Origin: an uncultured Clostridia bacterium
Lineage (GTDB): Bacteria; Bacillota; Clostridia; Christensenellales; UBA3700
NCBI GenBank assembly: GCA_947177795.1
Contig: CAMWVR010000004.1
Coordinates: 1-53,063, forward strand
Reading direction: 5' to 3'
Length of the DNA stretch: 53,063 bases
Shown: positions 1 through 53,063 of the stretch, one piece after another
Layout of the letters: every line of letters begins with the position of its first letter
How positions within the stretch are numbered: the stretch's first letter is position 1
Translations under genes and position numbers: made by a program
Notes under the pieces: generated by a model
What the model saw: the letters and a program-made list of their open reading frames with translations, nothing else
The model's database searches: none
What the model was told of the DNA's origin: nothing

Positions 1-26
1 GATTAACAAGTTTGAGGAGTGCACAC

Positions 27-983
27 TTGAGAAAAGCATTAATAGTAGGAATAGATAATTATGTTGAAGTGGGTGATCTTTATGGCTGTGTAAATGATGC
101 ATGTGCGATTGCAAATATTTTATCACGTAATGCCGATGGATCGTTGAATTTTGATATTAAGAAAATGTTATCAACTTCGGAAAATAATATTGTTACGAAA
201 AGTGACTTGGAAGATGCAATAATGGAACTATTTTCGGGAGAAGATGAGTTAGCGTTATTTTATTTTTCCGGACATGGATACACAGAAGATAACAATGGAT
301 ACATAATAACTTCAGACGTCAAATTAAGAGGTCGTAATGGAATAAAAATGGATGATATTATGCAGTGGTGTAATAAGTCTAAGGTTAAAAATAAAATTTT
401 AATATTTGATTGTTGTCATGCTGGGGCGGCTGGAGATGATAAATATTTTAATAGCAATTCAATTATTGGAGAAGGGGTTACTATTTTAAGCGCTTGTACA
501 AAAGGTCAATATGCGCTTGAGGAAAGGGGGCATGGTGTTTTTACTAACTTATTGGTTGATGCTTTAAATGGTAGTGGTGCAAATATTCTGGGACAAATAA
601 CCCCTGGTAGCGTTTATGCTCATATAGACCAATCGTTGGGGGCGTGGTCACAGCGTCCAGTTTTCAAAACTAATGTCGAGCAATTTGTAAGTTTAAGACA
701 AGCATTGCCGTCAATAGCAATGGACGATCTTAGACAGATAACTTCATTGTTTACAAATCCAAATGAAGAGTTTAAATTAAATCCTACATTTGAGCCAGAT
801 AGTATGTGTCCAGATAATGAGAACACTAGAAAGTTTGCAATATTGCAGAAAATGGTAAGGGTTAACTTGGTTGTTCCTGTAGGGGAGCAACATATGTATT
901 ACGCAGCGATGAATTCTAAAGCTTGTAAATTAACGGCGCTTGGAGCGCATTATTGGCAATTAGTAAAAAACGAAAGAATTTAG
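27..983 (+). CDS. Caspase-like cysteine peptidase (C14/metacaspase-type catalytic domain) with an uncharacterised ~100-aa C-terminal domain
   Basis: ORF track 12..983. Dyad-like motifs FYFSGHGY (His) and FDCCHAG (Cys). GAGGAG at 14-19 lies 7 nt before TTG at 27 (M-RKALIVGIDNY), so 27 is preferred over the track start at 12. Confidence 0.8.
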   Translation: MRKALIVGIDNYVEVGDLYGCVNDACAIANILSRNADGSLNFDIKKMLSTSENNIVTKSDLEDAIMELFSGEDELALFYFSGHGYTEDNNGYIITSDVKLRGRNGIKMDDIMQWCNKSKVKNKILIFDCCHAGAAGDDKYFNSNSIIGEGVTILSACTKGQYALEERGHGVFTNLLVDALNGSGANILGQITPGSVYAHIDQSLGAWSQRPVFKTNVEQFVSLRQALPSIAMDDLRQITSLFTNPNEEFKLNPTFEPDSMCPDNENTRKFAILQKMVRVNLVVPVGEQHMYYAAMNSKACKLTALGAHYWQLVKNERI

Positions 984-993
984 GAGTACAAAT

Positions 994-1380
994 ATGAGAA
1001 AGAAAGCTTTTATAAGTTTTGACTATGATCATGACGAGGAATTAAAAGTTGCTTTAGTAGGCCAAGCCAAAAATCCAGATTCCCCGTTTTCAATTAATGA
1101 TATGTCCATAAAGGAAGCTATTACATCAAATTGGAAATATTATGCAAGGCAGAGAATTAGAAAGTGTGATGTAGTAATTGTTATTTGTGGTCGTTATACT
1201 AATACAGCAACAGGGGTGTCGGCAGAATTAACAATTGCACAGGAAGAAGGAGTCCCATATTTTCTTTTATGTGGGCGAGCAGACGGTAATGTAGTAAAAC
1301 CAAGGGGAGCTCTTTCAACGGATAAAATATATACTTGGTCTTGGGAAAATTTAAAGTTATTAATAAACGGTAAAAGATAG
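994..1380 (+). CDS. TIR-like domain protein (MTH538/DUF1863-type TIR-like fold)
   Basis: 128 aa. The N-terminal KKAFISFDYDHD segment, then VVIVICGRYT and ELTIAQEEGVPYF, are typical of the TIR-like flavodoxin fold. AGGAG RBS upstream. 10-nt gap to the caspase-like gene. Confidence 0.7.
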   Translation: MRKKAFISFDYDHDEELKVALVGQAKNPDSPFSINDMSIKEAITSNWKYYARQRIRKCDVVIVICGRYTNTATGVSAELTIAQEEGVPYFLLCGRADGNVVKPRGALSTDKIYTWSWENLKLLINGKR

Positions 1381-1437
1381 ATAATTATGTACTACGCGCC
1401 TATCTATGCGTAGATTTTGCCATATTCACACACCAGG

Positions 1438-1468
1438 GCAGTCTCGAGGTATCGAGACTGCTATTTTT
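1438..1468 (+). terminator. Rho-independent terminator of the caspase/TIR-like operon
   Basis: gcagtctcga-ggta-tcgagactgc gives a 10-bp perfect stem, followed by tattttt. Confidence 0.8.
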
Positions 1469-1556
1469 GTGGGATAACTGCGACAGCGTTGCATTTTTGT
1501 GAAATTTTTTGGTTATTTTTATATGGCATTTTATAATTTTAGTAAATAAAATGTTA

Positions 1557-1583
1557 ATTCCAAAAAAAGTATACTTTTACTGA
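1557..1583. repeat. Left arm of a 27-bp perfect inverted repeat
   Basis: attccaaaaaaagtatacttttactga. Its exact reverse complement occurs at 1666-1692. Confidence 0.95.
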
Positions 1584-1626
1584 CTGACGCGATTAATGAC
1601 GCGAAAAAGCGATTTTTGATGGATTT

Positions 1627-1655
1627 ATTATATTTTGAAGAGGTTTTTTTGTCAA
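1627..1655 (-). promoter_or_regulatory. Perfect consensus sigma-70-type promoter inside the IR-flanked segment, currently firing leftward
   Basis: The minus strand reads TTGACA (1655-1650), a 17-nt spacer aaaaaacctcttcaaaa, then TATAAT (1632-1627). An A/T-rich tract lies upstream of the -35 box. Confidence 0.7.
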
Positions 1656-1665
1656 TATTTTTTAA

Positions 1666-1692
1666 TCAGTAAAAGTATACTTTTTTTGGAAT
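1666..1692. repeat. Right arm of a 27-bp perfect inverted repeat
   Basis: tcagtaaaagtatactttttttggaat is the exact reverse complement of 1557-1583. The arms are separated by 82 bp. Confidence 0.95.
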
Positions 1693-1875
1693 GGGGAAAG
1701 TGAAATTGACTGAGCGCTGTCGCTTTACTTTTATAATTTTTGAGATCTAAGTTATAAAAGTTGATGAATCGAAACTGTAATGGACGATAAAATAGTAAAG
1801 AATGTCAATTTTTTGTAAAACTTTACAAAACGATGCGGAAAAATATGGAATTTGTAAAAAAATATCAAAAAACGG

Positions 1876-1904
1876 TTGACAACTTTTATCCCAAGTAGTA
1901 ATAT
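1876..1904 (+). promoter_or_regulatory. Promoter for the giant surface-protein operon
   Basis: TTGACA (1876-1881), 17-nt spacer, TAATAT (1899-1904). It lies about 155 nt upstream of the ATG at 2064. Confidence 0.6.
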
Positions 1905-2063
1905 GCGAGGCGATTATTTTGTCATTTTGGACTTAGCATTGTAGCGGAACGGATTGACGGATAGTAAATAAATAAAGGGAAATAGAGTAAGAAAAAAGAA
2001 TAAGGGGAAAACAAGGAAAAGTTAGAACAAACATAATTTGGTTTTTGTGAAGGAGATAAATTC

Positions 2064-5000
2064 ATGAATACGGCGAAGAGTAAATCGGGAAAAATTATTT
2101 GGGTAGTTTTAGCAGCGGTCCTTATTGCGTTCTTGTCAGTGAGCGCATGGTTATCTTTACCTGCTTTTAAGAAAAGTTTTAAAGGCGAAAGCGATACGCC
2201 TATTTCAAATACGGCATTAACGAAATTCAATAAGTTTCAAACTTACGTTATGGCATCTTCGTCGGAAAAAGCCGGCGCATACGCCAATAAACTTGGTATT
2301 CCATCAAAAGATTATATATATATCAGTACTAGCGCAATGAAAATCGAAGGCGGCGTTTGGAACGGTATGAGTTCTACCGACGCCATAGGTAAATACGTTC
2401 ACTTGCTTTTGCCGAACGAAGTCACGTCAATCGATGCAAGTTCGACGAGTACCGCAAACGGTATCGCTTCGGTTATATGGCTTTCTATTACGGCAGATGA
2501 AGGCAGTAATCTATCTTCCATCTCAGGCGCTACCATGGTGGATTCTACCGTGGAAACTGCGTTTAGGAACGGTTGGTTGGAAAGAATAGATTTGAGCAAA
2601 GCAACAAAGTTGAAATCAATTCCCGCATACACGTTTACCGCTTGCGATAGATTGTATGACGTGGCGCTTCCCGATAGCATTACGTCGATAGGAGATAGGG
2701 CCATAGTCGGAAATGCGTTGTGTCATATATCCTTACCCTCGGGACTCGGAGCCGACGGGGGCGGTCTTCATGCCAATGCATTTAACGGTTGCGGAAAACT
2801 AGTTGAAATCGAATTGCCGTCTAACGCCAATAGCACTTTCGTCAATAAAGTTAAAGGTATGGCCTCGATAAGCGAAGCATATCTAAACGTATACGTCAAA
2901 GGAGAGGGACGCTCTTGGTTGGTTCGCACCGCAGACGGTTTTGTATTTTGCAAAAATCTCTTAAGAACAACTTTGCTTGCCAGCGGACTGACGTCTAATG
3001 AAAGTTATACAATCGGCAGATGGTATATGGTAGGATATCACGGAGCAGAGAGCGGCGGAGATACCGTCAATGCGTCGGATAATTATAACGTAATATTACC
3101 TAAGCAAGTAGACCTTGCAAAAAATTCGGATAATCGCTTGGGACAATTTGATTATATCGATTGCTCGGGCAGCGAATTGCAAAACGATTTCAGCGAATTT
3201 ACTACGCAAACGCAACTTGGCAGTAACGTTGCCGTAAATGGGGCAACGGCAAACGGCGACGCAGATGGAATGCGCATAATAGCGGGCGTCCAAAGCGGAG
3301 TAAAGTTGAGATACGATATAGGCAGGCAGGCGTTCTATTATCGTTGGGTATGGCACACTACGATTCCCGACGACGCCGTTAATACAATTGGAGACAGAGC
3401 TTTTCATAATGCGCCGATATGGACGTTTAATTTGGGAGACGTCGCAAAAGTCGGAAGTAAAGGACTGGCTTTTTTGGGAAGAACAACGGGTCTCGTTTTC
3501 TATCTTCCATCTAACAATCCGATAGTGGCTAGCGACGGGTTTTCTTATTCGTTATCTAACGTAACGCGATTGTTTATTTATCGCAATTATGCAGATTACG
3601 ATAATTATTATGTTAATACTGCAACTTACGCTAACAGCGGACTACAAAAGGCTGCGAAAGATTTTTCTGTAGGATCAGGAAAATACTACTCTTATTTAAT
3701 AAATATATTGCCTAACGTGGCTGAATGGGATACGACGGAAAACGAATATCAGTATAAAGCCCACGAAGAAGCTAAGATGCAACGACTATATACGGGAAAT
3801 TTGGCAAAATACGACGGTAATCTTTATAATAACACTTTTAAATACGTGCGTAAAGATTACGACGTATGGGTATATGAAGATCAGTCTTTCCCGTCTATGA
3901 CGGAACAAACGGGATACGCTAAGACCAGCTGGTTTACGGATACGAGTTTTAATAATACCTACACCGAGACTTTGATGAGCGTCGCAGACGCAGGCAGTAA
4001 CGTTACGTCGCTTCGCAATGCCGCAAGCAAGGGCGTTGACGTAATAAATATGTACGCCAAAAAGATAGTGTCCGTCACTCTTGAGAATAAGACGAGAGAG
4101 TATAAAGACAGGTCGTTGCAAGCTCACGAGACGGAAATCACGGGAATACCTTTGGAAATACAGGGCGACTATACGGTGGAAGTAACGCATTACGTAGACA
4201 GCAACGGTATCGAGAAAGATTATAGTTCTATCGGCTCGCTTATTCAAGAAGCGGGTATATATACTATTCAGGTTCAACCCAACGTGAAGTACGGAGAATG
4301 GGACGCAAAAGACGTGCCGACGATGACCGTCACTGTAAATAAGACGGAAATAGATTTGGGAGACTCGAGTATCTTCCGTCTTGGCGTTACGGACGGCATG
4401 ACTCTCAACAATCTCCGTCCCGGAAAGGAAGTCCCCGGTGAGCAGGGTACTTCGCTCTATAAATATAAAAGTTCTTGGTATACCGATAAACAAACCGACG
4501 ATACGCTGGGAGAGTTGATAGAGCAAAGAGACGGGCTTTGGAACAGTTTTGTCCGCGCAGAAGGCGAGGAGATGAAGTTTAGACTCACTCTTATTACCGA
4601 AGTTATCAAGGACGCGCACGACGACAAAACGGGAATTTTTCGGTGTAGTTTCCCCGGTACGGCCAGAAGCGAGTCGGGCGAGTATACCGATCAATTTACA
4701 GTCGAGTTGACGGAAAAAGCAAAAAACAACTATAAATTCGTCGTGACGAACGACTCGTCCCGTCAATTTTACGGATATCCGAACGCCGATCAATCCTTGG
4801 CGACGATCAACAAAACTTGGTATATCGTAAAGCTCAACAACTGGCTTACGACACAGGGAAATAAAGGTAACGACGCGCCGTCTTATCATATGGCGTCGGC
4901 TTGGGAATTCGGTTCTCACGACGTGCCCGAAGCTCCTGCGGTCGCGCTGGGAGACGACGTGAATATCACGTTTAGTTTGGAGCTGACGTCGCAATATATC

Positions 5001-8000
5001 ATCGGCGGCAGCGGTACTTTGATACTGTCGACTGATGAGAAAGGAGACCCTATATCTATTGATAAATACGGCGAGTATATCAATAGCGCATTGCCCGTGG
5101 GCAATTATAGGATCATATATTCGGTTGACTTTAAGAATAACGACAGTACTAAATTCGATACGTTCCAACAAAGCTTTGCCTTTACCGTATACGAAAAAGA
5201 ATTCGTGACGGAAGAAAGCGAGGCTATTAATCAATTGAAGGGCATGACCTTTGAATACGACATGACAATCGCATCGGACTCCTATAAGGAAAACAAAGCC
5301 CTATTTGATTTGAGCAAGCTGAGCTCTACGAGCAAACTGCAAGACATGTTGGGACTCAACGACGCAACGGTGGGTAACACCAAGCGCGTGGGAATATGGG
5401 AAAAGTCTGATTACGACGTTTTCTTCGACAAGCATTTTGAAATTTCTTACAACCTTAACCGTATGTGGAATAATACGTATCTCAATTTGGACGCGCTCCA
5501 AAAAGATTACGCAATGAATACGCCCGACCTATATACCGTGTATTATCAGTTGACGTGCAAAAACCGTAAGTCGCTCGTCAATGAAAACGACGACGCCCGC
5601 AGACAATGCTGTTTTTACGTAGTGGTATATAGAACGCTGAGTACGCCGACGCTGGATGATATAGTGTACACGGGCTTGGATATATATCCGACGATAAAGT
5701 ATCTCAACGGCGAGTTGGCTTTTGAGCAATCGTACTATACGGTATCTTACCCGACGGGTCAAGACAACGTGAATAACGGCGAAAAGAAGGCTATTCTTAA
5801 AATATCCGATAGAGACTATCAACTATACCGTTGGGCGGAAGGAGCGACGGCGGAATACGACGAAAAAATCGTTGAGATATCTTATAAGATTATTGCCGCA
5901 AACAATAGAACTATCGCTCCGCTTTATATGGCGGATTGGTCTTGGAACAGCGAGATCAATTTGGACAATATCGTATGGGAAACGCAATTCGGCAACGTCA
6001 AAGAAAATTTTAAGTTTACTCTCGTGCCCGTACGCAACGGCGAAGACGACGACAGAGAGAACGTCACTGATATCTCAAAGTTTGGAGTTGCGTCGGCAGG
6101 AGTATATACCTTGCACGCATACTGTCCCGCAGATGAGAACGGCAATTGGAATGAATACGAGCAGACTATTACGATAACCGTATCCAAGGCGGTCAACACT
6201 TGGTTTAAGTCGCCGAGTATTACCTCTTGGAGTTGGAATCAATATGAAAATTACGATTGGAGTCTCGGAAGTCCTATAGAGATCCACGCAATACCCAATT
6301 ACTATACTACGTCGACGGAGCGTGAGACAGGATCGGGAAGATTCGACTTCAGAATCTATTCTATCAATGCGGGCGCTACGGGCGACGATAGGTATAACGT
6401 TGTGTATTTCGGCGACGATTTCCACTTCCAATTCGAAAAAGACGCCGACGGGAATTTCTTGACTAACGGAGTCGACCCCAAAGACGGCGGACACTTCAAA
6501 CTACCTATAGACGTTGCGAAAAAACTTGCGACTCTTCCCGCAGGACAGTATTATTTGGTAGCTACCGTCTACGGTCATAATAATTTTACGGGTCTAAACA
6601 ATACGGAGGAATCTTTTGCAAAAGGCGCAGTGCCCTTTACGATTGCTTCTGCAAACAACGTTTGGTCGGATACTATCACTGCGTCCGACTGGGCGTATTC
6701 GGAATTTGAACTAGGCCGTCACATACACACCGGCGAAACAAAGTATGAAACTCAACTTAAATACGTACTGTATACCGACAATACGACGGACGTCGTGACG
6801 GTGGAGGGCGTAAAGCTCGAAAATATCATTGATTTTAACGCTGTCGCGCCGGGATCGAAGTATACATACGCTCAACTCGTCAATATGCTCGGCGTGGGCG
6901 CTTATATGCTCAGAGTACACGGCGACGCCGCACAGCGCAACGAAAGAGGCGGTGTCAATTATCTTGCAATCGACGATCAACGTAAGATTTTGGTCACAAA
7001 AGCCGCAAATACTCTCAGCGATACCTTTACCGTCGACGCTTATACGATAGGATCGAGTACGGAAGGTTTGATTCCCAAATATACAGCCCGCTTTGACAGC
7101 ACACTTGACAGTCCAAACGTAGGCTACCGCATCTCTCAAGGCGGCAAGTACGTCGACGGATTGAGCGATACTTTAACGTCCGACGATATAATAGATTTTA
7201 GCAACTCGTTGACGTATGAAAACTTGTTGAAAAAAATAGCTCAACTCTCAAGTGACGAGAGAGGAAACCAATATACAGTATGGTGGACGACCGTCGGCAG
7301 CGATAACTATTCCGCTCAATACGGTTCAAGAGCCTTTTGGGTATATCTGGGTCAAAACGCTTGGGCAGACGAAGCGCCTAGTATGAACGATTGGACTTAC
7401 GACAAGACGGCGCACGACTTCGATAAGAGCAGCGTAAATCTCGTGCACGAAGTGGACGAGAGCAAGATCAGCGTCGATTATTACGTCGCTACGCTCAACG
7501 AGGACAACGGTCAATACGTCATAGGCTCGTCCTTGACGGGTTGTCCGATTGACACGGGAGTTTATTTCGTCAAAATCACGGTGGGTTCGGACGAATATTA
7601 CAGAGGCTTGTCCGTGGATTTGTTCTTCCGTATAAATATGGCGGACAACGGCTTTAAGACTATGCCGTCGATAAAAGACAACGGCTGGGATTATTCGCAG
7701 TTGCAACTCGAAGATATCAATATAGGTTCGCCTATCAACGAAGAAGAGAATATGGATATCAGATACGTCGTTACCCGTCCGATCAGCGGCAGCGCCGAAG
7801 AAGAACTTATAGCTACGCTGTCTTGGGTGTTGGGACGGGAAATCAACAACAATTTGATTGCTTTGGATTCGTTCTATTCCAAACTCAACGCTTTGGACGT
7901 GGGAGAATATAAATTGAAAATCACGCTTTCGTCTTCGGCTAACTTTAAAGAAACGGCGCTTGATACAATCACGTTGAAAGTAAGTCGGGCTGTGAACGGA

Positions 8001-10952
8001 TACGCAGACGGCAAGTCGCCGACGATCGTCGACAACGCAACCGAGTGGGAGTGGAATGAATATGACGAATCGCTTTGGAAAGAAGTCGCAAGCAAGTTCG
8101 GCGAGATTTCTATCTATATCGACGGAGACGCAGTCGCAGCTTTGTCGGTAACCAATCATCTGTCGAGACTCGAAGTGGGAGAGCATAAAATCAGATTCTT
8201 CGTAAAAGCTACCTCAAACTACGAGGGCTTTGACGAAACGCGTAACTTCTCCGTAATCAAAAACAAAAACGGTTGGAAAGACGGGGATAAAGATAATACG
8301 GCGTTTGTCAACGATTGGACTTGGGGCGAATACGACAACGATATTTCCGGAGGAAGTCCGATATGGAAAGAGCCTTCTCCCAATTACGGTACGTCGCAGG
8401 CTGCGATATACAAAGGTAAAGACGGAGTGGGCGGCGTATTGGTAAGAAGCAACGTAGCGTTGTATTCGCTGGATATAGTAATGAATTCTCTCGACGCAGG
8501 TATGTATTACGTAATTTGGACGGTCGTGGGAGATACCAACTACGAATCCATAACGCGCGAATACATTAACTTCCAAGTAAACGTCAACGAAAACCAATGG
8601 GACCCCGATAAACTTGCTACTATGCGTCCAAACGACAAGAAAGAAACGTCGGGCATAGAGTACGGTTGGACTTGGGGCGAGTACGGAAAAGACGCCGACG
8701 TAGATTACTTTACCGCTCCCGTAGCAAAGTACGGACTCGTGGTGGCAAAGATAACCAAATACGACTCGACCTGGAACAATCCCGAGGTCATTGTCGACGG
8801 TATTTCCAATTCTATCAGTATAGCCAATACCTTGGACCGTCTTGCCGTAGGTAGATATAGAATCGAGTGGTCGGCTACGGATCCCAACGCCACGGGCAAC
8901 TTTAAAGAAATAAGTTATCCCGACGCAATCGAGTTTATAATAAACAGAGGAGTCAACGCCTGGACGGGCGATAAGCCATTTATAGACGGCTGGCAGTGGG
9001 GAGCCTTTGACAGCAGTCTGTGGAAAGCGCCCGGGCTGGCATCTGGCAGTCCCAACGCAACGGTAATAATGCTCAATAGCGACGGAACGGACGGAGCGCA
9101 TATAATCGAGAAAATCTCCGCAGAGTATCTAAGCGCCCAACTTGCTTTGCTCGAAGTGGGCAATTACCGCCTCGTATGGACTGCGGACGAAAACGACAAT
9201 TATGAAATCGAAGGCGAGAACGAAGACGATTTGAGATTCCAAGTATCCGTCAACGTCAACGGGTGGGTAATCAAACCCGAAATTACGGCAACGGACAGTA
9301 AGTGGCAGTGGAAAACCTTTACGTTGGGATTTTGGCAAAGACCCGAGGCGCAATATCATCACAACGATATAAGCGCAACGGTATATAAACTCAAAGACGG
9401 CTATGACTTCGAATACGATGAATTCAATAAAAAATATATACTGGACGAGAGCAAATGCGACGTCATCGACGGTATCACGCTCTCTACTCTCGACGCAATC
9501 AATAATCTGTCTATAGGCAAATACCTAGTCAAAGTAAGCGTACCTCAAGACGCTCACGGGAGATTCTTGGGATTGGAGTCGGTGCTGCCCTTTACTATCG
9601 TGGCTAACGAGAATGATTTCATTTCTAAATCTTGCCATATCAACGGATACGCATACGCAGACTTCAGAGGATATTGGAGCGCGCCTGCCGCGCAGTTCGG
9701 CGATATTATCGCAAGCGTATATGCGATGAAAGACGGCGTCAGAGAATTGGTGGCAACGTCTCATACGGATCGTCTCAACGACGTACTCAAAGAGCTTCAT
9801 GCGGGTAACTACGAGGTGGATTGGACTATCTCCGAAGATCCCGACGGAAACTATCTCGGCGGTAAAACTACGACGAGCGCGTTCACAGTAAGCAAGGCGG
9901 ACAACAAGTGGTTGAATAAACCCGCTATTAACGGTTGGGCATGGGGATCGTTCGACGCCGAAAATTCGGGACTCAACGCCCTTCCGCTCAATACTCAAGA
10001 AGGCGTCGCCGTATATTACAAGATAGTAGACGAATCTTATAACGATATCGGCGAGTTCAACGGATACGTAGACGCTCAAGGATACTTTACGGATATAGCC
10101 AAGGTTGCGGAAGCTCTCAAGAAGCTCAAACCCGCTAAGTATCATCTTTTGGCGTACTATCCCGAGATTGACGATTATAACGTACTCGACGATAATAACG
10201 ACTGCGAGTTTGCCGTCAAACATGCCGAAAATAAGTGGTTAATGACGCCTGATATCGTGGATTGGGTCTACGGCAGTCCTGTCAATAAGCCTACGGGCAG
10301 CGCAATTTACGGCGAAGAAATCAAGTATACTTACTATAAAGCTGTACTCGACGCCAACGGCGAACCCGTATTCAAAAACGGTAAATATCAAGTCGTGGAA
10401 AACTCCGCGTTTAGCGGCTGGAGCAAAGACGAAATCGCAGACGCAGGCGTATATATCGTGCAGGCGGACGTGGAGGGCAGCGAATATTACGCTCCGCTTT
10501 CTACGCAGTTCGTGCTTCGCATATCTAATTCTAAATACAACTATTGGAAGACTCAACCGATAATTCAAAGTTGGGTGTCGGGTTCCGATAAATGCTTGCC
10601 CGAAGGAGAGGCGGCGTACGGCAGTATTACTTGGACGTATTATAAGGCCGCTTGGAGCGAAGCGCTAAATAAATGGGTTCCGACGGGCGAGGCGCTCTCT
10701 ACCGACGGACAAAATCCCCCGGAGGAAGTAGGTCAATATATTCTCGTCGCAAGCGTCGGCGCTGCGGAAGGATATAACGCTTTGATAGCAAACGTATACT
10801 TTGAGATATACGAAAGAGCGACGGCGGCAATCTCGAGCGACTTGCTCGTGTATATAGACATAGCGTTGGCAACGGCGGCGTCAATATTTACAATAGTAGT
10901 CATAAGCGCAGTAGTAAGGAGGTATAGAAAGAATGACAGCGTTAATGAATAA
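2064..10952 (+). CDS. Giant (2962 aa) cell-surface protein: N-terminal signal-anchor helix, BspA-type leucine-rich repeats, many Ig-like/Trp-rich tandem modules, C-terminal TM anchor
   Basis: Strong RBS GAAGGAG before the ATG. N-terminal helix IIWVVLAAVLIAFLSVSAW. LRR motif IPAYTFTACDRLYDVALPDSITSIGDRAIVGN. C-terminal helix LLVYIDIALATAASIFTIVVISAVV followed by RRYRK. All other-frame ORFs inside are short shadows. Confidence 0.9.
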   Translation: MNTAKSKSGKIIWVVLAAVLIAFLSVSAWLSLPAFKKSFKGESDTPISNTALTKFNKFQTYVMASSSEKAGAYANKLGIPSKDYIYISTSAMKIEGGVWNGMSSTDAIGKYVHLLLPNEVTSIDASSTSTANGIASVIWLSITADEGSNLSSISGATMVDSTVETAFRNGWLERIDLSKATKLKSIPAYTFTACDRLYDVALPDSITSIGDRAIVGNALCHISLPSGLGADGGGLHANAFNGCGKLVEIELPSNANSTFVNKVKGMASISEAYLNVYVKGEGRSWLVRTADGFVFCKNLLRTTLLASGLTSNESYTIGRWYMVGYHGAESGGDTVNASDNYNVILPKQVDLAKNSDNRLGQFDYIDCSGSELQNDFSEFTTQTQLGSNVAVNGATANGDADGMRIIAGVQSGVKLRYDIGRQAFYYRWVWHTTIPDDAVNTIGDRAFHNAPIWTFNLGDVAKVGSKGLAFLGRTTGLVFYLPSNNPIVASDGFSYSLSNVTRLFIYRNYADYDNYYVNTATYANSGLQKAAKDFSVGSGKYYSYLINILPNVAEWDTTENEYQYKAHEEAKMQRLYTGNLAKYDGNLYNNTFKYVRKDYDVWVYEDQSFPSMTEQTGYAKTSWFTDTSFNNTYTETLMSVADAGSNVTSLRNAASKGVDVINMYAKKIVSVTLENKTREYKDRSLQAHETEITGIPLEIQGDYTVEVTHYVDSNGIEKDYSSIGSLIQEAGIYTIQVQPNVKYGEWDAKDVPTMTVTVNKTEIDLGDSSIFRLGVTDGMTLNNLRPGKEVPGEQGTSLYKYKSSWYTDKQTDDTLGELIEQRDGLWNSFVRAEGEEMKFRLTLITEVIKDAHDDKTGIFRCSFPGTARSESGEYTDQFTVELTEKAKNNYKFVVTNDSSRQFYGYPNADQSLATINKTWYIVKLNNWLTTQGNKGNDAPSYHMASAWEFGSHDVPEAPAVALGDDVNITFSLELTSQYIIGGSGTLILSTDEKGDPISIDKYGEYINSALPVGNYRIIYSVDFKNNDSTKFDTFQQSFAFTVYEKEFVTEESEAINQLKGMTFEYDMTIASDSYKENKALFDLSKLSSTSKLQDMLGLNDATVGNTKRVGIWEKSDYDVFFDKHFEISYNLNRMWNNTYLNLDALQKDYAMNTPDLYTVYYQLTCKNRKSLVNENDDARRQCCFYVVVYRTLSTPTLDDIVYTGLDIYPTIKYLNGELAFEQSYYTVSYPTGQDNVNNGEKKAILKISDRDYQLYRWAEGATAEYDEKIVEISYKIIAANNRTIAPLYMADWSWNSEINLDNIVWETQFGNVKENFKFTLVPVRNGEDDDRENVTDISKFGVASAGVYTLHAYCPADENGNWNEYEQTITITVSKAVNTWFKSPSITSWSWNQYENYDWSLGSPIEIHAIPNYYTTSTERETGSGRFDFRIYSINAGATGDDRYNVVYFGDDFHFQFEKDADGNFLTNGVDPKDGGHFKLPIDVAKKLATLPAGQYYLVATVYGHNNFTGLNNTEESFAKGAVPFTIASANNVWSDTITASDWAYSEFELGRHIHTGETKYETQLKYVLYTDNTTDVVTVEGVKLENIIDFNAVAPGSKYTYAQLVNMLGVGAYMLRVHGDAAQRNERGGVNYLAIDDQRKILVTKAANTLSDTFTVDAYTIGSSTEGLIPKYTARFDSTLDSPNVGYRISQGGKYVDGLSDTLTSDDIIDFSNSLTYENLLKKIAQLSSDERGNQYTVWWTTVGSDNYSAQYGSRAFWVYLGQNAWADEAPSMNDWTYDKTAHDFDKSSVNLVHEVDESKISVDYYVATLNEDNGQYVIGSSLTGCPIDTGVYFVKITVGSDEYYRGLSVDLFFRINMADNGFKTMPSIKDNGWDYSQLQLEDINIGSPINEEENMDIRYVVTRPISGSAEEELIATLSWVLGREINNNLIALDSFYSKLNALDVGEYKLKITLSSSANFKETALDTITLKVSRAVNGYADGKSPTIVDNATEWEWNEYDESLWKEVASKFGEISIYIDGDAVAALSVTNHLSRLEVGEHKIRFFVKATSNYEGFDETRNFSVIKNKNGWKDGDKDNTAFVNDWTWGEYDNDISGGSPIWKEPSPNYGTSQAAIYKGKDGVGGVLVRSNVALYSLDIVMNSLDAGMYYVIWTVVGDTNYESITREYINFQVNVNENQWDPDKLATMRPNDKKETSGIEYGWTWGEYGKDADVDYFTAPVAKYGLVVAKITKYDSTWNNPEVIVDGISNSISIANTLDRLAVGRYRIEWSATDPNATGNFKEISYPDAIEFIINRGVNAWTGDKPFIDGWQWGAFDSSLWKAPGLASGSPNATVIMLNSDGTDGAHIIEKISAEYLSAQLALLEVGNYRLVWTADENDNYEIEGENEDDLRFQVSVNVNGWVIKPEITATDSKWQWKTFTLGFWQRPEAQYHHNDISATVYKLKDGYDFEYDEFNKKYILDESKCDVIDGITLSTLDAINNLSIGKYLVKVSVPQDAHGRFLGLESVLPFTIVANENDFISKSCHINGYAYADFRGYWSAPAAQFGDIIASVYAMKDGVRELVATSHTDRLNDVLKELHAGNYEVDWTISEDPDGNYLGGKTTTSAFTVSKADNKWLNKPAINGWAWGSFDAENSGLNALPLNTQEGVAVYYKIVDESYNDIGEFNGYVDAQGYFTDIAKVAEALKKLKPAKYHLLAYYPEIDDYNVLDDNNDCEFAVKHAENKWLMTPDIVDWVYGSPVNKPTGSAIYGEEIKYTYYKAVLDANGEPVFKNGKYQVVENSAFSGWSKDEIADAGVYIVQADVEGSEYYAPLSTQFVLRISNSKYNYWKTQPIIQSWVSGSDKCLPEGEAAYGSITWTYYKAAWSEALNKWVPTGEALSTDGQNPPEEVGQYILVASVGAAEGYNALIANVYFEIYERATAAISSDLLVYIDIALATAASIFTIVVISAVVRRYRKNDSVNE
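5886..10810 (+). repeat. At least 15 tandem protein-coding modules (~95-115 aa each) within the giant gene
   Basis: Each module opens with a recurring N-x-W ... W-x-W motif. Examples: NTWFKSPSITSWSWNQYE, NAWTGDKPFIDGWQWGAFD, NKWLNKPAINGWAWGSFD, NGWVIKPEITATDSKWQWKTF, NYWKTQPIIQSWVSGSD. Each has a mid-module G-x-Y hydrophobic core. Confidence 0.8.
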
Positions 10953-12282
10953 TGCATTGCTTGCAATTGAGATCAGTCAAACTTCTCTCATCGTTTTAAT
11001 GGCGGTGTTGATAGTTTTGATAATTTTGCTCGCAGTGTTGGCAACAATATTTATTTTGGGAGTGAAGAGAAGAAGCGAAGTCATAACGCAGCCCGATATT
11101 GCGACGGTCGTCGCAGTCGTTGACAATGCGGCGGGTAAGATCGTGTTGAAAGACGAGAACGATATGGAGAAGTCGCTATTCAAACTCGGCGAAACGGTAA
11201 AGGTCGTCGTCAACGCCAACGATGGGTATATTCTATCCAATATCTCGGTAGAAGTAAACGAAAACGTCGTCGCGCGCTTTAAATCCGAAAGCGGCGAAAA
11301 AATGATCTTTGACGGAGTATACGAATTTATAGTCGCGGCAAATACCGTCGTCAAAGCCGAATTCCAAGCTCAAACCGAGCCAATGCCGGAGCCCGAAGTA
11401 TTTACCTTTGACGAACGCTTTAACGGAGTCGGCGGTAAAGTCGTCTTGACCAACGCCGCAGGCGAAGAAAAGAATCAATTCGTCGCAGGCGAAACCGTCA
11501 GAATATCGACGTTCGCAGACGAAGGATACTATCTTGCTCGCTTTGCTATAGACGACGAAGAGAGAGAACTCGTCGAAGGAGTATACGAATTCGTAGTTAC
11601 GGCTGCCGTCAAGATCGACGTAGAGTTCTTGCCTATTCCCGCTGTCGAAGAAGTGACGGCAGAGCCCGAAATAGCGGCTACTAATGCCGTCGACGAGGAC
11701 GAAGAGGAAGAGGAAGTAATGTTTGACGGACACAACGTAATTCGTTTTAACAAGAGCTTTACGGCAAAACTCATTCAGATAGACGACGTATCCAACGCTT
11801 GGTATACGGAATTGAAAAACGAACTTTTGTCTTATAAAAAAGTAAAAGACAGAATGAGCTGGAAACGCGAAAGCTACCGCTTTGGCAAGGTATGCGTAGC
11901 CAGATTCGTAATAAGAGGTAAGACGCTGTGTATCCAACTTCCGCTCGATCCGACTCAATTCGAAGATACTAAATATAAGGTCGAAGATATATCTCATATT
12001 ATTTCAAGCGCAGATACTCCATGCCTTTATAGAATCAAGAACGAGCGTCGTTTGAACTACGCTAAAGATCTTATCGCTCAAGTCATGGAAAATATGGGAA
12101 CTACGCGTATTGAGCGCGAGTGGGTAGACTATTATCAACCTTATGACACGACTCTCAATCTTATCGAGCGTCAACTCGTCAAAAAAACCGTTAAGTTTAA
12201 CGGTAAGACGGGATTCGGAGGTATTGTAGAAAAACTCACGGAAGACCCGACCAAAGCGCAAAATAATAGCGACGATAAGTAA
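10933..12282 (+). CDS. Membrane-anchored protein with two InlB-B-repeat-like beta modules, an acidic linker and a conserved C-terminal domain of unknown function
   Basis: AAGGAGG RBS. Overlaps the end of the giant gene by 20 nt. TM helix LIVLMAVLIVLIILLAVLATIFIL. Internal duplication GKIVLKDEN..GETVKVVVNANDGYIL / GKVVLTNAAGEE..GETVRISTFADEGYYL. Acidic run DEDEEEEE. Confidence 0.8.
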   Translation: MTALMNNALLAIEISQTSLIVLMAVLIVLIILLAVLATIFILGVKRRSEVITQPDIATVVAVVDNAAGKIVLKDENDMEKSLFKLGETVKVVVNANDGYILSNISVEVNENVVARFKSESGEKMIFDGVYEFIVAANTVVKAEFQAQTEPMPEPEVFTFDERFNGVGGKVVLTNAAGEEKNQFVAGETVRISTFADEGYYLARFAIDDEERELVEGVYEFVVTAAVKIDVEFLPIPAVEEVTAEPEIAATNAVDEDEEEEEVMFDGHNVIRFNKSFTAKLIQIDDVSNAWYTELKNELLSYKKVKDRMSWKRESYRFGKVCVARFVIRGKTLCIQLPLDPTQFEDTKYKVEDISHIISSADTPCLYRIKNERRLNYAKDLIAQVMENMGTTRIEREWVDYYQPYDTTLNLIERQLVKKTVKFNGKTGFGGIVEKLTEDPTKAQNNSDDK

Positions 12283-12300
12283 AAGTTTTGGTTATTGCTA

Positions 12301-12329
12301 TTGTAAATCCGTTGGAAGTGTGGTAAAAT
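12301..12329 (+). promoter_or_regulatory. Promoter with extended -10
   Basis: TTGTAA (12301-12306), 17-nt spacer, TGgTAAAAT (12321-12329). Confidence 0.55.
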
Positions 12330-12359
12330 GATTACAAAGAATCTAACGGAGAGCTCGCA

Positions 12360-12419
12360 ATGATAAAATCAAAAACTTCAGAGCTGACAGCTGAGGTCAA
12401 AAAGATTGTGAAGAAGTAA
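12360..12419 (+). CDS. Candidate 19-aa Lys-rich small protein (MIKSKTSELTAEVKKIVKK)
   Basis: ATG at 12360 is preceded by GGAGAG (12348-12353) with 6-nt spacing. A promoter lies upstream and a terminator immediately downstream. Too short for the ORF track. Confidence 0.35.
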   Translation: MIKSKTSELTAEVKKIVKK

Positions 12420-12437
12420 AATTAAACAACGCAATAT

Positions 12438-12465
12438 AACGCAACCTTGCGGGGTTGCGTTTTTT
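12438..12465 (+). terminator. Rho-independent terminator
   Basis: aacgcaacc-ttgcgg-ggttgcgtt followed by tttt. Confidence 0.8.
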
Positions 12466-12676
12466 CGATTTATACGTAAATTTTACATTAAAAGCGCTTT
12501 TGTAAATATTACATAAAATTTTAACAAAACGGGCAAAAAGGTCTTGATTTTGCAACTTAAAAATATTAAACTTTAAATATATACTTTGAATGTCTGCCGT
12601 CTTGCGATTTTATAAGAAATTGCGGTGAAAGGACGGCGGAGTAAAGCTATTGAGACGAAACGATTTGTATGGATAG

Positions 12677-12703
12677 AGACCTCTCCGCTGCGGTCGAGGT
12701 GAC
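12677..12703 (+). repeat. Hairpin repeat unit (27-nt class)
   Basis: agaCCTCtccgctgcggtcGAGGtgac. Member of the interspersed aga-NNNN...N'N'N'N'-tgac family. Confidence 0.8.
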
Positions 12704-12812
12704 AATAGGTGTGGTCGAGGCGGTAAATTTAAGGAAATATAGGGAACAAAGGTTTATCACATAATTTTTTTGTGAAAAATATAATACATAGGCTAGAGAT
12801 AGAGGTGGAAGT

Positions 12813-15440
12813 ATGCTTAAGTTGACAAATATCAAAAAAGACTACGTTTTGAACGGCGGAGACACCGTTCCTGCGCTCAAAGGCGTTGATCTGGAATTCA
12901 GACAAAGCGAATTCGTATCTATATTGGGTCCGTCGGGTTGCGGAAAAACGACGTTGCTCAATATTATAGGCGGTCTTGACAGATATACCGACGGAGATAT
13001 GTCCGTCGACGGCATTTCCACCAAGCATTATTCCGACGTCGATTGGGATTCTTATAGAAATATCAGAATAGGTTTTATTTTCCAAAGTTATAACTTGATT
13101 TCGCACGTCGATATCCTTACCAACGTGGAAATGGCGCTTTTGCTCGCAGGCGTAAGCAAGCAGGAAAGACGCCAACGCGCAGTAAAAGCTCTCGAGGACG
13201 TGGGCTTGGGCGAACACATACATAAAAAGCCCAATCAACTCTCGGGCGGTCAGATGCAGAGAGTTTCTATCGCAAGAGCGCTTATCAACAATCCAAGCAT
13301 TATTCTAGCAGACGAGCCTACCGGCGCGCTCGACTCCAACACCAGCGTACAGATAATGGAGATTCTCAAAGAGATATCTTATAACAAGCTCATTATAATG
13401 GTCACGCACAATCCCGAACTTGCAGAGCAATACTCCAACCGTATAGTTCGACTTAAAGACGGACTCGTCGTCGCAGACACGAATCCTTATTCTTCGGAAA
13501 AAGAAAAGGCGGCGAATGGCAAGGAAGAAGGCGTGGAGGATATCTTGACGACCGACGACGTTGCGGCGCAGGACGATCCCGAGAAAAAACTCGACGACGC
13601 AGTTGCGCAAGAGGGCGGCGCAGGCGACGTGAAAAAGAAAAGGAAAGTCAAAATCGCCAAGATAGATTTCTCCAAGCATAAGGCGAGAAGACAACGTAAG
13701 AATTTGCTCAAAAAGACGTCTATGTCTTTTGCTTCGGCAATCAAGTTGTCCTTTACCAACCTTATGACGAAAAAGGGCAGGACCTTTATGACGGCGTTTG
13801 CCGGATCTATCGGCATAATCGGCGTGGCTTTGGTCCTTGCTATATCCAACGGATTTTCGTCATATATCGGCAATATGCAAAAGACCATGCTTTCGGGTTA
13901 TCCCATAGCTATCACTTCGAGCGCAACGAGTATGGAAAGTCTCATGGGTACTTATATGCAAATGCTCAATCCCGATAAGGAGAAGTATCCCGTCGATGAG
14001 AAAGTCTATTCTTACAATTTGCTTACCTTGCTGGGCAATATGATCCACGAGAATGATTTGAGCGACGAGTATATGACGTATTTCGACGAGAAGAAGACGC
14101 AGTGGGAGCAAAACGGACTCGTAGACAGCGTTTATTACAATTACGGATATTCGTATACGGTAATCAATAAAAACAATTACGACGTCGGCAAGATGATAAG
14201 CACTAATTTCAAGACGGTCAATTGGCAAGAACTTGTCGGCGATCAAAAATACATCGAGAGCAACTTCGATATCATAGGCGGCAGATACCCCTCTAAGGCG
14301 ACGGACCTCGTGCTCGTCGTGGACAAAACCAACTCGCTCGTATCGATATATCTCGAGGGTATGGGTCTTGCAAGTAACGCCGCAATTTCGGGCAACTTTA
14401 CTTTTGACGAGATATTGGGAACGGGAAAGAACAGAGAACCCGTGTCATTCCTTATTCCCAACTCAAGAGCAAAATACAAGAAGACCGTAAACGATAAAGG
14501 CGTCACTTATTTTGCAGAGAGATCAGGCAAAGAAATCAGACAGATGTATAACGACGGCAACGAGGATATTTATAAAGCCGAGGTTGTCGGCATAATCCGT
14601 CCCAAAGAGGGAAAGGACTATTCCCCTATATATCCCGGTATTGCGTATACTCAAGAGCTGTCGGAGCTCATGAGAGCAGACGCTGTCGACAGCGAGATAG
14701 CCAAGTTCCAACAAGAAGTGGACTATAATCCGCTTACGGGCGAAAAATACGACACGTCAAGCATAGATTTTTCCAACTTGGATCTCAACAATATCATGAA
14801 TATCATAAACGGCGCGTCTACGGCAATGACTAAAAAGGTCGTCACGCAAATGATAGGCGTAAGTTCGACTCCAAGCGCGATAAGCATTTATGCAAGCGAT
14901 TTTGACAACAAAGACGTGATACTCGGCGATCTCGACGCATGGAATAATTCGCATAAGCAAGAGAGTAAGGCGCAAGTCAAATACTCCGACAGCGCGGCTA
15001 TCATGATAAATATGATCAGTCAGATCATCAATATCATTACCATTGCGTTGGTGTGCTTCTCGTCGGTGTCGCTCGTCGTCTCGTCGATAATGATAGGTAT
15101 TATCACTTACGTATCGGTAGTGGAGCGTACGAAGGAGATTGGTATATTGCGTTCGCTCGGCGCGAGAAAGCGAGACGTCTCCAATATATTTAACGCCGAG
15201 ACCTTTATTATCGGTCTTGCGGCAGGCGCAATAGGCGTGCTCGTGACGTATATTTTGAGCATACCTATCAATCTCATCATCACCGCAATAGAGCCGACTA
15301 TCACGGGCATATGTATGCTGCACCCGCTGCACGCTCTGCTGATGATAGCGTTGAGTATTATACTGACGTCTATCGCAGGTATCGTTCCGTCGAGAGCCGC
15401 GGCAAAGAAAGACCCGGTAATCGCACTCAGGACGGATTGA
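12813..15440 (+). CDS. Fused ABC transporter: ATP-binding domain plus MacB/FtsX-type permease
   Basis: Walker A GPSGCGKTT, signature LSGGQMQR, Walker B ILADEPTGALD. Charged linker. C-terminal FtsX-like segment LRSLGARKRDVSNIF with flanking TM helices. Confidence 0.9.
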   Translation: MLKLTNIKKDYVLNGGDTVPALKGVDLEFRQSEFVSILGPSGCGKTTLLNIIGGLDRYTDGDMSVDGISTKHYSDVDWDSYRNIRIGFIFQSYNLISHVDILTNVEMALLLAGVSKQERRQRAVKALEDVGLGEHIHKKPNQLSGGQMQRVSIARALINNPSIILADEPTGALDSNTSVQIMEILKEISYNKLIIMVTHNPELAEQYSNRIVRLKDGLVVADTNPYSSEKEKAANGKEEGVEDILTTDDVAAQDDPEKKLDDAVAQEGGAGDVKKKRKVKIAKIDFSKHKARRQRKNLLKKTSMSFASAIKLSFTNLMTKKGRTFMTAFAGSIGIIGVALVLAISNGFSSYIGNMQKTMLSGYPIAITSSATSMESLMGTYMQMLNPDKEKYPVDEKVYSYNLLTLLGNMIHENDLSDEYMTYFDEKKTQWEQNGLVDSVYYNYGYSYTVINKNNYDVGKMISTNFKTVNWQELVGDQKYIESNFDIIGGRYPSKATDLVLVVDKTNSLVSIYLEGMGLASNAAISGNFTFDEILGTGKNREPVSFLIPNSRAKYKKTVNDKGVTYFAERSGKEIRQMYNDGNEDIYKAEVVGIIRPKEGKDYSPIYPGIAYTQELSELMRADAVDSEIAKFQQEVDYNPLTGEKYDTSSIDFSNLDLNNIMNIINGASTAMTKKVVTQMIGVSSTPSAISIYASDFDNKDVILGDLDAWNNSHKQESKAQVKYSDSAAIMINMISQIINIITIALVCFSSVSLVVSSIMIGIITYVSVVERTKEIGILRSLGARKRDVSNIFNAETFIIGLAAGAIGVLVTYILSIPINLIITAIEPTITGICMLHPLHALLMIALSIILTSIAGIVPSRAAAKKDPVIALRTD

Positions 15441-15462
15441 CGATGATCAAATCAGCGACTGT

Positions 15463-15490
15463 GGCGAACGCAATTTGCGTTCGCCATTTT
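15463..15490 (+). terminator. Rho-independent terminator
   Basis: ggcgaacgca-att-tgcgttcgcc followed by atttt. Confidence 0.8.
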
Positions 15491-15510
15491 AATTTGAAAT
15501 GATAAATCAG

Positions 15511-15539
15511 TTGCTATTTGAGGTGGCTTTATATATAAT
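15511..15539 (+). promoter_or_regulatory. alaS promoter
   Basis: TTGCTA, 17-nt spacer, TATAAT (15534-15539). Confidence 0.6.
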
Positions 15540-15569
15540 ATAGTTGTAAAAAATTCAAGAAGGTACGTT

Positions 15570-17360
15570 ATGAAAGAAATTAAGTCATACGAATTGAGAG
15601 AAAAATACCTTAAGTTTTTTGAGGAGAAAGGACACAAGATTATTCCGTCGGCGTCGTTGATACCCGAAAACGATCCGTCGGTGCTTTTTACGACGGCAGG
15701 TATGCACCCCCTCGTGCCGTATCTTTTGGGACAAAAGCACCCCGGCGGCAAGAGGCTTTGCGACGTGCAGAAGTGCGTGCGCACGGGAGATATAGACGAA
15801 GTGGGCGACGCTACGCACTGCACCTTTTTTGAGATGCTCGGTAACTGGTCGCTGGGAGATTATTTCAGAAAAGAGTCTATCAACTTTTCGTTTGAATTTT
15901 TGACCAAGGTATTGGAGATACCCGTGGAGAAGATAGCCGTCACGGTATTCGCAGGCGACGAGGACTGTCCGCGCGACGAAGAGGCGGCGGATACTTGGGC
16001 TAGTCTGGGGATACCAAGAGACAGGATATTCTATTTGCCTAAGGCAAACAATTGGTGGTACGCAGGCGCTACGGGTCCTTGCGGAAGCGACACGGAGATA
16101 TTTATAGACACGGGTAAAGAGGCTTGCGGCGATCATTGCGACCCAAGCTGCGATTGCGGAAAGTGGGTGGAGATCTGGAACAACGTGTTTATGGAATTCA
16201 ACCGCAACGCAGATGGTAAATTCGAAAAGCTCTCTCAACGCAACGTCGATACGGGCATGGGCTTGGAGCGCACCATTTGCATGCTCAACGGCTTTAAGTC
16301 GGTGTATGAGACTGACCTCTTTGCAGACGCTATCGCCAAGATAGGCGAACTTGCAGGTAAGAAGTACGGAGAGAATGAAGAAGACACGAGGGCAATGCGT
16401 ATAATTGCCGATCATATCCGTACGGCTACCTTCCTTCTCGGCGACGAGAGAGGCGTCGTTCCGTCCAACGTAGACCAAGGCTACGTATTGCGCAGACTTA
16501 TACGCAGAAGCGTGAGATTTGCCCGTCAATTGGGCATTGCTCCGCAAGATTTGGTAAGCATTGCAAAGCTTTACGTCGAGCAATACGAGAACGTATACGA
16601 AGAATTGAAGGTCAACAGCGGGAAGATATACGATGAACTCGAAAAGGAGATAGACAAGTTTTCCAAGACCTTGGAAGACGGCATCAAACAGCTTGACAAG
16701 GTGCTTCAATTCGTCAAGGGAGATACCCTCAACGGCAAGACGGCGTTCAGACTTTACGATACCTACGGTTTTCCAATCGAGATGACTGTGGAGATATGCA
16801 AAGAAAAAGGCTTTGGCGTGGATATAGAGGGATATAAACTTGCGCAGGAAGAGCATATCAAGAAGTCGCAGCAGGGCGCAGAACAGAAGTTCAAGGGCGG
16901 ACTTGCCGACAGCAGCGAGATGACGACTTATTTGCATACGGCAACGCACTTGTTGCTGGCAAGTCTGAAAAAGGTCCTTGGCGACGACGGCATTCAGCAA
17001 AAGGGCAGCAATATCACTCCCGAGAGATTGAGATTTGATTTCAACTTCCCGCGTCCGTTAACGGCGGAAGAAAAGCAAGCCGTCGAAGATGCGGTCAACG
17101 AGGCGATTGCAAGAGATATTCCCGTCGTGTGTATGGAAATGCCTATCGAGGAAGCAAGGGAGAAAAATGCAGTCGGCGTATTCGGCTCTCGCTACGGCGA
17201 AGTGGTCAAGGTATATCAAATAGGCGACGTGGATTTGCAGATATGCGGAGGGCCTCACGCTGAGCATACGGGACAGCTCGGTCACTTCACGATTGAGAAA
17301 GAACAGTCGTCTTCGGCGGGTATTCGCAGAATAAGAGCAACCGTACAACCAAAACAATAA
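15570..17360 (+). CDS. alaS: Alanine--tRNA ligase, unusually short form (596 aa)
   Basis: AlaRS catalytic motifs FEMLGNWSLGDYF and DTGMGLERT. Editing-core HxxxH (HTATHLL) and CGGPH. The protein ends just after GIRRIRA. Confidence 0.9.
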   Translation: MKEIKSYELREKYLKFFEEKGHKIIPSASLIPENDPSVLFTTAGMHPLVPYLLGQKHPGGKRLCDVQKCVRTGDIDEVGDATHCTFFEMLGNWSLGDYFRKESINFSFEFLTKVLEIPVEKIAVTVFAGDEDCPRDEEAADTWASLGIPRDRIFYLPKANNWWYAGATGPCGSDTEIFIDTGKEACGDHCDPSCDCGKWVEIWNNVFMEFNRNADGKFEKLSQRNVDTGMGLERTICMLNGFKSVYETDLFADAIAKIGELAGKKYGENEEDTRAMRIIADHIRTATFLLGDERGVVPSNVDQGYVLRRLIRRSVRFARQLGIAPQDLVSIAKLYVEQYENVYEELKVNSGKIYDELEKEIDKFSKTLEDGIKQLDKVLQFVKGDTLNGKTAFRLYDTYGFPIEMTVEICKEKGFGVDIEGYKLAQEEHIKKSQQGAEQKFKGGLADSSEMTTYLHTATHLLLASLKKVLGDDGIQQKGSNITPERLRFDFNFPRPLTAEEKQAVEDAVNEAIARDIPVVCMEMPIEEAREKNAVGVFGSRYGEVVKVYQIGDVDLQICGGPHAEHTGQLGHFTIEKEQSSSAGIRRIRATVQPKQ

Positions 17361-17371
17361 TTAAATTCAAT

Positions 17372-17397
17372 AAAGCCCGTGTTTGCGCGGGCTTTGT
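17372..17397 (+). terminator. Probable terminator after alaS
   Basis: aaagcccg-loop-cgggcttt, then gtct. The T-tract is weak. Confidence 0.6.
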
Positions 17398-17410
17398 CTA
17401 TAAGGAGCAT

Positions 17411-18190
17411 ATGGCAAGCAAGTTTCCCATTGTCCTGGTGTATGGAATATTCGTCAAAGAGATGAAATATTTCAAAGCATTCGGGAGCATAGAAAAAGTG
17501 TTGAAAAATGCCGGCTACGATGTCTATACGGCGCGTACCGACAGTTTTGGCACTGTGGAAAACAACGCTTTGCAATTGAAAGAGCAAATCGAGATTTTAC
17601 TTCAAAAGAGACGCGCGGAAAAAGTCAACGTAATCGCATATTCAAAAGGCGGACTTGACGCAAGATATTTGATAGAAAAACTCGATATGGAAAAATACGT
17701 TGCTTCGCTTACCACCATATCGGCTCCGCACAAAGGCACGAGACTTGCTACGAGATTTTATTCTTATCCCAAATGTATATTAAAGCCCTTTACCTTTTGT
17801 CTAAACGGTCTTTATAAGATTTTGGGAGATAAAAAGCCCAATTCTCTCGAAGTATTGAAAAGTCTTCAAGAAATTCCCGACGAGGAATACTCAAACGAGG
17901 TCGTATGCGCATCGGTATACTCTCAGAGTTATTCGTTGAGAATGGATAAATACGGCGACGATATACTCCTGGGAATACCCTTTGCTTTAATGAAAAAAAT
18001 CGACGGCAGTAAGTGCGACGGGGCAGTGACTCACGAGTCGTCCAAGTGGGGAGAATATAAAGGACATTGCACGGATACGCCTATGTCGCACCGCCAAATA
18101 ATAGACTTTTTGGTGGGCAAAAAGAAAAAACAAAAGATATATGAATTTTATCTTTCGCTTTGTCAAGACTTGGCAGATAGAGGTTTTTGA
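17411..18190 (+). CDS. Lipase/esterase-family alpha/beta hydrolase (paralog 1)
   Basis: 259 aa. Nucleophile-elbow-like AYSKGG. AAGGAG RBS. Clear paralog of the next gene. Confidence 0.75.
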   Translation: MASKFPIVLVYGIFVKEMKYFKAFGSIEKVLKNAGYDVYTARTDSFGTVENNALQLKEQIEILLQKRRAEKVNVIAYSKGGLDARYLIEKLDMEKYVASLTTISAPHKGTRLATRFYSYPKCILKPFTFCLNGLYKILGDKKPNSLEVLKSLQEIPDEEYSNEVVCASVYSQSYSLRMDKYGDDILLGIPFALMKKIDGSKCDGAVTHESSKWGEYKGHCTDTPMSHRQIIDFLVGKKKKQKIYEFYLSLCQDLADRGF

Positions 18191-18251
18191 CGCATAAAAA
18201 TAAACTTGCATTGACGTCTGTTAAATCAGACGCAACGAAAGGGAGAAAACT

Positions 18252-19031
18252 ATGAGCAAATATCCTATAGTGTTGGCGCACGGAATAGTAGTAAAAGACT
18301 TCAAATATTTTAAGGCTTTCGGTCAAATAGAAAAAGCCTTGAAAGATGCCGGTTACGTAGTTTATACATCCGATACCGACGGGTTTGGCACGATTGACGG
18401 CAACGCCCTGCAATTGAAAGAACAAATACAAAAAATACTGACCTTACACAATGTGGACAAGGTAAACATTATTGCGCATTCCAAGGGCGGACTCGACGCC
18501 AGATATATGATAGAGAGGCTGGATATGCAAGATAGCGTTGCGTCGCTTACGACGATTTGTTCGCCGCACAAGGGATCCAGACTTGCCACGAAGTTGTATT
18601 CTCTTCCAAAATGGCTGTTGAAATTCGTGGCGTTTTGGTTAAACTTTTGGTACAGGATTTTCGGCGATAAGAATCCCAACGCTCTCGAAGTGCTGAGACA
18701 ACTCAAAGAGATACCCGCAAGCGAGTATAATAACGCCGTGATTTGCAAATCCGTATACTCTCAAAGTTATTCGGCGATAATGAAACGCAGCCGAGACGAC
18801 TTTGTCTTGGGGGTTCCGCTCAGAATCATTCAAAACGTGGAAAAAAACAAACAATCCGACGGAGTCGTAAGCGTAGAATCGTCCAAGTGGGGCGAGTATA
18901 AGGGCAATTGCCTTGACGAATCGGTTTCGCATACTCAAATAATCGACTTCATGTCGAGTAAAAAGAAAAGACAAAAAGTGCATGACTTTTATCTTTCGAT
19001 ATGTCGGGATCTGACGGAGCGTGGATTTTAG
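18252..19031 (+). CDS. Lipase/esterase-family alpha/beta hydrolase (paralog 2)
   Basis: 259 aa. AHSKGG elbow. Colinear with 17411..18190 along its full length. Confidence 0.75.
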   Translation: MSKYPIVLAHGIVVKDFKYFKAFGQIEKALKDAGYVVYTSDTDGFGTIDGNALQLKEQIQKILTLHNVDKVNIIAHSKGGLDARYMIERLDMQDSVASLTTICSPHKGSRLATKLYSLPKWLLKFVAFWLNFWYRIFGDKNPNALEVLRQLKEIPASEYNNAVICKSVYSQSYSAIMKRSRDDFVLGVPLRIIQNVEKNKQSDGVVSVESSKWGEYKGNCLDESVSHTQIIDFMSSKKKRQKVHDFYLSICRDLTERGF

Positions 19032-19083
19032 GCGAGCCTTTTTTAAGTAACAGATAAAAGGGAAGAAGTAAGAAGAATTGATT

Positions 19084-19120
19084 AGATTTCTCCATTCCGC
19101 TACGCTACAGTCGAAATGAC
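19084..19120 (+). repeat. Hairpin repeat unit (37-nt class)
   Basis: agaTTTCtccattccgctacgctacagtcGAAAtgac. A partial gaaatgac copy lies at 19133-19140. Confidence 0.8.
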
Positions 19121-19218
19121 GTAAGAAAAAAAGAAATGACAGAACGATGTTGGTTTAAGAAATAATTATACAAAACAAGTGCTAATGTTGCAAGACTTTG
19201 CATAATTCGTCATCAAGT

Positions 19219-21498
19219 ATGCGGTATCGTGGAGATATGAAAGTCAACACGGCATTGAAGTACGTCAAAAGTTATATTTTGGTTGCGCTGCTTACGGTAT
19301 TATGCCAAAGAGCGCAGATCGTGGGCGACTATAGGGGCTACGCATTGCCTCTGCTGGTCGCTTTGTTTTATTGCAGATTCAGCGTGGGTGTGATTTGCCC
19401 TTGCTATCTTGCGATATGTCTTATATTCGACCATTCGCTCTTCGGTATTTTCTACGCCGTTGCGCCCGTGATAATTTTGCTGATTGCAAAGTATTTGCAT
19501 TATTTGTTTGCAAGACCTATGCGTCTCAAAGCGCTTATTTGCTATTGCGTGTTGTGTTTGCTCCCCCTTGCGGTGCTTGACTTCAAAATGACTGCGACGG
19601 TCGACTTCATAGTCTATCTCGTGTCGCAAGTCGTGGTGGCTATGCTTTTCTGCGTAATATGTTACGCCGTGTGCGTGCGAGGCATTGGCAGAAAGTTGAG
19701 CGTAGACGAAAGAGTGGGCGGATTCGTATTTTTGGCGGTCATTGCAAGCGGAGTCCATTCTCTCGATATATACGGCTTCAATATTTATTATCTTGCGTTG
19801 GGACTTGCTATACCTTATTTATTTCGCAACTTTTCTTTTTCTCAAGGCGTAGTCATTGCGGGGGCGATTGCAATAGGCGGTTGTCTTTCGGGCATCAATC
19901 TTGCAATGGCGGGCGCGATAATGCTGATTTTCTTTGCCGCTTACGTATTCGTCGTCAACAAGTGGGTGGCGTCTTTGGCGGCTGTGATGATACATATTAT
20001 ATGCGGGATCTATTTCAACGCTTTTAAGGGCGTGTATTGGCTCAACCTTATAGGATTTGCCGTAGGTATTCTTATCGTGACGGCATTGTCGGATAAGGTC
20101 ATGGCAAAACTGCCGTCGTTTAAATTCGGAGACGGCAGACAGAGCGCAAGAGAACTCGTCAACAGGACCAGGCGCGACCTTGCAGGTCGTCTGTCCACGG
20201 TGTCGGGAGTATTCGGCGAGATGTCGCAGGTGTATTCCCAAAACGTAGTGCGCTACGCTCCGCCGATGCAAGCCGCACCCTCGCTTGCCGAGGAGATAAT
20301 GCTCAAGACGTGCGGCAACTGTATCAACAGAGAATACTGTCAAGGTATGATGGGCATGGAATTGTCGCAGGCGCTTGAAGGCGTCGTGCGCACAGTGCTT
20401 ACTTCGGGCAAGGTCACGATAGAGGATCTGCCCACCGTCATATCGTCCAAGTGTATTCAGTTGCCCGCATTGCTTGCGACTTGCAATCAAACGGCGTTGT
20501 CTTATGACGTGAGATACAATTCGGGCAGGGAATTGGAAGTGGATCAAAATCTTATATCGTCTCAACTTATGGGCGTATGCGAATTTCTTTCCGAACTCGG
20601 AGAGGAAGTAAAAAGCGCTGTCAATATTGACGACAAACTCGACGAGAGAATAGTCGAGGAGTTGGGATATAACAATATCGTGTGCAGCGACGTTATGTCG
20701 ATCGTCAAAAACGGTAAGCATACGATATCCCTTATCGTCAGAGAAAGAGACAGAGAAAAGAAAGCGCTGTTGCAAGTGCTGTCTAAACTGACAAATACGC
20801 AAATGCAACTCAAGGAAGAGAAAAAAACTATCGACGGCAGATACTGCATGACGTTCGTCAATACGCCGAAATACAACGTAACTTACGCTACGGCGACTTG
20901 TACCAAACCCAATTCGCCTGCGTCTGGAGATACCTATACCGTGACAAAACTCAAGCACGATAAGGTGCTTATCGCCTTGTGCGACGGAATGGGCAGCGGC
21001 GTTGACGCGAGAGAGGGCAGTCAGCGGGCGCTCAATATGGTCAGCTCTTATTACAAGGCGGGGTTTGACAACGTCAATTCTTTAAAACTCGTCAACAGAT
21101 TGCTCTCCGTCATCTCCAAAGACAACTTCAACGCTCTGGATATGTGCGTCGTCGATCTTGAACTCGGCACTGCCGACTTTATTAAGCAGGGCGGCGTACA
21201 AAGCGTGATTAAGAGACTTGACAGCGTGCAGGTCATCGACAGCAAGGCGCTTCCGCTTGGCATTGTGGAAGAGGCGACTCCGCAAGTCAACCGTCAGCTT
21301 CTCTCCGTCGGGGAAATGGTGGTAATGTTCAGCGACGGAATTATGGATACGCTTACGCTTGCGGGTATCAAGCATATCGTCACTACGCTTGCGACGCTCA
21401 ATCCTCAGCAGATTTGCGACGAAATAATCAATCAAGCCAAAGCTATGGGATTGAAGGACGACTCCAGCGTGGTTGTATTCAGATTGAGTACGCAGTAA
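19219..21498 (+). CDS. spoIIE: Stage II sporulation protein E (multi-TM N-terminus plus PP2C-type phosphatase)
   Basis: About 10 hydrophobic helices, then a PP2C-like C-terminus (LCDGMGSG, MFSDGI). The start is ambiguous: TTG 19198, ATG 19219 or ATG 19237. Confidence 0.85.
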   Translation: MRYRGDMKVNTALKYVKSYILVALLTVLCQRAQIVGDYRGYALPLLVALFYCRFSVGVICPCYLAICLIFDHSLFGIFYAVAPVIILLIAKYLHYLFARPMRLKALICYCVLCLLPLAVLDFKMTATVDFIVYLVSQVVVAMLFCVICYAVCVRGIGRKLSVDERVGGFVFLAVIASGVHSLDIYGFNIYYLALGLAIPYLFRNFSFSQGVVIAGAIAIGGCLSGINLAMAGAIMLIFFAAYVFVVNKWVASLAAVMIHIICGIYFNAFKGVYWLNLIGFAVGILIVTALSDKVMAKLPSFKFGDGRQSARELVNRTRRDLAGRLSTVSGVFGEMSQVYSQNVVRYAPPMQAAPSLAEEIMLKTCGNCINREYCQGMMGMELSQALEGVVRTVLTSGKVTIEDLPTVISSKCIQLPALLATCNQTALSYDVRYNSGRELEVDQNLISSQLMGVCEFLSELGEEVKSAVNIDDKLDERIVEELGYNNIVCSDVMSIVKNGKHTISLIVRERDREKKALLQVLSKLTNTQMQLKEEKKTIDGRYCMTFVNTPKYNVTYATATCTKPNSPASGDTYTVTKLKHDKVLIALCDGMGSGVDAREGSQRALNMVSSYYKAGFDNVNSLKLVNRLLSVISKDNFNALDMCVVDLELGTADFIKQGGVQSVIKRLDSVQVIDSKALPLGIVEEATPQVNRQLLSVGEMVVMFSDGIMDTLTLAGIKHIVTTLATLNPQQICDEIINQAKAMGLKDDSSVVVFRLSTQ

Positions 21499-21501
21499 TT
21501 A

Positions 21502-22041
21502 TTAAATTACTTCTTTGATTTCTTCGACGTTGATTTGAGTTACGTTGGATAATTTTTCTTTGTCAAATTCCAATAAACACAAATGCATAGTCATAGCGGT
21601 TGCATAACCTTTGTTTCCTACTACTATTACCGATACGGTGACATTCAATGTGTTGTCAATGATTTCATAGCTTTTGATATCACTGTCTAAACCGAGGCAC
21701 GTTCTTACTCTGGAGATAATAACGAGGGATTTGTTATTGAAAAACTGTTCGTCGTAATCTTGAAATATTTCTAAAATTCTTTCGTTGAATATGTCAGATT
21801 CATTTTCTCCGTATATCGGGGAAGAGGTGTCTTCGTAAAATGCCGATAGGTCTTCTACAGATTTTATTATCGTCGCATAATCTATAAGACTTGCGCCATA
21901 TTCGTAATACTTAAATTCAAAATCTTTAGAACTTTTATCTACCAAAGGCGATTCACTGTCATTGCAGGAGCAAAGTGCGACAGATAAAGTCATTGCGACA
22001 ATCAATATTATAGTAACTAAAAAAATTTTTGAACTTCTCAT
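21502..22041 (-). CDS. Lipoprotein with a single copy of the domain duplicated in the 48165-53063 paralog array
   Basis: Signal peptide plus Cys (VALCSCND). Shares the motif series SVEDLSAF .. YDEQFFNNKSLVIISR .. YEIIDNTLNVTV .. LLEFDKEKLSNVTQINVEEI with the array proteins. Confidence 0.8.
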   Translation of the reverse strand: MRSSKIFLVTIILIVAMTLSVALCSCNDSESPLVDKSSKDFEFKYYEYGASLIDYATIIKSVEDLSAFYEDTSSPIYGENESDIFNERILEIFQDYDEQFFNNKSLVIISRVRTCLGLDSDIKSYEIIDNTLNVTVSVIVVGNKGYATAMTMHLCLLEFDKEKLSNVTQINVEEIKEVI

Positions 22042-22230
22042 AGTTTGCCATCCTTATATAATATTTGAATATTATTCGTCAATTACTACACACAATTAAT
22101 GAATTTGTATCGCTTATATTTTAATTATTTTTATTGATATGCTAAAACGCTGTCACAAAAGCCTTGACTTTTTGCATTTGGGATATATTATAAAAGTGTC
22201 TTCGCTCTTTCCCCTAAGAATGGAGAATAT

Positions 22231-23676
22231 ATGATTTTAAAGTACAAATATCACAGCGATTCGGGTCTGCTTGAGGCATATCGCAGCTATACGCTTGCTC
22301 AAAACAATTCGCTGTCCGACACGATAGTCATTACGTCGACGGCGTCGGACGCAGAGAGATATAATTATTGCCTTGAATTTATTTGTTACAACAGCAAAAG
22401 CATTCCTAAGGCGCAATACGTCTCGCCGATACTCAACTATAGCGGCGGTATTTCTTTTGCAATACCCAACAATCTCACGGAATTCAGAGGTCACGTAGAT
22501 ATGCAACTCACAGGCTACGACCCAGTCGACAACTCAATAGTATTCAAGAGCGTGAGCAAGAATTGCAAGGCGTTTGACGTAGAGGGCTCTCTTTGCGTAT
22601 TGGAAAAAGATCTCAACGACACTCCCAACGTCTTCACCGAAGTGCTCAAACAACTTGAAGATTTGCGTAATATCCGCCAGGATATAATTGAAGAGGCAAT
22701 GAAAAAGTTTAGCGCGCAGATACTGGATATGGTCGCAAAATTTAAGTGGTGCAAAGTTAAATTTTATGACAGGGGAAAACTTATTGAAGAGCAATGGGTT
22801 ACGGTAGGTTCAAAGCTGACGGAGCCGTCCTATACTTTGCCCGCTAACTGCGTCGTCGTGGGAGGCTGGTACAATCCCGCAACGGAAACAATGTGGGATA
22901 TGGACAACGACACGGCGCAGGATTCTATGGAATTGGCTCTAAACTATATGACGGACGACGTAGTAATATCCGACGGAATAGTCAGTTCTTTCGGGAGACA
23001 TACGCGCTCGCATATTTATCTTCCCGAGTATTACGAGGGACGTAAAGTAAATGCTATTATCTACGACAACTGTAACGTGCCTTATGAATCTAATCTTCAT
23101 TTTGGCAACAATATGGAGTATTTTGAAGGTATTCTTTCGCATCAAAACGTATTGGGAATTTATTTCCCGCAGAATAATCCGTACGTGGATAGTTTCAACG
23201 GATTTCTATATTCAAAAAGCCAAGATGATTTTACGTTGTATTATGCGCCGAAATTACATCAGAATGATACGATTGCCGTAATGGACGGATGTAGGGGTAT
23301 CTATAATTTTGCAATCAATTCAGCAAGAGGACTGAGCAGGCTCATTCTTCCCGACAGTTTGGAATATCTTTATGAGAAGTGTATCGTTAATACCGACATA
23401 CAAACGTTGAAGTTGCCGCCTAATATACGTTATATAGACCAGCGCGCCGTATTCAACAACTTCAGTCTAAAGGAGATAATTTTCGAAGGAGATATTTCAA
23501 GCCTCATTACTGACGAGACCTTTGTCAACGAGGATATAAAGGGCGTTGTTACGCGACCGAAACTTGTTGTTTATCCTCAGTATTACTCAAATTACAAGGC
23601 GAGAGGTCTTGCTTACGAGATAGAAGTAATAGGTCAAGAATATTTTGACGACAGATACGAGCCGAAGGGAGAATAG
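22231..23676 (+). CDS. Hypothetical protein with C-terminal BspA-type leucine-rich repeats; no signal peptide seen
   Basis: GGAG RBS. C-terminal LILPDSLEYLYEKCIVNTDIQTLKLPPNIRYIDQRAVFNNFSLKEIIF. Confidence 0.7.
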   Translation: MILKYKYHSDSGLLEAYRSYTLAQNNSLSDTIVITSTASDAERYNYCLEFICYNSKSIPKAQYVSPILNYSGGISFAIPNNLTEFRGHVDMQLTGYDPVDNSIVFKSVSKNCKAFDVEGSLCVLEKDLNDTPNVFTEVLKQLEDLRNIRQDIIEEAMKKFSAQILDMVAKFKWCKVKFYDRGKLIEEQWVTVGSKLTEPSYTLPANCVVVGGWYNPATETMWDMDNDTAQDSMELALNYMTDDVVISDGIVSSFGRHTRSHIYLPEYYEGRKVNAIIYDNCNVPYESNLHFGNNMEYFEGILSHQNVLGIYFPQNNPYVDSFNGFLYSKSQDDFTLYYAPKLHQNDTIAVMDGCRGIYNFAINSARGLSRLILPDSLEYLYEKCIVNTDIQTLKLPPNIRYIDQRAVFNNFSLKEIIFEGDISSLITDETFVNEDIKGVVTRPKLVVYPQYYSNYKARGLAYEIEVIGQEYFDDRYEPKGE

Positions 23677-23677
23677 T

Positions 23678-23977
23678 ATGCCGAGAGTAGCAAAACCCAA
23701 AATAGATATACCCAAAGACGTATTTTTTAAATATACGGTAAACGGCAGAGTGTTGGCAAAAGTCGTCGACGGCAGGTTGCTTTGCGCTCATAGAGTGACG
23801 ACCAACACAAAAGCAGGCATTGACTCCTGGCAGGAGTTTGCCTCGATAGAAGAGGCTTCCAAAAGTCTCGGCGTACCGCCGCCAAAAAATTTCGGCTGTC
23901 CGATAATCGACGCAGAACATCCGCGCATAGATTGGAGTACGTATAGGGGAGGATATTATATACCCAAGAAAGTGTGA
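23678..23977 (+). CDS. Hypothetical small protein (99 aa)
   Basis: ATG at 23678 lies 1 nt after the upstream stop and is preceded by GGGAG. The track ORF 23645..23977 has an unsupported N-terminal extension. Confidence 0.55.
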   Translation: MPRVAKPKIDIPKDVFFKYTVNGRVLAKVVDGRLLCAHRVTTNTKAGIDSWQEFASIEEASKSLGVPPPKNFGCPIIDAEHPRIDWSTYRGGYYIPKKV

Positions 23978-23994
23978 GTAAGAGGAGTTATATT

Positions 23995-24030
23995 AAAAAG
24001 GTGTGTACGATATTGTACACACCTTTTTTT
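23995..24030. terminator. Bidirectional-type rho-independent terminator
   Basis: aaaaaggtgtgtac-gatatt-gtacacaccttttt gives a 14-bp stem with an A-tract on one side and a T-tract on the other. Confidence 0.85.
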
Positions 24031-24053
24031 AGTTGCGGATAATAATTTGCATT

Positions 24054-24276
24054 AGATTCTTCGACTGCGTTGCACTCCGCTCAGAATGACTCGTTTAAAG
24101 CGAGAGTTAAGCCTTGAATGCGTCACTCTGAGCGTGGCGTATGGCGGAGTCGAAGAGTCTATTCTATGTTACCTCGACCGCAGTGGAGAGGTCTCTATCC
24201 GTATTAGATTTCTCCGTACGGTAGCAAGCGTCAGAGTCTAAATTGATTGAGATTTCTCGACTTCGCTCGAAATGAC
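24054..24276. repeat. Cluster of five hairpin repeat units
   Basis: Units: 24054-24090 (TTCT/AGAA, forward), 24122-24160 (reverse, CTCT/AGAG), 24168-24194 (reverse, CCTC/GAGG), a degenerate unit at 24206-24238, and 24250-24276 (TTTC/GAAA). Confidence 0.8.
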
Positions 24277-24306
24277 ATTGTAATAGTTGATTGAGGGAAC
24301 AATACG

Positions 24307-25170
24307 TCAGATCACTACGAAGTTTCCCGGTGTGATAAAGATAAAGCTGATGATTGCGAGTAGGACTACTACGACGACTTGGTGCAGGGCGTAGACCCAT
24401 ATTGCTATCTTGCCCCAGAATGCAAAAGGCTTGTACCAATCGTATTTGCCAAGGTGCGGCAGCAGAGATTTTTTCTTGGGATAAATCAACACCCCAAGCG
24501 CGGCGCCCAACATCATATATCCCGTGGTGGGGAATATCGGATAATAGTCGCCCGAGTAGAACTCGCGGCGATTGCCGAGCATAAATTTGCCGATAAAAAA
24601 CAAGCTGTTGTCATCGGCAAAGGCTTGAGGATTGTCCGCATAGGTCGCCATAAAGCCTGTGTTCATGGCTATTATCATTATGCCGACGAACATACATACG
24701 CCTGCCGTGATCATTTTGTTGTGACAGCAAAGAGTGTCTATCAGCCACCAAAGCAGTATGGAAAAAGCAAACATGTGCAGTATGCCGAACTTTATATCAG
24801 CGTCCATAAAATAAGACACTATCGTGATTATTCCTGCGATAATGCACGCTTGTACGCCTCTTTTGAGATTACTGCGTGAAAAAGAGCAGGATATACCGCA
24901 CAGTAGGGCAAATATCCACACGACTATATTTTGGGTGGTGGAGCGCAATAGGGAACTGTTTATATATTCTTGCGCGAGATGCACGATCTGAATTACGCTC
25001 TCCTTGCCCGTGGCTATCCACGCCTTGTCAAACAGGTCGGCGATATCGTACATAAAGTGGTCAAAGACCATCAACAAAACGCAAACTCCCCGCAAAAAAT
25101 CCAACTCCCAAATTCTTTGGGAAGACTTAGGTTCAAGTCTATTGGATCTTTTGAGGAGAGCGCTCTTCAT
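24307..25170 (-). CDS. DUF1624/heparan-alpha-glucosaminide N-acetyltransferase-like membrane protein
   Basis: Polytopic membrane protein. N-terminal ELDFLRGVCVLLMVFDHF motif. Starts 3 nt after the serS stop. Confidence 0.7.
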   Translation of the reverse strand: MKSALLKRSNRLEPKSSQRIWELDFLRGVCVLLMVFDHFMYDIADLFDKAWIATGKESVIQIVHLAQEYINSSLLRSTTQNIVVWIFALLCGISCSFSRSNLKRGVQACIIAGIITIVSYFMDADIKFGILHMFAFSILLWWLIDTLCCHNKMITAGVCMFVGIMIIAMNTGFMATYADNPQAFADDNSLFFIGKFMLGNRREFYSGDYYPIFPTTGYMMLGAALGVLIYPKKKSLLPHLGKYDWYKPFAFWGKIAIWVYALHQVVVVVLLAIISFIFITPGNFVVI

Positions 25171-25173
25171 AAA

Positions 25174-26436
25174 TTATTGAATTTTGTCTACGCCCACGTA
25201 TTTTCTCAATACTTCGGGTATAACGATACTTCCGTCGGCTTGTTGGAAGTTCTCGAGGATTGCGGCGGTGGTTCTGCCCACGGCAAGTCCGCTGCCGTTG
25301 AGAGTGTGGACGAGCTTGACCTTGCCGTCTTTGTCTCTGTATCTTATGCTTGCGCGTCTTGCCTGGAAGTCTTCGTAGTCCGAGCATGACGAGATCTCAA
25401 CGTATCTGTTGTAAGACGGCATCCACACCTCGATGTCGTAAGTCTTCGCCGAGCCAAATCCTAAATCGCCCGTGCACAGGCAAACTACTCTATAAGGTAT
25501 GCCGAGAAGTTGCAAAATCTTTTCGGCAGAGTTGGTCAAATGCTCGAGTTCTGCATAACTCGTCTCGGGAGTGGTAAACTTGACGAGCTCGACTTTGTTG
25601 AATTGGTGCTGACGGATAAGACCTCTTGTGTCTCTGCCTGCGCTGCCCGCTTCGCCTCTGAAGCATGCGGTGTATGCGCAATATTTGATAGGCAAAGCGT
25701 CGTAGGGGAGTATCTCGTCTCTGTGGAGATTGGTCACGGGCACTTCCGCCGTCGGGACGAGATAGAAGTCCTGTCCTTCGTTGTTGACGTAATACATATC
25801 TTCTGCAAACTTGGGAAGTTGTCCCGTGCCTATCATAGCGTTTTTGTTGACCATAAAAGGCGGGAATACTTCGGTATATCCGTTTGCGGTATGCGTATCG
25901 AGCATAAAGTTGTAGATTGCTCTCTCGAGTCTTGCGCCGAGACCTTTGTATACGGTAAATCTTGCGCCCGATATCTTGCTTGCTCTCGGCCAATCGCACA
26001 GATCTTTTTCTTCGGCGATGTCCCAATGCGCCTTGGGCTCAAAGTCAAACTTGGTAGGCTCGCCCCATCTTCTCACTTCGACGTTGTCGTCGCTGTCGCT
26101 GCCGATAGGCACTTCTTTGTTGGGCAAGTTGGGGATAGTCAGCATGATTTCGCTTATCTTGCTTTCTACCTCGTTGAGCCTTGAGTCGATTGCCTTTATA
26201 TCTTCGCCGAGTTCTTTCATTTCGGCGATCTTCGCAGCCTTCTCGTCGCCCTTGAGAGAGGGGATGAGTTTGGATACCGCATTCTTGGTCGCTTTCTTGG
26301 TTTCGCCGTCTTGAATGAGGGCTTTTCTTTCGCTTGCAAGTTCTCCGAGACCTTCAAGGTCAAACTTGCCGTTTCTGTGAGCTAATCTTTGTTTCACTTC
26401 TTCAATGTTTTCACATACAAACTTTAGATCTAACAT
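25174..26436 (-). CDS. serS: Serine--tRNA ligase
   Basis: MLDLKFV.. N-terminal coiled-coil arm and class II core ([30 protein letters not shown]). GGAGGA RBS before the ATG at 26436. The track start at 26472 adds 12 unsupported residues. Confidence 0.95.
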
Positions 26437-26733
26437 ATGTCCTCCGAAATTCTCATCAAGTTCGTACGACATCTTGCTACTGATTGCGCACTAAGTTCGT
26501 CTACGCATTTCGACGTACATAGAGTACGACGAAATCCCTATCCTCCAAATCACTTACGCAATCTTGTCGTGTCACTTAATTCAAATTTCTATATTATTTT
26601 TTTAATCTAATTAAGTTCGCAAGACGTCTTGCCGTATTCACTTAACTCAAGCCTTTTAATTCTTTTGACTTTCTTAAGGTCATACTTACGTATTACCGTA
26701 GCACTTAATTCGAAAATTATTTTATTTTACTTT
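26437..26733 (-). other. 297-nt leuS-serS intercistronic region with four GAAYTTAAGTG-like direct repeats and two long hairpins
   Basis: Plus-strand cacttaattcg (26702), cacttaactca (26639), cacttaattca (26573), cactaagttcg (26490). Palindrome gcaagacgtcttgc (26619-26632). Hairpin at 26505-26537. Confidence 0.5.
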
Positions 26734-29169
26734 TTATTTGCAGACTATATTGACAAGTCTCTTGGGTATTACGATTACTTTGACGACTTGCATATTGTCT
26801 ATTGCGCTCTTTACTGCGTCGTTTTGCATTGCGATATTTTCTATCGTCTTGTTGTCGGCGTCGCTGGGCACGATTATCTTTGCTTTCATACGGCTGTTGA
26901 CTTGCACTGCAAGTTCGTACTCGTCCTTGACGAGAGCGTTTTCGTCGCACAGCGGGTAAGTCATATCAAATACGGAATACTTGCCGCCCATTTTCTCGTT
27001 GAGTTCTTCGGCAATATGCGGTACGAGGGGGGCGAGCAACAAAATCAAGTCGCTTATGCAAGCCTTGAAGAAGCTTGCGTTTTTCTCTCCGCCGAGGTTG
27101 TCGTATTTGTATAAGTCGTTGACGTATTCCATTATTCTTGCGACAGCCGTGTTGAATGAGAATGCTTTCATATCTTCGCTTACGCGCTTGATGGTGTAGT
27201 TGCGAGTATAATTGAGATCCTTTTCATTTGCGCCCATTTGCTGGTTTTTGTTGTTGCAAGATATAGCTTTGTCGACGATTCTCTCAACTCTTTCGAGGAA
27301 CTTGACGATAGATTCCATACCGTTGGCGCTCCAGGGACCGCCCTCGATATAGCTGAAACCGAACATAAGATACAGTCTGAACGCGTCGGAACCGAATTTG
27401 CTGACGTAGTCGTCGGGAGAGATTATATTGCCTCTCGACTTGGACATCTTAAAGCCGTCGGGACCGAGTATTGTGCCTTGGTGAACGAGCGACTTGAAAG
27501 GCTCGTCGAACGTGAGGTATCCCATATCTCTCAAGGCTTTGGTGAAGAAACGCGCGTACAGCAAGTGCATACAAGCGTGTTCCGCTCCGCCGATATATTT
27601 GTCGACAGGCAACATCTTGTTGATGATTTCAGGATCGAAAGCCATCTTGTCGTTGTGTGCGTCTGGGTATCTCAAATAATACCAACTTGAGCATACGAAG
27701 GTGTCCATCGTGTCGGGATCTCTTGTTGCCTTGCCGCCGCACTTGGGGCAGGTGGTATTCATAAACTCTTCGCAACTTGCAAGAGGGGATTTGCCGTTGG
27801 GTTTAAATTCCACGTTGTAGGGGAGCGATACGGGCAAGTCCTTTTCGGGTACGGCTACTTCGCCGCACTTGTCGCAGTATACTATAGGTATCGGAGCGCC
27901 CCAATATCTTTGGCGAGATATAAGCCAGTCGCGCAATCTGTAATTGGTCTTGAGTTGTCCTTGCTTTTTGCTCTCAAGCCACTTTACGATGGCTACTTTG
28001 CCTTCTTCCGAAGTCATTCCGTCAAACTGCGTATTTGTATTACAAATCACGCCGTATTCGCAATATGGAAGTTCGTCGGCAGAGCCGTCTTTGGACTTGA
28101 TAACTCTGCGTATCTGCAAGCCGAATTTCTTTGCGAAGTCGTAGTCTCTTTCGTCGTGCGCTGCTACGCCCATTACTGCGCCGGTGCCGTAGGAGTAGAG
28201 CACGTAATCGCCTATCCAGATAGGCACTCTTTCGTCGTTGACGGGATTGATGCAGTATGCGCCCGTGAATGCGCCCGTCTTTTCTCTCGTCGTCGACATT
28301 CTGTCGATCTCGGATATCTTTGCGCAATTTTCTTTATATGCTTTTACTTCGGCGAGGTGTTCGGGAGTGGTAATCTTGTCTACGAGCGGATGCTCGGGGG
28401 CAAGTATGACGTAAGATACGCCGAATACCGTGTCGGCTCTCGTAGTGAATACGCTGAAGGTGTCTCCGCTTTCGCACTTAAATTCTATCTCTCCGCCCGT
28501 GGATTTGCCTATCCAATTGCGTTGCATAGCCTTGGTCTTTTCCGGCCAATCTATCGTGTCGAGACCTTGAAGGAGTTCTTCGGCGTACTTGGTTATTTTG
28601 AAAAACCACTGTGTAAGGTTTTTTCTAATTACCGTAGTGCTGCATCTCTCGCAAGCGCCGTCGACGACTTGCTCGTTGGCAAGCACGGTGTTGCACGAAG
28701 GGCACCAATTGACGGGAGCTTCTTTGCGGTAAGCAAGTCCGTTCTTGTAAAGTTGCAAGAATATCCACTGCGTCCATTTATAGTAATCGGGCATACAGGT
28801 CTTTATCTCGTAGTCCCAATCGAAAGACGCGCCCATTGCCTTGAGTTGTCTTTCCATAGTGTCTATGTTTTTGAGAGTGCTGTCTTGCGGGTGAATGCCC
28901 GACTTGATAGCGTAATTTTCAGCAGGCAGTCCAAAGGCGTCAAAACCCATAGGCTGGAATACCTCTTTTCCGTTCATTCTCATAAAGCGAGCATAACTGT
29001 CCGACGGTCCGTAGTTGTACCAATGACCTGCGTGAAGTTTTGCGCCCGAAGGATAGGAGAACATCTCCAATACGTAATATTTATCTTTGATTTTTGACTT
29101 GTCAAAGGAATAGAGTTTTGTATCCGCCCATTTCTTTTGCCACTTTTGTTCGATGCCGATAAAATCCAT
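26734..29169 (-). CDS. leuS: Leucine--tRNA ligase
   Basis: 811 aa. HIGH-type AGHWYNY region and KMSKS (FKMSKSRGN). Confidence 0.95.
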
Positions 29170-29202
29170 AGCCTCTCCGAATATTTAAAATTTATTATAT
29201 AT

Positions 29203-29231
29203 ATAATATATCCCCTTAATATATTTGTCAA
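29203..29231 (-). promoter_or_regulatory. leuS promoter
   Basis: The minus strand reads TTGACA (29231-29226), 17 nt, TATTAT (29208-29203). The leader is short. Confidence 0.6.
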
Positions 29232-29365
29232 TGAATTTGCGTCATTTTGGGCGAGGCGGCAGGGCATTTTTATCTACAAAATTTTTAATAAAAGTTATTC
29301 AAAAAGTAGTGTATTTTTTTGAATTGTGCTAAAATTAGTTCAAATGAGAGATTTGGAGACAAAGC

Positions 29366-30241
29366 ATGAAGATCAGCGAATTGTTCAAACAAAAAAAAGT
29401 CGTATATTCCTTTGAGATTTTTCCACCCAAGGTAAACGACGACATAAGCAAGATATATAAGACCTTGGCGGAGCTCAAGGACGTGAGCCCCGATTATATT
29501 TCTATCACTTACAGCGCAGGCGGCAGCAAAAACTCCCGCACCAAAGAGATAGCCCAGATTGTCAAGAACGAGTACGGCATAGAGCCGCTCGCCCACCTCA
29601 CTTGCATCAACTCCACTAAAGAAGAAGTGGCGAATGCTTTGCAAGGACTTGTGGATATCGGCGTGCAAAACGTGCTTGCGTTGCGCGGCGACAAAATAGA
29701 GGGCGAAGTCAAGAGCGACTTCCAATACGCAAGTCAGTTGACGGAATTTATCAAGCAAAACAGTGATATGGACGTCGCAGGCGCATGCTATCCCGAAGGA
29801 CACCCCGAAAGCGCAAATATAGTCGAAGATATACGCAATCTTAAAATCAAGGTCGACAAAGGCGTGTCGCACCTCAATTCGCAACTCTTTTTCGACAACG
29901 ACGATTATCTCAAATATCTTGATATGGTGCGTCTTGCAGGCATAGACGTTCCTATTCAAGCGGGTATTATGCCTCTTGTAAGAGCGTCGCAATTCGGCGG
30001 TATCGTCAAGACTACGGCGGCTAAACTTCCGTCAAAGATATCGCGTATGTACAACAAATTCGCCGACGATCCCGAGGCGCTTATGGAGGCGGGTATCGCG
30101 TACGCCACCGATCAAATCGTCGATTTGCTCTCAAGCGGCGTCGACGGAATACATCTCTATATTATGAACAACGCATACGTCGCAAGAAGAATTACCGAAA
30201 ATATAAAACCCATAATAGACAAACTCAACGGCGTGAAATAA
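29366..30241 (+). CDS. metF: Methylenetetrahydrofolate reductase
   Basis: FEIFPPK, ITYSAGGS and LALRGD motifs. Confidence 0.9.
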   Translation: MKISELFKQKKVVYSFEIFPPKVNDDISKIYKTLAELKDVSPDYISITYSAGGSKNSRTKEIAQIVKNEYGIEPLAHLTCINSTKEEVANALQGLVDIGVQNVLALRGDKIEGEVKSDFQYASQLTEFIKQNSDMDVAGACYPEGHPESANIVEDIRNLKIKVDKGVSHLNSQLFFDNDDYLKYLDMVRLAGIDVPIQAGIMPLVRASQFGGIVKTTAAKLPSKISRMYNKFADDPEALMEAGIAYATDQIVDLLSSGVDGIHLYIMNNAYVARRITENIKPIIDKLNGVK

Positions 30242-30249
30242 GCAATAAT

Positions 30250-30906
30250 ATGAAGATTGAAAAGAGCGAACTTTTGAGATATCTCGGATATAAGGGACAG
30301 CAGTACGGCGAGAATATAGAAAACAATATAGACCTCGCCATATCTATTTGTCTTGAAAAGATTACTCCGAGAAGCGTAATCAAAAAGTACGCGCTTGTCA
30401 AAGAGCCGCTTTCGCTGAAGGGCGCAAATATGACGTTGCAAGGGCAGGATATCGCAAGACATCTTGAAGACTGCAACGAGGCGTATATTCTCGGCGCGAC
30501 GGTGGGATTTGAGATAGAAAAAACCGTCAACAAATTGATGAACGAAAATCCTTTGCTTGGCGTGATAGTCGACAGCGCAAGTATTTGCGCTATAGAGAGC
30601 TATTGCGACGACCTGTGCGAAGAATTGCAAAGACAAAATTCAAAGCAGTTGACTTGGAGATTTTCCTGCGGTTACGGCGACTTTCCGCTTGAGCAGCAAA
30701 AGGATTTCGTCAGAGTACTCGAGATGCAAAAACGCATAGGCGTGTTTATCAACGAAGACAGTTTTATGATGACTCCGCAAAAGTCAGTTACGGCAATTAT
30801 AGGCGTGAAGGAAACCGCAAGAGAGGATATGCAATCGAGAGGGTGCGCAGGTAAGTGCGGGAATTGCGGAAACGTGACTTGCCAATATCGCAAAATTGAA
30901 AATTAG
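30250..30906 (+). CDS. Stand-alone methionine synthase activation (reactivation) domain protein
   Basis: About 218 aa. The LRYLGY start and Cys-rich C-terminus CAGKCGNCGNVTC match the free-standing activation-domain proteins of Clostridia. It sits between metF and the truncated metH. Confidence 0.7.
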   Translation: MKIEKSELLRYLGYKGQQYGENIENNIDLAISICLEKITPRSVIKKYALVKEPLSLKGANMTLQGQDIARHLEDCNEAYILGATVGFEIEKTVNKLMNENPLLGVIVDSASICAIESYCDDLCEELQRQNSKQLTWRFSCGYGDFPLEQQKDFVRVLEMQKRIGVFINEDSFMMTPQKSVTAIIGVKETAREDMQSRGCAGKCGNCGNVTCQYRKIEN

Positions 30907-30917
30907 AAAGCGGATAT

Positions 30918-30986
30918 AGACCCTTCGACTACGCTCAGGGTGACGATAAAATACGGATGAGATATCTCGACTGCGCTCGATATGAC
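30918..30986 (+). repeat. Two hairpin repeat units
   Basis: 30918-30944 agaCCCTtcgactacgctcAGGGtgac. 30960-30986 agaTATCtcgactgcgctcGATAtgac. A degenerate fragment lies at 30997-31017. Confidence 0.85.
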
Positions 30987-31207
30987 AATATACACACTGG
31001 AGCGACCGCAGAGATTAGTTATATTTTTGTCCGTGCGAGGGCGAGATGAAGGCAAAGTCAAAGTTAAGTAAAGACTGCGGAGATTGGTGTGATTTTCGTA
31101 CGTGAGACGGTAACCGAGCGGTGAGCGTACTATATGTACGTGATCCAGAGGGCATCCAGTCTTTAGGACGGAAGGCGCGCCGATATACGCAGTCGAGAAA
31201 GGATAGT

Positions 31208-33580
31208 ATGAAATTCAAAGATAAAATCAAAAACTCAATAGTATTGCTTGACGGCGCTTTGGGTACTCAACTTCAAAAGAGAGGGCTCGAGGGCGGAGCA
31301 ATCCCCGAAAGGCTCAACGTGGAAAATCCGCAGTTGATATATTCCGTCTGCAAAGAATACGTCGACAGCGGCAGTGATATAGTCTACACCAATACTTTTG
31401 GCGCAAACAGAAAAAAACTCAAGGATTCTCAAGAAGTCGAGACATTGATAAAAGCAGGCGTGAAGATAGCCAGAGAGGCGGCGGGTAAGAAACTCGTTGC
31501 GTTGGACATAGGACCGTCGGGCGCTCTTATCGAACCGCTTGGGACTATGACTTTCGACGAGGCGTACGAACTATTTAAAGAACAAGTGATTGCAGGCAAA
31601 GACGGCGCAGACTTGGTGGTTATCGAGACTATGAGCGATCTTTATGAGCTCAAGGCGGCGTTGCTTGCCGTCAAGGAAAACTGCGATTTGCCTGTTATGG
31701 CAAGTATGACCTTTGACGAAAGCGGACGTACTTTCACAGGCTGTAGCGTTGAAGCGTTTGCAATCACCGCAAGCGCATGGGCGGACGCTTTGGGTATCAA
31801 CTGTTCGTTGGGACCTCAGCAACTTTTGCCAATTATGCAAAGACTTGTCGACAATACGGATTTGCCGGTGTTTATTAAGGCAAACGCAGGACTTCCCGAC
31901 AGCGAAATGAATTATTCAGTATCGGCGGAAGAGTTTTCAAGCATATACGGAAAATATATAGATATGGGTGTAGGCATACTCGGCGGTTGTTGCGGTACTA
32001 CTCCCGAGTATATTGCAAAACTTGACGAACTTCGCAGACGCAAAAAGATAGGAAAGCGAAACAGAAAATATAATACGGCTGTGTGCAGCGCAACCAAAGT
32101 CGTCTATATCGACGGCGTAAAGGTGATAGGCGAGAGAATAAATCCCACGGGCAAAAAGGCAATGAAGCAGGCGCTTATCGACAGGGATTTTGATTATATT
32201 GCTACGCAGACGATAGAGCAGGTCGAAGCGGGAGCGGAGATTTTGGACGTCAACGCAGGACTGCCGCAAATAGACGAAAAACAAATGCTTACCGAAATGG
32301 TAAAGTATATCCAAAGCCTAACGGACGCGCCGCTTCAAATCGATTGCGGAAAACCCGAGGCTATCGAGAGCGCTTTGAGATATTACAACGGCAGACCTAT
32401 CGTCAATTCCGTCAACGCAGAAGAGAAATCTTTGACGGCTATTTTGCCCCTCGTCGCAAAGTACGGCGCAAGCGTAGTCGGCTTGACTATCGACGAAAAG
32501 GGAATACCCAAGACGGTGGAAGAGAGAGTTCGCCTCGCCGAAAAGATAATAGAGCGAGCAAAGAGCTATGGCATAAGAGAAGAGGACGTGTATATCGACT
32601 GCCTTACGCTGACCGTCAGCGCAGAACCCGACCAGGCGATGAATACGCTCAAAGCAATAGAGATACTCAAGAGTAAATACAATATCAAGACTGCGCTTGG
32701 CGTGTCGAATATATCTTTCGGTCTGCCTGCAAGACAGATTGTCAACACGGCGTTTTTGACTATGGCAATGCGCGCGGGGCTTGATTTGCCGATACTCAAT
32801 CCTAATATACCCGAGAATATGCAAGCCGTCGACGCTTTTAACGTGCTGACTTGCAAGGATAAAAATTGTATGGCGTATACCGCAAAGTATGCGGATTACG
32901 TGGGTACGCAGATTGTCAAAAAAGATTCCGCAAAGGGCGATAGCGCAGGCGGAGACAAAGATATATTTTATTGCATAGAAAAGGGACTTGACAGAGCGAG
33001 CGCGTTGACGGCAGAACTGCTCAAGACCCACGACGCATTGCAGGTCATTGACGATTACCTCATACCTGCATTGAATAGGGTGGGAGATAATTACGAAAAG
33101 GGCAAGATTTTCCTGCCGCAACTTATCGCGTCGGCAGACTGCGCAAAGGCTTGTTTTGACGTAGTTAAGAAGAGCCTGCCTGTCGGTACTAATACCGAGA
33201 AGGGCAAAATCGTGCTTGCGACAGTTAAAGGCGACGTGCACGATATCGGCAAGAATATCGTCAAGACCGTGCTTGAAAATTACGGATATAAGGTCATCGA
33301 CCTTGGCAAAAACGTGCTGCCTATGACCGTAGTCGACGCAGTGAGAGACAACGATATCAAGTTGTGCGGACTGTCGGCGCTTATGACTACGACTGTGGAG
33401 AATATGCAAGAGACGGTGCGACTTCTCAAAGAGCATTGTCCAAATTGCAAAGTTATGGTCGGCGGAGCCGTGCTGACAGAAGAGTATGCAATGCAGATCG
33501 GAGCGGATAAGTATTGCAAGGACGCCAACGTAAGCGCGAAGTATGCGGGTTGGGTGTTTAGTCAGGCTGAACAGCGGTAA
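31208..33580 (+). CDS. metH: Cobalamin-dependent methionine synthase (Hcy-, pterin- and B12-binding modules; no activation domain)
   Basis: AAAGGA RBS before the ATG at 31208 (MKFKDKIKN..). B12-binding DVHDIGKN (DxHxxG). The track start at 31121 adds 29 unsupported residues. Confidence 0.9.
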   Translation: MKFKDKIKNSIVLLDGALGTQLQKRGLEGGAIPERLNVENPQLIYSVCKEYVDSGSDIVYTNTFGANRKKLKDSQEVETLIKAGVKIAREAAGKKLVALDIGPSGALIEPLGTMTFDEAYELFKEQVIAGKDGADLVVIETMSDLYELKAALLAVKENCDLPVMASMTFDESGRTFTGCSVEAFAITASAWADALGINCSLGPQQLLPIMQRLVDNTDLPVFIKANAGLPDSEMNYSVSAEEFSSIYGKYIDMGVGILGGCCGTTPEYIAKLDELRRRKKIGKRNRKYNTAVCSATKVVYIDGVKVIGERINPTGKKAMKQALIDRDFDYIATQTIEQVEAGAEILDVNAGLPQIDEKQMLTEMVKYIQSLTDAPLQIDCGKPEAIESALRYYNGRPIVNSVNAEEKSLTAILPLVAKYGASVVGLTIDEKGIPKTVEERVRLAEKIIERAKSYGIREEDVYIDCLTLTVSAEPDQAMNTLKAIEILKSKYNIKTALGVSNISFGLPARQIVNTAFLTMAMRAGLDLPILNPNIPENMQAVDAFNVLTCKDKNCMAYTAKYADYVGTQIVKKDSAKGDSAGGDKDIFYCIEKGLDRASALTAELLKTHDALQVIDDYLIPALNRVGDNYEKGKIFLPQLIASADCAKACFDVVKKSLPVGTNTEKGKIVLATVKGDVHDIGKNIVKTVLENYGYKVIDLGKNVLPMTVVDAVRDNDIKLCGLSALMTTTVENMQETVRLLKEHCPNCKVMVGGAVLTEEYAMQIGADKYCKDANVSAKYAGWVFSQAEQR

Positions 33581-33588
33581 AACGGATT

Positions 33589-33903
33589 AGATTTCTCCAT
33601 TTCGTTTCACTTCGCTAAATATGATATTATAAGGATAGAGATTTCTCCACTACGCTCCGCTTCGGTCGAAATGACATATTATATTTGAGCGTCAATGACA
33701 ATATATTTTATGTCACCTCGAGCGCAGTCGAGAGGTCTCAACCGTTTATTAAGTACCGACAAAATGGAGCCTTGCGACATTTTCGTTTGGTCGGTAGGGC
33801 GAAGTCCAACCGTACGTTTAGCAATTACTTTGCTTGCCAAAGTCATTGCGTATTGTTAGGTTGTGACGCACGCCCCGTCACCTCGAGCGTAGTCGAGAGG
33901 TCT
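33589..33903. repeat. Dense repeat cluster filling the metH-nudix intergenic region
   Basis: Hairpin units at 33589-33625 (degenerate), 33639-33675, 33712-33738 (reverse) and 33877-33903 (reverse). Type-B hairpin at 33754-33796. Extra hairpin at 33821-33849. Confidence 0.85.
33754..33796 (+). repeat. Type-B 43-nt hairpin repeat, copy 1
   Basis: taccgacaaaatggagccttgcgacattttcgtttggtcggta. Matches the reverse complement of 42209-42251 at 41 of 43 positions. Confidence 0.85.
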
Positions 33904-33933
33904 CTAACAGATTAGCATATAGGAAAAGTTTAT

Positions 33934-34335
33934 ATGAAAAAAGTATTGCAAGTAGTGGGCGCTATAATAATCAATGACGGCAGAATTTTAGCCGTCAAGC
34001 GTGGCGAAAATAAGAACAAAGCCGTAGCATTTAAGTATGAGTTCCCCGGCGGAAAAATCGAGCAGGGCGAAACGCCCGAGCAAGCGCTCAAAAGAGAACT
34101 CTTCGAAGAGATGAATTACGATATTGATGTGGGCGGGAAGTATATGTCCGTGTCTTATGAATACGACGACGTAATCGTCAATTTGCATACGTATCTTTGC
34201 AAACCTTTATCAGATTGCTATACTCTCAACGAACATATCGACGACAAATGGCTTTTGCCAAAAGACCTTTTTAGCGTGGAGTGGGCGCCGGCAGATTACG
34301 ATATAATATCAGATTTAAGTAAAAGACAATTTTAG
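33934..34335 (+). CDS. NUDIX hydrolase (MutT-like)
   Basis: Nudix box GGKIEQGETPEQALKRELFEEMN. Confidence 0.85.
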   Translation: MKKVLQVVGAIIINDGRILAVKRGENKNKAVAFKYEFPGGKIEQGETPEQALKRELFEEMNYDIDVGGKYMSVSYEYDDVIVNLHTYLCKPLSDCYTLNEHIDDKWLLPKDLFSVEWAPADYDIISDLSKRQF

Positions 34336-34344
34336 TTGATTCGT

Positions 34345-34551
34345 TTAATTAGGTTTCATTATTTCATTGGGATCCAATTCAAGTATTTTGCAGATATTTG
34401 CAAAAACTACTATTGACGGCAGAGTCTTTCCGTTTGCATAGTTGTTAAGGGCTTTTTGAGAGATGCCTATTTGCTTTGCAAGCGTGGGTAAATCATACTG
34501 ACTTTTTTGTATTGCATTTGCTAAACGTTCTTTATATTCTTCTTTTTTCAT
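34345..34551 (-). CDS. XRE-family helix-turn-helix regulator
   Basis: 68 aa. LPTLAKQIGISQKALNNYANGKTLP. GGAGG RBS. Confidence 0.8.
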   Translation of the reverse strand: MKKEEYKERLANAIQKSQYDLPTLAKQIGISQKALNNYANGKTLPSIVVFANICKILELDPNEIMKPN

Positions 34552-34573
34552 AGTGACCTCCGCATTTATTTAT

Positions 34574-34602
34574 ATTATATACGACAATTTGTCGTAATGC
34601 AA
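34574..34602 (-). promoter_or_regulatory. Promoter whose 17-bp spacer is a perfect palindromic operator
   Basis: The minus strand reads TTGCAT (34602-34597), the spacer TACGACAAATTGTCGTA (34596-34580, an 8-1-8 palindrome), then TATAAT (34579-34574). An extra half-site tacgacaa lies at 34609-34616. Confidence 0.65.
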
Positions 34603-34635
34603 GTTTTTTACGACAAAATACAATATAATGTCAAT

Positions 34636-34839
34636 ATGAGTATAGGTAAGAGAATAAAAGACTTAAGATTAGAGCGTAATTTGTCCCAAACAGAATTTGC
34701 TGTTAAGATTGGTACTACGCAAGATAGCATATCACTTTGGGAAAATGACAAAAGATTGCCTGATACTACTTATATTATGAATATATGTAGAGAATTTAAT
34801 GTGTCTGCTGATTATTTATTAGGAACAGCGGAGAATTGA
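34636..34839 (+). CDS. XRE-family helix-turn-helix regulator
   Basis: MSIGKRIKDLRLERNLSQTEFA... TATAAT (34624-34629) ends 6 nt before the ATG, so the mRNA may be leaderless. The track start at 34597 is unsupported. Confidence 0.75.
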   Translation: MSIGKRIKDLRLERNLSQTEFAVKIGTTQDSISLWENDKRLPDTTYIMNICREFNVSADYLLGTAEN

Positions 34840-34863
34840 ATATTATAATATTTTTAAACATAC

Positions 34864-34894
34864 AAGATAACATATAAGATAACGTGTAAGATAC
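34864..34894 (+). promoter_or_regulatory. Three direct repeats (AAGATAAC, AAGATAAC, AAGATAC) at exact 12-nt spacing, abutting the Fic promoter -35
   Basis: Repeats start at 34864, 34876 and 34888. Confidence 0.6.
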
Positions 34895-34923
34895 TTGACT
34901 TTTTTGTTAATAATTTTTATACT
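34895..34923 (+). promoter_or_regulatory. Fic gene promoter; predicted leaderless transcript
   Basis: TTGACT (34895-34900), 17 nt, TATACT (34918-34923). The ATG at 34930 is 6 nt after the -10 box and there is no SD sequence. Confidence 0.6.
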
Positions 34924-34929
34924 TGATGT

Positions 34930-35916
34930 ATGGATAAATATATACCGCCTTATGACTTAACAGACGAAATGCTTGATTTAGTTGCTCAAATTATGGAAAC
35001 GCTTGGGCAATTGAACGGCGTTAACGGACTGGAAAAACTTCCCAAACTGCGCAGAGTGAGCAGAATCAAGTCCATACATTCGTCTCTTGCGATAGAAAAC
35101 AATACGTTGTCTATTGAACAAGTCACTGACGTAATTGACGGCAAGAGAGTATTGGGACCGCAAGAAGATATTTTGGCAGTGAGAAATGCTAACGAAGCAT
35201 ATAAAATTTTAGAAGAAATTGACCCCTATGAGATAAAAGATTTGCTTAAAGTACACGGCGTTATGATGCAAGGGCTTGTAGCAGAAGCGGGGCAACTGAG
35301 AACAGGACAAGTTGGCGTGTATAACGGTGATGGAGAAGTGATTCATATTGCACCGTCTTCTGATATTGCGCCTACGTTACTTACAGGGCTATTTAATTGG
35401 GTAAAGACCTCAAAAGTCAATATGTTAATAAAATCAAGCATATTTCATTATGAATTTGAATTTATCCATCCTTTTAGAGACGGCAATGGCAGAACAGGTA
35501 GACTTTGGCAAACGGCGTTGCTTGCAAGTTGGAAGGATATATTCGCTTGGATACCTATAGAAAGTATAATTAAAGACAATCAGGAAGAATACTATAAAGC
35601 AATTATGCAGTCCACAAGTCAAGGTAAATCCAATGCCTTTATTGTATTTATGCTAGACATCATTAACAAAGCAATTAAAGATATAGTCAAAGATACGACA
35701 AATCACTTCAATCATATCAATAATTATATTGCTTCTTTGCTTAAAGTCGTAGATAGTTATCCTCAATCGGCAAAAGAACTTATGGCAAAACTTAATTTAA
35801 AATCAAAAGACAGTTTTAGAAAGAACTATTTATATCCTGCAATTGACGCGGGGCTTGTGGGAATGACCGAGCCGGATAAACCCACGAGTAAAAATCAAAG
35901 ATATTTCAAAATCTAA
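34930..35916 (+). CDS. Fic-family protein (class II, intramolecular inhibitory motif)
   Basis: Fic motif HPFRDGNGRTGR. N-terminal inhibitory-type motif SLAIEN, matching (S/T)xxxE(G/N). Confidence 0.9.
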   Translation: MDKYIPPYDLTDEMLDLVAQIMETLGQLNGVNGLEKLPKLRRVSRIKSIHSSLAIENNTLSIEQVTDVIDGKRVLGPQEDILAVRNANEAYKILEEIDPYEIKDLLKVHGVMMQGLVAEAGQLRTGQVGVYNGDGEVIHIAPSSDIAPTLLTGLFNWVKTSKVNMLIKSSIFHYEFEFIHPFRDGNGRTGRLWQTALLASWKDIFAWIPIESIIKDNQEEYYKAIMQSTSQGKSNAFIVFMLDIINKAIKDIVKDTTNHFNHINNYIASLLKVVDSYPQSAKELMAKLNLKSKDSFRKNYLYPAIDAGLVGMTEPDKPTSKNQRYFKI

Positions 35917-36134
35917 TCGTCCGTCAGACCCAAAAGATAATCGGTGGATACGTCAAAATATTGCGCAAGTTTAAATATAGCCTCGGCGCAAGGCTCTTGT
36001 TTTCCCGTTTCCCAATAACTGATAGAGGCGTTGCTTAAGTTTAAGTCCTTTGCGAGCAAATTTTGACCGACGTTTTTTTCGGTTCGCAAGGATTTAAGCC
36101 TTTCTCCAAATACCTTTCTATCAAATTCTTTCAT
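35913..36134 (-). CDS. XRE-family helix-turn-helix regulator
   Basis: MKEFDRKVFGERLKSLRTEKNVGQNLLAKDLNLSNASISYWETGK. ATG at 36134 preferred over the track's TTG at 36152. The 3' end overlaps the Fic stop by 4 nt (convergent genes). Confidence 0.75.
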   Translation of the reverse strand: MKEFDRKVFGERLKSLRTEKNVGQNLLAKDLNLSNASISYWETGKQEPCAEAIFKLAQYFDVSTDYLLGLTDD

Positions 36135-36169
36135 ATAAAATAATTTTAACAATAATTAGAGAAAAATAC

Positions 36170-36198
36170 TTGACTTCTAATTATAATTAGAATATAAT
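36170..36198 (+). promoter_or_regulatory. Promoter with a 14-bp perfect palindrome in its spacer
   Basis: TTGACT (36170-36175), 17 nt, TATAAT (36193-36198). Palindrome ctaattataattag at 36177-36190. A divergent extended -10 TGTTAAAAT (minus strand, 36151-36143) lies 8 nt before the ATG at 36134. Confidence 0.65.
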
Positions 36199-36269
36199 TA
36201 ACAAGCAAAGTGATGTTGCTGTTCTATTAACTCGGATAAATCTAATCAACATCATTAAATGAGGATATT

Positions 36270-36743
36270 ATGGCAAAAGAAACAAAAAGTATCGAACTGA
36301 ATTCAAATGTGGAAGAATTGTACATTGGAGAATGGGAAGCATTTGGTTGGGAAGTACTTTCATCTCAAAAAATTTCAAATTCAAGAGTTAAACTAACTTT
36401 TTGTAGAGATAGAGAACTCAAGAACTATGATGAACTAGATTCAAGATTTCAAAGATATTTGATGTTAGAAGATAAGATGAAGGAATACGCTATAAAAAAA
36501 CATAACCTTGAAACTGAGGCTAAACCAATAAAAGTTAAATTTAACATTTTGTATGCTATTATTTCTATTTTATTTTGTGGTATTGGATTTATTTTTTATC
36601 TTATATATTTCTTTGTAGCAAATCATGGCTATAAGAAAGATATTGCGAAGTATAATGAAGTACACGCTAAATATGAGGAAAAGTATGACCAACTGTTTAA
36701 AGAAAGCCAAAGCATTGTGAATGAGGCAAGAACTTTTATATAA
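36270..36743 (+). CDS. Hypothetical single-pass membrane protein
   Basis: GAGGA RBS. TM helix ILYAIISILFCGIGFIFYLIYFFVA. Confidence 0.6.
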   Translation: MAKETKSIELNSNVEELYIGEWEAFGWEVLSSQKISNSRVKLTFCRDRELKNYDELDSRFQRYLMLEDKMKEYAIKKHNLETEAKPIKVKFNILYAIISILFCGIGFIFYLIYFFVANHGYKKDIAKYNEVHAKYEEKYDQLFKESQSIVNEARTFI

Positions 36744-36873
36744 TTCAATATTATCCACAATAGTTTTGTTAGTTTGAATGATTATATCATAAAAGTAGTA
36801 ATCGTTTAAAATTTATGGCTTGATTATAGTCAGTTTAAGCAAGAGCAATAAGCCTATTTAAAAGGAGAGAAAA

Positions 36874-37521
36874 ATGAAAGTAGTAAGTTGGATTTTATTT
36901 GTTTTGTCGATAATATTGTTGCCAATATTGGCAATTACTGGAGTCACTGGAGTTTTTGAAGATCCATTATGGGTATTTATAACAATAGGAGTAGCGGCAT
37001 TCCTCATTCTAGGTTTTATAAGTCATATTATAATAGCGCGTGTAGGCGAAAGAAAAGAAAAGGCAAGTTTTGCATTGTATATTTTGACAGCACCAGCTTA
37101 TTATATATTTTATATAGTATTGCGTATAGTTTTTTTCTGGTTGGATTTTATAGATTTGATGTTCTATATTGGATGTGGCAAAAGATATATTTCCGAGGCT
37201 TTAAAAACTATTATAGATATAATTACTCCATACAAAACACAGCATGAAATTGAAGAAGAAAAAATGCAAGAAGAAGAAAAAAATAAGATAGAAGTTTTTA
37301 CAATTAATTATAAAGGTTACAAAAGAGAATTGACCTATACCACATGGCAGGGAAAGCGACAAAAAACAGATTACAATGATAAATCGCCATACTATTTTAA
37401 AGAATACAAACTTCTTATAGATGACCTAGGGAATTATTGGCGTTCTTATGACGGCGGAAAATCTTTTATTAGAGAAGTTAACGGAGAAATTGTGGATGTA
37501 TTAGGCAATCCTTATGATTGA
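36874..37521 (+). CDS. Hypothetical multi-pass membrane protein with a soluble C-terminal domain
   Basis: AAGGAGAG RBS. Three or four hydrophobic helices, then an EEEKMQEEEKNK linker. Confidence 0.6.
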   Translation: MKVVSWILFVLSIILLPILAITGVTGVFEDPLWVFITIGVAAFLILGFISHIIIARVGERKEKASFALYILTAPAYYIFYIVLRIVFFWLDFIDLMFYIGCGKRYISEALKTIIDIITPYKTQHEIEEEKMQEEEKNKIEVFTINYKGYKRELTYTTWQGKRQKTDYNDKSPYYFKEYKLLIDDLGNYWRSYDGGKSFIREVNGEIVDVLGNPYD

Positions 37522-37555
37522 TTTTTAATGTTTAAATGTCAAGAAACGCAGCTAA

Positions 37556-37586
37556 GCAATTCGCCGATTTCGGCGAATTGCTTTTA
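37556..37586 (+). terminator. Rho-independent terminator
   Basis: gcaattcgccg-attt-cggcgaattgc gives an 11-bp perfect stem, followed by tttt. Confidence 0.85.
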
Positions 37587-37712
37587 TAATTTGGGAGAAA
37601 TCGCCGAAATCGGAGAATATACTATTGACAAAATACTCACGATTGATAAATTCGGCTTGGGAAGTTACGACGGCATCGTCGTAGAAAATATAATAGATTG
37701 GTTGAAGTCAAA

Positions 37713-38603
37713 TTAGATTTTAAATATGATCGTCAATACGCCGCCGTTGTATTCGGCAGTGATTTCGCCGCCTAATTGTTTTGTGAGTTGTTTTGCGATA
37801 GATAAGCCAAGACCTGTGGAATACTTGCCGTTTTCTACGGTAAAAAATCTGTCAAATAGTTTTCCGACGTCGACGTTGTTGAGATTGCGCGCGGTGTTGG
37901 AAAAACTTATTGTTCCGTTTTCTTTTACGTTGACGGAAAAGTCGCCGTCACTGTACTTGATCGCATTCTCGATTATGTTTGAAAAAATTCTCGTCAAAGA
38001 GTTTTTGTCGGTGATACGTAGCACAGCGCTCTCGCAAGCGGTAATTTGGGGTATGATATTTCTTTGGCAAAATTTGTTATAAAAAGAAAACAAAGTCTCT
38101 TGCAATAGACAGTTGATGTCAAGTTTTTCAAATTGTTGATTTTTTTCTGAAGTCGTATTTGTTGCGACAGAATATTTAAAGAGTTCTTCCGACAGTGTTT
38201 TGAGCGCAGTTGCTCTTTCGGATATTATCGCAAGATATTTATCTATTTTGTCGCGACTTGTTTCTTCTTTTATCATATCGGTATATCCGCATATCGCGGT
38301 AAGGGGAGTGCGTATATCGTGGGCTACGTTGGTAATTGCAGACTTGAGTTCTTTATCGCCGTTGACATACGTCAATTCTTTTTCTCTCAACTCGCTTATC
38401 TTTGCATTTAGCGAGCAGGCAAGAGCAGATATATCTTTGTCGGCGCAAGATATATTTATCAAAGCGTTGGTGTTGCCTTGAATCAACTTGGAGAATTGCT
38501 CTTTTATTTCTTTTGCGGCTTTTTTCATTATCAGTATTTTTGCCGTCAGTAGTATAAGGGCGATGGCAATCGCCAAACTTAAAAGTGTCAAAAATATTTC
38601 CAT
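37713..38603 (-). CDS. Sensor histidine kinase with a single N-terminal TM helix and no evident extracellular sensor domain
   Basis: H-box AHDIRTPLTAI. G-box GLGLSIAKQL. AAGGAGAG RBS. Confidence 0.85.
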   Translation of the reverse strand: MEIFLTLLSLAIAIALILLTAKILIMKKAAKEIKEQFSKLIQGNTNALINISCADKDISALACSLNAKISELREKELTYVNGDKELKSAITNVAHDIRTPLTAICGYTDMIKEETSRDKIDKYLAIISERATALKTLSEELFKYSVATNTTSEKNQQFEKLDINCLLQETLFSFYNKFCQRNIIPQITACESAVLRITDKNSLTRIFSNIIENAIKYSDGDFSVNVKENGTISFSNTARNLNNVDVGKLFDRFFTVENGKYSTGLGLSIAKQLTKQLGGEITAEYNGGVLTIIFKI

Positions 38604-38697
38604 AATCTCTCCTTTGCTTTCTTTATATCAGTCTTCTTGAATAATTTTATCCCTATTTATGCAGTAATGTCAATGTAGGAAAAGCATTTGTTAGGTA

Positions 38698-38731
38698 GCG
38701 TTGCGCAATCGTTACTGAGATTGCGCAACGC
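38698..38731. other. 13-bp perfect-stem hairpin between the permease gene and the kinase gene
   Basis: gcgttgcgcaatc-gttactga-gattgcgcaacgc. There is no U-tract on the minus strand. Confidence 0.6.
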
Positions 38732-38748
38732 AAATTTAGGGGGTTATG

Positions 38749-39585
38749 TCACCTTAAATTAGTTTTGTTGAATATAAGCATACCTGCGCCGTTGGCCGCG
38801 CATATCCAGCCAAGATTGCAAAGCATCGGTTGCCATCTGAAGTCGTAGTTGAGAGTAATTTGCAAGTCTTGTCCAGTCGGCAAGAAATCTAACATAAATT
38901 TGCAAAAGTCAAGCGTAGCCTTTCCCGGCAACTCGGGATTGGGAACTTTTTTGTAATAAGGTATGCCAAATAATTCTGCGTCCACGTAAATATAAGGCGG
39001 TATGCTCAAAACAGCGTCAAAGACGAATATGGCGAGGAAATAACTTACTATAATCAACGATAGTGAAATGAGTAGCGCGGCGATTTGGTTCTTGCTTGTC
39101 ATAGTGATAAAAGTAAATATAGAAGAGTATGCAAGTACCATTAGCGCACCTTCCGATATAAGCAAATATATATTCTTTGCGGGGACGGTGATCTTGCCAA
39201 ACAGCGGAAGTGTAAGTATGCAGAAAAATAGTTGATAGACTATAATGAGCGCAATAGATATTATGCTTGTCGTCAGCAAGTTGGCGGCGTATATTTGGCT
39301 TTTCCTATAACTTATTATGATTTTGTTTTTCAAAGTCCCGTTTTGAAAGTCCGCACCGAAGATCACGCTACAGATAACGGCGACGATTGCGGCGGGTATG
39401 GGAAGACCTATCAAGCCATATCCGAAAGCAAGTATTTCCGCGCTCGATTCAGATATGGGGGTGTAAGGGACAAAGCGTATTATTATAGGCGTCAAGATTG
39501 AATACAAAATATACGCGGAAAAGAATATCCAAAAAGTTGCGCTTTTGACCAATCTTGTGAAATTGGCGCGTAATAATTTTAGCAT
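38749..39585 (-). CDS. ABC-2-type permease (LanG/E-like)
   Basis: Six predicted TM helices. Paralog of 39613..40470 (shared MLKLLRANFTRLVKSATFWIF-type N-terminus and GADFQNGTLKNKII motif). Confidence 0.8.
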   Translation of the reverse strand: MLKLLRANFTRLVKSATFWIFFSAYILYSILTPIIIRFVPYTPISESSAEILAFGYGLIGLPIPAAIVAVICSVIFGADFQNGTLKNKIIISYRKSQIYAANLLTTSIISIALIIVYQLFFCILTLPLFGKITVPAKNIYLLISEGALMVLAYSSIFTFITMTSKNQIAALLISLSLIIVSYFLAIFVFDAVLSIPPYIYVDAELFGIPYYKKVPNPELPGKATLDFCKFMLDFLPTGQDLQITLNYDFRWQPMLCNLGWICAANGAGMLIFNKTNLR

Positions 39586-39612
39586 TGGGGTCTTCCTCCT
39601 TTAAAAATTTTG

Positions 39613-40470
39613 TTACTTGATATTCGACTTTTTGAAGACGGCTATTCCTACGCCGCTCGTTGCTGTAATTAAACCTAGTGAGTACAGAAGCATTTGCCAG
39701 GTGTGAGAATATCCTCCGTTTGATATTTGCGCACTTTGTCCGCTTGGGAAGAAATCAAGCAAAAATTGGCAAAAAACGCGTACCGCTTTACTCGGATAAT
39801 ACGGATTAGGGACGTCGGTCAAAAGTACATCGCCGAATTCGTCGCGCATTAAATTGCCGAATTCGTCTATCATAAAGTCTTTTATGAAAGGCGGAATATT
39901 ATTTGTATAATAGTGGGCAGCAAAGGCTATAAGCGCTCCGCAGGTCAATACTACTAACGAGATTATTACTGCGGCGGTGGAGTTTTTGCTAACCATTACT
40001 ATCAAGGTCATTACCGCAGAGTACGTCATAAGCATAAGCGCGCCGTTGACTAACATCCAAATTATCGTACTTGCGGACGACGTGAACTTGCCGAGCAACG
40101 GCATTCCCAATATGAAGAATACCAAAAGATAAATTACGCTCAGCGCAAGCGATAAAATCATCATTGTCAAAAGGTTGGCAAGATAGATATAAGTCTTTGA
40201 CTGACCGATAATGATTTTATTTTTTAAAGTTCCGTTGTGAAAATCTGCGCTGAAGATAATGCAGCATAAAAGCGCTATGAGTACTCCTTGCATCGGAAAC
40301 CATTCTATACCGTAATTGAGAGAAAGCATTTTGTCGCTTGTTATACGTTCAAAACTACTGTTTTCAATAACCGCGATAATAATGGGATATAATGCGTATA
40401 ATGCTACCAATATCCAAAAAGTCGCGCTTTTTATTACTCTTGCAAAATTGGCTTTAAGGAGTTTAAACAT
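39613..40470 (-). CDS. ABC-2-type permease (LanE/G-like)
   Basis: Paralogous to 38749..39585. Overlaps the ATPase gene by 8 nt. Confidence 0.8.
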   Translation of the reverse strand: MFKLLKANFARVIKSATFWILVALYALYPIIIAVIENSSFERITSDKMLSLNYGIEWFPMQGVLIALLCCIIFSADFHNGTLKNKIIIGQSKTYIYLANLLTMMILSLALSVIYLLVFFILGMPLLGKFTSSASTIIWMLVNGALMLMTYSAVMTLIVMVSKNSTAAVIISLVVLTCGALIAFAAHYYTNNIPPFIKDFMIDEFGNLMRDEFGDVLLTDVPNPYYPSKAVRVFCQFLLDFFPSGQSAQISNGGYSHTWQMLLYSLGLITATSGVGIAVFKKSNIK

Positions 40471-41377
40471 TACTCTCGCCTCCCAGAAGATTGATATAAT
40501 AAGACTCCAAAGTTTCGTCTTTTTCGCTTACTTTGATAAGCGTAATGCCGTGGCACTTGAGAATATCGCTCAATGCCGATATGCTTATTTCGCCGTACAG
40601 TTCGCCTTCGGTGGGGGAAGTAAGTTTGTATTGCAGATGCGTTTCGTCGAGAGCAGAGCAAAGTTCAACGGCGGTGTCGACTTTGAATACGATACGCTTT
40701 TTGAGACTGTCCTCGAGTTGGTCTTTGGTGATTTCTTTGAGTATCTTGCCTTTGTCGATAAAGCCGTAGTGCGTGGCTATTTTGGAAAGTTCGTCGAGAA
40801 TATGGCTTGAGATCAAAAAGGCAATGTTACGTTCTTTGTTAAGTTTGAGTATGATTTCCCTTATTTCCACTATGCCTTGCGGGTCAAGTCCGTTGATAGG
40901 TTCGTCAAGCACGACGAAGTCTGGATCGGAGGCTAGAGCCATTGCAATTCCAAGTCTTTGGCGCATACCCAGAGAAAAATTGCGGACGGGCTTTTTGCCT
41001 GTGTCTTTGAGGTCAACCATTTCAAGGAGTTTGTCAATTCCGTCAAACGACGGTTTGCCAAGCAACAAAAATTGCTGTTTGAGATTGTCTTTGGCGCTCA
41101 TACTGCCGTATAGCGCGGGGGATTCGACAATCCCGCCCATTCGTCTGCGAGCGCTGTAAATCTCTTTGCCAGTATATGGCGCGCCGAATATTGAATAAGT
41201 GCCTACCGTAGGCGATTGAAGACCGCAGATAATGCGAATCAACGTGGTTTTACCTGCGCCGTTTTTTCCGACGAGTCCGTAAATTGCGCCTTGGGGAATA
41301 CGCATAGTTACGCCGTCGAGAGCGAGATATTTGCGGTATTTTTTTGACAGGTTGTCAACGGTTAAACAATATTCCAT
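40463..41377 (-). CDS. ABC transporter ATP-binding protein (LanF-like)
   Basis: Walker A GKNGAGKTT, signature FSLGMRQRL, Walker B VVLDEPINGLD. Confidence 0.9.
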   Translation of the reverse strand: MEYCLTVDNLSKKYRKYLALDGVTMRIPQGAIYGLVGKNGAGKTTLIRIICGLQSPTVGTYSIFGAPYTGKEIYSARRRMGGIVESPALYGSMSAKDNLKQQFLLLGKPSFDGIDKLLEMVDLKDTGKKPVRNFSLGMRQRLGIAMALASDPDFVVLDEPINGLDPQGIVEIREIILKLNKERNIAFLISSHILDELSKIATHYGFIDKGKILKEITKDQLEDSLKKRIVFKVDTAVELCSALDETHLQYKLTSPTEGELYGEISISALSDILKCHGITLIKVSEKDETLESYYINLLGGESNV

Positions 41378-41456
41378 ATAGAATACTCCTTGGATTTTGT
41401 ACCTTTATATTATCGTATATAAATCAAGGAATTTATAAAAAAACGTCAATATTTTG

Positions 41457-42119
41457 TTAAGATTTTAATTTATATCCGATACCCCATACCGCTTGAATGT
41501 AGTCTTTGTCAGTCGTTGTCTTGAGTTTTGCGCGCAAGTTGGCTATATGAGTGCGCAACGAACTCTCTTCGCAATCGGGCGTAAGGTCTTCGATTTGGGT
41601 CATTATAGCGTCCTTGGAAAAGACTTTGTCGGGATTTTGCATAAGAGTATAGAGTATTGCAAATTCCGTCTTGGTGAGTTTGAGGGGCGTATTTTTTACG
41701 CTTGCGACGTAGGTCGATAGGTCTAAAGATATGTCTTCAAATTCAAGCCTGTCATTTTTGCGCGCGCTTTCTCGCAGGTGCACGCTTATTCTGGCAAGCA
41801 GTTCCTTTATATCAAAAGGCTTTGTCACGTAATCTACTGCGCCCGAGAGCAATAAGTTGACTTTGTTGTCGATATCTACTTTGGCGCTCACGACGATGAC
41901 GGGGATGTTTTGGATTTTCGGCAAGAGTTCCTCGCCCGAAAGTCCCGGCAACATAAGGTCGAGCAAAATCAAATCGGGGCGGTTGCTTTGAATTACGTAC
42001 GGCGCTTCCGTGCCCGAATAGGCTCTGGCAACTGCGTAGTCGTTTTTTTCCAACAACTCCTGCAACATATCTCCGATATATACGTCGTCGTCAATTATCA
42101 ATATCGTCTTTTTTTGCAT
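41457..42119 (-). CDS. OmpR-family response regulator
   Basis: MQKKTILIIDDD receiver domain and a winged-helix C-terminus (WGIGYKL). GAGG RBS. The first 53 codons of track ORF 41457..42278 run through repeat elements and are rejected. Confidence 0.9.
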   Translation of the reverse strand: MQKKTILIIDDDVYIGDMLQELLEKNDYAVARAYSGTEAPYVIQSNRPDLILLDLMLPGLSGEELLPKIQNIPVIVVSAKVDIDNKVNLLLSGAVDYVTKPFDIKELLARISVHLRESARKNDRLEFEDISLDLSTYVASVKNTPLKLTKTEFAILYTLMQNPDKVFSKDAIMTQIEDLTPDCEESSLRTHIANLRAKLKTTTDKDYIQAVWGIGYKLKS

Positions 42120-42152
42120 ACAAGCCTCGTTTGAATAAAAATCGTTAGTTTT

Positions 42153-42181
42153 AGTATATTTTACTTTTTGCAATTTGTCAA
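42153..42181 (-). promoter_or_regulatory. Promoter of the response-regulator/ABC operon
   Basis: The minus strand reads TTGACA (42181-42176), 17 nt, TATACT (42158-42153). Confidence 0.65.
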
Positions 42182-42191
42182 TATGGGATTG

Positions 42192-42314
42192 AGATTTCTC
42201 CGCGTCGCTACCGACAAAACGAAAATGTCGTAAGGCTCCATTTTGTCGGTAATTAATAAAAGCATTAGATCTCTCCACTGCGGTCGAGATGACATTAAGA
42301 TTAATCGAAATGAC
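42192..42314. repeat. Repeat cluster: truncated hairpin unit, type-B hairpin copy 2, complete hairpin unit, partial unit
   Basis: 42192-42208 agatttctccgcgtcgc (truncated). 42209-42251 type B. 42267-42293 agaTCTCtccactgcggtcGAGAtgac. 42305-42314 tcgaaatgac. Confidence 0.8.
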
Positions 42315-42385
42315 AAATAGAATAGGAATATATATTTTTATTTATTAAAGGTGATTATTTTGATTAAGTTGGGCATAATCGCAGT

Positions 42386-42625
42386 ATGAGAGAAATTATA
42401 AAACACATCGATGAAGTAAAAAGAAGAGTGGGGCTTATCGTAGGTCAGCCCTTGACTTTTGAGGTCAACAAAGGTCGCAACAAGTTTGTCAAATTCGACG
42501 GATATATCCAAGACGCTTATCCGGCGATATTTACCGTGCGATGCATGATTGAGGGCGAGGAAGAATTGCTCTCGTATTCGTATAACGATATCTTGACTCG
42601 CAACGTTAGGATAAATAAAAAATAG
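42386..42625 (+). CDS. veg: Veg-family protein
   Basis: 79 aa. GRNKFVKFDGYIQDAYPAIFTV and SYSYNDILTRNV are characteristic of Veg/DUF1021. Confidence 0.85.
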   Translation: MREIIKHIDEVKRRVGLIVGQPLTFEVNKGRNKFVKFDGYIQDAYPAIFTVRCMIEGEEELLSYSYNDILTRNVRINKK

Positions 42626-42690
42626 TTTTTGTCATATTGCCTTATTTAACGCAATATACTATGGTGTAAAAACAACTGTGCGGAGGATAT

Positions 42691-44190
42691 ATGGCAATCA
42701 ATACAGTATTTAAGAGCGTAGGCTCGGATTATGAAAGAAATCTTGACGGAAAACAAATAGTGACGCAGTGCAACTTTGACACCACGTCCAAGGGCGGCGT
42801 GACGAAAGTGTGCGCATTGTCGAGCGACGCTCAAATCACGAAGGTACAGGCGCTGTCAAAACTAATCAAGATCAGCGGAAGAGTTTCGCTCAAACTCGTC
42901 TATCTTGACGGAGAGGGGAAACTCGGCAGTTTTGACTATATCTCCGACTTCTCGGAAGACATTGCCGACGATGCGGTCATTGCAGATATGCCGTGCTTGG
43001 TAAGAGCAAGTATAGTAGATAGCGTATCCAGCGTATCGGGAGCGGAAATCAAGGTGCAGACGGTCGTCGAATTGTCGCCAACGGTCGTTGAAATCAACAC
43101 CGTCGAACTTCTCGAAGAGGGCGAGGGCGCTCTTGCGTTGCGTCAAGAGCAAGATTATCAAAGATATCTCGCCACCGTCAACGAAGAATTGGAAGTGAGC
43201 GAAGAGTACGCTTGCGGAGCAAGAGTCGACGACGTGCTTTTCTATGACGCCAAAGTCTTGGTCTGCAACGTCGACAACGACGACGAAAAGTTGACTGTCA
43301 GCGGTCAATTGGAGATCAGCGTAATCTATTCAAGCGAAGGCGTTGAGGCTACGAAGAATATCAATCTGCCTTTCGTGCAGGAACTTGCGGCTCGCGGAGA
43401 GAATTTGCGCGCTTGCATAGCCGCTAATATCAAAGACAGCAGACTCATCATTGAGGGCGGAGAAAACGACAATACTCTCAAGATGATAATTTGTATATCC
43501 TTGCAGGGATTCGTCATGCAAATCGATAGGACATCGGCGATCGTAGACTTGTATTCGCCCACCAACGCTTTGCAAGTGAGCAAAGAGACGATAAGCTTTG
43601 ACAGACAAAACGGCGTAATGCGTTTTGAAGAGAGAATAAGCGGAAGCGTGGCTGTCGACGACGGCGACGAGGGGATCAAGAATATCATCAGCAGCGTGGT
43701 CACGCAAAACACTCTTTCCAACCTCGTGGCAATGCAGAATTGTATACTTGCCGAAGGCATACTTAACACCTGCGTGATCTATATGAGCGAGGGCGGCAAT
43801 ATCAAGTGCATTCAAGTGGAATTGCCGTATTCGCTGCAATTTGACAAAGAAGGCGTGTCGGCAGGAGATATCCTTTGCGGCAGCGCTATTGCGACGGATT
43901 GCGCGCACAAAGTCAAGAGAGACAGAGAAATCGAGTTGACGGCAAACGTCGTGTTGTCGGTATGCTCCAAGACTCCCGTCGAAAACGTCGTGATCAAGTC
44001 GCTTGAAGAGGGCGAGTGTCTCGAGGTCAACGCAAGCGCAATAAGCGTATATCTCCCAAGCAAGGGCGAAAGCATTTGGCAGGTCGCAAAGACTTTGGGT
44101 ATGTCAATAGAAAGCATCATGGCGCAAAATCCCGACCTCGGCGACGTCATGCAAGGCGACGAAAGAATCGTAATCTATCGCGAAGTGTAA
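42691..44190 (+). CDS. DUF3794 (SPOCS)-type repeat protein with a C-terminal LysM-like domain
   Basis: GGAGGA RBS. C-terminal ISVYLPSKGESIWQVAKTLGMSIESIMAQNPDL. Conserved neighbourhood with veg in spore formers. Confidence 0.7.
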   Translation: MAINTVFKSVGSDYERNLDGKQIVTQCNFDTTSKGGVTKVCALSSDAQITKVQALSKLIKISGRVSLKLVYLDGEGKLGSFDYISDFSEDIADDAVIADMPCLVRASIVDSVSSVSGAEIKVQTVVELSPTVVEINTVELLEEGEGALALRQEQDYQRYLATVNEELEVSEEYACGARVDDVLFYDAKVLVCNVDNDDEKLTVSGQLEISVIYSSEGVEATKNINLPFVQELAARGENLRACIAANIKDSRLIIEGGENDNTLKMIICISLQGFVMQIDRTSAIVDLYSPTNALQVSKETISFDRQNGVMRFEERISGSVAVDDGDEGIKNIISSVVTQNTLSNLVAMQNCILAEGILNTCVIYMSEGGNIKCIQVELPYSLQFDKEGVSAGDILCGSAIATDCAHKVKRDREIELTANVVLSVCSKTPVENVVIKSLEEGECLEVNASAISVYLPSKGESIWQVAKTLGMSIESIMAQNPDLGDVMQGDERIVIYREV

Positions 44191-44221
44191 AGCACACTGG
44201 AACGTCAATAACGAATTATAA

Positions 44222-44258
44222 TAAGATCTCGCCGTGGCGGCGAGGTCTTATGCTTTTT
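44222..44258 (+). terminator. Rho-independent terminator
   Basis: taagatctcgcc-gtggc-ggcgaggtctta (12-bp stem with one G-U pair), then tgcttttt. Confidence 0.75.
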
Positions 44259-44273
44259 ATTTTTATACTGATG

Positions 44274-44422
44274 AGATTTCTCCACTTCGGTCGAAATGAT
44301 ATATTATATTTGAGCAGCAATGACAAAAGATTTTATGTCACCTCGAGCGCAGTCGAGAGGTCTAATCCTATTATTAAATTGGTAGAGATTTCTCCATTTC
44401 GCTGCGCTTCAGTCGAAATGAC
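44274..44422. repeat. Repeat cluster of three hairpin units plus a conserved spacer
   Basis: 44274-44300 (TTTC/GAAA). 36-nt spacer at 44301-44336. 44337-44363 (reverse, identical to 33712-33738). 44386-44422 (37-nt class). Confidence 0.85.
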
Positions 44423-44556
44423 AGATTATATCCGAGCAGCAGTGACATTTGGGGCTTGTTCCTTTACATAAAATTTGCACAATTTAGATTAGTTTTACAA
44501 GTGGCGTATTGATATGAAATAGGCGTTGTGATAAAATAAACATGAAGAGGTGTTGT

Positions 44557-45444
44557 ATGGATAAGTTTATTCAGGGATGTATGCGTATCAAAGATTTGAC
44601 GACTGCGCAAGTCAGAGAGTTGATAGACGCCAATTTGGAAGTTGGTATCAACGTGTTCGACCATGCGGATATATACGGCGGAGGAGAGTGCGAAACGCTT
44701 TTTGGCAAAGCTCTCAAAGAAGCGCCGCAGTTGAGAGATAAAATAATTTTGCAGACCAAAGGCGGTATCGTCAAAGATTTGTCTTGTCACAGATACGACA
44801 ACAGCGCCAACTACCTCATCGATTGCGTACACAAGAGTATCAAAAGATTGGGCGTGGAAAAGGTGGATAGATTTCTTATCCACAGACCCGACGTGCTCCT
44901 CAATCCCGAAGAGACGGCAAAGGCATTTGACAGACTTGCGCAAGAGGGCGTTGTCGGCGAATTTGGAGTAAGTAATTTTGCAGGCAGTCAAATTACGCTT
45001 TTGCAATCGAGTTGCAAACAAAAAATCAAATATAATCAAGTCAGAGTAAGCGTCTTCCATTGCCCAATGATAGAGTACGGCGTGAATTACAATCGCTTCA
45101 ACGACGCCGGCGTCAATAGAGACGGCGGTACTCTCGATCATTGCAGATTAAACGAAGTGCAGATACAATGCTATTCGCCGTATAAAGGCAAGAAAAAATC
45201 ATTTATAGGCGATATCAGATATCCCAAATTGAACAAGCTTCTCAAAGAATTGGCTTTTAAATACGACGTAACGCCCAACGCTATCGCCGCCGCTTGGCTG
45301 CTCAAGCACCCTGCGGGTTTTGCCGTCATCAACGGCACCACGCAGCCAGAGAGAGTAAAACAAATCGCAAAGGCAAAGGACATCGCTTTGACTCGCGGCG
45401 AGTGGTACGAACTATATCATTCTTTGGGACGTAAGTTGCCGTAA
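44557..45444 (+). CDS. Aldo/keto reductase family oxidoreductase
   Basis: FDHADIYGGGECETLFG motif. AGAGG lies 6 nt before the ATG at 44557. The track start at 44542 is an alternative. Confidence 0.85.
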   Translation: MDKFIQGCMRIKDLTTAQVRELIDANLEVGINVFDHADIYGGGECETLFGKALKEAPQLRDKIILQTKGGIVKDLSCHRYDNSANYLIDCVHKSIKRLGVEKVDRFLIHRPDVLLNPEETAKAFDRLAQEGVVGEFGVSNFAGSQITLLQSSCKQKIKYNQVRVSVFHCPMIEYGVNYNRFNDAGVNRDGGTLDHCRLNEVQIQCYSPYKGKKKSFIGDIRYPKLNKLLKELAFKYDVTPNAIAAAWLLKHPAGFAVINGTTQPERVKQIAKAKDIALTRGEWYELYHSLGRKLP

Positions 45445-45462
45445 GCGGCTTAAATGTATAAG

Positions 45463-45493
45463 AAGGGGAGAGGCATTTGCCTCTCCCCTTTTT
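45463..45493. terminator. Terminator shared by convergent genes
   Basis: aaggggagaggc-attt-gcctctcccctt gives a 12-bp perfect stem, followed by ttt. Confidence 0.85.
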
Positions 45494-45496
45494 GCA

Positions 45497-48136
45497 TTAA
45501 TCCCAAAATTTTGAATATCTTGAAATCAAGTTTTGTATTTCGTCAATTGTCGTGAGTCCTTTGCCAATTGCTACTTTTAGATATTGACCGCCGAAAGCGT
45601 CAAATATCGTTTTGGGCACAGGACATATTTCTACAAATTCCTCGTATGTAAATAATCCGTATTTCTCGATATCCGCAAGATACGATTCTTCGTCAATTTT
45701 CATAGTTTGAGGATCAACTTCAAAAATATTTATCAATCCCGTGGTCACTCCTGGCATAGAGAGCATACCGTTGACATAATAACAAAGATGTCCGTAAGTC
45801 ACAGGACTCCAAGCAGAAGTTATTTCAGTTGATACTTTTACGTCGGTAAGTTGCACTTTGGTATAAGTCAGATTACCGTATTCGTCCACAGTCTGTTTGT
45901 TAAACCAATGCCCGATATATTTATCTGCGTCGTCTCGCAAGAATACGTATTGGTTGAGATCAAAATCCCAAAAACCGTGTTCGTCGATTACTTTTACAGA
46001 AGTGCCGTCGGAGAAGTATAGATTTGTCACTTTATATTCGCGTTGAGCCTCTTTATCTATGAAGAGAATCGGGGCGGTGTCGAAAGCGCCTGTTTTCATA
46101 TTCCATACCAAAAGTTCTTCATTGCCTGACAGGTCTTGCACTGCGACTTGACTTCCGTCTGAGAGAGTAATCAAAGAGTCATCGGCAACACACCCCGTAC
46201 TTCGATTTACGCTAAATGGGAAAGTTCTTGTGTAAGAATATGATTTATCACTTCTTGTCATAGTACATTTCATTGTTAATGTATATCTATCGTTTTCAAG
46301 ATCGCTTGAATCTAGACTTATGATTTCGTTTGTATAGGATGGAAGTGAAAAAATATTTATTGTTATTTCGCATATATGCGAGTCATTTCCTTTAATTGGA
46401 ACGATTTCGCCGGCGCTGTTTCTTAATTCAAAAACAGCTGCGCCGGTGATATCAAGCGCCGCATTGAATGCAAAATGTGTGCACATAACAAAATAGAAGT
46501 CTGTAGCCGAAGTGAAAACCAATTCGTTATTTTCGTCGAATTTAAAACTTGTTATTCTGTTAATACTTAAATCCACTGCTCCGTCCCATCGGTACCAATC
46601 GGATTTGTAACCGAAGTTGCCCATTACTTTTCGTCTATATGGCATGTTTTTTATAGCCTCTGCGGCGTTTAGCCTACCACCGGATGAGCATTTGCCGCTA
46701 TACCTGTCGTCTTTTGTTGAATGTGTTAGTATAGTTGACTTGACTTGTTTGGCGATATATGCATTAGGTAAATTTAAAGAACTGTCTCTATATTGTGAGT
46801 ATAGCAATGCAGCTACGCCTGTTACAAATGGCGCGGCAGCAGAAGTGCCTCCAAATTGGTTAGTGTATCCCGAGATATCATTTGGATAGTTGTTATTTTT
46901 AAGACAAGTAGTGGTAATATCTCTGCCGCCTGGCGCAAAAATACTAACAGTATTGGCTCCATAATTAGAGCCACTTTTATAAGGTAATTTAATACCTATT
47001 GCTTCGTCATCCCAAATATCACCATTAGAATATATTGCGCCAACGGAAATAACTCTGTTACTAAATTCTTGGTCATAAGAGTAATCGGAAGGAAAATAAT
47101 TTATCTTATCATTATTATTTTTCTCATTTCCAGCTGCACATACAAAAAGACCAGTAAAATTAATAATAGCAAATTTTACTGATGTATTTTCACTTTCACC
47201 ACCTCCGCTAAGATTAATTATATCAATGTCATTGTCAATAGCCCAAGTAATAGCATTTGCGATAGCCGTAGAATCAAATTTAACTTGTTGTTTCTTTATT
47301 CCATTTTCATCTATATATTCATATATGCGATCTACTTTAAGAGGAGCAATTTTTACTTTCCAACTTACTCCAAGCACGCCGTTTTCAGTAGCGCCGGTTG
47401 CGCCTATTACTCCTGCTACTCTTGTACCGTGTCCGTAAGTATCTTCAGTGTTGTCACTATCATCTATGAAATTCCAACCTGCCACTAGATTGCCATTCAA
47501 ATCTTCATGTTTTTCTATTCCGGAATCTATTACGCCGACTTTGACCGTATTGCTACCAATTGAATATTTCCAAGCGGCAGGTGCATTGATACCGTAAGTT
47601 CCATGTAATCCCCATTGATCTTGATATCTGTTTCCGTATTTTGCTTTTGGAGTATCTGTGGGTAAATCTGCAGGTTCATCATATGTGTTTGCGCCTGCCC
47701 ATAGCACTCCATCTATTTTTTGCAGTTGTTCTATAGCGTCTAATACGTTTTGTTTAGAATGTTCTTTGAGATCTATTTTAAAAATTTGACGAAAGCTATC
47801 TTTATTTAAATATAATTTATCCTCTATATTTCCCGTAAGGCTTGTTAGGTCTTTTATTGATTTTATAAAGGGAAATTTAGAGAATTTAGCGCTTTGACTT
47901 TTATTGACTTCGCTAGAATACTTGTCCATTACTACAATTACACAATTATCGTCGAAGTCTTCCTCTATGTCAATATCAGAGTATAATTTTTGTTCAAATC
48001 CGACAGGGAACAGCGCGACTTCTGCTTGCGCTGATATGATTCCGCTACATGAAATGCATAGCAGCGCAATGATAATTATCAAGATAAATGCAATTGCGTA
48101 AAGTTTTTTGTTGTATAAGAATTTTGTGTTTTTCAT
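45497..48136 (-). CDS. Secreted S8 subtilisin-like serine protease with I9-like propeptide, middle beta-rich region, C-terminal Hint domain and an 83-aa tail
   Basis: Triad motifs VGVIDSGI (Asp), HGTRVAGVIGA (His), GGTSAAAPFVTGVAALL (Ser). Signal peptide present. Hint start GCVADDSLITLSDGSQVAVQDL. GGAGGGA RBS. Confidence 0.9.
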   Translation of the reverse strand: MKNTKFLYNKKLYAIAFILIIIIALLCISCSGIISAQAEVALFPVGFEQKLYSDIDIEEDFDDNCVIVVMDKYSSEVNKSQSAKFSKFPFIKSIKDLTSLTGNIEDKLYLNKDSFRQIFKIDLKEHSKQNVLDAIEQLQKIDGVLWAGANTYDEPADLPTDTPKAKYGNRYQDQWGLHGTYGINAPAAWKYSIGSNTVKVGVIDSGIEKHEDLNGNLVAGWNFIDDSDNTEDTYGHGTRVAGVIGATGATENGVLGVSWKVKIAPLKVDRIYEYIDENGIKKQQVKFDSTAIANAITWAIDNDIDIINLSGGGESENTSVKFAIINFTGLFVCAAGNEKNNNDKINYFPSDYSYDQEFSNRVISVGAIYSNGDIWDDEAIGIKLPYKSGSNYGANTVSIFAPGGRDITTTCLKNNNYPNDISGYTNQFGGTSAAAPFVTGVAALLYSQYRDSSLNLPNAYIAKQVKSTILTHSTKDDRYSGKCSSGGRLNAAEAIKNMPYRRKVMGNFGYKSDWYRWDGAVDLSINRITSFKFDENNELVFTSATDFYFVMCTHFAFNAALDITGAAVFELRNSAGEIVPIKGNDSHICEITINIFSLPSYTNEIISLDSSDLENDRYTLTMKCTMTRSDKSYSYTRTFPFSVNRSTGCVADDSLITLSDGSQVAVQDLSGNEELLVWNMKTGAFDTAPILFIDKEAQREYKVTNLYFSDGTSVKVIDEHGFWDFDLNQYVFLRDDADKYIGHWFNKQTVDEYGNLTYTKVQLTDVKVSTEITSAWSPVTYGHLCYYVNGMLSMPGVTTGLINIFEVDPQTMKIDEESYLADIEKYGLFTYEEFVEICPVPKTIFDAFGGQYLKVAIGKGLTTIDEIQNLISRYSKFWD
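45749..46192 (-). other. Hint (Hedgehog/intein-like, BIL-type) module inside the protease gene
   Basis: Cys649 codon at 46192-46190 (hand-counted). Block-B-like VKVIDEHGFW. The module ends near YYVNGMLSMPG. Confidence 0.65.
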
Positions 48137-48164
48137 AGTTCATCCCTCCATATTTGTTTGTTGT

Positions 48165-49208
48165 TTATTCTTCGATTTGAGTTACGTTGATTTTCGTTAC
48201 AGTTGCTACCTGATCTCTATCTACTTCAAACATATAGGCACACGTCGTAATAGGCCATGGAATATAATAATCATCTGATTTTGGAGTAGACAACGTTATA
48301 TTTAATAAATCGTCTTTTATATCAAAGCTTTTTACTTTATAGAATCGGCTTTGTACTCTTCCTACAAATATTAGTATAAGAGATTTATTTTGGAAATAGG
48401 CGTCATCGTATTTTTCTAAAAGCGCAATAAATCTTTCTATAGTTTCGATAGAAGCATATTCATATATACTAAAATCTTTAAAAATGCTGAGTTCTTCCGA
48501 TGAATTTATTATAGGTGATGACGTAGCGGATTTTATTGTAACTAGATCATTAAAAATCTGTATGCCAACTTTTTGGTCAAGTTCTCCTATGCTTTCTTCC
48601 ACCTTTATTTGATTTATTTCTTTTGCAACTTGTTTGCTTATTTCAAATATGCGTACGTGCGTTCTTACTTCGGTAGTGGCATTGCCATTTGCAGTAACTA
48701 AGTTGACAGTCATTACGCCGTCTTTTATATCTACGGAATCATAAGTATAGTAATCGGCGGTTTCGTTAAATCTAAAAATCAATACAATAGAGCGTTTGCT
48801 AAAGAATTCTTCGTCATATTCATTTAATTTCTTGCTTACGTTATCGGATTTTAAAGTTGTATCTGTTTCGTCAAAGATTTTCAAATGCTTTTCTTCGCAG
48901 AAAGACTTGAGTTCTTCCACGGAGTTTATTTTCTCCGCAATATTGAGCTTGCTTTCGTCGTCGAAATAATCGGAGATATAGGGATTTTGGTCTTTTAAAT
49001 AGAATCGCGTTAGAGAAAGAGTATACGGCTCAATAATCTCATCGTCTCCGCTTGGCGCGCCCGACGGTTGTTCGGTTTCGCTTCCGCTTGGTATGCCTGA
49101 CGGTTGTTCTCTTGGGCGGCTGTTGGGATCGCAAGCGCACAGAATTGCTGACGTAGATAATACGCCGATCAACAACATTGCCATAAAAAAGCGTTTGAAA
49201 GATTTCAT
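48165..49208 (-). CDS. Two-domain lipoprotein, paralog P1 (domain types alpha + A)
   Basis: Signal peptide MKSFKRFFMAMLLIGVLSTSAILCAC. EQPSGxPSG linker, two copies. Two copies of a ~130-aa domain. Confidence 0.85.
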   Translation of the reverse strand: MKSFKRFFMAMLLIGVLSTSAILCACDPNSRPREQPSGIPSGSETEQPSGAPSGDDEIIEPYTLSLTRFYLKDQNPYISDYFDDESKLNIAEKINSVEELKSFCEEKHLKIFDETDTTLKSDNVSKKLNEYDEEFFSKRSIVLIFRFNETADYYTYDSVDIKDGVMTVNLVTANGNATTEVRTHVRIFEISKQVAKEINQIKVEESIGELDQKVGIQIFNDLVTIKSATSSPIINSSEELSIFKDFSIYEYASIETIERFIALLEKYDDAYFQNKSLILIFVGRVQSRFYKVKSFDIKDDLLNITLSTPKSDDYYIPWPITTCAYMFEVDRDQVATVTKINVTQIEE

Positions 49209-49326
49209 AGTTTTCCCTCCTATTATAATATATTCAATATAAATATATATTGTTAACTATAATTTTTGCTAAATATAAAAATAATAATCAAAATAAATTT
49301 TAATCTTTTGTATTAGGAGTATTTAT

Positions 49327-49356
49327 AGTATATCATAGGGTTTTGCCGCATGTCAA
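49327..49356 (-). promoter_or_regulatory. Internal promoter ahead of P1 and the protease
   Basis: The minus strand reads TTGACA (49356-49351), an 18-nt spacer, then extended -10 TGaTATACT (49335-49327). Confidence 0.5.
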
Positions 49357-49448
49357 TAGAAGCTTAAAAATTTATTAAAAATTTTTAACCTAATTTTACG
49401 CTACACGGCATACATAATTGCGCAACGAAGTCGAATAATATGAAAAGT

Positions 49449-50504
49449 TTATTCTTCAATTTCATTGACGTTTATTTGGTTAACGTTTGCTATCATATCT
49501 TTGTCCATTTCCAATATATATACGCAGGTAATAACATCGCAGGGATAAAAAGCCGGTTCGCTTGGAAGTTTCCTTGACAAAGTTATATTTAATGAGTTTT
49601 CATTGATTTCAAAATCTTTGACTCTAAAGAAATATCCGCTGCTTGCTCTAAATCTAAATAAAACCACTATTGACTTGTTTTGGAAAAATTCTTCATCATA
49701 TTTTTTTAAAGTTTCGATAATTTTATTATTTTGTCCAGTCAGTTTGTCGTCTGAAAATATCGGAGAAGTCTCTACATCGCAAAACGTATTGATTTCTTCA
49801 GTAGTATTTATAATGGCAGAGTAATTGGACTCTATATCTAATGAACTATCATCATAAATTTTAATGCCTATTTTTTGATCGAGTTCTCCTATGCTTTCTT
49901 CCACTTTTATTTCATTTATTTCTTTTGCTACTTGTTTGCTTATTTCAAATATGCGAACCTGGGTAGTAACGTCGGTAGTGGTATTGCCGTTGGCAGTAAC
50001 TAAGTTGACGGTCATTACGCCGTCTTTTATATCTATGGAATCATAAGTATAGAAGTCGGTGGTTTCTTTAAATCTGAAAATCAATACGATAGATCGCTTG
50101 CTAAAGAATTCTTCGTCGCATTCCTTTAATTTCTTGCTTACTTTATCGTATTTTAGAGAAGTATCCGTTTCGTCAAAGACTTTCAAATGCTTTTCTTCGC
50201 AGAAAGACTTGAGTTCTTCCACGGAGTTTATTTTCTCCGCAATATTAAGCTTGCTTTCGTCATTGAAATAATCGGAGATATAAGGATTCCGATTTTCTAA
50301 ATAGAATTGCGTTAGAGAAAGAGTATACGGCTCAATAATCTCATCGTTTCCGCTTGGCGCGCCCGATGGTTGTTCAGTTTCGCTTGGTACACCTGACGGT
50401 TGTTCTGTTGGGCGATCGTTGGGATTGCAAGCGCCCAGAATTGCTGACGTAGACAATACGCCGATTAACAACATTGCCATAAAAAAGCGTTTAAAAAATT
50501 TCAT
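49449..50504 (-). CDS. Two-domain lipoprotein, paralog P2 (beta + B)
   Basis: Canonical lipobox ILGAC. Two EQPSG linker copies. Confidence 0.85.
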   Translation of the reverse strand: MKFFKRFFMAMLLIGVLSTSAILGACNPNDRPTEQPSGVPSETEQPSGAPSGNDEIIEPYTLSLTQFYLENRNPYISDYFNDESKLNIAEKINSVEELKSFCEEKHLKVFDETDTSLKYDKVSKKLKECDEEFFSKRSIVLIFRFKETTDFYTYDSIDIKDGVMTVNLVTANGNTTTDVTTQVRIFEISKQVAKEINEIKVEESIGELDQKIGIKIYDDSSLDIESNYSAIINTTEEINTFCDVETSPIFSDDKLTGQNNKIIETLKKYDEEFFQNKSIVVLFRFRASSGYFFRVKDFEINENSLNITLSRKLPSEPAFYPCDVITCVYILEMDKDMIANVNQINVNEIEE

Positions 50505-50521
50505 AGTCTTTCCCCCTATAT

Positions 50522-51532
50522 TTATTCTTCGATTTGAGTTACGTTGATTTTCGTTACAGCTGCTACCTGATCTCTATCTATTTCAAACATATAGGCACAC
50601 GTCAAAATAGGCCATGGAATTGGAATATAACCATCTGATTTTGGAGTAGATAACGTTATATTTAATAAATCGTCTTTTATATCAAAGCTTTTTACTTTAT
50701 AGAATTCGCTTGATGGGTTTCCTCTAAATATTAATATAAGAGATTTATTTTGGAAATAGTCGTTATCGTATTTTTCTAAAAGCGCAATAAATCTTTCTAT
50801 GGTTTCGATAGAAACGTCTTCATATATACTAAAATCTTTAAAAATGCTGAGTTCTTCCGACGAATTTATTATAGGTGGTGACGTAACGGATTTTATTGTA
50901 ACTAGATCATTAAAAATCTGTATGCCAACTTTTTGGTCAAGTTCTCCTATGCTCTCTTTCACCTTTATTTGATTTATGTCTTTTGCAACTGTCTTACTTA
51001 TTTCAAATATGCGTATGTGCGTTCTTACTTCGGTAGTGGCATTGCCATTTGCAGTAACTAAGTTGACGGTCATTACGCCATCTTTTATATCAACGGAATC
51101 ATAAGTAGAGTGGTCGGCGGTTTCGTTAAATCTAAATATCAATACAATAGATCGCTTGCTAAAGAATTTTTCGTCGTATTCCTTTAATTTCTTGCTTACG
51201 TTATCGGATTTTAAAGTGGTATCTGTTTCGTCAAAGACTTTCAAATGCTTTTCTTCGCAGAAAGACTTGAGTTCTTCCACGGAGTTTATTTTCTCCGCAA
51301 TATTAAGTTTGCTTTCGTCATCGAAATAATCGGAGATATAGGGATTTTGGTCTTTTAAATAGAATCGCGTTAGGGAAAGAGTATACGGCTCAATAATCTC
51401 ATCGTTTCCGCTTGGCGCACCCGACGGTTGTTCTGTTGGGCGATCGTTGGGATTGCAAGCGCACAAAATTGTTGACGTAGATAATACGCCGATCAACAAC
51501 ATTGCCATAAAAAAGCGTTTGAAAAATTTCAT
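50522..51532 (-). CDS. Two-domain lipoprotein, paralog P3 (alpha + A)
   Basis: Near-identical signal peptide. One EQPSG linker copy. Second domain closely matches P1. Confidence 0.85.
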   Translation of the reverse strand: MKFFKRFFMAMLLIGVLSTSTILCACNPNDRPTEQPSGAPSGNDEIIEPYTLSLTRFYLKDQNPYISDYFDDESKLNIAEKINSVEELKSFCEEKHLKVFDETDTTLKSDNVSKKLKEYDEKFFSKRSIVLIFRFNETADHSTYDSVDIKDGVMTVNLVTANGNATTEVRTHIRIFEISKTVAKDINQIKVKESIGELDQKVGIQIFNDLVTIKSVTSPPIINSSEELSIFKDFSIYEDVSIETIERFIALLEKYDNDYFQNKSLILIFRGNPSSEFYKVKSFDIKDDLLNITLSTPKSDGYIPIPWPILTCAYMFEIDRDQVAAVTKINVTQIEE

Positions 51533-51549
51533 AGTCTTTTCCCCTATAT

Positions 51550-52512
51550 TTATTCTTCGATTTGATTTATGTTGATTTTTATCACATGTGAAACTTGTTC
51601 TTTATCTATTTCAAAATAGTACATATAGTCCAAAACGACAGTTGCTACGCCTCCATCGTATATTATAGGAAGAGACAGTGTAATATCTAAAGACTCTCCC
51701 TTGATTTCAAAACTTTTCACTCTGCTAAATCTACTGTCTCCTATTCTTCTGAAAACCAATACTAAAGACTTGTTTTGGAAATAGTCATTATCGTATTTTG
51801 CTAATTTTGTTAGAAGGTGTTCTTTATCTTGGGGAGAGAGATCTTCTCGTAAATCAAAATTTTCAAAATTGATGAGTTCCTCATAGGAATTTAATATTTT
51901 TGACGAGTTGTAAATTTCGGGTTTTACCCACAAGCCGCATCTATATATTTGAATACCCACTTTTTGGTCAAGGTCGCCAAGTTCTTCATGCACTTGTATT
52001 TGATTTATTTTCTTTGCAACTGTCTTACTTATTTCAAATATGCGAATCTGGGTCGTTACGTCGGTAGTGGTATTGCCGTTGGCAGTAACCAAGTTGACGG
52101 TCATTACACCGTCTTTAATACTTACGGAATCATAAACGTAGTTGTCAGTCGTCTCTTTAAATCTAAATATCAATACGATAGAGTAGTTTTTAAAAAATTC
52201 TTCATCGTATTCCTTTAATTTCTTGCTTACTTTATCGTATTTTAGAGAAGTATCCGTTTCGTCAAAGACTTTCAAATGCTTTTCTTCGCAGAAAGACTTG
52301 AGTTCTTCCACGGAGTTTATTTTCTCCGCAATATTGAGCTTGCTTTCGTCATTGAAATAATCGGAGATATAAGGATTTTGGTCTTTTAAATAGTATTGCG
52401 TCATTGCAAGGGTGTAGCTAGTGTCAAGCCTGTTGCAAGCGCATAGAATTAATGACGTAGATAATACGCCGATCAACAACATTGCCATAAAAAAGCGTTT
52501 AAAAAATTTCAT
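51550..52512 (-). CDS. Two-domain lipoprotein, paralog P4 (beta + C)
   Basis: Same signal peptide. No EQPSG linker. Distinct second domain. Confidence 0.85.
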   Translation of the reverse strand: MKFFKRFFMAMLLIGVLSTSLILCACNRLDTSYTLAMTQYYLKDQNPYISDYFNDESKLNIAEKINSVEELKSFCEEKHLKVFDETDTSLKYDKVSKKLKEYDEEFFKNYSIVLIFRFKETTDNYVYDSVSIKDGVMTVNLVTANGNTTTDVTTQIRIFEISKTVAKKINQIQVHEELGDLDQKVGIQIYRCGLWVKPEIYNSSKILNSYEELINFENFDLREDLSPQDKEHLLTKLAKYDNDYFQNKSLVLVFRRIGDSRFSRVKSFEIKGESLDITLSLPIIYDGGVATVVLDYMYYFEIDKEQVSHVIKININQIEE

Positions 52513-52530
52513 AGTCTTTCCCCCTATATT

Positions 52531-53063
52531 TTATTCTTCGATTTCATTGGCGTTTATTTGTTTAACGTTCTCTATCATATCTTTGTCCATTTCCAATATA
52601 TATACGCAGGTAATTACGTCGCAGGAATAATCGCCTGGTTCATCAGGCAGTTTTCTTGACAAAGTTATATTCAGTGAATTTTCATTGATTTCAAAATCTT
52701 TAACTCTAAAGAAATATCCGCTACTTGCCCTAAATCTAAATAAAACCACTATGGACTTGTTTTGGAAGAATTCTTCATTATAATTTCTCAAAATTTCGAT
52801 TGTTTTCTTAGGACAGGTCTTTTCGTCGCAAAAGTCATTAAGTTCTTTGCCCGTACTTATTATTGTTGAAAGGTTATTGTCATTTACATATGAATCCCTA
52901 TAAATTTTAATACCTACTTTTTGGTCGAGTTTTCCTAATCTTTCCTCTACCTTTATTTGATTTATTTCATTTGCAACTGTCTTACTTATTTCAAATATGA
53001 GAATCTGAGTCGTTACGTCGGTAGTGGTATTGCCGTTGGCAGTAACCAAGTTGACGGTCATTA
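52531..53063 (-). CDS. Two-domain lipoprotein, paralog P5 (beta + B), 5' end cut by the window edge
   Basis: The reading frame is open to the window end. C-terminal stretch FFQNKSIVVLFRFRASSGYFFRVKDFEINENSLNITLSRKLP is identical to P2. Confidence 0.8.
   Translation of the reverse strand, partial: MTVNLVTANGNTTTDVTTQILIFEISKTVANEINQIKVEERLGKLDQKVGIKIYRDSYVNDNNLSTIISTGKELNDFCDEKTCPKKTIEILRNYNEEFFQNKSIVVLFRFRASSGYFFRVKDFEINENSLNITLSRKLPDEPGDYSCDVITCVYILEMDKDMIENVKQINANEIEE

What the first reader, a model, noticed from the sequence alone, without database searches (positions are those of the whole stretch)
27..1468. Caspase-like protease + TIR-like protein cassette (Thoeris type IV-like architecture)
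**Seen in sequence**
- Two tightly linked genes (10-nt gap) share one terminator at 1438-1468.
- The first gene encodes a C14-type protease with an intact His/Cys dyad (SGHG, DCCHAG). It also has a ~100-aa C-terminal domain I cannot place (PSIAMDDL...YWQLVKNERI).
- The second gene encodes a 128-aa stand-alone TIR-like protein.

**Established knowledge**
- A TIR protein paired with a caspase-like protease was recently described as type IV Thoeris.
- In that system the TIR makes an N7-cADPR signal that activates the protease.

**Inference**
- This pair may be a member or divergent relative of that system.
- The unplaced C-terminal domain would be the candidate ligand sensor.
- The TIR here looks like the DUF1863/MTH538 flavour, which may make it a distinct subtype.
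- The cassette is AT-rich and sits at the window edge, so further components could lie upstream.
Basis: partly seen in the sequence, partly recalled or inferred. Interest (0 to 1): 0.7.

Follow-up and report, generated by a model that had tools for sequence, protein, structure and literature searches.

The report
Type IV Thoeris caspase–TIR defence operon
These two genes are a clear new copy of an already described bacterial anti-phage system (type IV Thoeris), in which a small TIR enzyme makes an alarm molecule that switches on a caspase-like protease; it is a correct call but an ordinary one.

Summary
Window 27-983 encodes a 318-aa Peptidase_C14 protein with an intact His83/Cys130 dyad. After a 10-nt gap, 994-1380 encodes a 128-aa ThsB-type TIR protein. 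A strong terminator closes the pair at 1437-1462.

- The protease is 48% identical over its whole length, "unplaced" C-terminal domain included, to the caspase next to the validated E. coli 328 TIR gene.
- The TIR is 31% identical, end to end, to the validated Pseudomonas sp. 1-7 TIR. Its catalytic Glu79 aligns with window Glu78.
- Both validated TIRs also hit PF08937 (formerly DUF1863), so that flavour is normal for type IV Thoeris.
- 74 of 79 homologous protease loci, from Bacteria and Archaea, carry an adjacent co-directional TIR.
- Close relatives of the cassette lie beside type I restriction-modification genes, AbiTii, an integrase and a transposase.
- Upstream sequence from the source contig shows a 300-bp intergenic region and unrelated genes, so there are no extra components.

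The likely mechanism is inferred by homology. On infection the TIR makes N7-cADPR, which activates the arginine-specific protease and aborts the infection.

Verdict: new member of a known kind, low interest.

The parts
14..19 (+). Shine-Dalgarno GAGGAG, 7 nt before the TTG start of the protease gene
   Evidence: Read directly from the sequence. Supports the TTG at 27 as the start.
27..983 (+). thsE: caspase-like protease effector, 318 aa, TTG start, TAG stop
   Evidence: Peptidase_C14 at E 2e-21. PADLOC caspase at 7e-21. 48% identity over the full length, E 4e-109, to the caspase adjacent to EcTIR. More than 7,900 homologues of about 317 aa.
27..641 (+). Caspase/metacaspase-fold catalytic domain (residues 1-205). 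His83 is codon 273-275 and Cys130 is codon 414-416. Invariant acidic residues: D24, D128, E165.
   Evidence: Invariant columns in 13- and 36-sequence alignments. AF2 model with pLDDT 86; the best Foldseek matches are MALT1 paracaspase, yeast metacaspase and caspase-4/11, at E 1e-13 to 1e-9.
687..980 (+). Conserved C-terminal domain (residues 221-318), the predicted N7-cADPR sensor
   Evidence: 23 invariant residues here, including HMYxAA, C300, LT, G306 and HYW. Aligns through to the last residue of the E. coli caspase. Domain model pLDDT 80. Only weak winged-helix (MarR-like) fold matches, E >= 0.025, TM about 0.5. The sensor role is the hypothesis of Rousset et al..
983..986 (+). GGAG Shine-Dalgarno of the TIR gene, within the 10-nt intergenic gap
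   Evidence: Read from the sequence.
994..1380 (+). thsB: stand-alone TIR (ThsB-type), 128 aa, predicted signal synthase. Catalytic Glu78 is codon 1225-1227.
   Evidence: PF08937 at E 2e-7, above the cut-off. 31% identity, E 7e-17, end to end with PsTIR. Glu78 aligns with PsTIR Glu79 and is conserved in at least 90% of 48 aligned TIRs.
1437..1472 (+). Intrinsic terminator that closes the two-gene operon
   Evidence: 11-bp stem with 6 G-C pairs, a 4-nt loop and the tail ATTTTTGTGG.

Best explanation

Shown here:
- The 128-aa TIR protein is a homologue of the validated type IV Thoeris TIRs and keeps the catalytic glutamate (E78).
- The 318-aa protein is a full-length homologue of the validated effector. 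It keeps the His83/Cys130 dyad, the acidic residues D24, D128 and E165, and every invariant residue of the C-terminal domain.
- The two genes form one operon with its own terminator, and they travel together between genomes.

Inferred from the experimentally studied homologues:
- On phage infection the TIR converts NAD+ into N7-cADPR.
- This small molecule binds the protease, probably at its C-terminal domain in a dimer, and switches on promiscuous cleavage after arginine.
- Many host proteins (EF-Tu, ribosomal proteins) are cut, so the infected cell stops growing or dies before phage progeny are released.
For: Homology to the validated systems:
- Protease: 48% identity over 318/321 residues, E 4e-109, to the caspase 10 nt downstream of a TIR gene that is 100% identical to the cloned EcTIR sequence.
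- TIR: 31% identity, E 7e-17, over the full length to PsTIR. PsTIR was translated from the cloned sequence in Table S2 of Rousset et al..

Catalytic residues:
- H83 and C130 are invariant. PsCaspase C129A abolishes defence.
- E78 aligns with PsTIR E79 and is at least 90% conserved. E79Q abolishes defence.

Published detection rule, with both parts met here:
- Caspase family homology.
- A PF08937 hit above the cut-off.

Pair conservation:
- 74 of 79 loci with a homologous protease have an adjacent co-directional TIR related to the window TIR, PsTIR or EcTIR.
- Both gene orders are listed in the published Table S1.

Defence context of close relatives:
- The 78% relative lies next to HsdM/HsdS/HsdR and AbiTii.
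- The 79% relative lies next to HsdR.
- The 85% relative lies next to an integrase and a transposase.

Same signal across TIR subtypes:
- EcTIR metabolites activate PsCaspase although the two TIRs are dissimilar (section 8 of the paper).

Fold:
- The closest solved folds are MALT1 paracaspase and metacaspases, which cleave after Arg or Arg/Lys (my knowledge of these families).
Against: - Nothing has been tested for this particular pair. Signal identity, protease activation, specificity and defence are all inferred from homologues.
- The TIR is only 31% identical to PsTIR and barely alignable with EcTIR.
- The immediate neighbours in this genome are not recognisable defence genes, so local context gives no support.
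- PADLOC 2.0.0 predates type IV Thoeris and gives only a generic caspase hit and a weak ThsB hit.
- The caspase compared here comes from E. coli strain 165, not strain 328. The stored supplement cuts the construct before the caspase, so their identity is inferred from the 100% identical TIR gene.
Confidence: 0.88

Rival explanations
1. The architecture is the same but the signal differs. The window-type TIR clade makes another ADPR-derived molecule, and the C-terminal domain of this protease clade is tuned to it. That would be a functional subtype rather than plain type IV Thoeris.
For: - TIRs paired with this protease family fall into at least three sequence groups: window-like, Ps-like and Ec-like.
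- The window TIR is only 31% identical to PsTIR.
- Thoeris TIR clusters are known to be shared between system types.
Against: - The C-terminal domain keeps all 23 family-invariant residues and is 48-60% identical across partners of all three TIR groups.
- EcTIR products activate PsCaspase despite dissimilar TIRs.
- In several loci one protease is accompanied by TIRs of two groups (L008, L019, L029, L031, L032, L050). That fits one shared signal.
Confidence: 0.07
2. The hierarchy is reversed. The caspase-like protease senses infection and cleaves the TIR protein into an NAD+-depleting effector, or the TIR-like protein is a SLOG-like ligand sensor rather than a synthase.
For: - The TIR gives weak hits to STALD/SLOG models: Pfam E 0.0026, PADLOC ThsA STALD 1e-4.
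- TIR NADase effectors exist in CBASS, Pycsar and pAgo systems.
Against: - Rousset et al. tested exactly this for the Pseudomonas system. They found no TIR processing and only mild NAD+ loss.
- PsTIR gives a similar weak SLOG-family hit (cpYpsA), so such hits reflect fold likeness.
- The catalytic Glu is conserved.
Confidence: 0.03
3. The cassette is an inactive remnant, or serves a housekeeping or developmental proteolysis role unrelated to phage defence.
For: - The local neighbours are housekeeping or surface-protein genes, with no PADLOC hits.
- The window lies in a core chromosomal region near rnpA/yidC.
Against: - Both ORFs are intact and keep all catalytic and invariant residues.
- Each gene has a Shine-Dalgarno sequence, and a terminator follows the pair.
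- G+C is lower than the surroundings, which suggests acquisition.
- The same cassette sits in defence islands and mobile regions in relatives.
Confidence: 0.02

Closest known systems
Type IV Thoeris (ThsB TIR + ThsE caspase-like protease), Rousset et al., bioRxiv 10.1101/2024.10.24.620036 / Science 387:510 (2025). Validated systems from Pseudomonas sp. 1-7 and E. coli 328.
   Same: - A two-gene operon: a short stand-alone PF08937-type TIR with a catalytic Glu, and a protease of about 318 aa.
[quoted passage not shown]
- 48% full-length identity to the E. coli caspase and 31% to PsTIR.
   Different: - The gene order is protease then TIR. The validated operons have TIR first. The window's order occurs in 8 of the 74 paired loci, many of them Clostridia or other Bacillota, and is also present in the published list.
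- The window TIR belongs to its own sequence group, related to PsTIR.
- The host is an uncultured Clostridia-type bacterium.
- No experimental data exist for this copy.
Type I Thoeris (ThsB TIR + ThsA SIR2-SLOG)
   Same: A ThsB-family TIR acts as the infection-triggered signal synthase, and the PF08937 domain is shared.
   Different: The effector is an NADase activated by 3'cADPR through a SLOG domain. Here the effector is a protease, and no SIR2/SLOG gene is present.
Eukaryotic paracaspase MALT1 and metacaspases; type III CRISPR-associated PCaspase
   Same: - The same caspase-hemoglobinase fold, and the closest solved structures.
- An acidic S1-type residue pattern and cleavage after arginine (Rousset et al. 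for PsCaspase; my knowledge for MALT1 and metacaspases).
   Different: - Only 15-22% identity.
- Those proteases are activated by scaffolds, Ca2+ or upstream proteolysis, not by a TIR-made nucleotide.
- They lack the ThsE C-terminal domain.

Membership tests
Type IV Thoeris | Effector is a Peptidase_C14 protein homologous over its full length to PsCaspase/EcCaspase | tested here: met
   - Pfam PF00656 at E 2e-21.
- 48% identity over 318/321 aa, E 4e-109, to the caspase adjacent to EcTIR.
- The first 9 residues match the cloned PsCaspase start, MRKALVVGI.
Type IV Thoeris | Intact catalytic His/Cys dyad in the protease (PsCaspase C129 is essential) | tested here: met
   H83 and C130 are invariant in 36 sequences. 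The requirement comes from the paper.
Type IV Thoeris | [quoted passage not shown] | tested here: met
   - Residues 221-318 align to the end of the E. coli protein.
- 23 invariant residues.
- Confident model, pLDDT 80.
- No significant solved-structure match.
Type IV Thoeris | Adjacent, co-directional short TIR protein matching PF08937 or PF13676 | tested here: met
   - PF08937 at 31.8 bits, above the 21.2 cut-off.
- 10-nt gap.
- The same rule was used for the published detection.
- The pair is kept in 74 of 79 loci.
Type IV Thoeris | Catalytic glutamate in the TIR (PsTIR E79) | tested here: met
   E78 aligns with E79 and is at least 90% conserved in 48 TIRs.
Type IV Thoeris | TIR produces N7-cADPR on infection | not testable with these tools
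   Needs LC-MS/NMR of infected-cell lysates. Inferred only from homology.
Type IV Thoeris | Protease is activated by N7-cADPR and cleaves after arginine | not testable with these tools
   Only indirect support: invariant D24, D128 and E165, and the best fold matches are paracaspase and metacaspase.
Type IV Thoeris | Confers abortive-infection-type phage defence | not testable with these tools
   Close relatives sit beside type I R-M, AbiTii and an integrase. The window copy has no recognisable defence neighbours.
Type I Thoeris | SIR2-SLOG (ThsA) effector next to ThsB | tested here: not met
   No such gene lies within 10 kb upstream or downstream. Only weak STALD hits fall on the TIR itself.

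The most novel reading that the evidence does not exclude
The Clostridia-type clade has the protease gene first and its own window-like 128-aa TIR group. It could sense a different phage trigger, or make and read a signal other than N7-cADPR. That would make it a functional subtype of caspase-based Thoeris in Gram-positive anaerobes.
Probability: 0.07. Interest if true: 0.5.

Novelty: new member of a known kind. Interest (0 to 1): 0.2.

Why it matters

Practical value is modest:
- A Gram-positive, AT-rich representative could be useful for testing the system in Bacillus or Clostridium hosts.
- The C-terminal domain is very strongly conserved: 50-79% protein identity from candidate phyla radiation (CPR) bacteria to methanogenic archaea. 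That, together with the weak winged-helix-like fold, may help people working on how N7-cADPR is recognised.

It does not open a new question.

Tried and rejected
- **Solved structure of the family.** The PDB sequence search found none. The best hits were yeast metacaspase (3e-6) for the protease, and an unrelated repeat-protein artefact plus a weak 'TIR' entry 8fz9 (E 0.14) for the TIR.
- **Full-length fold search.** It was dominated by the caspase domain. I therefore modelled the C-terminal domain alone. That gave only non-significant MarR/PadR-like winged-helix matches, so I do not claim a fold assignment.
- **Extra components upstream.** Rejected using the source contig.
- **'Distinct DUF1863 subtype'.** Rejected, because PsTIR and EcTIR hit the same Pfam family.
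- **The ATG 7 nt upstream of the window as start codon.** It is possible but has no Shine-Dalgarno, and it adds 11 residues that are absent from all homologues.
- **Full PsCaspase sequence.** It could not be recovered, because the stored supplement truncates each construct after about 400 nt. I used the E. coli locus instead.
- **tRNA and Rfam scans of the window.** Both found nothing.
- **NCBIfam.** It gave only a sub-threshold 'caspase_w_EACC1' hit, 89.6 bits against a cut-off of 140. That is not an EACC1-type assignment.

Full report
**1. What is in the sequence**

The region holds two co-directional ORFs.

The protease gene:
- It is best read from the TTG at 27, preceded by GAGGAG at 14-19, to the TAG at 981-983. 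That gives 318 aa.
- Automatic gene calls on the source contig start at an ATG 7 nt before the window, giving 329 aa.
- That ATG has no ribosome-binding site. More than 100 top homologues are 317-318 aa and begin M-R/K-K-A-L, as does the cloned PsCaspase.

The second gene:
- It starts 10 nt after the stop (ATG at 994, GGAG at 983-986) and ends at 1380, giving 128 aa.

The terminator:
- A stem of 11 bp with 6 G-C pairs plus a T-run lies at 1437-1472. It is the strongest of the terminator-like sites in the first 2.2 kb.

**2. Family assignment**

- ORF1 matches Peptidase_C14 over residues 1-204, E 2e-21. It also matches the PADLOC caspase model.
- ORF2 matches ThsB_TIR (PF08937, formerly DUF1863) above the curated cut-off.
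- In alignments of 13 and 36 homologues, His83 (SGHG) and Cys130 (second Cys of DCCHAG) are invariant. So are D24, D128 and E165.

**3. Comparison with the validated systems**

Rousset et al. describe type IV Thoeris as follows (preprint 10.1101/2024.10.24.620036, published in Science 387:510):
- The TIR (E79 essential) makes N7-cADPR on infection.
- The protease (C129 essential) is activated by N7-cADPR and cleaves many proteins after arginine, aborting the infection.

What I compared:
- From the cloned sequences in their Table S2 I translated PsTIR. It aligns end to end with the window TIR (31% identity, E 7e-17), with E79 opposite window E78.
- The EcTIR DNA is found 100% identical in 14 complete E. 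coli genomes.
- In strain 165 the gene 10 nt downstream is a 321-aa caspase family protein. It is 48% identical to the window protease over the whole length, including the C-terminal domain, E 4e-109.
- Both validated TIRs hit PF08937. The DUF1863/ThsB flavour is therefore the norm for this system and not a sign of a distinct subtype.
- The published detection rule is a PsCaspase-family HMM plus PF08937 or PF13676. The window pair meets it.

**4. Conservation of the pair**

- A scan of one genome per species found 530 loci encoding a relative of the protease. The best 80 are 50-79% identical and come from very diverse Bacteria and from methanogenic Archaea. This is a strongly conserved, horizontally mobile family.
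- In 79 of these loci I could define the protease ORF. In 74 of them an adjacent co-directional ORF is homologous to the window TIR, PsTIR or EcTIR.
- Several loci have two TIRs of different groups, as in the published list.
- The TIR lies upstream in most loci. It lies downstream, as here, in 8 loci, many of them Clostridia or other Bacillota.
- Across 48 window-like and Ps-like TIRs, the catalytic Glu and a small set of other residues (F6, F9, Q24, P31, D36, S38, K40, W47, G74, A82, W116) are at least 90% conserved.
- Of the five loci without a small TIR, four have other TIR-like or large N-terminally TIR-like or DUF4062-like neighbours. One has none. I did not follow these up.

**5. Context**

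- The source contig gives 10 kb upstream: rnpA-yidD-yidC, yabP, a DUF4238 gene, a GyrI-like gene on the other strand and a 178-aa membrane-anchored protein. A 300-bp AT-rich intergenic region with only weak promoter-like matches then precedes the protease gene.
- None of the upstream proteins hits PADLOC.
- Downstream, after the terminator and a 680-bp spacer, comes a 2,962-aa BspA/LRR_5 surface protein.
- The rest of the window is housekeeping: AlaRS-like, SerRS, LeuRS, MetH, MetF, SpoIIE, SipL, and two-component and ABC systems. It is therefore the chromosome of a spore-forming Clostridia-type bacterium.
- The cassette and the roughly 6 kb upstream are lower in G+C (25-36%) than the following genes (42-47%), which is consistent with acquisition.
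- Close relatives of the cassette have the same gene order and a 128-aa TIR but lie in quite different places:
  - next to HsdR and a KilA-N gene (79% relative);
  - next to an integrase, a transposase and a nucleotidyltransferase pair (85% relative);
  - next to HsdM/HsdS/AbiTii/DUF3800/HsdR (78% relative).
- The two genes therefore move as a unit and keep company with defence genes.
- In E. coli the system sits in a prophage between the lysis genes and the Q antiterminator.

**6. Structure**

- The full-length AF2 model is confident (pLDDT 86, pTM 0.82). Low confidence is confined to residues about 131-170, the loop after the catalytic Cys. By inference this corresponds to the activation/inter-subunit loop of caspases.
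- The nearest solved folds are MALT1 paracaspase, yeast metacaspases and caspase-4/11, E 1e-13 to 1e-9.
- No solved structure of the ThsE family itself is in the PDB copy.
- The C-terminal domain modelled alone has pLDDT 80. Its order of elements is short helices, a strand, a long helix, a strand, a helix, a strand and a helix.
- It finds only non-significant winged-helix matches (MarR, PadR), E >= 0.025, TM about 0.5. I treat 'winged-helix-like' as a lead only.
- Rousset et al. propose that two C-terminal domains in a dimer form the N7-cADPR pocket. That remains untested.

**7. Mechanism and rivals**

The best explanation (0.88) is a functional type IV Thoeris system working as in the validated homologues. 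Shown here are homology, catalytic residues, operon structure, pair conservation and mobility. Signal identity, activation, arginine specificity and defence are inferred.

| Rival | Confidence | Main argument against |
|---|---|---|
| Different signal in this TIR clade | 0.07 | Near-invariant C-terminal domain across partners of all TIR groups; published cross-activation of PsCaspase by EcTIR products |
| Reversed hierarchy, or the TIR acts as a sensor | 0.03 | Tested and rejected for the Pseudomonas system |
| Inactive or non-defence role | 0.02 | Intact genes and residues |

**8. Verdict**

The two side suggestions, a distinct subtype and upstream components, are not. This is a new member of a known kind and of low interest.

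Noticed in passing
window 1557-1692: A perfect 27-nt inverted repeat (ATTCCAAAAAAAGTATACTTTTACTGA; arms 1557-1583 and 1666-1692) with 82 nt between the arms. It occurs nowhere else in the window (0 expected by chance). The spacer holds a 12/12 consensus sigma-70 promoter on the minus strand (TTGACA-17-TATAAT, 1655 to 1627) that points back toward the TIR gene. Its function is unknown. It could be a regulatory site for the giant downstream gene, a small antisense transcript or a remnant of a mobile element.
   Followed up: partly
window 2064-12282: A 2,962-aa BspA-type LRR_5 surface protein with an N-terminal signal/TM segment and a C-terminal hydrophobic anchor. A 449-aa ORF with a divergent InlB B-repeat (Flg_new_2) overlaps its end by 20 nt.
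   Followed up: no
window 48165-53061 (- strand): A tandem array of at least five paralogous lipoprotein-like genes (MKFFKRFFMAMLLIGVLSTS..C signal, 47-88% pairwise identity) with no Pfam match. The last one runs off the window end.
   Followed up: partly
window 17411-19031: Two tandem paralogous alpha/beta-hydrolase (Palm_thioest/DUF676-like) genes, each 259 aa and 61% identical to each other.
   Followed up: partly
window 15570-17360: The alanyl-tRNA synthetase-type ORF is only 596 aa (tRNA-synt_2c plus tRNA_SAD). That is shorter than the usual bacterial AlaRS of about 870 aa (length from my own knowledge), and the C-terminal part appears to be missing.
   Followed up: no
L001 5200-8700 (upstream of the window): A very AT-rich stretch (25-30% G+C) carries a 386-aa DUF4238 gene next to a GyrI-like gene and a 178-aa membrane-anchored protein. 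There are no PADLOC hits. Together with the Thoeris cassette it forms a roughly 6-kb low-GC island beside the rnpA-yidC region.
   Followed up: partly
L003 (E. coli strain 165, NZ_CP020509.1 3886579-3887956): The validated E. coli type IV Thoeris operon sits inside a lambdoid prophage, between the holin/lysozyme/Rz lysis genes and the Q antiterminator. This is a typical moron position.
   Followed up: no
L045, L059, L079, L080, L036: Five ThsE-family protease loci lack a small ThsB-type neighbour. Four have instead larger neighbours whose N-termini look TIR-like or DUF4062-like: a 158-aa 'MPVFISHRTADD...', a 361-aa '...YDVFISHSTADKRG', a 1,031-aa 'MLDIFLSSTFKDLDY...' and a 771-aa 'IAIFISSRFSEF...'. 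These may be alternative sensor/synthase partners.
   Followed up: no
window 34930-35916: A 328-aa Fic/DOC family protein with a Fic-like C-terminal domain, followed by two ORFs with no Pfam match (157 and 215 aa).
   Followed up: no

What the first reader, a model, noticed from the sequence alone, without database searches (positions are those of the whole stretch)
1557..1692. Candidate invertible promoter: 27-bp perfect inverted repeats flank 82 bp carrying a perfect TTGACA-17-TATAAT promoter
**Seen in sequence**
- 1557-1583 and 1666-1692 are exact reverse complements (27/27).
- The enclosed 82 bp contain, on the minus strand, TTGACA, exactly 17 nt, then TATAAT, with an A/T-rich tract upstream.
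- This is the only fully consensus promoter I found in the window.

**Inference**
- This is the classic layout of a recombinase-flipped phase-variation switch (inverton).
- In the present orientation the promoter fires leftward. It would read antisense into the 3' end of the TIR/caspase cassette, whose terminator has no U-tract in that direction.
- After inversion it would fire rightward toward the 2962-aa surface-protein gene, about 370 nt away.
- The switch could therefore toggle between silencing a defence cassette and boosting a giant adhesin-like gene.

**Limits**
- No recombinase gene lies in the window. It would have to act in trans or lie upstream.
Basis: partly seen in the sequence, partly recalled or inferred. 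Interest (0 to 1): 0.85.

Follow-up and report, generated by a model that had tools for sequence, protein, structure and literature searches.

The report
Multi-copy invertible promoter family member
The 136-bp element is an intact copy of a compact promoter cassette found at least about a dozen to two dozen times per genome in Christensenellales gut bacteria, usually beside giant surface-protein genes and in both directions, so it is very probably a phase-variation switch; flipping was not seen at this locus, and the idea that it silences the neighbouring defence genes is not supported.

Summary
Positions 1557-1583 and 1666-1692 are 27/27 reverse complements. The 82 bp between them carry the window's only 12/12 TTGACA-17-TATAAT, on the minus strand.

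The element is not unique. A 24-mer of the repeat hit at least 99 stretches in nine Christensenellales metagenome-assembled genomes (MAGs), always as arm pairs bounding 124/125- or 135/136-bp elements. Across 53 aligned copies the -10 and the TTG of the -35 never change, while the 17-nt spacer varies.

Most copies sit next to a giant surface-protein gene: 28 point away from it (OFF) and 5 point into it (ON).

Evidence for inversion:
- Identical interiors occur flipped between conserved flanks.
- Two orthologous loci differ in orientation between species.
- An outer-arm base variant stays with the gene-side flank in 30 of 30 copies.
- One assembly forks exactly at the junction.
- There is no target-site duplication.

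So this is a new family of a known kind, the invertible promoter.

Limits:
- The window's own locus was seen in one orientation only.
- No recombinase was found.
- The giant gene keeps its own conserved promoter at 1876-1904.
- The caspase-TIR cassette is a mobile island found elsewhere without this element, so "defence silencing" is unsupported.

The parts
1557..1583 (.). Left inverted-repeat arm, ATTCCAAAAAAAGTATACTTTTACTGA. It is the proposed recombination site and matches the family consensus with no mismatch.
1666..1692 (.). Right inverted-repeat arm, the exact reverse complement of the left arm.
1565..1578 (.). 14-nt perfect palindrome AAAAGTATACTTTT inside the left arm (its twin lies at 1671-1684). 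It is the likely recombinase-dimer core. Arm variants place the crossover inward of arm position 12, probably in GTATACTTTT.
1584..1665 (.). 82-bp invertible interior of the long size class, homologous to the interiors of 52 other aligned copies.
1627..1655 (-). Consensus sigma-70-type promoter TTGACA-17-TATAAT, now firing leftward, away from the giant gene (OFF). The hexamers are invariant or nearly so across the family, while the spacer varies.
1584..1620 (+). Hairpin plus T-run on the strand opposite the promoter (CTGACGCG...GCGATTTTTG). It is weak in this copy. In other long-class copies the same position holds a clear intrinsic terminator.
1876..1904 (+). Fixed promoter of the giant gene, TTGACA-17-TAATAT. 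It is conserved in homologous leaders that lack the invertible element.
2064..10952 (+). 2962-aa surface protein gene (BspA-type LRR, N-terminal and C-terminal membrane-anchor helices). It is the only plausible target of the switch, 371 nt from the right arm.
1437..1493 (+). Two plus-strand terminators (1437-1462 and 1479-1493) between the TIR gene and the element. Neither has a T-run for leftward transcription.

Best explanation
Positions 1557-1692 are an intact member of a multi-copy family of compact invertible promoter cassettes in Christensenellales. A site-specific recombinase encoded elsewhere in the genome is inferred to bind the 27-bp arms. Each arm is a pseudo-symmetric site centred on GTATAC. 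The recombinase would exchange strands inside the arms and flip the 82-bp interior.

The interior carries a consensus promoter on one strand. In most family members it also carries a hairpin plus T-run, an intrinsic terminator, on the other strand. In the present (OFF) state the promoter fires away from the 2962-aa surface-protein gene, and the hairpin/T-run faces transcription coming from the left. After inversion (ON) the strong promoter would fire rightward through the arm and the 371-nt leader, adding to the gene's own fixed promoter at 1876-1904.

Across the family the same device sits beside giant surface-protein genes. Most copies are OFF and a few are ON in each genome, which is the pattern expected for phase-variable expression of a surface-protein repertoire.

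Shown: the anatomy, family membership, conservation of the promoter hexamers, and both orientations at family level.
Inferred: the recombinase, ongoing flipping at this particular locus, and the transcriptional consequences.
For: Repeat and promoter. The repeat is exact and the promoter is 12/12, both far beyond chance.

Family. A 24-mer of the arm hits at least 99 stretches in 9 species-level MAGs. After allowing mismatches the arms always come as pairs, giving 57 complete elements in these MAGs after excluding those with N runs. Their lengths are 124/125 bp (40 copies), 135/136 bp (16 copies) or 105 bp (one degenerate copy).

Promoter under selection. In the 53-copy alignment, TATAAT and the TTG of the -35 are invariant and the spacing is fixed at 17 nt, while the spacer sequence varies.

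Position. Elements lie 4-320 nt from the start of a big gene. Of the copies next to a gene of at least 500 aa, 28 are OFF and 5 are ON. Fifty-six neighbouring giant ORFs form one protein family; the two scanned carry a Listeria-Bacteroides repeat.

Both orientations.
- L094 has an interior identical to L013 and L067 (same MAG) but flipped between the same conserved flanks.
- The orthologous QueH/ADH locus points one way in L003+L077, L010 and L094 and the other way in L081.
- A second orthologous locus (311-aa gene plus Zn peptidase) differs between L019/L023/L076 and L084.

Crossover inside the arms. The G variant at arm position 12 is on the gene-proximal arm in 24 of 24 OFF copies and 6 of 6 ON copies that carry it, so it follows the flank, not the promoter. 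The inner variant at position 23 follows the interior.

Fork within one sample. JAIDRT contig_20 and contig_56 overlap by exactly 77 nt. The overlap begins with AG plus the arm, which are exactly the bases shared by the two orientations of that interior.

Transposon signs absent. Flanking direct repeats are at chance level, 6 of 57 against about 7 of 57 in shuffles. No arm pair is spaced like a full-length insertion sequence.

Terminator. The hairpin on the anti-promoter strand is 88% paired against 34-60% when the pairing partners are slid. It has 10 cells with changes on both sides, which no shuffle of 500 reached. The scan tool called a 12-bp terminator there in L019.
Against: - At the window's own locus only one orientation was found. 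L001 and L002 span it in that orientation, and a third contig carrying the TIR gene was not shown. L103 ends one base inside the right arm, at 1667, which can be explained in other ways.
- The JGI metagenome collection does not hold the locus at all, so that negative result says nothing.
- No recombinase was found in the window, in the 10 kb upstream, or next to any of about 100 family loci. The exception is a large serine recombinase 6.4 kb from one arm.
- The window's giant protein is not homologous to the 56-member giant family. It has its own conserved promoter, and homologues lack the element, so this copy may add little regulation.
- A weak terminator-like hairpin at 1712-1725 lies between the element and the gene.
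- The copies are paralogues, so counts such as 30 of 30 are not independent events.
- There are no read-level or transcript data.
Confidence: 0.75

Rival explanations
1. The element is a miniature mobile element (MITE-like) with 27-bp terminal inverted repeats that carries an outward-facing promoter. Copies point in different directions because they inserted independently, not because they flip.
For: It is multi-copy, short (124-136 bp) and has terminal inverted repeats. It is present upstream of the window's giant gene but absent from the homologous leaders L133 and L134. Many contigs break inside it, as they do at repeats.
Against: There is no target-site duplication beyond chance. No longer parent element with the same ends appears in about 100 loci. 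Copies are not scattered at random: they sit at the 5' ends of big genes, between conserved leader and flank sequences. The outer-arm variant follows the flank in 30 of 30 copies, whereas a whole-element insertion would carry it along with the promoter. Flipped copies have interiors identical to unflipped paralogues. The k = 77 fork sits exactly at the inversion junction next to unique flank sequence. The L133 and L134 regions upstream of about window position 1810 are simply unrelated, so they are not clean empty sites.
Confidence: 0.12
2. The element is a static regulatory or structural feature. Two identical palindromic operators (AAAAGTATACTTTT) bracket a leftward promoter for repressor looping, or the 27-bp stem acts as a hairpin insulator. 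Nothing inverts.
For: Each arm contains a perfect 14-nt palindrome, which also reads as a direct repeat 106 nt apart. The predicted stem is very stable. Only one orientation is seen at this locus.
Against: The complementarity extends 13 nt beyond the palindrome, which an operator does not need. At family level the promoter is found in both directions between the same flanks and at orthologous loci. In 28 of 33 copies a consensus promoter points at the 3' end of a convergent neighbour, commonly across a bidirectional terminator in the loci examined. That makes no sense for a fixed promoter.
Confidence: 0.05
3. In the present orientation the promoter's main job is antisense silencing of the caspase-TIR defence cassette. 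After flipping it boosts the giant gene.
For: The promoter faces the 3' end of the TIR gene, 176 nt beyond the left arm. The two intervening hairpins lack T-runs for leftward transcription. At one family locus the element does sit between two divergent gene starts, which is a true two-way toggle.
Against: 88-97% identical cassettes occur in many unrelated contexts, and none of 27 such loci has the repeat. The cassette has lower GC than the giant gene and brings its own terminator. In the family the OFF side is a convergent gene's 3' end, commonly behind a bidirectional terminator in the loci examined, so the OFF state appears designed to produce only a short terminated transcript.
Confidence: 0.08

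Closest known systems
Bacteroides fragilis capsular-polysaccharide promoter invertons controlled by the global serine invertase Mpi (from my own knowledge of the literature)
   Same: Many promoter-bearing invertible segments per genome share one inverted-repeat sequence. The recombinase is not linked to most sites. The targets are surface structures, and each locus switches ON or OFF so that cells show a variable surface.
   Different: The phylum differs (Bacillota, order Christensenellales). The repeat sequence is unrelated. The interior is much shorter (70-82 bp against roughly 170-230 bp). The promoter is of the TTGACA/TATAAT type rather than the Bacteroides -33/-7 type. The targets are single giant protein genes, not polysaccharide operons. 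A terminator is built into the flipping segment. No recombinase has been identified.
Clostridioides difficile RecV-dependent switches (cwpV, flgB, cmrRST, pdcB); PMC5914908, PMC7446863 and PMC9286219 came up in search (titles and abstracts seen, papers not read)
   Same: It is a Firmicute system. One recombinase acting in trans serves several small invertible sites. One target (cwpV) is a large cell-wall protein, and transcription termination is part of the switch logic.
   Different: The C. difficile sites have dissimilar repeats and number fewer than ten. The cwpV switch has no promoter inside. Here at least about a dozen to two dozen sites share a near-identical 27-bp repeat, and each carries its own promoter.
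E. coli fimS (FimB/FimE tyrosine recombinases)
   Same: A promoter lies inside a short invertible segment upstream of a surface-structure gene, giving ON/OFF phase variation.
   Different: fimS is a single locus of 314 bp with 9-bp repeats, and its recombinase genes are adjacent.
Hin/Gin/Cin/Pin serine invertases with 26-bp hix/gix sites
   Same: The arm length (27-28 bp) and its internal two-fold pseudo-symmetry around a central AT/TA resemble a 12+2+12 site. Here the half-sites match at 8-9 of 12 positions, counted by eye.
   Different: Those systems invert kilobase segments that contain the recombinase gene and an enhancer. Here the segment is 70-82 bp and contains no gene.

Membership tests
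Invertible promoter (inverton) flipped by site-specific recombination | A pair of inverted repeats bounding a short DNA segment | tested here: met
   Arms are 27/27 complementary with 82 nt between them.
Invertible promoter (inverton) flipped by site-specific recombination | A promoter inside the segment | tested here: met
   A 12/12 consensus, unique in the window. The hexamers are invariant in 53 copies while the spacer varies. This is motif-level evidence only; no transcription start data exist.
Invertible promoter (inverton) flipped by site-specific recombination | Both orientations of the segment exist relative to fixed flanks | tested here: inconclusive
   Met for the family: flipped identical interiors, two orthologous loci, and flank-linked arm variants. 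Not seen at the window's own locus, where the spanning contigs shown have the same orientation.
Invertible promoter (inverton) flipped by site-specific recombination | Mixed orientations within one population or sample | tested here: inconclusive
   One k = 77 assembly fork lies exactly at the inversion junction in sample SC0362. A Logan contig ends at window position 1667, which is ambiguous. Raw reads were not available.
Invertible promoter (inverton) flipped by site-specific recombination | A site-specific recombinase (serine, tyrosine or Piv-type) that acts on the repeats | tested here: not met
   None in the window, none in the 10 kb upstream, and none next to about 100 family loci by phmmer. 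The only hit is a large serine recombinase 6.4 kb from one arm. Whole genomes could not be searched, so a gene acting in trans remains possible.
MITE / non-autonomous transposable element | Target-site duplications flanking the terminal repeats | tested here: not met
   6 of 57 copies have a flanking direct repeat of at least 2 nt, against about 7 of 57 in shuffled pairs.
MITE / non-autonomous transposable element | An autonomous parent element with the same terminal repeats | tested here: not met
   All arm pairs are 53-109 nt apart start to start, and none is spaced like an insertion sequence. The repeat is absent from viral contigs. Only 8-kb blocks around matches were available.
MITE / non-autonomous transposable element | The whole element, repeats included, behaves as one unit in either orientation | tested here: not met
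   The outer-arm variant G12 stays with the gene-side flank in 30 of 30 copies, whatever the direction of the interior.
Hin/Gin-type serine invertase system | The recombinase gene and an enhancer lie inside or next to the invertible segment | tested here: not met
   The interior is 82 bp and holds no ORF. No resolvase-domain protein is nearby.
Hin/Gin-type serine invertase system | 26-bp sites made of two 12-bp half-sites around a 2-bp core | tested here: inconclusive
   The arm is pseudo-symmetric around the centre of GTATAC (half-sites CCAAAAAAAGTA and TCAGTAAAAGTA, 9 of 12 identical, read). The same layout also fits a tyrosine-recombinase core site.

The most novel reading that the evidence does not exclude
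Christensenellales carry a so-far undescribed regulon of at least about a dozen to two dozen ultra-compact (70-82 bp) promoter-plus-terminator invertons per genome. All share one 27-bp site, and the elements come in two length classes one helical turn apart (124/125 and 135/136 bp). An unlinked and possibly unusual recombinase flips them to give variegated expression of a repertoire of giant surface proteins. In the OFF state each unit makes a short conserved RNA that ends at a bidirectional terminator. The window's copy shows the device being recruited to an unrelated giant LRR adhesin gene.
Probability: 0.45. Interest if true: 0.7.

Novelty: new member of a known kind. Interest (0 to 1): 0.55.

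Why it matters
Christensenellaceae are among the most heritable and health-associated gut bacteria, yet little is known about how they present their surface to hosts, phages and neighbouring microbes. A large set of promoter switches beside giant surface-protein genes would mean that each population is a mosaic of surface types. It would also explain why short-read assemblies of these genomes break at the same 125-136-bp sequence, and it gives a ready-made marker for measuring switch states in metagenomes. The very short flipping segment, and the two length classes 11 bp apart, make the system useful for studying how closely two recombination sites can be spaced. For this window in particular, the giant LRR gene should be annotated as having a fixed promoter plus a probable phase-variable booster.

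Tried and rejected
- Flipped state in metagenomes. I scanned JGI metagenome contigs for the flipped left junction and then for the interior alone. Both gave 0 hits. The collection lacks this organism, so the result says nothing about flipping.
- More copies of the window's locus. I looked up contigs carrying the exact TIR and giant proteins. The spanning contigs shown are all forward. One Logan contig ends at 1667; its start one base inside the arm fits a branch on the flank side at least as well as an inversion fork, so I do not count it as evidence.
- TIR homologues as a route to other strains. The cassette turned out to be mobile, and none of 27 loci had the repeat. This was useful only for rejecting the defence-silencing idea.
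- Giant-protein homologues. They have no element. The upstream DNA is unrelated beyond about position 1810, so they are not clean empty sites, but they did reveal the conserved fixed promoter.
The ORFs of about 311 aa next to some elements have no Pfam match.
- Known RNA families. Rfam on 1300-2150 gave no match.
- Phages. The repeat is absent from viral contigs.
- Literature. Searches for Christensenellaceae invertons and for the repeat sequence itself found nothing relevant.
- Contig-end offsets. The amount of interior kept at a contig end equals k minus 27 in several assemblies. This fits an inversion fork and a plain repeat fork equally well, so I used only the one case where unique flank sequence lies inside the k-mer.

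Full report
**1. The observation**

The sequence is as described. Positions 1557-1583 (ATTCCAAAAAAAGTATACTTTTACTGA) and 1666-1692 are exact reverse complements, 27 of 27, with 82 nt between them. The 27-mer occurs nowhere else in the 53-kb window, even with three mismatches allowed, and none is expected by chance. Folded as single-stranded DNA, the region scores z = -8.1 against shuffles.

On the minus strand, TTGACA (1655-1650), a 17-nt spacer and TATAAT (1632-1627) give a 12/12 match. It is the only exact match in the window on either strand, with zero expected. Each arm also holds a perfect 14-nt palindrome, AAAAGTATACTTTT.

**2. Local context**

To the left lies a two-gene cassette: a caspase-like peptidase C14 (12-983) and a ThsB-like TIR protein (994-1380). 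It is followed by two plus-strand terminators at 1437-1462 and 1479-1493.

To the right lies a near-consensus promoter, TTGACA-17-TAATAT at 1876-1904. The 2962-aa gene at 2064-10952 follows. Its product has a BspA-type leucine-rich repeat region and hydrophobic anchor helices at both ends.

The rest of the window holds mostly housekeeping and other chromosomal genes: tRNA synthetases, SpoIIE, MetH and MTHFR, plus ABC transporters and a two-component system. No recombinase is present. The 10 kb upstream, read from a 39-kb contig with the same locus, holds yidC, yidD and rnpA and again no recombinase.

**3. The element is one of many**

All hits are in nine MAGs labelled Clostridia, Christensenellaceae or Christensenella.

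With up to four mismatches allowed, every arm inside a fetched 8-kb block has a partner 97-98 or 108-109 nt away, start to start. Single arms occur only at block or contig ends. Fifty-seven complete elements without N runs were recovered from these MAGs. Their lengths are 124/125 bp (40 copies), 135/136 bp (16 copies) and 105 bp (one degenerate copy). The two classes differ by 11 bp, about one helical turn.

Lower-bound arm counts per genome are 44, 27, 25 and 22 in the four richest MAGs.

**4. The interior is a conserved promoter cassette**

I aligned 53 copies, each oriented by its promoter. TATAAT and the TTG of the -35 are invariant. The rest of the -35 is TTGCAA in most copies and TTGACA in the window and in L011. 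The spacing is always 17 nt, but the spacer sequence varies freely. This is the pattern expected when selection acts on promoter function.

Downstream of the -10 there is an A-run and then a hairpin. Read on the opposite strand, this is a hairpin followed by a T-run.
- In the long class it is a 10-12-bp stem. The scan tool called it a terminator in L019 (12 pairs, 7 G-C).
- In the short class it is a 4-5-bp stem.
- The stem is 88% paired against 34-60% when the pairing partners are slid by 1-3 columns. It has 10 cells with changes on both sides, a value no shuffle of 500 reached.
- In the window's copy this hairpin is weak.

**5. Where the copies sit**

In most complete copies a large ORF starts 4-320 nt from one arm and runs away from the element. 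Of the copies next to an ORF of at least 500 aa, 28 have the promoter pointing away from that gene and 5 pointing into it (L014, L043, L053, L054, L091). By flank motif, L029, L070 and L094 are also ON.

Fifty-six of these big ORFs form one protein family. The two members scanned with Pfam showed a single Listeria-Bacteroides repeat as their only match.

On the other side there is usually the 3' end of a convergent housekeeping gene. In the loci I read, a terminator with an A-run before it and a T-run after it lies there, followed by a conserved segment of about 45 nt.

In many copies the distance from the arm to the ATG is below 100 nt, which leaves no room for another promoter. For those genes the cassette is very probably the only promoter.

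**6. Evidence that the interior flips rather than being inserted both ways**

(a) L094 carries an interior identical to those of L013 and L067, from the same MAG. In L094 it is reversed between the same conserved flanks (ttacaaactttgatttatagacgaa on one side, tgtgaaaaat..attaaattaga on the other). L070 is likewise reversed relative to L100 and L068.

(b) An orthologous locus next to a QueH / alcohol dehydrogenase gene block is present in four species. The promoter points away from the block in three (L003+L077, L010, L094) and toward it in one (L081). A second orthologous locus, next to a 311-aa gene and a zinc peptidase gene, points one way in L019, L023 and L076 and the other way in L084.

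(c) Some arms read AAAAAAGGTATAC instead of AAAAAAAGTATAC, a G at arm position 12. This variant is on the gene-proximal arm in all 24 OFF copies and all 6 ON copies that carry it. It therefore stays with the flank while the promoter changes sides. Variants at positions 1 and 4 behave the same way. An inner variant at position 23 is on the promoter-downstream arm in 7 of the 8 copies with a known state, including both ON copies. Taken together this places the crossover between positions 13 and 22, in GTATACTTTT. The copies are paralogues, so these counts are not independent events.

(d) In MAG JAIDRT, contig_20 ends and contig_56 begins with the same 77 nt, the assembler's k. The shared stretch starts with AG plus the arm. 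The two possible orientations of that interior end in ...GGCAG and ...TTTAAG, so AG is exactly what they have in common. The rest of the 77-mer is 48 nt of flank found only at that locus among the fetched loci. That is the position where a graph fork is expected if reads of both orientations were present in that sample.

(e) Flanking direct repeats occur no more often than in shuffled pairs. No arm pair is spaced like a full insertion sequence. The repeat is absent from viral contigs.

**7. What is specific to the window's copy**

Both arms match the family consensus without a single mismatch, and the promoter is perfect, so the copy looks functional. It differs from the typical copy in three ways.

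First, its neighbour gene is not a member of the 56-protein family.

Second, that gene has its own promoter. In two homologous leaders (L133 and L134, whose proteins are 61-68% identical to the window's) the -35 and -10 hexamers of the 1876-1904 promoter are conserved and the spacer varies. The invertible element is absent from the 370-526 nt upstream, and similarity to the window stops near position 1810. Flipping would therefore add a strong upstream promoter rather than provide the only one. A weak hairpin/T-run at 1712-1725 lies in the way.

Third, the left neighbour is a defence-type cassette. Its 88-97% identical relatives sit in many unrelated contexts (next to DUF5131, HsdR, flavin reductase and acetyltransferase genes). 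In the 27 loci examined none has the repeat. The cassette also has lower GC than the giant gene, 32-38% against 42-48%. It looks like an island that landed beside an existing switch.

The spanning contigs shown (L001, L002) hold the present orientation. A Logan contig carrying the exact giant gene ends at 1667, one base inside the right arm. I regard this as ambiguous.

**8. Mechanism proposed**

Each 27-bp arm is a pseudo-symmetric site. Its half-sites, CCAAAAAAAGTA and TCAGTAAAAGTA, lie around the centre of GTATAC (read). Such a layout suits a recombinase dimer of either the serine or the tyrosine family. Strand exchange inside the arms flips the interior.

- **ON state.** Transcripts start inside the interior, carry the hairpin near their 5' end, cross one arm and enter the gene.
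- **OFF state.** The promoter makes a short transcript toward the neighbour's terminator, and the hairpin/T-run faces any transcription coming toward the gene.

The 11-bp difference between the length classes suggests that the helical phase between the two sites matters. This would be expected when sites only about 100 bp apart have to be brought together. From my own knowledge, Cre needs at least about 82 bp between loxP sites. All of this section is inference; only the anatomy is shown.

**9. Comparison with known systems and novelty**

In logic, the closest systems are the Bacteroides fragilis polysaccharide promoter invertons under the global invertase Mpi and the Clostridioides difficile RecV switches. 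fimS is the textbook single-locus case. The arm layout recalls hix sites.

Full-text searches found no paper linking Christensenellaceae with invertons. A paper on deep-learning prediction of invertons does not mention the group. The repeat sequence appears in no relevant paper.

I therefore file this as a new family within a known kind. The "defence silencing" half is not supported.

Noticed in passing
window 48165-53061 (minus strand): A tandem array of five paralogous genes of 320-351 aa (the last is cut by the window end). They have lipoprotein-type signal peptides (MKFFKRFFMAMLLIGVLSTS..CAC), are 47-88% identical to each other and have no Pfam match.
   Followed up: partly
window about 24051-24282, 31071-31195, 33611-33909, 44254-44447; also many loci, e.g. 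L020, L086, L080: Several intergenic stretches share 40-200 nt segments with many of the fetched loci, which suggests one or more short repeat families separate from the invertible element. One such motif, gtcatttcgaccgtagtggagaaatctcaa, recurs in the leaders and flanks of the fetched loci.
   Followed up: no
window 12-1380; L105-L131: The caspase (Peptidase_C14) plus ThsB-like TIR gene pair is a widespread low-GC cassette found next to many different genes in many samples. It looks like a mobile defence module. About 3800 homologues of the TIR protein have E <= 1e-10.
   Followed up: partly
L019 1411-1546, L076 1514-1638, L023 7392-7516, L084 7650-7774: At this orthologous locus the element lies between two divergent gene starts: a big gene 20-41 nt away in L019 and L076, and a 311-aa gene plus Zn_peptidase_2 operon 127-220 nt away. 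Here flipping would be a true two-way toggle. L084 has the opposite orientation to the other three.
   Followed up: partly
e.g. L086 2440-2559, L020 5784-5900, L067 5835-5950: On the OFF side of many copies there is a conserved segment of about 45 nt (tgtgaaaaatc..attaaattagaatttta..) and then a bidirectional terminator. In the OFF state the promoter would produce a conserved short RNA of about 130 nt, with unknown function.
   Followed up: no
e.g. L086 2684-2810, L004 (reverse) 5700-5846: The leaders of the giant-gene family share a conserved block of about 130 nt. It contains the palindrome TATAGAA-AA-TTCTATA and a GTATAAT motif, so it may be an operator or an RNA element.
   Followed up: no
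L134 210-260; L133 105-160: Homologous leaders of the LRR giant gene carry two direct repeats of GATATGTATTGACATTT upstream of the fixed promoter. The window has the invertible element and unrelated sequence in that position.
   Followed up: no
L133 1-45: This public contig begins with Illumina adapter sequence (acactctttccctacacgacgctcttccgatct), which is an assembly artefact.
   Followed up: no
L104 1-1700 (about 9-10 kb upstream of the window start): yidC, yidD and rnpA lie here, followed by a 2.8-kb stretch with no called gene. This suggests the locus is close to the chromosomal replication origin.
   Followed up: no
L044 6489-8000: A large serine recombinase (Resolvase, Recombinase and zinc-ribbon domains) lies 6.4 kb from an element arm at a contig start in MAG CAJUOK. 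It is probably a mobile-element integrase rather than the invertase.
   Followed up: partly

What the first reader, a model, noticed from the sequence alone, without database searches (positions are those of the whole stretch)
12677..44422. Interspersed hairpin repeat family with compensatory stem changes (at least 16 copies, all intergenic)
**Unit structure**
- Units read aga-NNNN-tc...-N'N'N'N'-tgac in either orientation.
- The conserved flanks are aga / tgac.
- There are two size classes, 27 nt and 37-39 nt. The longer class has a 10-12-nt insert in the loop.

**Compensatory pairing**
- The variable 4-mer is always matched by its reverse complement.
- Seven pairs are seen: CCTC/GAGG, TTTC/GAAA, TTCT/AGAA, CTCT/AGAG, CCCT/AGGG, TATC/GATA, TCTC/GAGA.
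- Seven different stem sequences that all preserve pairing argue for selection on the hairpin itself, not simple copying.

**Distribution**
- Copies sit just past 3' ends of genes or in intergenic clusters: 12677, 19084, 24054-24276, 30918-30986, 33589-33903, 42192-42314, 44274-44422.
- A divergent relative lies at 26505-26537.
- The ORF caller translates them as spurious peptides (...RFLHFGRNDI..., ...VTSSAVERS...).

**Interpretation**
- This behaves like a REP/BIME-type element.
- Its possible roles in terminating or stabilising transcripts, and its mobilising enzyme, are unknown from this window.
Basis: seen in the sequence. Interest (0 to 1): 0.65.

Follow-up and report, generated by a model that had tools for sequence, protein, structure and literature searches.

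The report
Ssn-nuclease hairpin repeats in a Clostridia genome
The repeated intergenic hairpins are real. They belong to a class described in 2025, the single-stranded-DNA hairpin sites that flank and are cut by small GIY-YIG "Ssn" nucleases, so this is a new host and sequence subtype of a known system, not a new kind of element.

Summary
**Observation: confirmed.**
- A covariance-model census finds 15 significant units plus 3 decayed or split remnants.
- All lie in 7 intergenic regions of a spore-forming Clostridia-like gut chromosome. Intergenic DNA is 11% of the window.
- On the informative strand a unit reads 5'-GTCA-N4-GA-S-CGNAG-Y-S-GA-N4'-TCT.
- The N4/N4' and S/S pairs covary strongly.
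- The 37-39-nt class carries a second copy of the ~10-nt apical module.

**Interpretation: partly right.**
- The units are REP-like, but not of the RAYT type.
- The same 27-nt motif occurs in genomes of more than 15 phyla.
- The only recurrent neighbour is a ~95-aa single-domain GIY-YIG protein.
- Of 80 metagenomic loci encoding such a protein, 57/78 have a unit within 150 nt upstream, 60/78 have an inverted unit within 150 nt downstream, and 46 have both.
- These proteins are 43% identical to Neisseria SsnA, whose gene is flanked by canonical NTS hairpins.
- The family is therefore an "Ssn-related motif" in the sense of Chenal et al. 2025 (PMC11893778).

**Differences and limits.**
- The paper's degenerate search string matches 0 of the 15 units, because of the tandem GA.
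- Stems vary freely, even around a single ssn gene.
- The host belongs to the Bacillota.
- No ssn gene lies in the window, and the rest of the genome could not be searched.

The parts
12677..12703 (-). Short unit, 27 nt, stem CCTC/GAGG. The strand given is the one that reads GTCA...TCT.
   Evidence: 41.7 bits, E 8.5e-11. It lies 216 nt beyond the canonical terminator at 12438-12461.
19084..19120 (-). Long unit, 37 nt, stem TTTC/GAAA, with a doubled apical module.
   Evidence: 26.9 bits, E 5.3e-6. It is 92% identical to the unit at 44386-44422.
24054..24090 (-). Long unit, 37 nt, stem TTCT/AGAA.
   Evidence: 35.2 bits. It lies just beyond the hairpin plus T-run at 23995-24035.
24122..24160 (+). 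Long unit, 39 nt, stem CTCT/AGAG, inverted relative to the unit at 24054.
   Evidence: 22.3 bits, E 1.6e-4.
24168..24194 (+). Short unit with a degenerate 5' flank (GTTA instead of GTCA), stem CCTC.
   Evidence: 33.4 bits. It is 97% identical to the unit at 12671-12700.
24250..24276 (-). Short unit, 27 nt, stem TTTC/GAAA.
   Evidence: 47.1 bits, the best hit.
30918..30944 (-). Short unit, stem CCCT/AGGG, 11 nt after the stop codon of the gene at 30250-30906.
   Evidence: 43.2 bits.
30960..30986 (-). Short unit, stem TATC/GATA.
   Evidence: 44.6 bits.
33589..33625 (-). Decayed long unit, about 76% identical to the unit at 44386-44422. The stem no longer pairs.
   Evidence: Read. It is not significant under the model.
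33639..33675 (-). Long unit, 37 nt, stem TTTC. It holds two tandem cores, GACCGAAGCGGA and GAGCGTAGTGGA, that share a GA.
   Evidence: Contig flanks of many kinds begin exactly at 33638/33639 and 33675-33677 in gut metagenomes, and word depth is 13-48 times that of the flanking genes.
33712..33738 (+). Short unit, stem CCTC, the inverted partner of the unit at 33639 in an 84-nt composite module.
   Evidence: The module 33655-33738 is 93% identical to 44280-44363.
33877..33903 (+). Short unit, stem CCTC, 31 nt upstream of the NUDIX gene.
   Evidence: 43.8 bits.
42192..42314 (-). Two halves of a TTTC unit (42192-42208 and 42298-42314) enclose an 88-nt module. The module consists of a second hairpin repeat at 42209-42258 plus the short TCTC unit at 42267-42293.
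   Evidence: unit 42267-42293: 44.6 bits; 42298-42314: 10.8 bits, partial.
44274..44300 (-). Short unit with a degenerate 5' flank (ATCA), stem TTTC.
   Evidence: 35.6 bits. It lies beyond the canonical terminator at 44221-44251.
44337..44363 (+). Short unit, stem CCTC, inverted partner of the unit at 44274.
   Evidence: 44.8 bits.
44386..44422 (-). Long unit, 37 nt, stem TTTC.
   Evidence: 26.9 bits.

Best explanation
**What the units are**
- They are Ssn-related motifs (SRM; the Neisseria version is called NTS/dRS3).
- These are REP-like repeats that, as single-stranded DNA on the GTCA strand, fold into a small hairpin.
- Here the hairpin has a 5-bp variable stem, a tandem G.A platform, one S:S pair, and a C(GNA)G mini-loop.

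**How they most likely work**
- A ~95-aa single-domain GIY-YIG nuclease of the Ssn family recognises the hairpin together with the invariant GTC(A) just 5' of it and the C just 3' of it.
- The enzyme nicks the single strand a few nucleotides upstream of GTCA.
- The units in the window are non-autonomous copies. They are derivatives of the hairpin-ssn-hairpin cassette, they have multiplied into intergenic DNA, and they are gained and lost quickly between strains.

**Shown here**
- Family membership of the units.
- Covariation of the stem pairs.
- Association of the same unit type, including both size classes and mixed stems, with SsnA homologues in other genomes.
- High copy number and turnover.

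**Inferred**
- That this organism encodes a cognate Ssn.
- That the enzyme cuts these units.
- The cellular role. From the Neisseria work this is limiting recombination of incoming or exposed ssDNA near the repeats, or simple selfish spread.
For: **Distribution of the motif**
- The 27-nt pattern hits more than 119 genome loci from many phyla.
- In 130 of 146 copies N4 and N4' are perfectly complementary, across 19 different stems.
- The S/S positions are complementary in all 146 copies, although the pattern left them free.
- Covariation is 0 of 500 shuffles as high.

**Association with the GIY-YIG gene**
- The only recurrent neighbouring protein family is a small GIY-YIG protein.
- In L017 a unit ends 2 nt before the ATG and an inverted copy follows the gene. 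L058 and L038 are similar.
- In 80 independent metagenome loci chosen by the protein, 57/78 have a unit upstream, 60/78 have an inverted unit downstream, and 46 have both.
- The covariance model gives 159 hits in 268 kb of those loci.
- A 27-nt unit with stem TGTC upstream and a 39-nt unit with stem TTTC downstream flank one and the same gene in at least 6 loci.
- 35 of 54 loci carry two or more stems.

**Link to the characterised Neisseria system**
- In the same protein family, some genes are flanked by NTS-type hairpins GTCATTCCC..GGGAATC.
- The N. gonorrhoeae SsnA orthologue (94 aa, flanked by canonical NTS) is 43% identical over its full length, E 1e-24.
- The biochemistry and the definition of the family come from PMC11893778.

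**This lineage**
- Bins holding units are 10-48 times deeper than the flanking genes, and contigs break at the units.
- Related strains carry 188 other letters in place of the 349-nt cluster at 33583-33931.
- 38 units occur in 83.5 kb of 16 Bacillota loci.
Against: - No ssn gene lies in the 53-kb window or in the 9 kb to its left. The rest of the genome could not be read.
- The paper's degenerate SRM search string matches 0 of the 15 units.
- Nm SsnA lost activity when the palindrome sequence was changed while the structure was kept (paper). Here seven stems coexist, so either recognition differs or several enzymes exist.
- Nearest-neighbour DNA folding gives weak, non-significant energies for most units. 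The hairpin therefore rests on covariation and on known G.A/GNA motifs that the energy model does not capture.
- The paper finds Ssn mostly in Gram-negative bacteria. No Bacillota record appeared among 32 plasmid hits.
Confidence: 0.8

Rival explanations
1. Classical REP/BIME elements. On this reading the hairpins are recognised and spread by a RAYT (a domesticated IS200/IS605-type Y1 HUH transposase), as in E. coli and Pseudomonas.
For: - The anatomy is similar: a conserved 5' tetranucleotide plus an imperfect palindrome.
- The location is intergenic.
- Inverted pairs and mosaic clusters occur, for example 33639/33712 and 44274/44337/44386.
Against: - The tetranucleotide is GTCA, not the GTAG type (my knowledge of Nunvar 2010 and Ton-Hoang 2012).
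- phmmer with IS608 TnpA and E. coli RAYT found nothing at E <= 10 in 1.2 Mb of unit-bearing loci plus the window, and nothing in 0.46 Mb of viral loci.
- All-against-all clustering of neighbouring ORFs recovered no transposase family.
- The gene flanked by the units is a GIY-YIG nuclease.
Confidence: 0.03
2. RNA-level elements. On this reading the units act in transcripts as terminators, 3'-end stabilisers or protein-binding hairpins, and that function explains the conserved pairing.
For: - Most units lie downstream of co-directional genes.
- REPs in other bacteria can stabilise mRNA 3' ends (general knowledge).
- Ten of 15 units share one orientation relative to the predominantly + strand genes.
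Against: - None has a T-tract or scores as a terminator.
- Canonical terminators sit between the gene end and the units at 12438-12461, 23995-24028 and 44221-44251.
- Both orientations occur within a cluster.
- The strand with the better structure (tandem G.A, GNA loop) is mostly the template strand and so is not in the mRNA.
- There is no Rfam match.
- Nm SsnA binds ssDNA but not RNA (paper).
- No RNA-seq run was available.
Confidence: 0.07
3. Orphan relics. On this reading the units were spread by an Ssn cassette that this lineage has since lost. They are now inert, decaying repeats that matter only as recombination substrates.
For: - No ssn gene lies in the 62 kb examined.
- Several copies are decayed or split: 24168, 33589, 42192/42298 and 44274.
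- According to the paper, 19% of genomes with more than 200 SRMs lack an SsnA homologue.
Against: - Most copies are intact with perfect stems: 13 of 15 keep 4 of 4 pairs and exact flanks.
- Copy number is high and the clusters differ between strains about 92% identical, which points to recent activity.
- 62 kb is a small sample of a genome.
Confidence: 0.1

Closest known systems
NTS/dRS3 and Ssn-related motifs (SRM) with SsnA GIY-YIG ssDNA nucleases (Chenal et al., Nat Commun 2025, PMC11893778)
   Same: - Oriented hairpin repeats of 20-50 nt, with GTCA immediately 5' and TC immediately 3' of the palindrome. These are the positions that govern cutting and binding by Nm SsnA.
- A GCGNAGC-like apex.
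- Intergenic and clustered, present in many copies.
- Inverted copies flank a ~95-aa single-domain GIY-YIG gene.
- The flanked proteins are 43% identical to Neisseria SsnA.
   Different: - The stem is interrupted by an invariant tandem GA/GA, so the paper's search string finds none of the 15 units.
- The 4-nt stem is free to vary. There are 7 versions in this window, 19 across phyla, and two at the ends of a single gene. Nm SsnA, by contrast, needs its own stem sequence.
- A second size class carries a doubled apical module.
- In GA-type cassettes the GTCA ends mostly face outward. At the Neisseria gene they face the gene.
- The host is a spore-forming Bacillota gut bacterium. Clostridia and Bacillota are not mentioned in the paper's main text.
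REP/BIME elements with RAYT (TnpA-REP) transposases of Proteobacteria
   Same: - A short imperfect palindrome preceded by a conserved tetranucleotide.
- Intergenic location.
- Inverted pairs and mosaics.
- An enzyme gene flanked by its own repeats.
- Recognition as ssDNA.
   Different: - The enzyme fold is GIY-YIG, not Y1-HUH.
- The tetranucleotide is GTCA, not GTAG.
- No RAYT was found near the units.
IS200/IS605 ends and their non-autonomous derivatives (PATEs)
   Same: - Sub-terminal ssDNA hairpins with the cleavage site offset from the hairpin.
- Small non-autonomous copies outnumber the enzyme genes.
   Different: - In IS200/IS605 both ends are processed on the same strand. Here the two flanking hairpins are inverted, so the cleavable strand differs at the two ends.
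- No transposition has been shown for Ssn cassettes.
d(GCGAAGC)-type GNA mini-hairpins and tandem sheared G.A pairs (structural motifs known from DNA/RNA biophysics; from my own knowledge)
   Same: The apex S-CGNAG-(Y)-S and the GA/GA internal loop have exactly the sequences that form these unusually stable non-canonical structures.
   Different: This is a structural analogy only. It was not tested here, and nearest-neighbour folding does not model these structures.

Membership tests
Ssn-related motif (SRM/NTS) of Ssn GIY-YIG ssDNases | An oriented hairpin repeat with conserved GTC(A) directly 5' of the palindrome and C directly 3' of it. | tested here: met
   - Thirteen of 15 window units have exact GTCA...TCT.
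- The other two have one-base variants.
- The flank-free core search recovers the same units.
Ssn-related motif (SRM/NTS) of Ssn GIY-YIG ssDNases | A 20-50-nt inverted repeat that forms a hairpin. | tested here: met
   - Units are 27 or 37-39 nt.
- Five covarying pairs, 98.1% of cells paired, 0 of 500 shuffles as high.
- Thermodynamic support is weak.
Ssn-related motif (SRM/NTS) of Ssn GIY-YIG ssDNases | The same unit type flanks ssn genes as inverted copies (hairpin-ssn-hairpin). | tested here: met
   - In other genomes: L017, L038, L058.
- In 80 metagenome loci: 57/78 upstream, 60/78 downstream, 46 both.
- Both size classes are found there.
Ssn-related motif (SRM/NTS) of Ssn GIY-YIG ssDNases | The flanked protein is a single-domain ~95-aa GIY-YIG homologous to characterised SsnA. 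| tested here: met
   - PF01541 is the only domain covering the protein.
- 43% identity over the full length to the N. gonorrhoeae SsnA orthologue, which is flanked by canonical NTS.
- A CDD cd10448 assignment could not be run.
Ssn-related motif (SRM/NTS) of Ssn GIY-YIG ssDNases | A match to the paper's operational search string HGTCWYN(0-2)YYVSBRHN(0-5)WNVSBRGN(0-2)RNCYNB. This is a heuristic drawn from 29 genomes, not a definition. | tested here: not met
   - 0 of 15 units match.
- The only window hit is a chance match inside a gene.
- The invariant GA after N4 breaks the YYVSB part of the string.
Ssn-related motif (SRM/NTS) of Ssn GIY-YIG ssDNases | An ssn gene is present in the same genome. 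| tested here: inconclusive
   - None in the window or in the 9 kb to its left.
Ssn-related motif (SRM/NTS) of Ssn GIY-YIG ssDNases | Intergenic, clustered and in many copies per genome. | tested here: met
   - 15 of 15 units are intergenic, in 7 clusters.
- Word depth at the units is 10-48 times that of the flanking genes in four gut metagenomes.
Ssn-related motif (SRM/NTS) of Ssn GIY-YIG ssDNases | Bound and cut by the cognate Ssn only as ssDNA, on one strand, a few nt 5' of the motif. | not testable with these tools
   This needs biochemistry. It is known for the Neisseria and Wolbachia enzymes (paper).
REP/BIME with RAYT | An associated Y1 (HUH) RAYT gene flanked by the repeats. | tested here: not met
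   - No hit at E <= 10 in 1.2 Mb, and none in a further 0.46 Mb. The queries were recalled from memory.
- No transposase cluster appeared among the neighbours.
REP/BIME with RAYT | A conserved GTAG-type 5' tetranucleotide. | tested here: not met
   The tetranucleotide is GTCA in all intact units.
REP/BIME with RAYT | Mosaic clusters of units in alternating orientation. | tested here: met
   Seen at 24054(-)/24122(+), 33639(-)/33712(+), and 44274(-)/44337(+)/44386(-). Composite modules are repeated.
Intrinsic (Rho-independent) terminator | A GC-rich stem followed by a T-tract. | tested here: not met
   - No unit appears among the terminator-like sites.
- Separate canonical terminators lie upstream of three clusters.
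Any curated RNA family (Rfam 15) | A covariance-model match. | tested here: not met
   - 0 matches at the gathering threshold in the whole window.
- 0 matches at E <= 1 in two sub-regions.

The most novel reading that the evidence does not exclude
**The reading**
- The GA-type hairpins define a large, cross-phylum subfamily of Ssn sites.
- In this subfamily the nuclease reads shape plus a few fixed bases: the GTCA/TCT flanks, the tandem G.A platform and the GNA mini-loop. It does not read the stem sequence.
- One enzyme could therefore serve many stems and both size classes.

**What would follow**
- The hairpin-ssn-hairpin cassette would be a genuinely mobile element that has crossed into Gram-positive spore-formers.
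- This would differ from the stem-sequence-specific recognition shown for Neisseria SsnA.
- It would give a modular, programmable ssDNA-nuclease site.
Probability: 0.35. Interest if true: 0.55.

Novelty: new member of a known kind. Interest (0 to 1): 0.3.

Why it matters
- The result removes an apparent mystery. It assigns a very widespread source of spurious 'hypothetical proteins' (peptides such as RFLHFGRNDI and VTSSAVERS) to the Ssn/SRM system.
- The published search string misses a major subtype of that system.
- The system extends into gut Clostridia.
- It raises a testable question: stem sequence may be irrelevant for this subtype. That question bears on the use of Ssn enzymes as programmable ssDNA nucleases.
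- For annotation, the covariance model built here could mask these units before gene calling.

Tried and rejected
- **Wrong pattern.** The first viral scan used a 28-nt pattern with one base too many and gave 6 irrelevant hits. The corrected pattern gave 51 viral loci with no nuclease nearby.
- **Thermodynamic folding.** Folding the units as ssDNA gave z-scores near 0 for most, so energy alone does not support the hairpin.
- **Alternative pairing register.** The register CTCGA/TCGAG suggested by the minimum-free-energy fold is rejected, because the S11:S18 swap G-C to C-G would break it.
- **Looking for ssn in this organism.**
  - Six-frame HMM search of the window found nothing.
  - Contig extension gave 9 kb to the left, with rnpA-yidD-yidC and defence-like genes but no units and no ssn. 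The right end of the window is a contig end.
- **Homologue search.** It returned only Bacteroidota and Kiritimatiellae-like top hits.
- **Plasmid search.** It gave no Bacillota records.
- **RNA-seq.** No runs exist for this organism.
- **G.T versus A.C mismatches.** The counts do not discriminate the functional strand, 5 against 3.
- **Rfam.** Nothing was found.
- **Supplementary data.** The paper's supplementary tables are not held, so I could not check whether GA-type units appear in its curated list.


Full report
**1. The observation.**

The window is a chromosomal segment of a spore-forming Clostridia-like gut bacterium.
- It carries SpoIIE, SipL, Veg, AlaRS, SerRS, LeuRS and MetH.
- It is known only from gut metagenome assemblies.
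- It lies a few kb from rnpA-yidD-yidC, so it is origin-proximal, and the G-rich + strand is the leading strand.

The units exceed chance by a wide margin.
- A strict scan for AGA-N4-...-rc(N4)-TGAC gives 16 hits against 0.8 in shuffles.
- The exact 27-nt pattern gives 8 against 0.00.
- The flank-free core GASCGNAGYSGA gives 13 against 0.17.

A covariance model (R1) finds 15 units at E <= 1.6e-4.
- All 15 lie in the 11.4% of the window that is intergenic, in 7 regions. P is about 2.6e-7 for 7 clusters.
- The seven stem pairs and the two size classes are as reported.
- 33589-33625 is a decayed copy.
- 42192-42208 and 42298-42314 are two halves of a unit.
- The hairpin at 26505-26537 is unrelated.

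**2. Anatomy.**

Read on the other strand, a short unit is 5'-GTCA-N4-GA-S-CGNAG-Y-S-GA-N4'-TCT-3'.
- N4 pairs with N4', and A4 pairs with T25.
- The two S positions always pair. They are G-C or C-G with no exception in 146 copies, although the search pattern left them free.
- C12 pairs with G16 around a GNA triloop, leaving one bulged pyrimidine.
- The GA/GA internal loop has the sequence of tandem sheared G.A pairs.
- These last two points rest on known structural motifs, not on a test. Nearest-neighbour folding does not capture them and gives unremarkable energies.

Covariation was measured on 81 distinct 27-mers from many phyla.
- 98.1% of cells are paired, against 77.7% in shuffles.
- There are 138 double-change cells against 38 +/- 9, with 0 of 500 shuffles as high.
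- Slid registers give 26-47% paired.

The 37-39-nt class contains two tandem copies of the apical module. For example, 33639-33675 reads GA-CCGAAGCG-GA-GCGTAGTG-GA.

Units form composite modules.
- A long TTTC unit, a ~36-nt spacer and an inverted short CCTC unit recur at 33655-33738 and 44280-44363, 93% identical.
- A unit plus a second ~45-nt hairpin recurs at 33710-33797 and, inverted, at 42208-42295.

**3. Relatives elsewhere.**

These include Christensenellaceae and other Clostridia, Hymenobacter, Pedobacter, Verrucomicrobiota, Acidobacteriota, Chloroflexota, Planctomycetota, Patescibacteria and Bdellovibrionota.
- 130 of 146 copies have perfect 4/4 stems, in 19 versions.
- Sixteen Bacillota loci carry 38 units in 83.5 kb.

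All-against-all comparison of ORFs near the units found one recurrent small family, a ~95-aa GIY-YIG protein.
- In L017 a unit ends 2 nt before its ATG and an inverted copy follows the gene.
- L058 has three units upstream, including a 37-nt one close to the window's long class.
- L038 has 26-nt variants on both sides.

**4. The literature.**

A full-text search led to Chenal et al. 2025 (PMC11893778). The paper reports the following.
- The Neisseria repeat NTS (CGTCATTCCCGCGMAVGCGGGAATCYRG, which includes dRS3) and 'Ssn-related motifs' in other bacteria flank genes for SsnA.
- SsnA is a 94-aa single-domain GIY-YIG protein (cd10448).
- SsnA binds the hairpin only as ssDNA, only on one strand, and cuts a few nt upstream.
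- The three bases 5' of the palindrome govern cutting. The C just 3' of it governs binding.
- dsDNA and RNA are not substrates.
- In N. meningitidis the system lowers integration of transforming DNA that carries NTS.
- The authors note the IS-like NTS-ssnA-NTS layout and the analogy with REP/RAYT.

**5. Membership tests.**

- From the protein side, 80 metagenome loci were chosen only for encoding such a GIY-YIG protein.
  - They contain 159 model hits in 268 kb.
  - 57/78 have a sense-oriented unit within 150 nt upstream, 60/78 have an inverted unit within 150 nt downstream, and 46 have both.
- In at least six loci a 27-nt unit with stem TGTC lies upstream and a 39-nt unit with stem TTTC lies downstream of the same gene. 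35 of 54 loci carry two or more stems. Both of the window's size classes and its stem diversity are therefore properties of single cassettes.
- Other genes of the same protein family are flanked by NTS-type continuous stems, GTCATTCCC..GGGAATC, in L137, L168 and L178. Both types co-occur in some genomes.
- A tblastn search found the N. gonorrhoeae orthologue, a 94-aa ORF with canonical NTS on both sides. It is 43% identical over its full length to the proteins flanked by GA-type units, E 1e-24 and 9e-23.
- The paper's degenerate search string matches none of the 15 units, because of the GA after N4. I treat that string as a heuristic, not a definition.
- No ssn gene lies in the window or in the 9 kb to its left. 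Its presence in this genome remains untested.

**6. Rivals.**

The tetranucleotide is GTCA.
- Terminator or other RNA role:
  - The units lack T-tracts.
  - They sit beyond canonical terminators at 12438-12461, 23995-24028 and 44221-44251.
  - They occur in both orientations.
  - They match no Rfam family.
  - No RNA-seq exists for this organism.
- Orphan relics: possible, but most copies are intact.

**7. Dynamics in this lineage.**

- In four gut metagenomes the bins holding units have assembler word depths 10-48 times those of the flanking single-copy genes.
- Contigs break at the units.
- Many different flanks begin exactly at the unit borders, 33638/33639 and 33675-33677.
- Two samples carry a relative about 92% identical in metH and the NUDIX gene, with 188 unrelated letters in place of the 349-nt cluster.
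- This indicates dozens of copies and rapid gain and loss. Other species in the same samples may contribute to the depth.

**8. Strand.**

- Ten of 15 units have the GTCA strand on the - strand. By inference that is the leading-strand template and the template strand of most genes.
- The five on the + strand are all inverted partners within clusters.
- The bias is not significant on its own.

**9. Verdict.**

- The element is a REP-like ssDNA hairpin of the Ssn/SRM class described in 2025.
- It is a previously unlisted subtype in a Bacillota host: a tandem G.A platform, free stems and a doubled-module long form.
- It is not a new kind of system.

Noticed in passing
window 33757-33800 (+) and 42209-42258 (-): A second, unrelated hairpin repeat, taccgacaaaa...ttttgtcggta, about 45 nt long and without GTCA/TCT flanks. 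It travels with a unit in an 88-nt module. Assembler word depth reaches 866 against a baseline of about 16 in run X1, so it is also a high-copy family.
   Followed up: partly
window 42192-42314: Two halves of a TTTC unit, AGATTTCTCCGCGTCGC and TCGAAATGAC, bracket the 88-nt module. This looks like a nested insertion of one repeat module into another unit.
   Followed up: partly
window 33676-33700, 44301-44325, 44423-44448: A ~24-nt spacer motif, (t/g)attatat(tt/cc)gagc(g/a)(t/g)ca(a/g)tgaca, follows three TTTC units. Its end resembles the 3' half of a unit.
   Followed up: no
window 26505-26537: A 12-bp hairpin about 30 nt upstream of serS on the - strand. No T-box or other Rfam family matches the leader.
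   Followed up: yes
window 48165-53061: A tandem array of five to six paralogous genes of 320-350 aa on the - strand. They are 84-94% identical at the DNA level, have no Pfam hit, and lie in a low-GC (33-37%) block next to an S8 subtilase. No units occur there.
   Followed up: no
window 12-1380 and locus L208 5792-9990: A caspase-like (Peptidase_C14) gene followed by a small TIR-like (weak ThsB_TIR) gene, next to a DUF4238 gene. This may be a defence island, and it has low GC.
   Followed up: no
window 2064-12282: A 2962-aa protein with BspA-type leucine-rich repeats, followed by a 449-aa protein with an InlB B-repeat-like domain. These are probably surface proteins.
   Followed up: no
locus L207 8593-8814 (window about 44250-44471): A public ENA annotation calls a 73-aa gene that lies entirely over the unit cluster. 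This is a concrete case of the repeats producing a spurious ORF.
   Followed up: yes
locus L210 (N. gonorrhoeae NZ_CP119140.1, 2.17 Mb): This record is filed in the plasmid collection as a plasmid, but it is chromosome-sized. At the ssnA orthologue the NTS copies have their GTCA ends next to the gene, the opposite of most GA-type cassettes.
   Followed up: partly
loci L008-L126: Six-frame ORFs over the units give the peptides seen in many 'hypothetical proteins' of MAGs, such as ..RFLDFARND.., ..CHPERSRG.., ..VISSVVEKS.. and ..LRFARNDG... The family is therefore a widespread source of false gene calls.
   Followed up: partly

What the first reader, a model, noticed from the sequence alone, without database searches (positions are those of the whole stretch)
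45497..53063. Five tandem lipoprotein paralogs feeding into the S8-Hint protease: possible dentilisin-like (PrcB/PrtP-type) surface protease system
**Seen in sequence**
- On the minus strand, five lipoprotein genes (17-18-nt spacers, plus one 240-nt gap with an internal promoter) are followed 28 nt later by the protease gene.
- Each lipoprotein has two copies of a ~130-aa domain.
- The domain's motif order is: I(N/I)S.EEL..F; then YD(E/D).FF..KS(I/L)V(L/V)(I/V)F; then Y....S.(D/E)I(K/N)(D/E)..(L/M).(I/V)(T/N)L; then FE(I/M)(D/S)K.....(I/V)..I.V..IEE.

**From memory, not a search**
- The motif order resembles PrcB_C-type proteins.
- PrcB is the lipoprotein that partners with the S8 protease PrtP in the Treponema denticola dentilisin complex.

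**Inference**
- If that resemblance is real, this locus would be an expanded, diversified protease-partner, chaperone or inhibitor set for one protease.
- That arrangement is not a described system as far as I know.
- The array continues beyond the window end.
Basis: inference. Interest (0 to 1): 0.7.

Follow-up and report, generated by a model that had tools for sequence, protein, structure and literature searches.

The report
Lipoprotein array partnered to S8-Hint protease
A gut Clostridia genome has five tandem genes for membrane lipoproteins, built from an uncatalogued two-domain module, directly ahead of a secreted subtilisin-type protease with a probable self-cleaving Hint tail; the pairing is conserved and the lipoprotein's variable half co-varies with one protease domain, which points to a specific and undescribed lipoprotein-protease partnership that shows no detectable relation to PrcB.

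Summary
Four complete lipoprotein genes and one cut by the window end (spacers 18/17/17/240/28 nt) precede an 879-aa S8 protease. Each lipoprotein is a duplication of a ~135-aa domain. A 99.9%-identical contig shows the array has exactly five genes and stops there.

The PrcB_C idea fails every test I could run: no Pfam or NCBIfam hit for whole proteins, single domains or 101 distant relatives. A confident single-domain model (pLDDT 87) matches no solved fold. The domain ("X") is an uncurated extracytoplasmic module of Firmicutes (733 clusters).

The functional idea survives in part. All nine S8-Hint orthologue loci examined have a lipoprotein gene 12-66 nt upstream (X-type in seven, an unrelated "Y" type in two; X and Y are fused elsewhere). 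Proteins ending in the same Hint-CTD module are preceded by lipoprotein genes far more often than neighbouring genes (18/34 vs 24/336). The proximal lipoprotein's variable domain co-varies with the protease's variable "mid" domain (partial Mantel r=0.66, p=2e-4).

Against strict dependence: intact lipoproteins persist at the same slot without the protease.

Best reading: cognate membrane-tethered docking or regulatory partners of the secreted protease. An inhibitor or immunity role is the main rival.

The parts
52531..53063 (-). LpE, first gene of the array, cut by the window end. The full gene is 312 aa in L024, with architecture d1(type A)-d2(type B).
   Evidence: P0002 matches the partial ORF along its whole length, and L024 is 100% identical to the window across this gene
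51550..52512 (-). LpD lipoprotein, 320 aa: signal and lipobox 52438-52512, d1 51976-52416, d2 (type F, unique) 51553-51975. It has no PSG linker.
   Evidence: A 154-nt tract at 52200-52353 differs from L024 by all 10 mismatches found between the two contigs.
50522..51532 (-). LpC lipoprotein, 336 aa: signal 51458-51532, PSG-rich linker 51386-51457, d1 50945-51385, d2 (type C) 50525-50944.
49449..50504 (-). LpB lipoprotein, 351 aa: signal 50430-50504, PSG-rich linker 50328-50429, d1 49887-50327, d2 (type B) 49452-49886.
   Evidence: AF2 models: full length pLDDT 73, d1 alone pLDDT 86.8.
49209..49448 (-). 240-nt intergenic gap with a sigma-70-like site (TTGACA-18-TGnTATACT at 49356-49327) and a GGAGGG ribosome-binding site ahead of LpA. 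Possibly an internal promoter for LpA plus the protease.
   Evidence: This is a consensus match only; no RNA data were found.
48165..49208 (-). LpA, the protease-proximal lipoprotein, 347 aa: signal 49134-49208, PSG-rich linker 49026-49133, d1 48585-49025, d2 (type C) 48168-48584. The d2 loops beta2-beta3 and beta4-beta5 are hypervariable relative to LpC.
45497..48136 (-). Secreted S8 protease, 879 aa: signal (AQA/EV) 48017-48136; propeptide 47642-48016; S8 catalytic domain 46637-47641 (D204, H236, N337, S432); variable 'mid' domain 46217-46636; Hint-like domain 45767-46216 (Cys649, VIDEH block, no terminal His-Asn); conserved C-terminal domain 45500-45766.
21502..22041 (-). Unlinked single-domain member of the same lipoprotein family (179 aa), lying between SpoIIE and an LRR_5 gene. 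Other species keep a lipoprotein+protease cassette at this slot.
   Evidence: slot comparison with L020, L023 and L008

Best explanation
The five genes encode membrane-anchored lipoproteins that act as cognate cell-surface partners of the secreted S8 protease encoded 28 nt downstream. Each lipoprotein has a lipid anchor, in three of the four complete genes a Pro/Ser/Gly-rich linker, a constant domain d1, and a variable domain d2. Both domains are copies of an uncurated ~135-aa alpha/beta module ('X'). The protease is exported with an ordinary signal peptide. It has an intact catalytic triad, no cell-wall or membrane anchor detected by Pfam (only S8 and a weak Hint hit), a fast-evolving 'mid' domain, and a highly conserved Hint-like tail that probably cleaves itself off at Cys649. 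Proposed mechanism: two neighbouring variable loops of d2 bind the protease's mid domain, so the protease is held, positioned or kept in check at the membrane surface. The gene next to the protease encodes the matching partner, and the other paralogs provide further specificities. Shown here: gene order, domain architecture, conservation of the pairing, co-variation, and loop-focused replacement. Inferred: physical binding, and what binding achieves (docking or retention vs control of activity). In function this resembles PrcB-PrtP or PrtM-PrtP, but with an unrelated protein family.
For: (a) Every S8-Hint orthologue locus examined (100% down to 44% identity) has a same-strand lipoprotein gene 12-66 nt upstream: window/L024, L001, L003/L013, L020, L023 and L021 (X-type), and L022 and L025 (Y-type). 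More X- and Y-type cases appear in metagenomes. (b) Y is fused C-terminally to X in other lipoproteins, which links the two partner types. (c) Enrichment: 18/34 Hint-CTD genes vs 24/336 control genes have a lipoprotein gene <=200 nt upstream; odds ratio 14.6, p=1.5e-10. (d) Similarity of the proximal X domain tracks similarity of the protease mid domain after controlling for S8 and Hint-CTD: partial Mantel r=0.66, p=2e-4. Reciprocal controls give r~0.25, p~0.09. The discordant pair L013-L023 shares d2 type B and mid 68%, while L001-L013 has Hint-CTD 97% but mid 43%. (e) Replacements concentrate in two d2 loops on the same edge of the beta-meander: LpA vs LpC has 15 nonsynonymous and 0 synonymous changes in 24 loop codons, against 8:5 in the rest of d2 and 10:16 in d1. 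(f) The wider X family looks like a binding module: it forms small lipoproteins and occurs as repeats in proteins with dockerin, BspA-LRR or BlaR1/M56 sensor domains, and no catalytic-looking invariant residues are evident. (g) The triad is conserved in all 13 orthologues, so the partner serves an active enzyme.
Against: Intact lipoproteins under purifying selection (omega ~0.2) persist at the same slot in genomes and strains where a small ORF plus HTH cassette replaces the protease. So they are not strictly dependent on a cis-encoded protease. A pure anchor model does not explain why this genome keeps d2 types B and F, which do not match its own protease's mid type. The co-variation rests on 10 loci and essentially three concordant pairs. 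Binding to a non-catalytic domain has not been demonstrated. No transcript data were found, and no complex model could be computed.
Confidence: 0.42

Rival explanations
1. Inhibitor or immunity array. The lipoproteins are membrane-tethered inhibitors that protect the cell's own surface from the secreted protease. The proximal gene neutralises the cell's own enzyme, and the extra paralogs and the 'orphan' copies in protease-less strains neutralise variant proteases released by neighbouring strains.
For: One locus holds several diversified d2 types, including types that match other species' mid domains. Lipoproteins persist without the protease, as orphan immunity genes do. Loop-focused replacement with omega>1 occurs in one lineage. 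The protease gene is present or absent among close strains. The protease has a hypervariable domain. The upstream position means the lipoprotein is made with or before the enzyme.
Against: The co-varying protease part is the non-catalytic mid domain, not the S8 domain. No similarity to any solved protease-inhibitor fold. Type-B cassettes show no diversifying signal. Nothing indicates that the protease is an antibacterial weapon. Lipoprotein immunity is rare in catalogued polymorphic toxin systems (PMC3482391).
Confidence: 0.22
2. Independent variable surface lipoproteins, possibly substrates. The lipoproteins have their own role, such as ligand binding or adhesion, and vary under phage or host antibody pressure. 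The protease merely processes or sheds them, or is only co-located with them.
For: The X domain is widespread and mostly not known to be protease-linked. Unlinked and protease-less copies exist. PSG-rich linkers could serve as cleavage sites. Dentilisin offers a precedent for a lipoprotein cleaved by its protease: PrcA is cut by PrtP (PMC8167434).
Against: This does not predict the non-contiguous co-variation of d2 with the mid domain. It also does not predict that unrelated lipoprotein families occupy the same position ahead of Hint-CTD proteins.
Confidence: 0.14
3. Acceptor for Hint-mediated transfer. The Hint-like domain forms a thioester at Cys649 and the passenger is passed covalently onto the partner lipoprotein or a lipid it presents, as Hedgehog is passed onto cholesterol. 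This would be a sortase-independent way to anchor secreted proteins.
For: Cys1 is invariant and there is no terminal His-Asn, so N-terminal cleavage or transfer is the only chemistry available. Hint-CTD is the most conserved part of the protein (62-88%) and ends many different passengers, which are preceded by lipoprotein genes. No anchor domain was detected in the protease.
Against: There is no conserved acceptor feature across the unrelated X, Y and other lipoproteins. The Hint assignment is itself sub-threshold: Pfam 18 bits vs a cut-off of 29.7. Simple hydrolytic self-cleavage is the default outcome for bacterial intein-like domains (my own knowledge).
Confidence: 0.08
4. True, very distant PrcB_C homologue forming a dentilisin-type complex.
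For: Same gene order (a lipoprotein gene first, then an S8 gene) and the same general logic as prcB-prcA-prtP (PMC8167434). Some distant X domains carry an 'SGSY' loop after the hydrophobic strand, which from memory resembles the PrcB_C 'TGGY' motif; this is unverified.
Against: No HMM signal in Pfam or NCBIfam at any level tried. No PrcA counterpart. The protease is not a PrtP equivalog (46 vs 300 bits). The authors who study PrcB describe it as having no homologues outside oral Treponema.
Confidence: 0.05

Closest known systems
Treponema denticola dentilisin (prcB-prcA-prtP)
   Same: A lipoprotein gene lies first in an operon that ends with a surface S8 protease. PrcB interacts with PrtP, is needed for PrtP protein to be detected, and is proposed to help anchor the complex (PMC8167434). 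The present locus has the same order, and comparative evidence supports a specific partnership.
   Different: No detectable sequence relation to PrcB/PrcB_C or to the PrtP equivalog. No PrcA. The protease here is not itself a lipoprotein and carries a Hint-like tail. The lipoproteins here have two domains, occur in 1-5 copies, and have cassette-like variable halves. The host is a Clostridia-class gut bacterium, not a spirochaete.
Lactococcal PrtM-PrtP (lipoprotein maturation factor for the cell-envelope S8 proteinase; from my own knowledge, not checked here)
   Same: A dedicated lipoprotein encoded next to a secreted S8 proteinase and required for its maturation in a Gram-positive bacterium.
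   Different: PrtM is a PrsA-type parvulin foldase. The X domain has no such Pfam match. PrtP is anchored by its own C-terminus. PrtM is a single conserved gene, not a diversified array.
Bacterial intein-like / Hedgehog-type Hint modules and Hint as a 'releasing peptidase' in polymorphic toxins (PMC3482391)
   Same: A Hint-like module follows a secreted passenger domain, with a conserved first Cys, a block-B His and no splicing-competent C-terminus. In polymorphic toxins, Hint and subtilisin are both listed as processing proteases of Sec-exported toxins.
   Different: Here the region after Hint (CTD) is conserved (58-84%), not polymorphic. The variable genes are upstream lipoproteins, not downstream immunity genes. 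The passenger is an active protease.
Neisseria mafA-mafB (lipoprotein gene directly upstream of a secreted toxin; Hint domains are discussed in that literature)
   Same: An upstream lipoprotein dedicated to the downstream secreted protein (PMC7738311, title and abstract seen).
   Different: That is a diderm outer-membrane secretion function. No sequence relation was tested or expected, and mafB islands carry downstream immunity genes.
Cohesin-dockerin type cognate docking pairs (from my own knowledge)
   Same: A membrane- or surface-tethered module binds a matching non-catalytic module on a secreted enzyme, with specificity types that co-vary. One X-repeat protein also carries a dockerin.
   Different: Unrelated folds. 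Binding here is only inferred from co-variation.

Membership tests
PrcB_C (Pfam PF14343) / PrcB | Significant match to the PrcB_C profile | tested here: not met
   No hit at E<=10 for whole proteins or single domains. None for 10 distant 'SGSY-loop' domains. None at E<=1e-3 in 91 distant relatives. NCBIfam also gave nothing. Caveat: I had no PrcB sequence to use as a positive control for the model.
PrcB_C (Pfam PF14343) / PrcB | Lipoprotein encoded first in an operon with an S8 protease gene | tested here: met
   Lipobox at Cys26 in all copies. Same strand, 28 nt upstream of the protease. This is positional evidence only.
PrcB_C (Pfam PF14343) / PrcB | Same fold as PrcB | not testable with these tools
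   No PrcB-named chain appeared in my PDB fold or sequence searches. No AlphaFold DB library was on hand, and a PrcB sequence could not be submitted for prediction.
PrcB_C (Pfam PF14343) / PrcB | Binds the protease and is required for its stability | not testable with these tools
   Only indirect support: co-variation of the proximal X domain with the mid domain.
Dentilisin complex (PrcB-PrcA-PrtP) | PrtP-type protease (NF033595 equivalog) and a PrcA lipoprotein cleaved by it | tested here: not met
   NF033595 scores 46 bits against a cut-off of 300; the best NCBIfam match is mycosin, also below its cut-off. No PrcA-like gene lies in the locus.
Peptidase S8 (subtilase) | Pfam PF00082 above the gathering score, with Asp/His/Ser triad and oxyanion Asn | tested here: met
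   135.7 bits against a cut-off of 21.8. D204, H236, N337 and S432 are invariant in 13 orthologues. PDB subtilases match down to E 3e-23.
Hint / intein-like module | Profile match above threshold | tested here: inconclusive
   PF01079 scores 14.8-18 bits against a cut-off of 29.7. The DnaB intein N-terminus matches at E 0.16 in PDB and E 8e-4 in NCBIfam PRK07773.
Hint / intein-like module | Nucleophilic first residue and block-B His; terminal His-Asn needed for splicing | tested here: met
   Cys649 and the His of 'VIDEH' are invariant. The C-terminal block is 'YYVNGMLSMPG' without His-Asn, so cleavage rather than splicing is expected.
Bacterial lipoprotein | Signal peptide ending in a lipobox with Cys | tested here: met
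   LCAC or LGAC with Cys26 after a basic n-region and a hydrophobic core in LpA-LpD and in homologues. Lipidation itself was not tested.
Polymorphic toxin-immunity system | Variable C-terminal toxin domain after the processing module, with the cognate immunity gene downstream | tested here: not met
   The CTD after Hint is conserved at 58-84%. The gene downstream is a convergent aldo-keto reductase. The variable genes lie upstream.

The most novel reading that the evidence does not exclude
The locus is one instance of a widespread, undescribed two-part surface system of gut Clostridia. A secreted passenger (an S8 protease, or other domains up to >2000 aa) ends in a conserved Hint-CTD module and is paired with a passenger-specific lipoprotein encoded just upstream. 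The Hint thioester at Cys649 would then be used to hand the passenger covalently to that lipoprotein or to a lipid it presents, a Hedgehog-like and sortase-independent anchoring route.
Probability: 0.08. Interest if true: 0.9.

Novelty: new variant of a known kind. Interest (0 to 1): 0.62.

Why it matters
Surface and secreted proteases of gut anaerobes shape host-microbe and microbe-microbe contacts, yet how they are retained and controlled on Clostridia-class cells is poorly known outside sortase and S-layer anchoring. This locus defines three things:
- An uncurated extracytoplasmic domain family (733 clusters at 50% identity).
- A conserved lipoprotein / S8-Hint gene pair with testable cognate specificity (d2 loops against the mid domain).
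- A broader rule that Hint-CTD-terminated secreted proteins tend to come with their own upstream lipoprotein.

If the pairing is a docking or inhibitor code, it would be a new specificity system, useful for understanding strain-level variation in Christensenellaceae-like gut bacteria. If Hint chemistry is involved, it would be a new mode of protein anchoring.

Tried and rejected
- **PrcB_C homology.** Tested with Pfam on whole proteins, single domains, 'SGSY-loop' bridge candidates and 91 distant relatives, and with NCBIfam. All were negative.
- **Known folds.** Foldseek of the two-domain model against PDB and BFVD, and of the confident single-domain model against PDB, found nothing (best E 0.07-0.47, TM about 0.2). 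No inhibitor, chaperone or NisI/SpaI-like fold appeared. A PDB sequence-profile search was empty.
- **Word-indexed profile search with the broad alignment A4.** It added only four close fragments.
- **Transcript evidence.** No RNA run holds the locus. Only gut metagenome DNA runs do.
- **Polymorphic-toxin reading.** Rejected because the post-Hint region is conserved and the variable genes are upstream.
- **"Array continues."** Rejected by L024.
- **Assembly artefact as the source of the five copies.** Rejected by an independent assembly (L024) and by the 5.4x depth of the shared segment.
- **Pfam match for domain Y and for the protease mid and propeptide regions.** None found.

Full report
**Observation.**
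The minus strand of 45497-53063 carries an 879-aa protease gene. Upstream of it lie four complete lipoprotein genes (LpA 347 aa, LpB 351, LpC 336, LpD 320) and a fifth, LpE, cut by the window end. The spacers are 28, 240, 17, 17 and 18 nt. All copies have a signal peptide ending in L[CG]AC with Cys26. Three have a Pro/Ser/Gly-rich linker after the Cys, and LpD has none.

Each protein is a tandem duplication of a ~135-145-aa domain. d1 against d2 gives blastp E 1e-9 to 1e-17 at 27-31% identity.

The 240-nt gap contains the best sigma-70-like match in the region (TTGACA-18-TATACT, 11/12, with a TG extension) and a GGAGGG ribosome-binding site. Such matches are no more frequent here than in shuffled sequence, so the 'internal promoter' remains a consensus match.

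A public MAG contig, L024 (GCA_029067405.1), is 99.9% identical to window 42531-53063. It shows the whole locus: divergent GHMP kinase | LpE (312 aa) LpD LpC LpB LpA protease | convergent aldo-keto reductase, SipL, Veg. The array therefore has exactly five genes and does not continue.

In metagenome run X1, the word depth of the shared 5' segment is 5.4 times that of the single-copy protease. This is independent support for five copies.

**What the lipoprotein domain is.**
Pfam and NCBIfam give no significant hit for the whole proteins or the isolated domains, and PrcB_C does not appear even at E<=10. The word-indexed search of 5.8 billion proteins found only 14 clusters of close two-domain relatives, all from uncultured Clostridia or Christensenellaceae gut MAGs and all unannotated.

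A profile of 14 single domains, searched exhaustively against 1.84 billion representatives, found 733 proteins at E<=1e-3 and 92 at E<=1e-10. Most of the best 150 listed are 160-200-aa single-domain proteins, and about half of the short ones have a recognisable lipobox. Others are long proteins with 3-7 copies. Three of those ten long proteins also carry another domain: dockerin in one, a BlaR1/M56 sensor domain in one, and BspA-type LRR in one.

None of 91 of these relatives matches PrcB_C or any consistent Pfam or NCBIfam family. Ten distant domains with an 'SGSY' loop also gave no PrcB_C hit. I examined these as possible bridges because, from memory, the loop resembles the PrcB_C 'TGGY' motif.

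An AlphaFold2 model of d1 built on a 34-sequence alignment is confident (pLDDT 86.8, pTM 0.78). Its order of elements is strand, helix, three short helices, a four-strand antiparallel meander, a short helix, then a final strand. Foldseek finds no solved counterpart (best E 0.47, TM about 0.2). The two-domain model also matched nothing in PDB or BFVD.

I call this domain X. It is an uncurated extracytoplasmic module of Firmicutes with no evident catalytic residues. Its near-invariant positions are the YD..FF motif and an E..K pair in the long strand.

**The protease.**
Peptidase_S8 scores 135.7 bits, and the nearest solved relatives are intracellular subtilisins and thermitase. D204, H236, N337 and S432 are invariant in 13 orthologues. 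The N-terminus is an ordinary signal peptide with an AQA/EV site. Pfam detects no anchoring domain in the protein.

After the catalytic domain come three parts:
- A 140-aa 'mid' domain with no Pfam match.
- A Hint-like domain.
- An 89-aa C-terminal domain (CTD).

The Hint call is sub-threshold (18 bits against a cut-off of 29.7; DnaB intein N-terminus E 0.16). The first Cys (C649) and the block-B His are invariant, and the last block lacks His-Asn. This fits self-cleavage at the N-terminal junction and not splicing.

Conservation across orthologues is unusual: Hint 62-88% and CTD 58-84% are the most conserved parts, the catalytic domain is 46-72%, and mid is the most variable at 27-68%.

**Linkage, from the lipoprotein side.**
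At the same chromosomal slot (GHMP kinase / NUDIX / rubrerythrin ... aldo-keto reductase / SipL / Veg), related genomes differ:
- One or two X-X lipoproteins plus the protease: L001/L002, L003-5, L013.
- An X-X plus a single-X lipoprotein with no protease, where a 72-aa ORF and one or two double-HTH genes take its place: L006/7/14, L010/11/16.

A second slot (LRR_5 ... SpoIIE / AlaRS) shows the same alternatives:
- Lipoproteins plus protease in L020 and L023.
- A lipoprotein plus four HTH genes in L008.
- In the window itself, a lone single-domain X lipoprotein at 21502-22041.

In metagenome run X3, a strain 95-99% identical in the flanks joins the reductase gene end (45444) to the LpA stop (48164), with 972 nt in place of the 2.7-kb protease gene. 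Its size is close to the 988-nt interval in L006.

The protease-less lipoproteins are intact and under purifying selection (omega about 0.2; L001_1 vs L006_1).

**Linkage, from the protease side.**
About 30 full-length S8-mid-Hint-CTD clusters exist, at 42-75% identity. Every locus I could inspect has a same-strand lipoprotein gene 12-66 nt upstream:
- L020 (62% identity): three X-X lipoproteins.
- L023 (59%): two single-X lipoproteins.
- L021 (51%): one lipoprotein whose C-terminal domain is X.
- L022 (45%) and L025 (44%): lipoproteins without X. They share another domain, 'Y' (E 2e-14), which has no Pfam match.

Y is fused C-terminally to X in 317-374-aa proteins elsewhere (E 4e-10 to 2e-4). 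This ties the two partner types together.

A metagenome scan with the conserved Hint-CTD motifs returned 80 loci. The module (55-75% identical) ends S8 proteases of several architectures and also non-S8 passengers of 680 to more than 2200 aa. Their upstream neighbour is commonly an X, Y or other lipoprotein, sometimes in tandem arrays.

Under a strict automatic rule, 18 of 34 non-redundant Hint-CTD genes have a same-strand lipoprotein gene within 200 nt upstream, against 24 of 336 other genes in the same loci (odds ratio 14.6, p=1.5e-10). Several misses are contig-truncated X or Y genes. The partner lipoproteins fall into several unrelated families.

**Variation within the array.**
d1 is homogenised among paralogs (84-94% nucleotide identity, dS 0.2-0.55, omega about 0.2). 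d2 falls into old cassette types that are shared across species (53-62% nucleotide identity between types, dS above 1.2). The arrays read as follows:

| Locus | Array |
|---|---|
| window | [A-B][A-F][A-C][A-B][A-C] |
| L001 | [A-C][A-C] |
| L013 | [A-C][A-B] |
| L020 | [A-G][A-B][A-H] |
| L023 | [B][B] |

All ten differences between the window and L024 lie in one 154-nt tract of LpD d1 (52200-52353). In each strain the tract matches a different paralog. This is what gene conversion would produce, although an assembly chimera cannot be excluded.

Between the recent duplicates LpA and LpC, the replacements sit in the beta2-beta3 and beta4-beta5 loops of d2. These lie on the same edge of the meander. 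The counts are 15 nonsynonymous and 0 synonymous changes in 24 loop codons, 8:5 in the rest of d2, and 10:16 in d1 (Fisher p=0.013 and 0.002). The same loops are elevated in another type-C comparison (LpA vs L001_2, omega 1.5). They are conserved in type B (omega 0.08).

**Co-variation.**
The mid domain is mosaic, and its type follows the d2 type of the protease-proximal lipoprotein, not the rest of the protease:
- window-L001: mid 68%, both proximal type C.
- L013-L023: mid 68%, both proximal type B.
- L001-L013: mid only 43%, although Hint-CTD is 97%, propeptide 76% and S8 68% identical.

The intervening propeptide and S8 segments do not follow the pattern, so a single contiguous recombination block does not explain it.

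With ten X-type loci (45 pairs), proximal-X similarity correlates with mid similarity (Mantel r=0.83, p=5e-5). The correlation remains after controlling for S8 and Hint-CTD (partial r=0.66, p=2e-4). The reciprocal partial tests are weak (r about 0.25, p about 0.09). The sample is small and rests on three concordant pairs, so I treat it as moderate evidence for a physical d2-mid relationship.

**Interpretation.**
The comparative data show a specific, conserved partnership between an upstream lipoprotein and a secreted S8-Hint protease. The specificity appears to lie in the variable half of the lipoprotein and a non-catalytic domain of the enzyme.

The most economical mechanism is cognate docking at the membrane surface, giving retention, positioning or control of the enzyme. 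This is what PrcB is thought to do for PrtP (PMC8167434) and, from my own knowledge, loosely what PrtM does for lactococcal PrtP.

The main rival is an inhibitor or immunity role. It better explains three observations: non-matching cassette types in one array, orphan copies in protease-less strains, and the presence/absence polymorphism of the protease. It fits less well with co-variation involving a non-catalytic domain and with the absence of any known inhibitor fold.

A substrate or independent surface-protein role, and a Hedgehog-like covalent hand-over by the Hint module, remain possible. A polymorphic-toxin reading is unlikely because the post-Hint domain is conserved and the variable genes lie upstream.

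**Comparison with the known, and novelty.**
The locus works like a dentilisin-type or PrtM/PrtP-type lipoprotein-subtilase pair, but it is not a member of either. The PrcB_C and PrtP profile tests were run and not met, there is no PrcA, and the authors who study PrcB report no homologues outside oral Treponema.

Literature searches for Hint domains together with subtilases or lipoproteins found polymorphic-toxin and intein reviews and the Neisseria MafA/MafB system, but no description of this pairing.

I rate it a new variant of a known kind, namely a lipoprotein partner of a surface subtilase. It is built from an uncurated domain family and has two features that seem undescribed: cassette-type co-variation with a protease domain, and generalisation to Hint-CTD-terminated secreted proteins.

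**Limits.**
There was no positive control for the PF14343 model, no AlphaFold DB comparison, no complex prediction, and no transcript data. The gene calls in the metagenome loci are my own simple ORF calls.

Noticed in passing
window 21502-22041 (-): A sixth member of the lipoprotein family: a single X domain, 179 aa, with a lipobox. It lies 24 kb from the protease between SpoIIE (19198-21498) and an LRR_5 gene (22231-23676). Other species (L020, L023) keep a lipoprotein+S8-Hint cassette at this slot.
   Followed up: partly
L006 8978-10680; L010 4455-6885; L008 8987-11210; run X3 contig joining window 45444 to 48164: At both chromosomal slots the protease gene has an alternative allele: a 63-72-aa ORF on the opposite strand plus one to four tandem ~146-aa proteins, each with two HTH_3-type domains. 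A strain 95-99% identical to the window in the flanks carries 972 nt in place of the protease. The function of this cassette is unknown.
   Followed up: partly
L036-L105 (metagenome loci); window 45500-46216 (-): The Hint-like + CTD module is more conserved than the catalytic domain. At 55-75% identity it ends many other secreted proteins (680 to >2200 aa, some with LRR_5 or Listeria-Bacteroides repeats), which often have their own upstream lipoprotein gene or array (for example four in tandem in L050).
   Followed up: partly
L022 4890-6934; L025 3523-3951; P0041, P0059, P0060, P0070, P0071: A second uncurated lipoprotein domain ('Y', motifs YSLQ.AYD.G...YYG.YNG...IWK) replaces X upstream of deep-branching S8-Hint proteases. 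It is fused C-terminally to X in 317-374-aa proteins elsewhere. It has no Pfam match.
   Followed up: partly
window 52200-52353 (LpD d1): All 10 mismatches between the window and the 99.9%-identical contig L024 fall in this 154-nt tract. The L024 version matches LpE (162/164) and the window version matches LpB (160/164). This is either a gene-conversion tract between paralogs or an assembly chimera.
   Followed up: yes
window 45497-53063 vs the rest: The lipoprotein array plus protease is AT-rich (35.1% GC) compared with the rest of the window (43.5%). A second low-GC stretch lies at about 34-38 kb (32-36% GC) and includes a Fic/DOC-family gene (34930-35916).
   Followed up: no
window 2064-10952 (+): A giant 2962-aa ORF with a BspA-type LRR_5 region near its N-terminus and otherwise no confident Pfam domains. 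It does not carry the Hint-CTD module.
   Followed up: no
P0241, P0246, P0247, P0254, P0266 (S8 proteases related to the window protease): Several FG-GAP/VCBS-containing S8 proteases carry a precomputed PF16743 (PliI lysozyme-inhibitor) label. The same family gave a weak (E 0.17) hit on LpB d2. This is probably noise, and it was not pursued.
   Followed up: no
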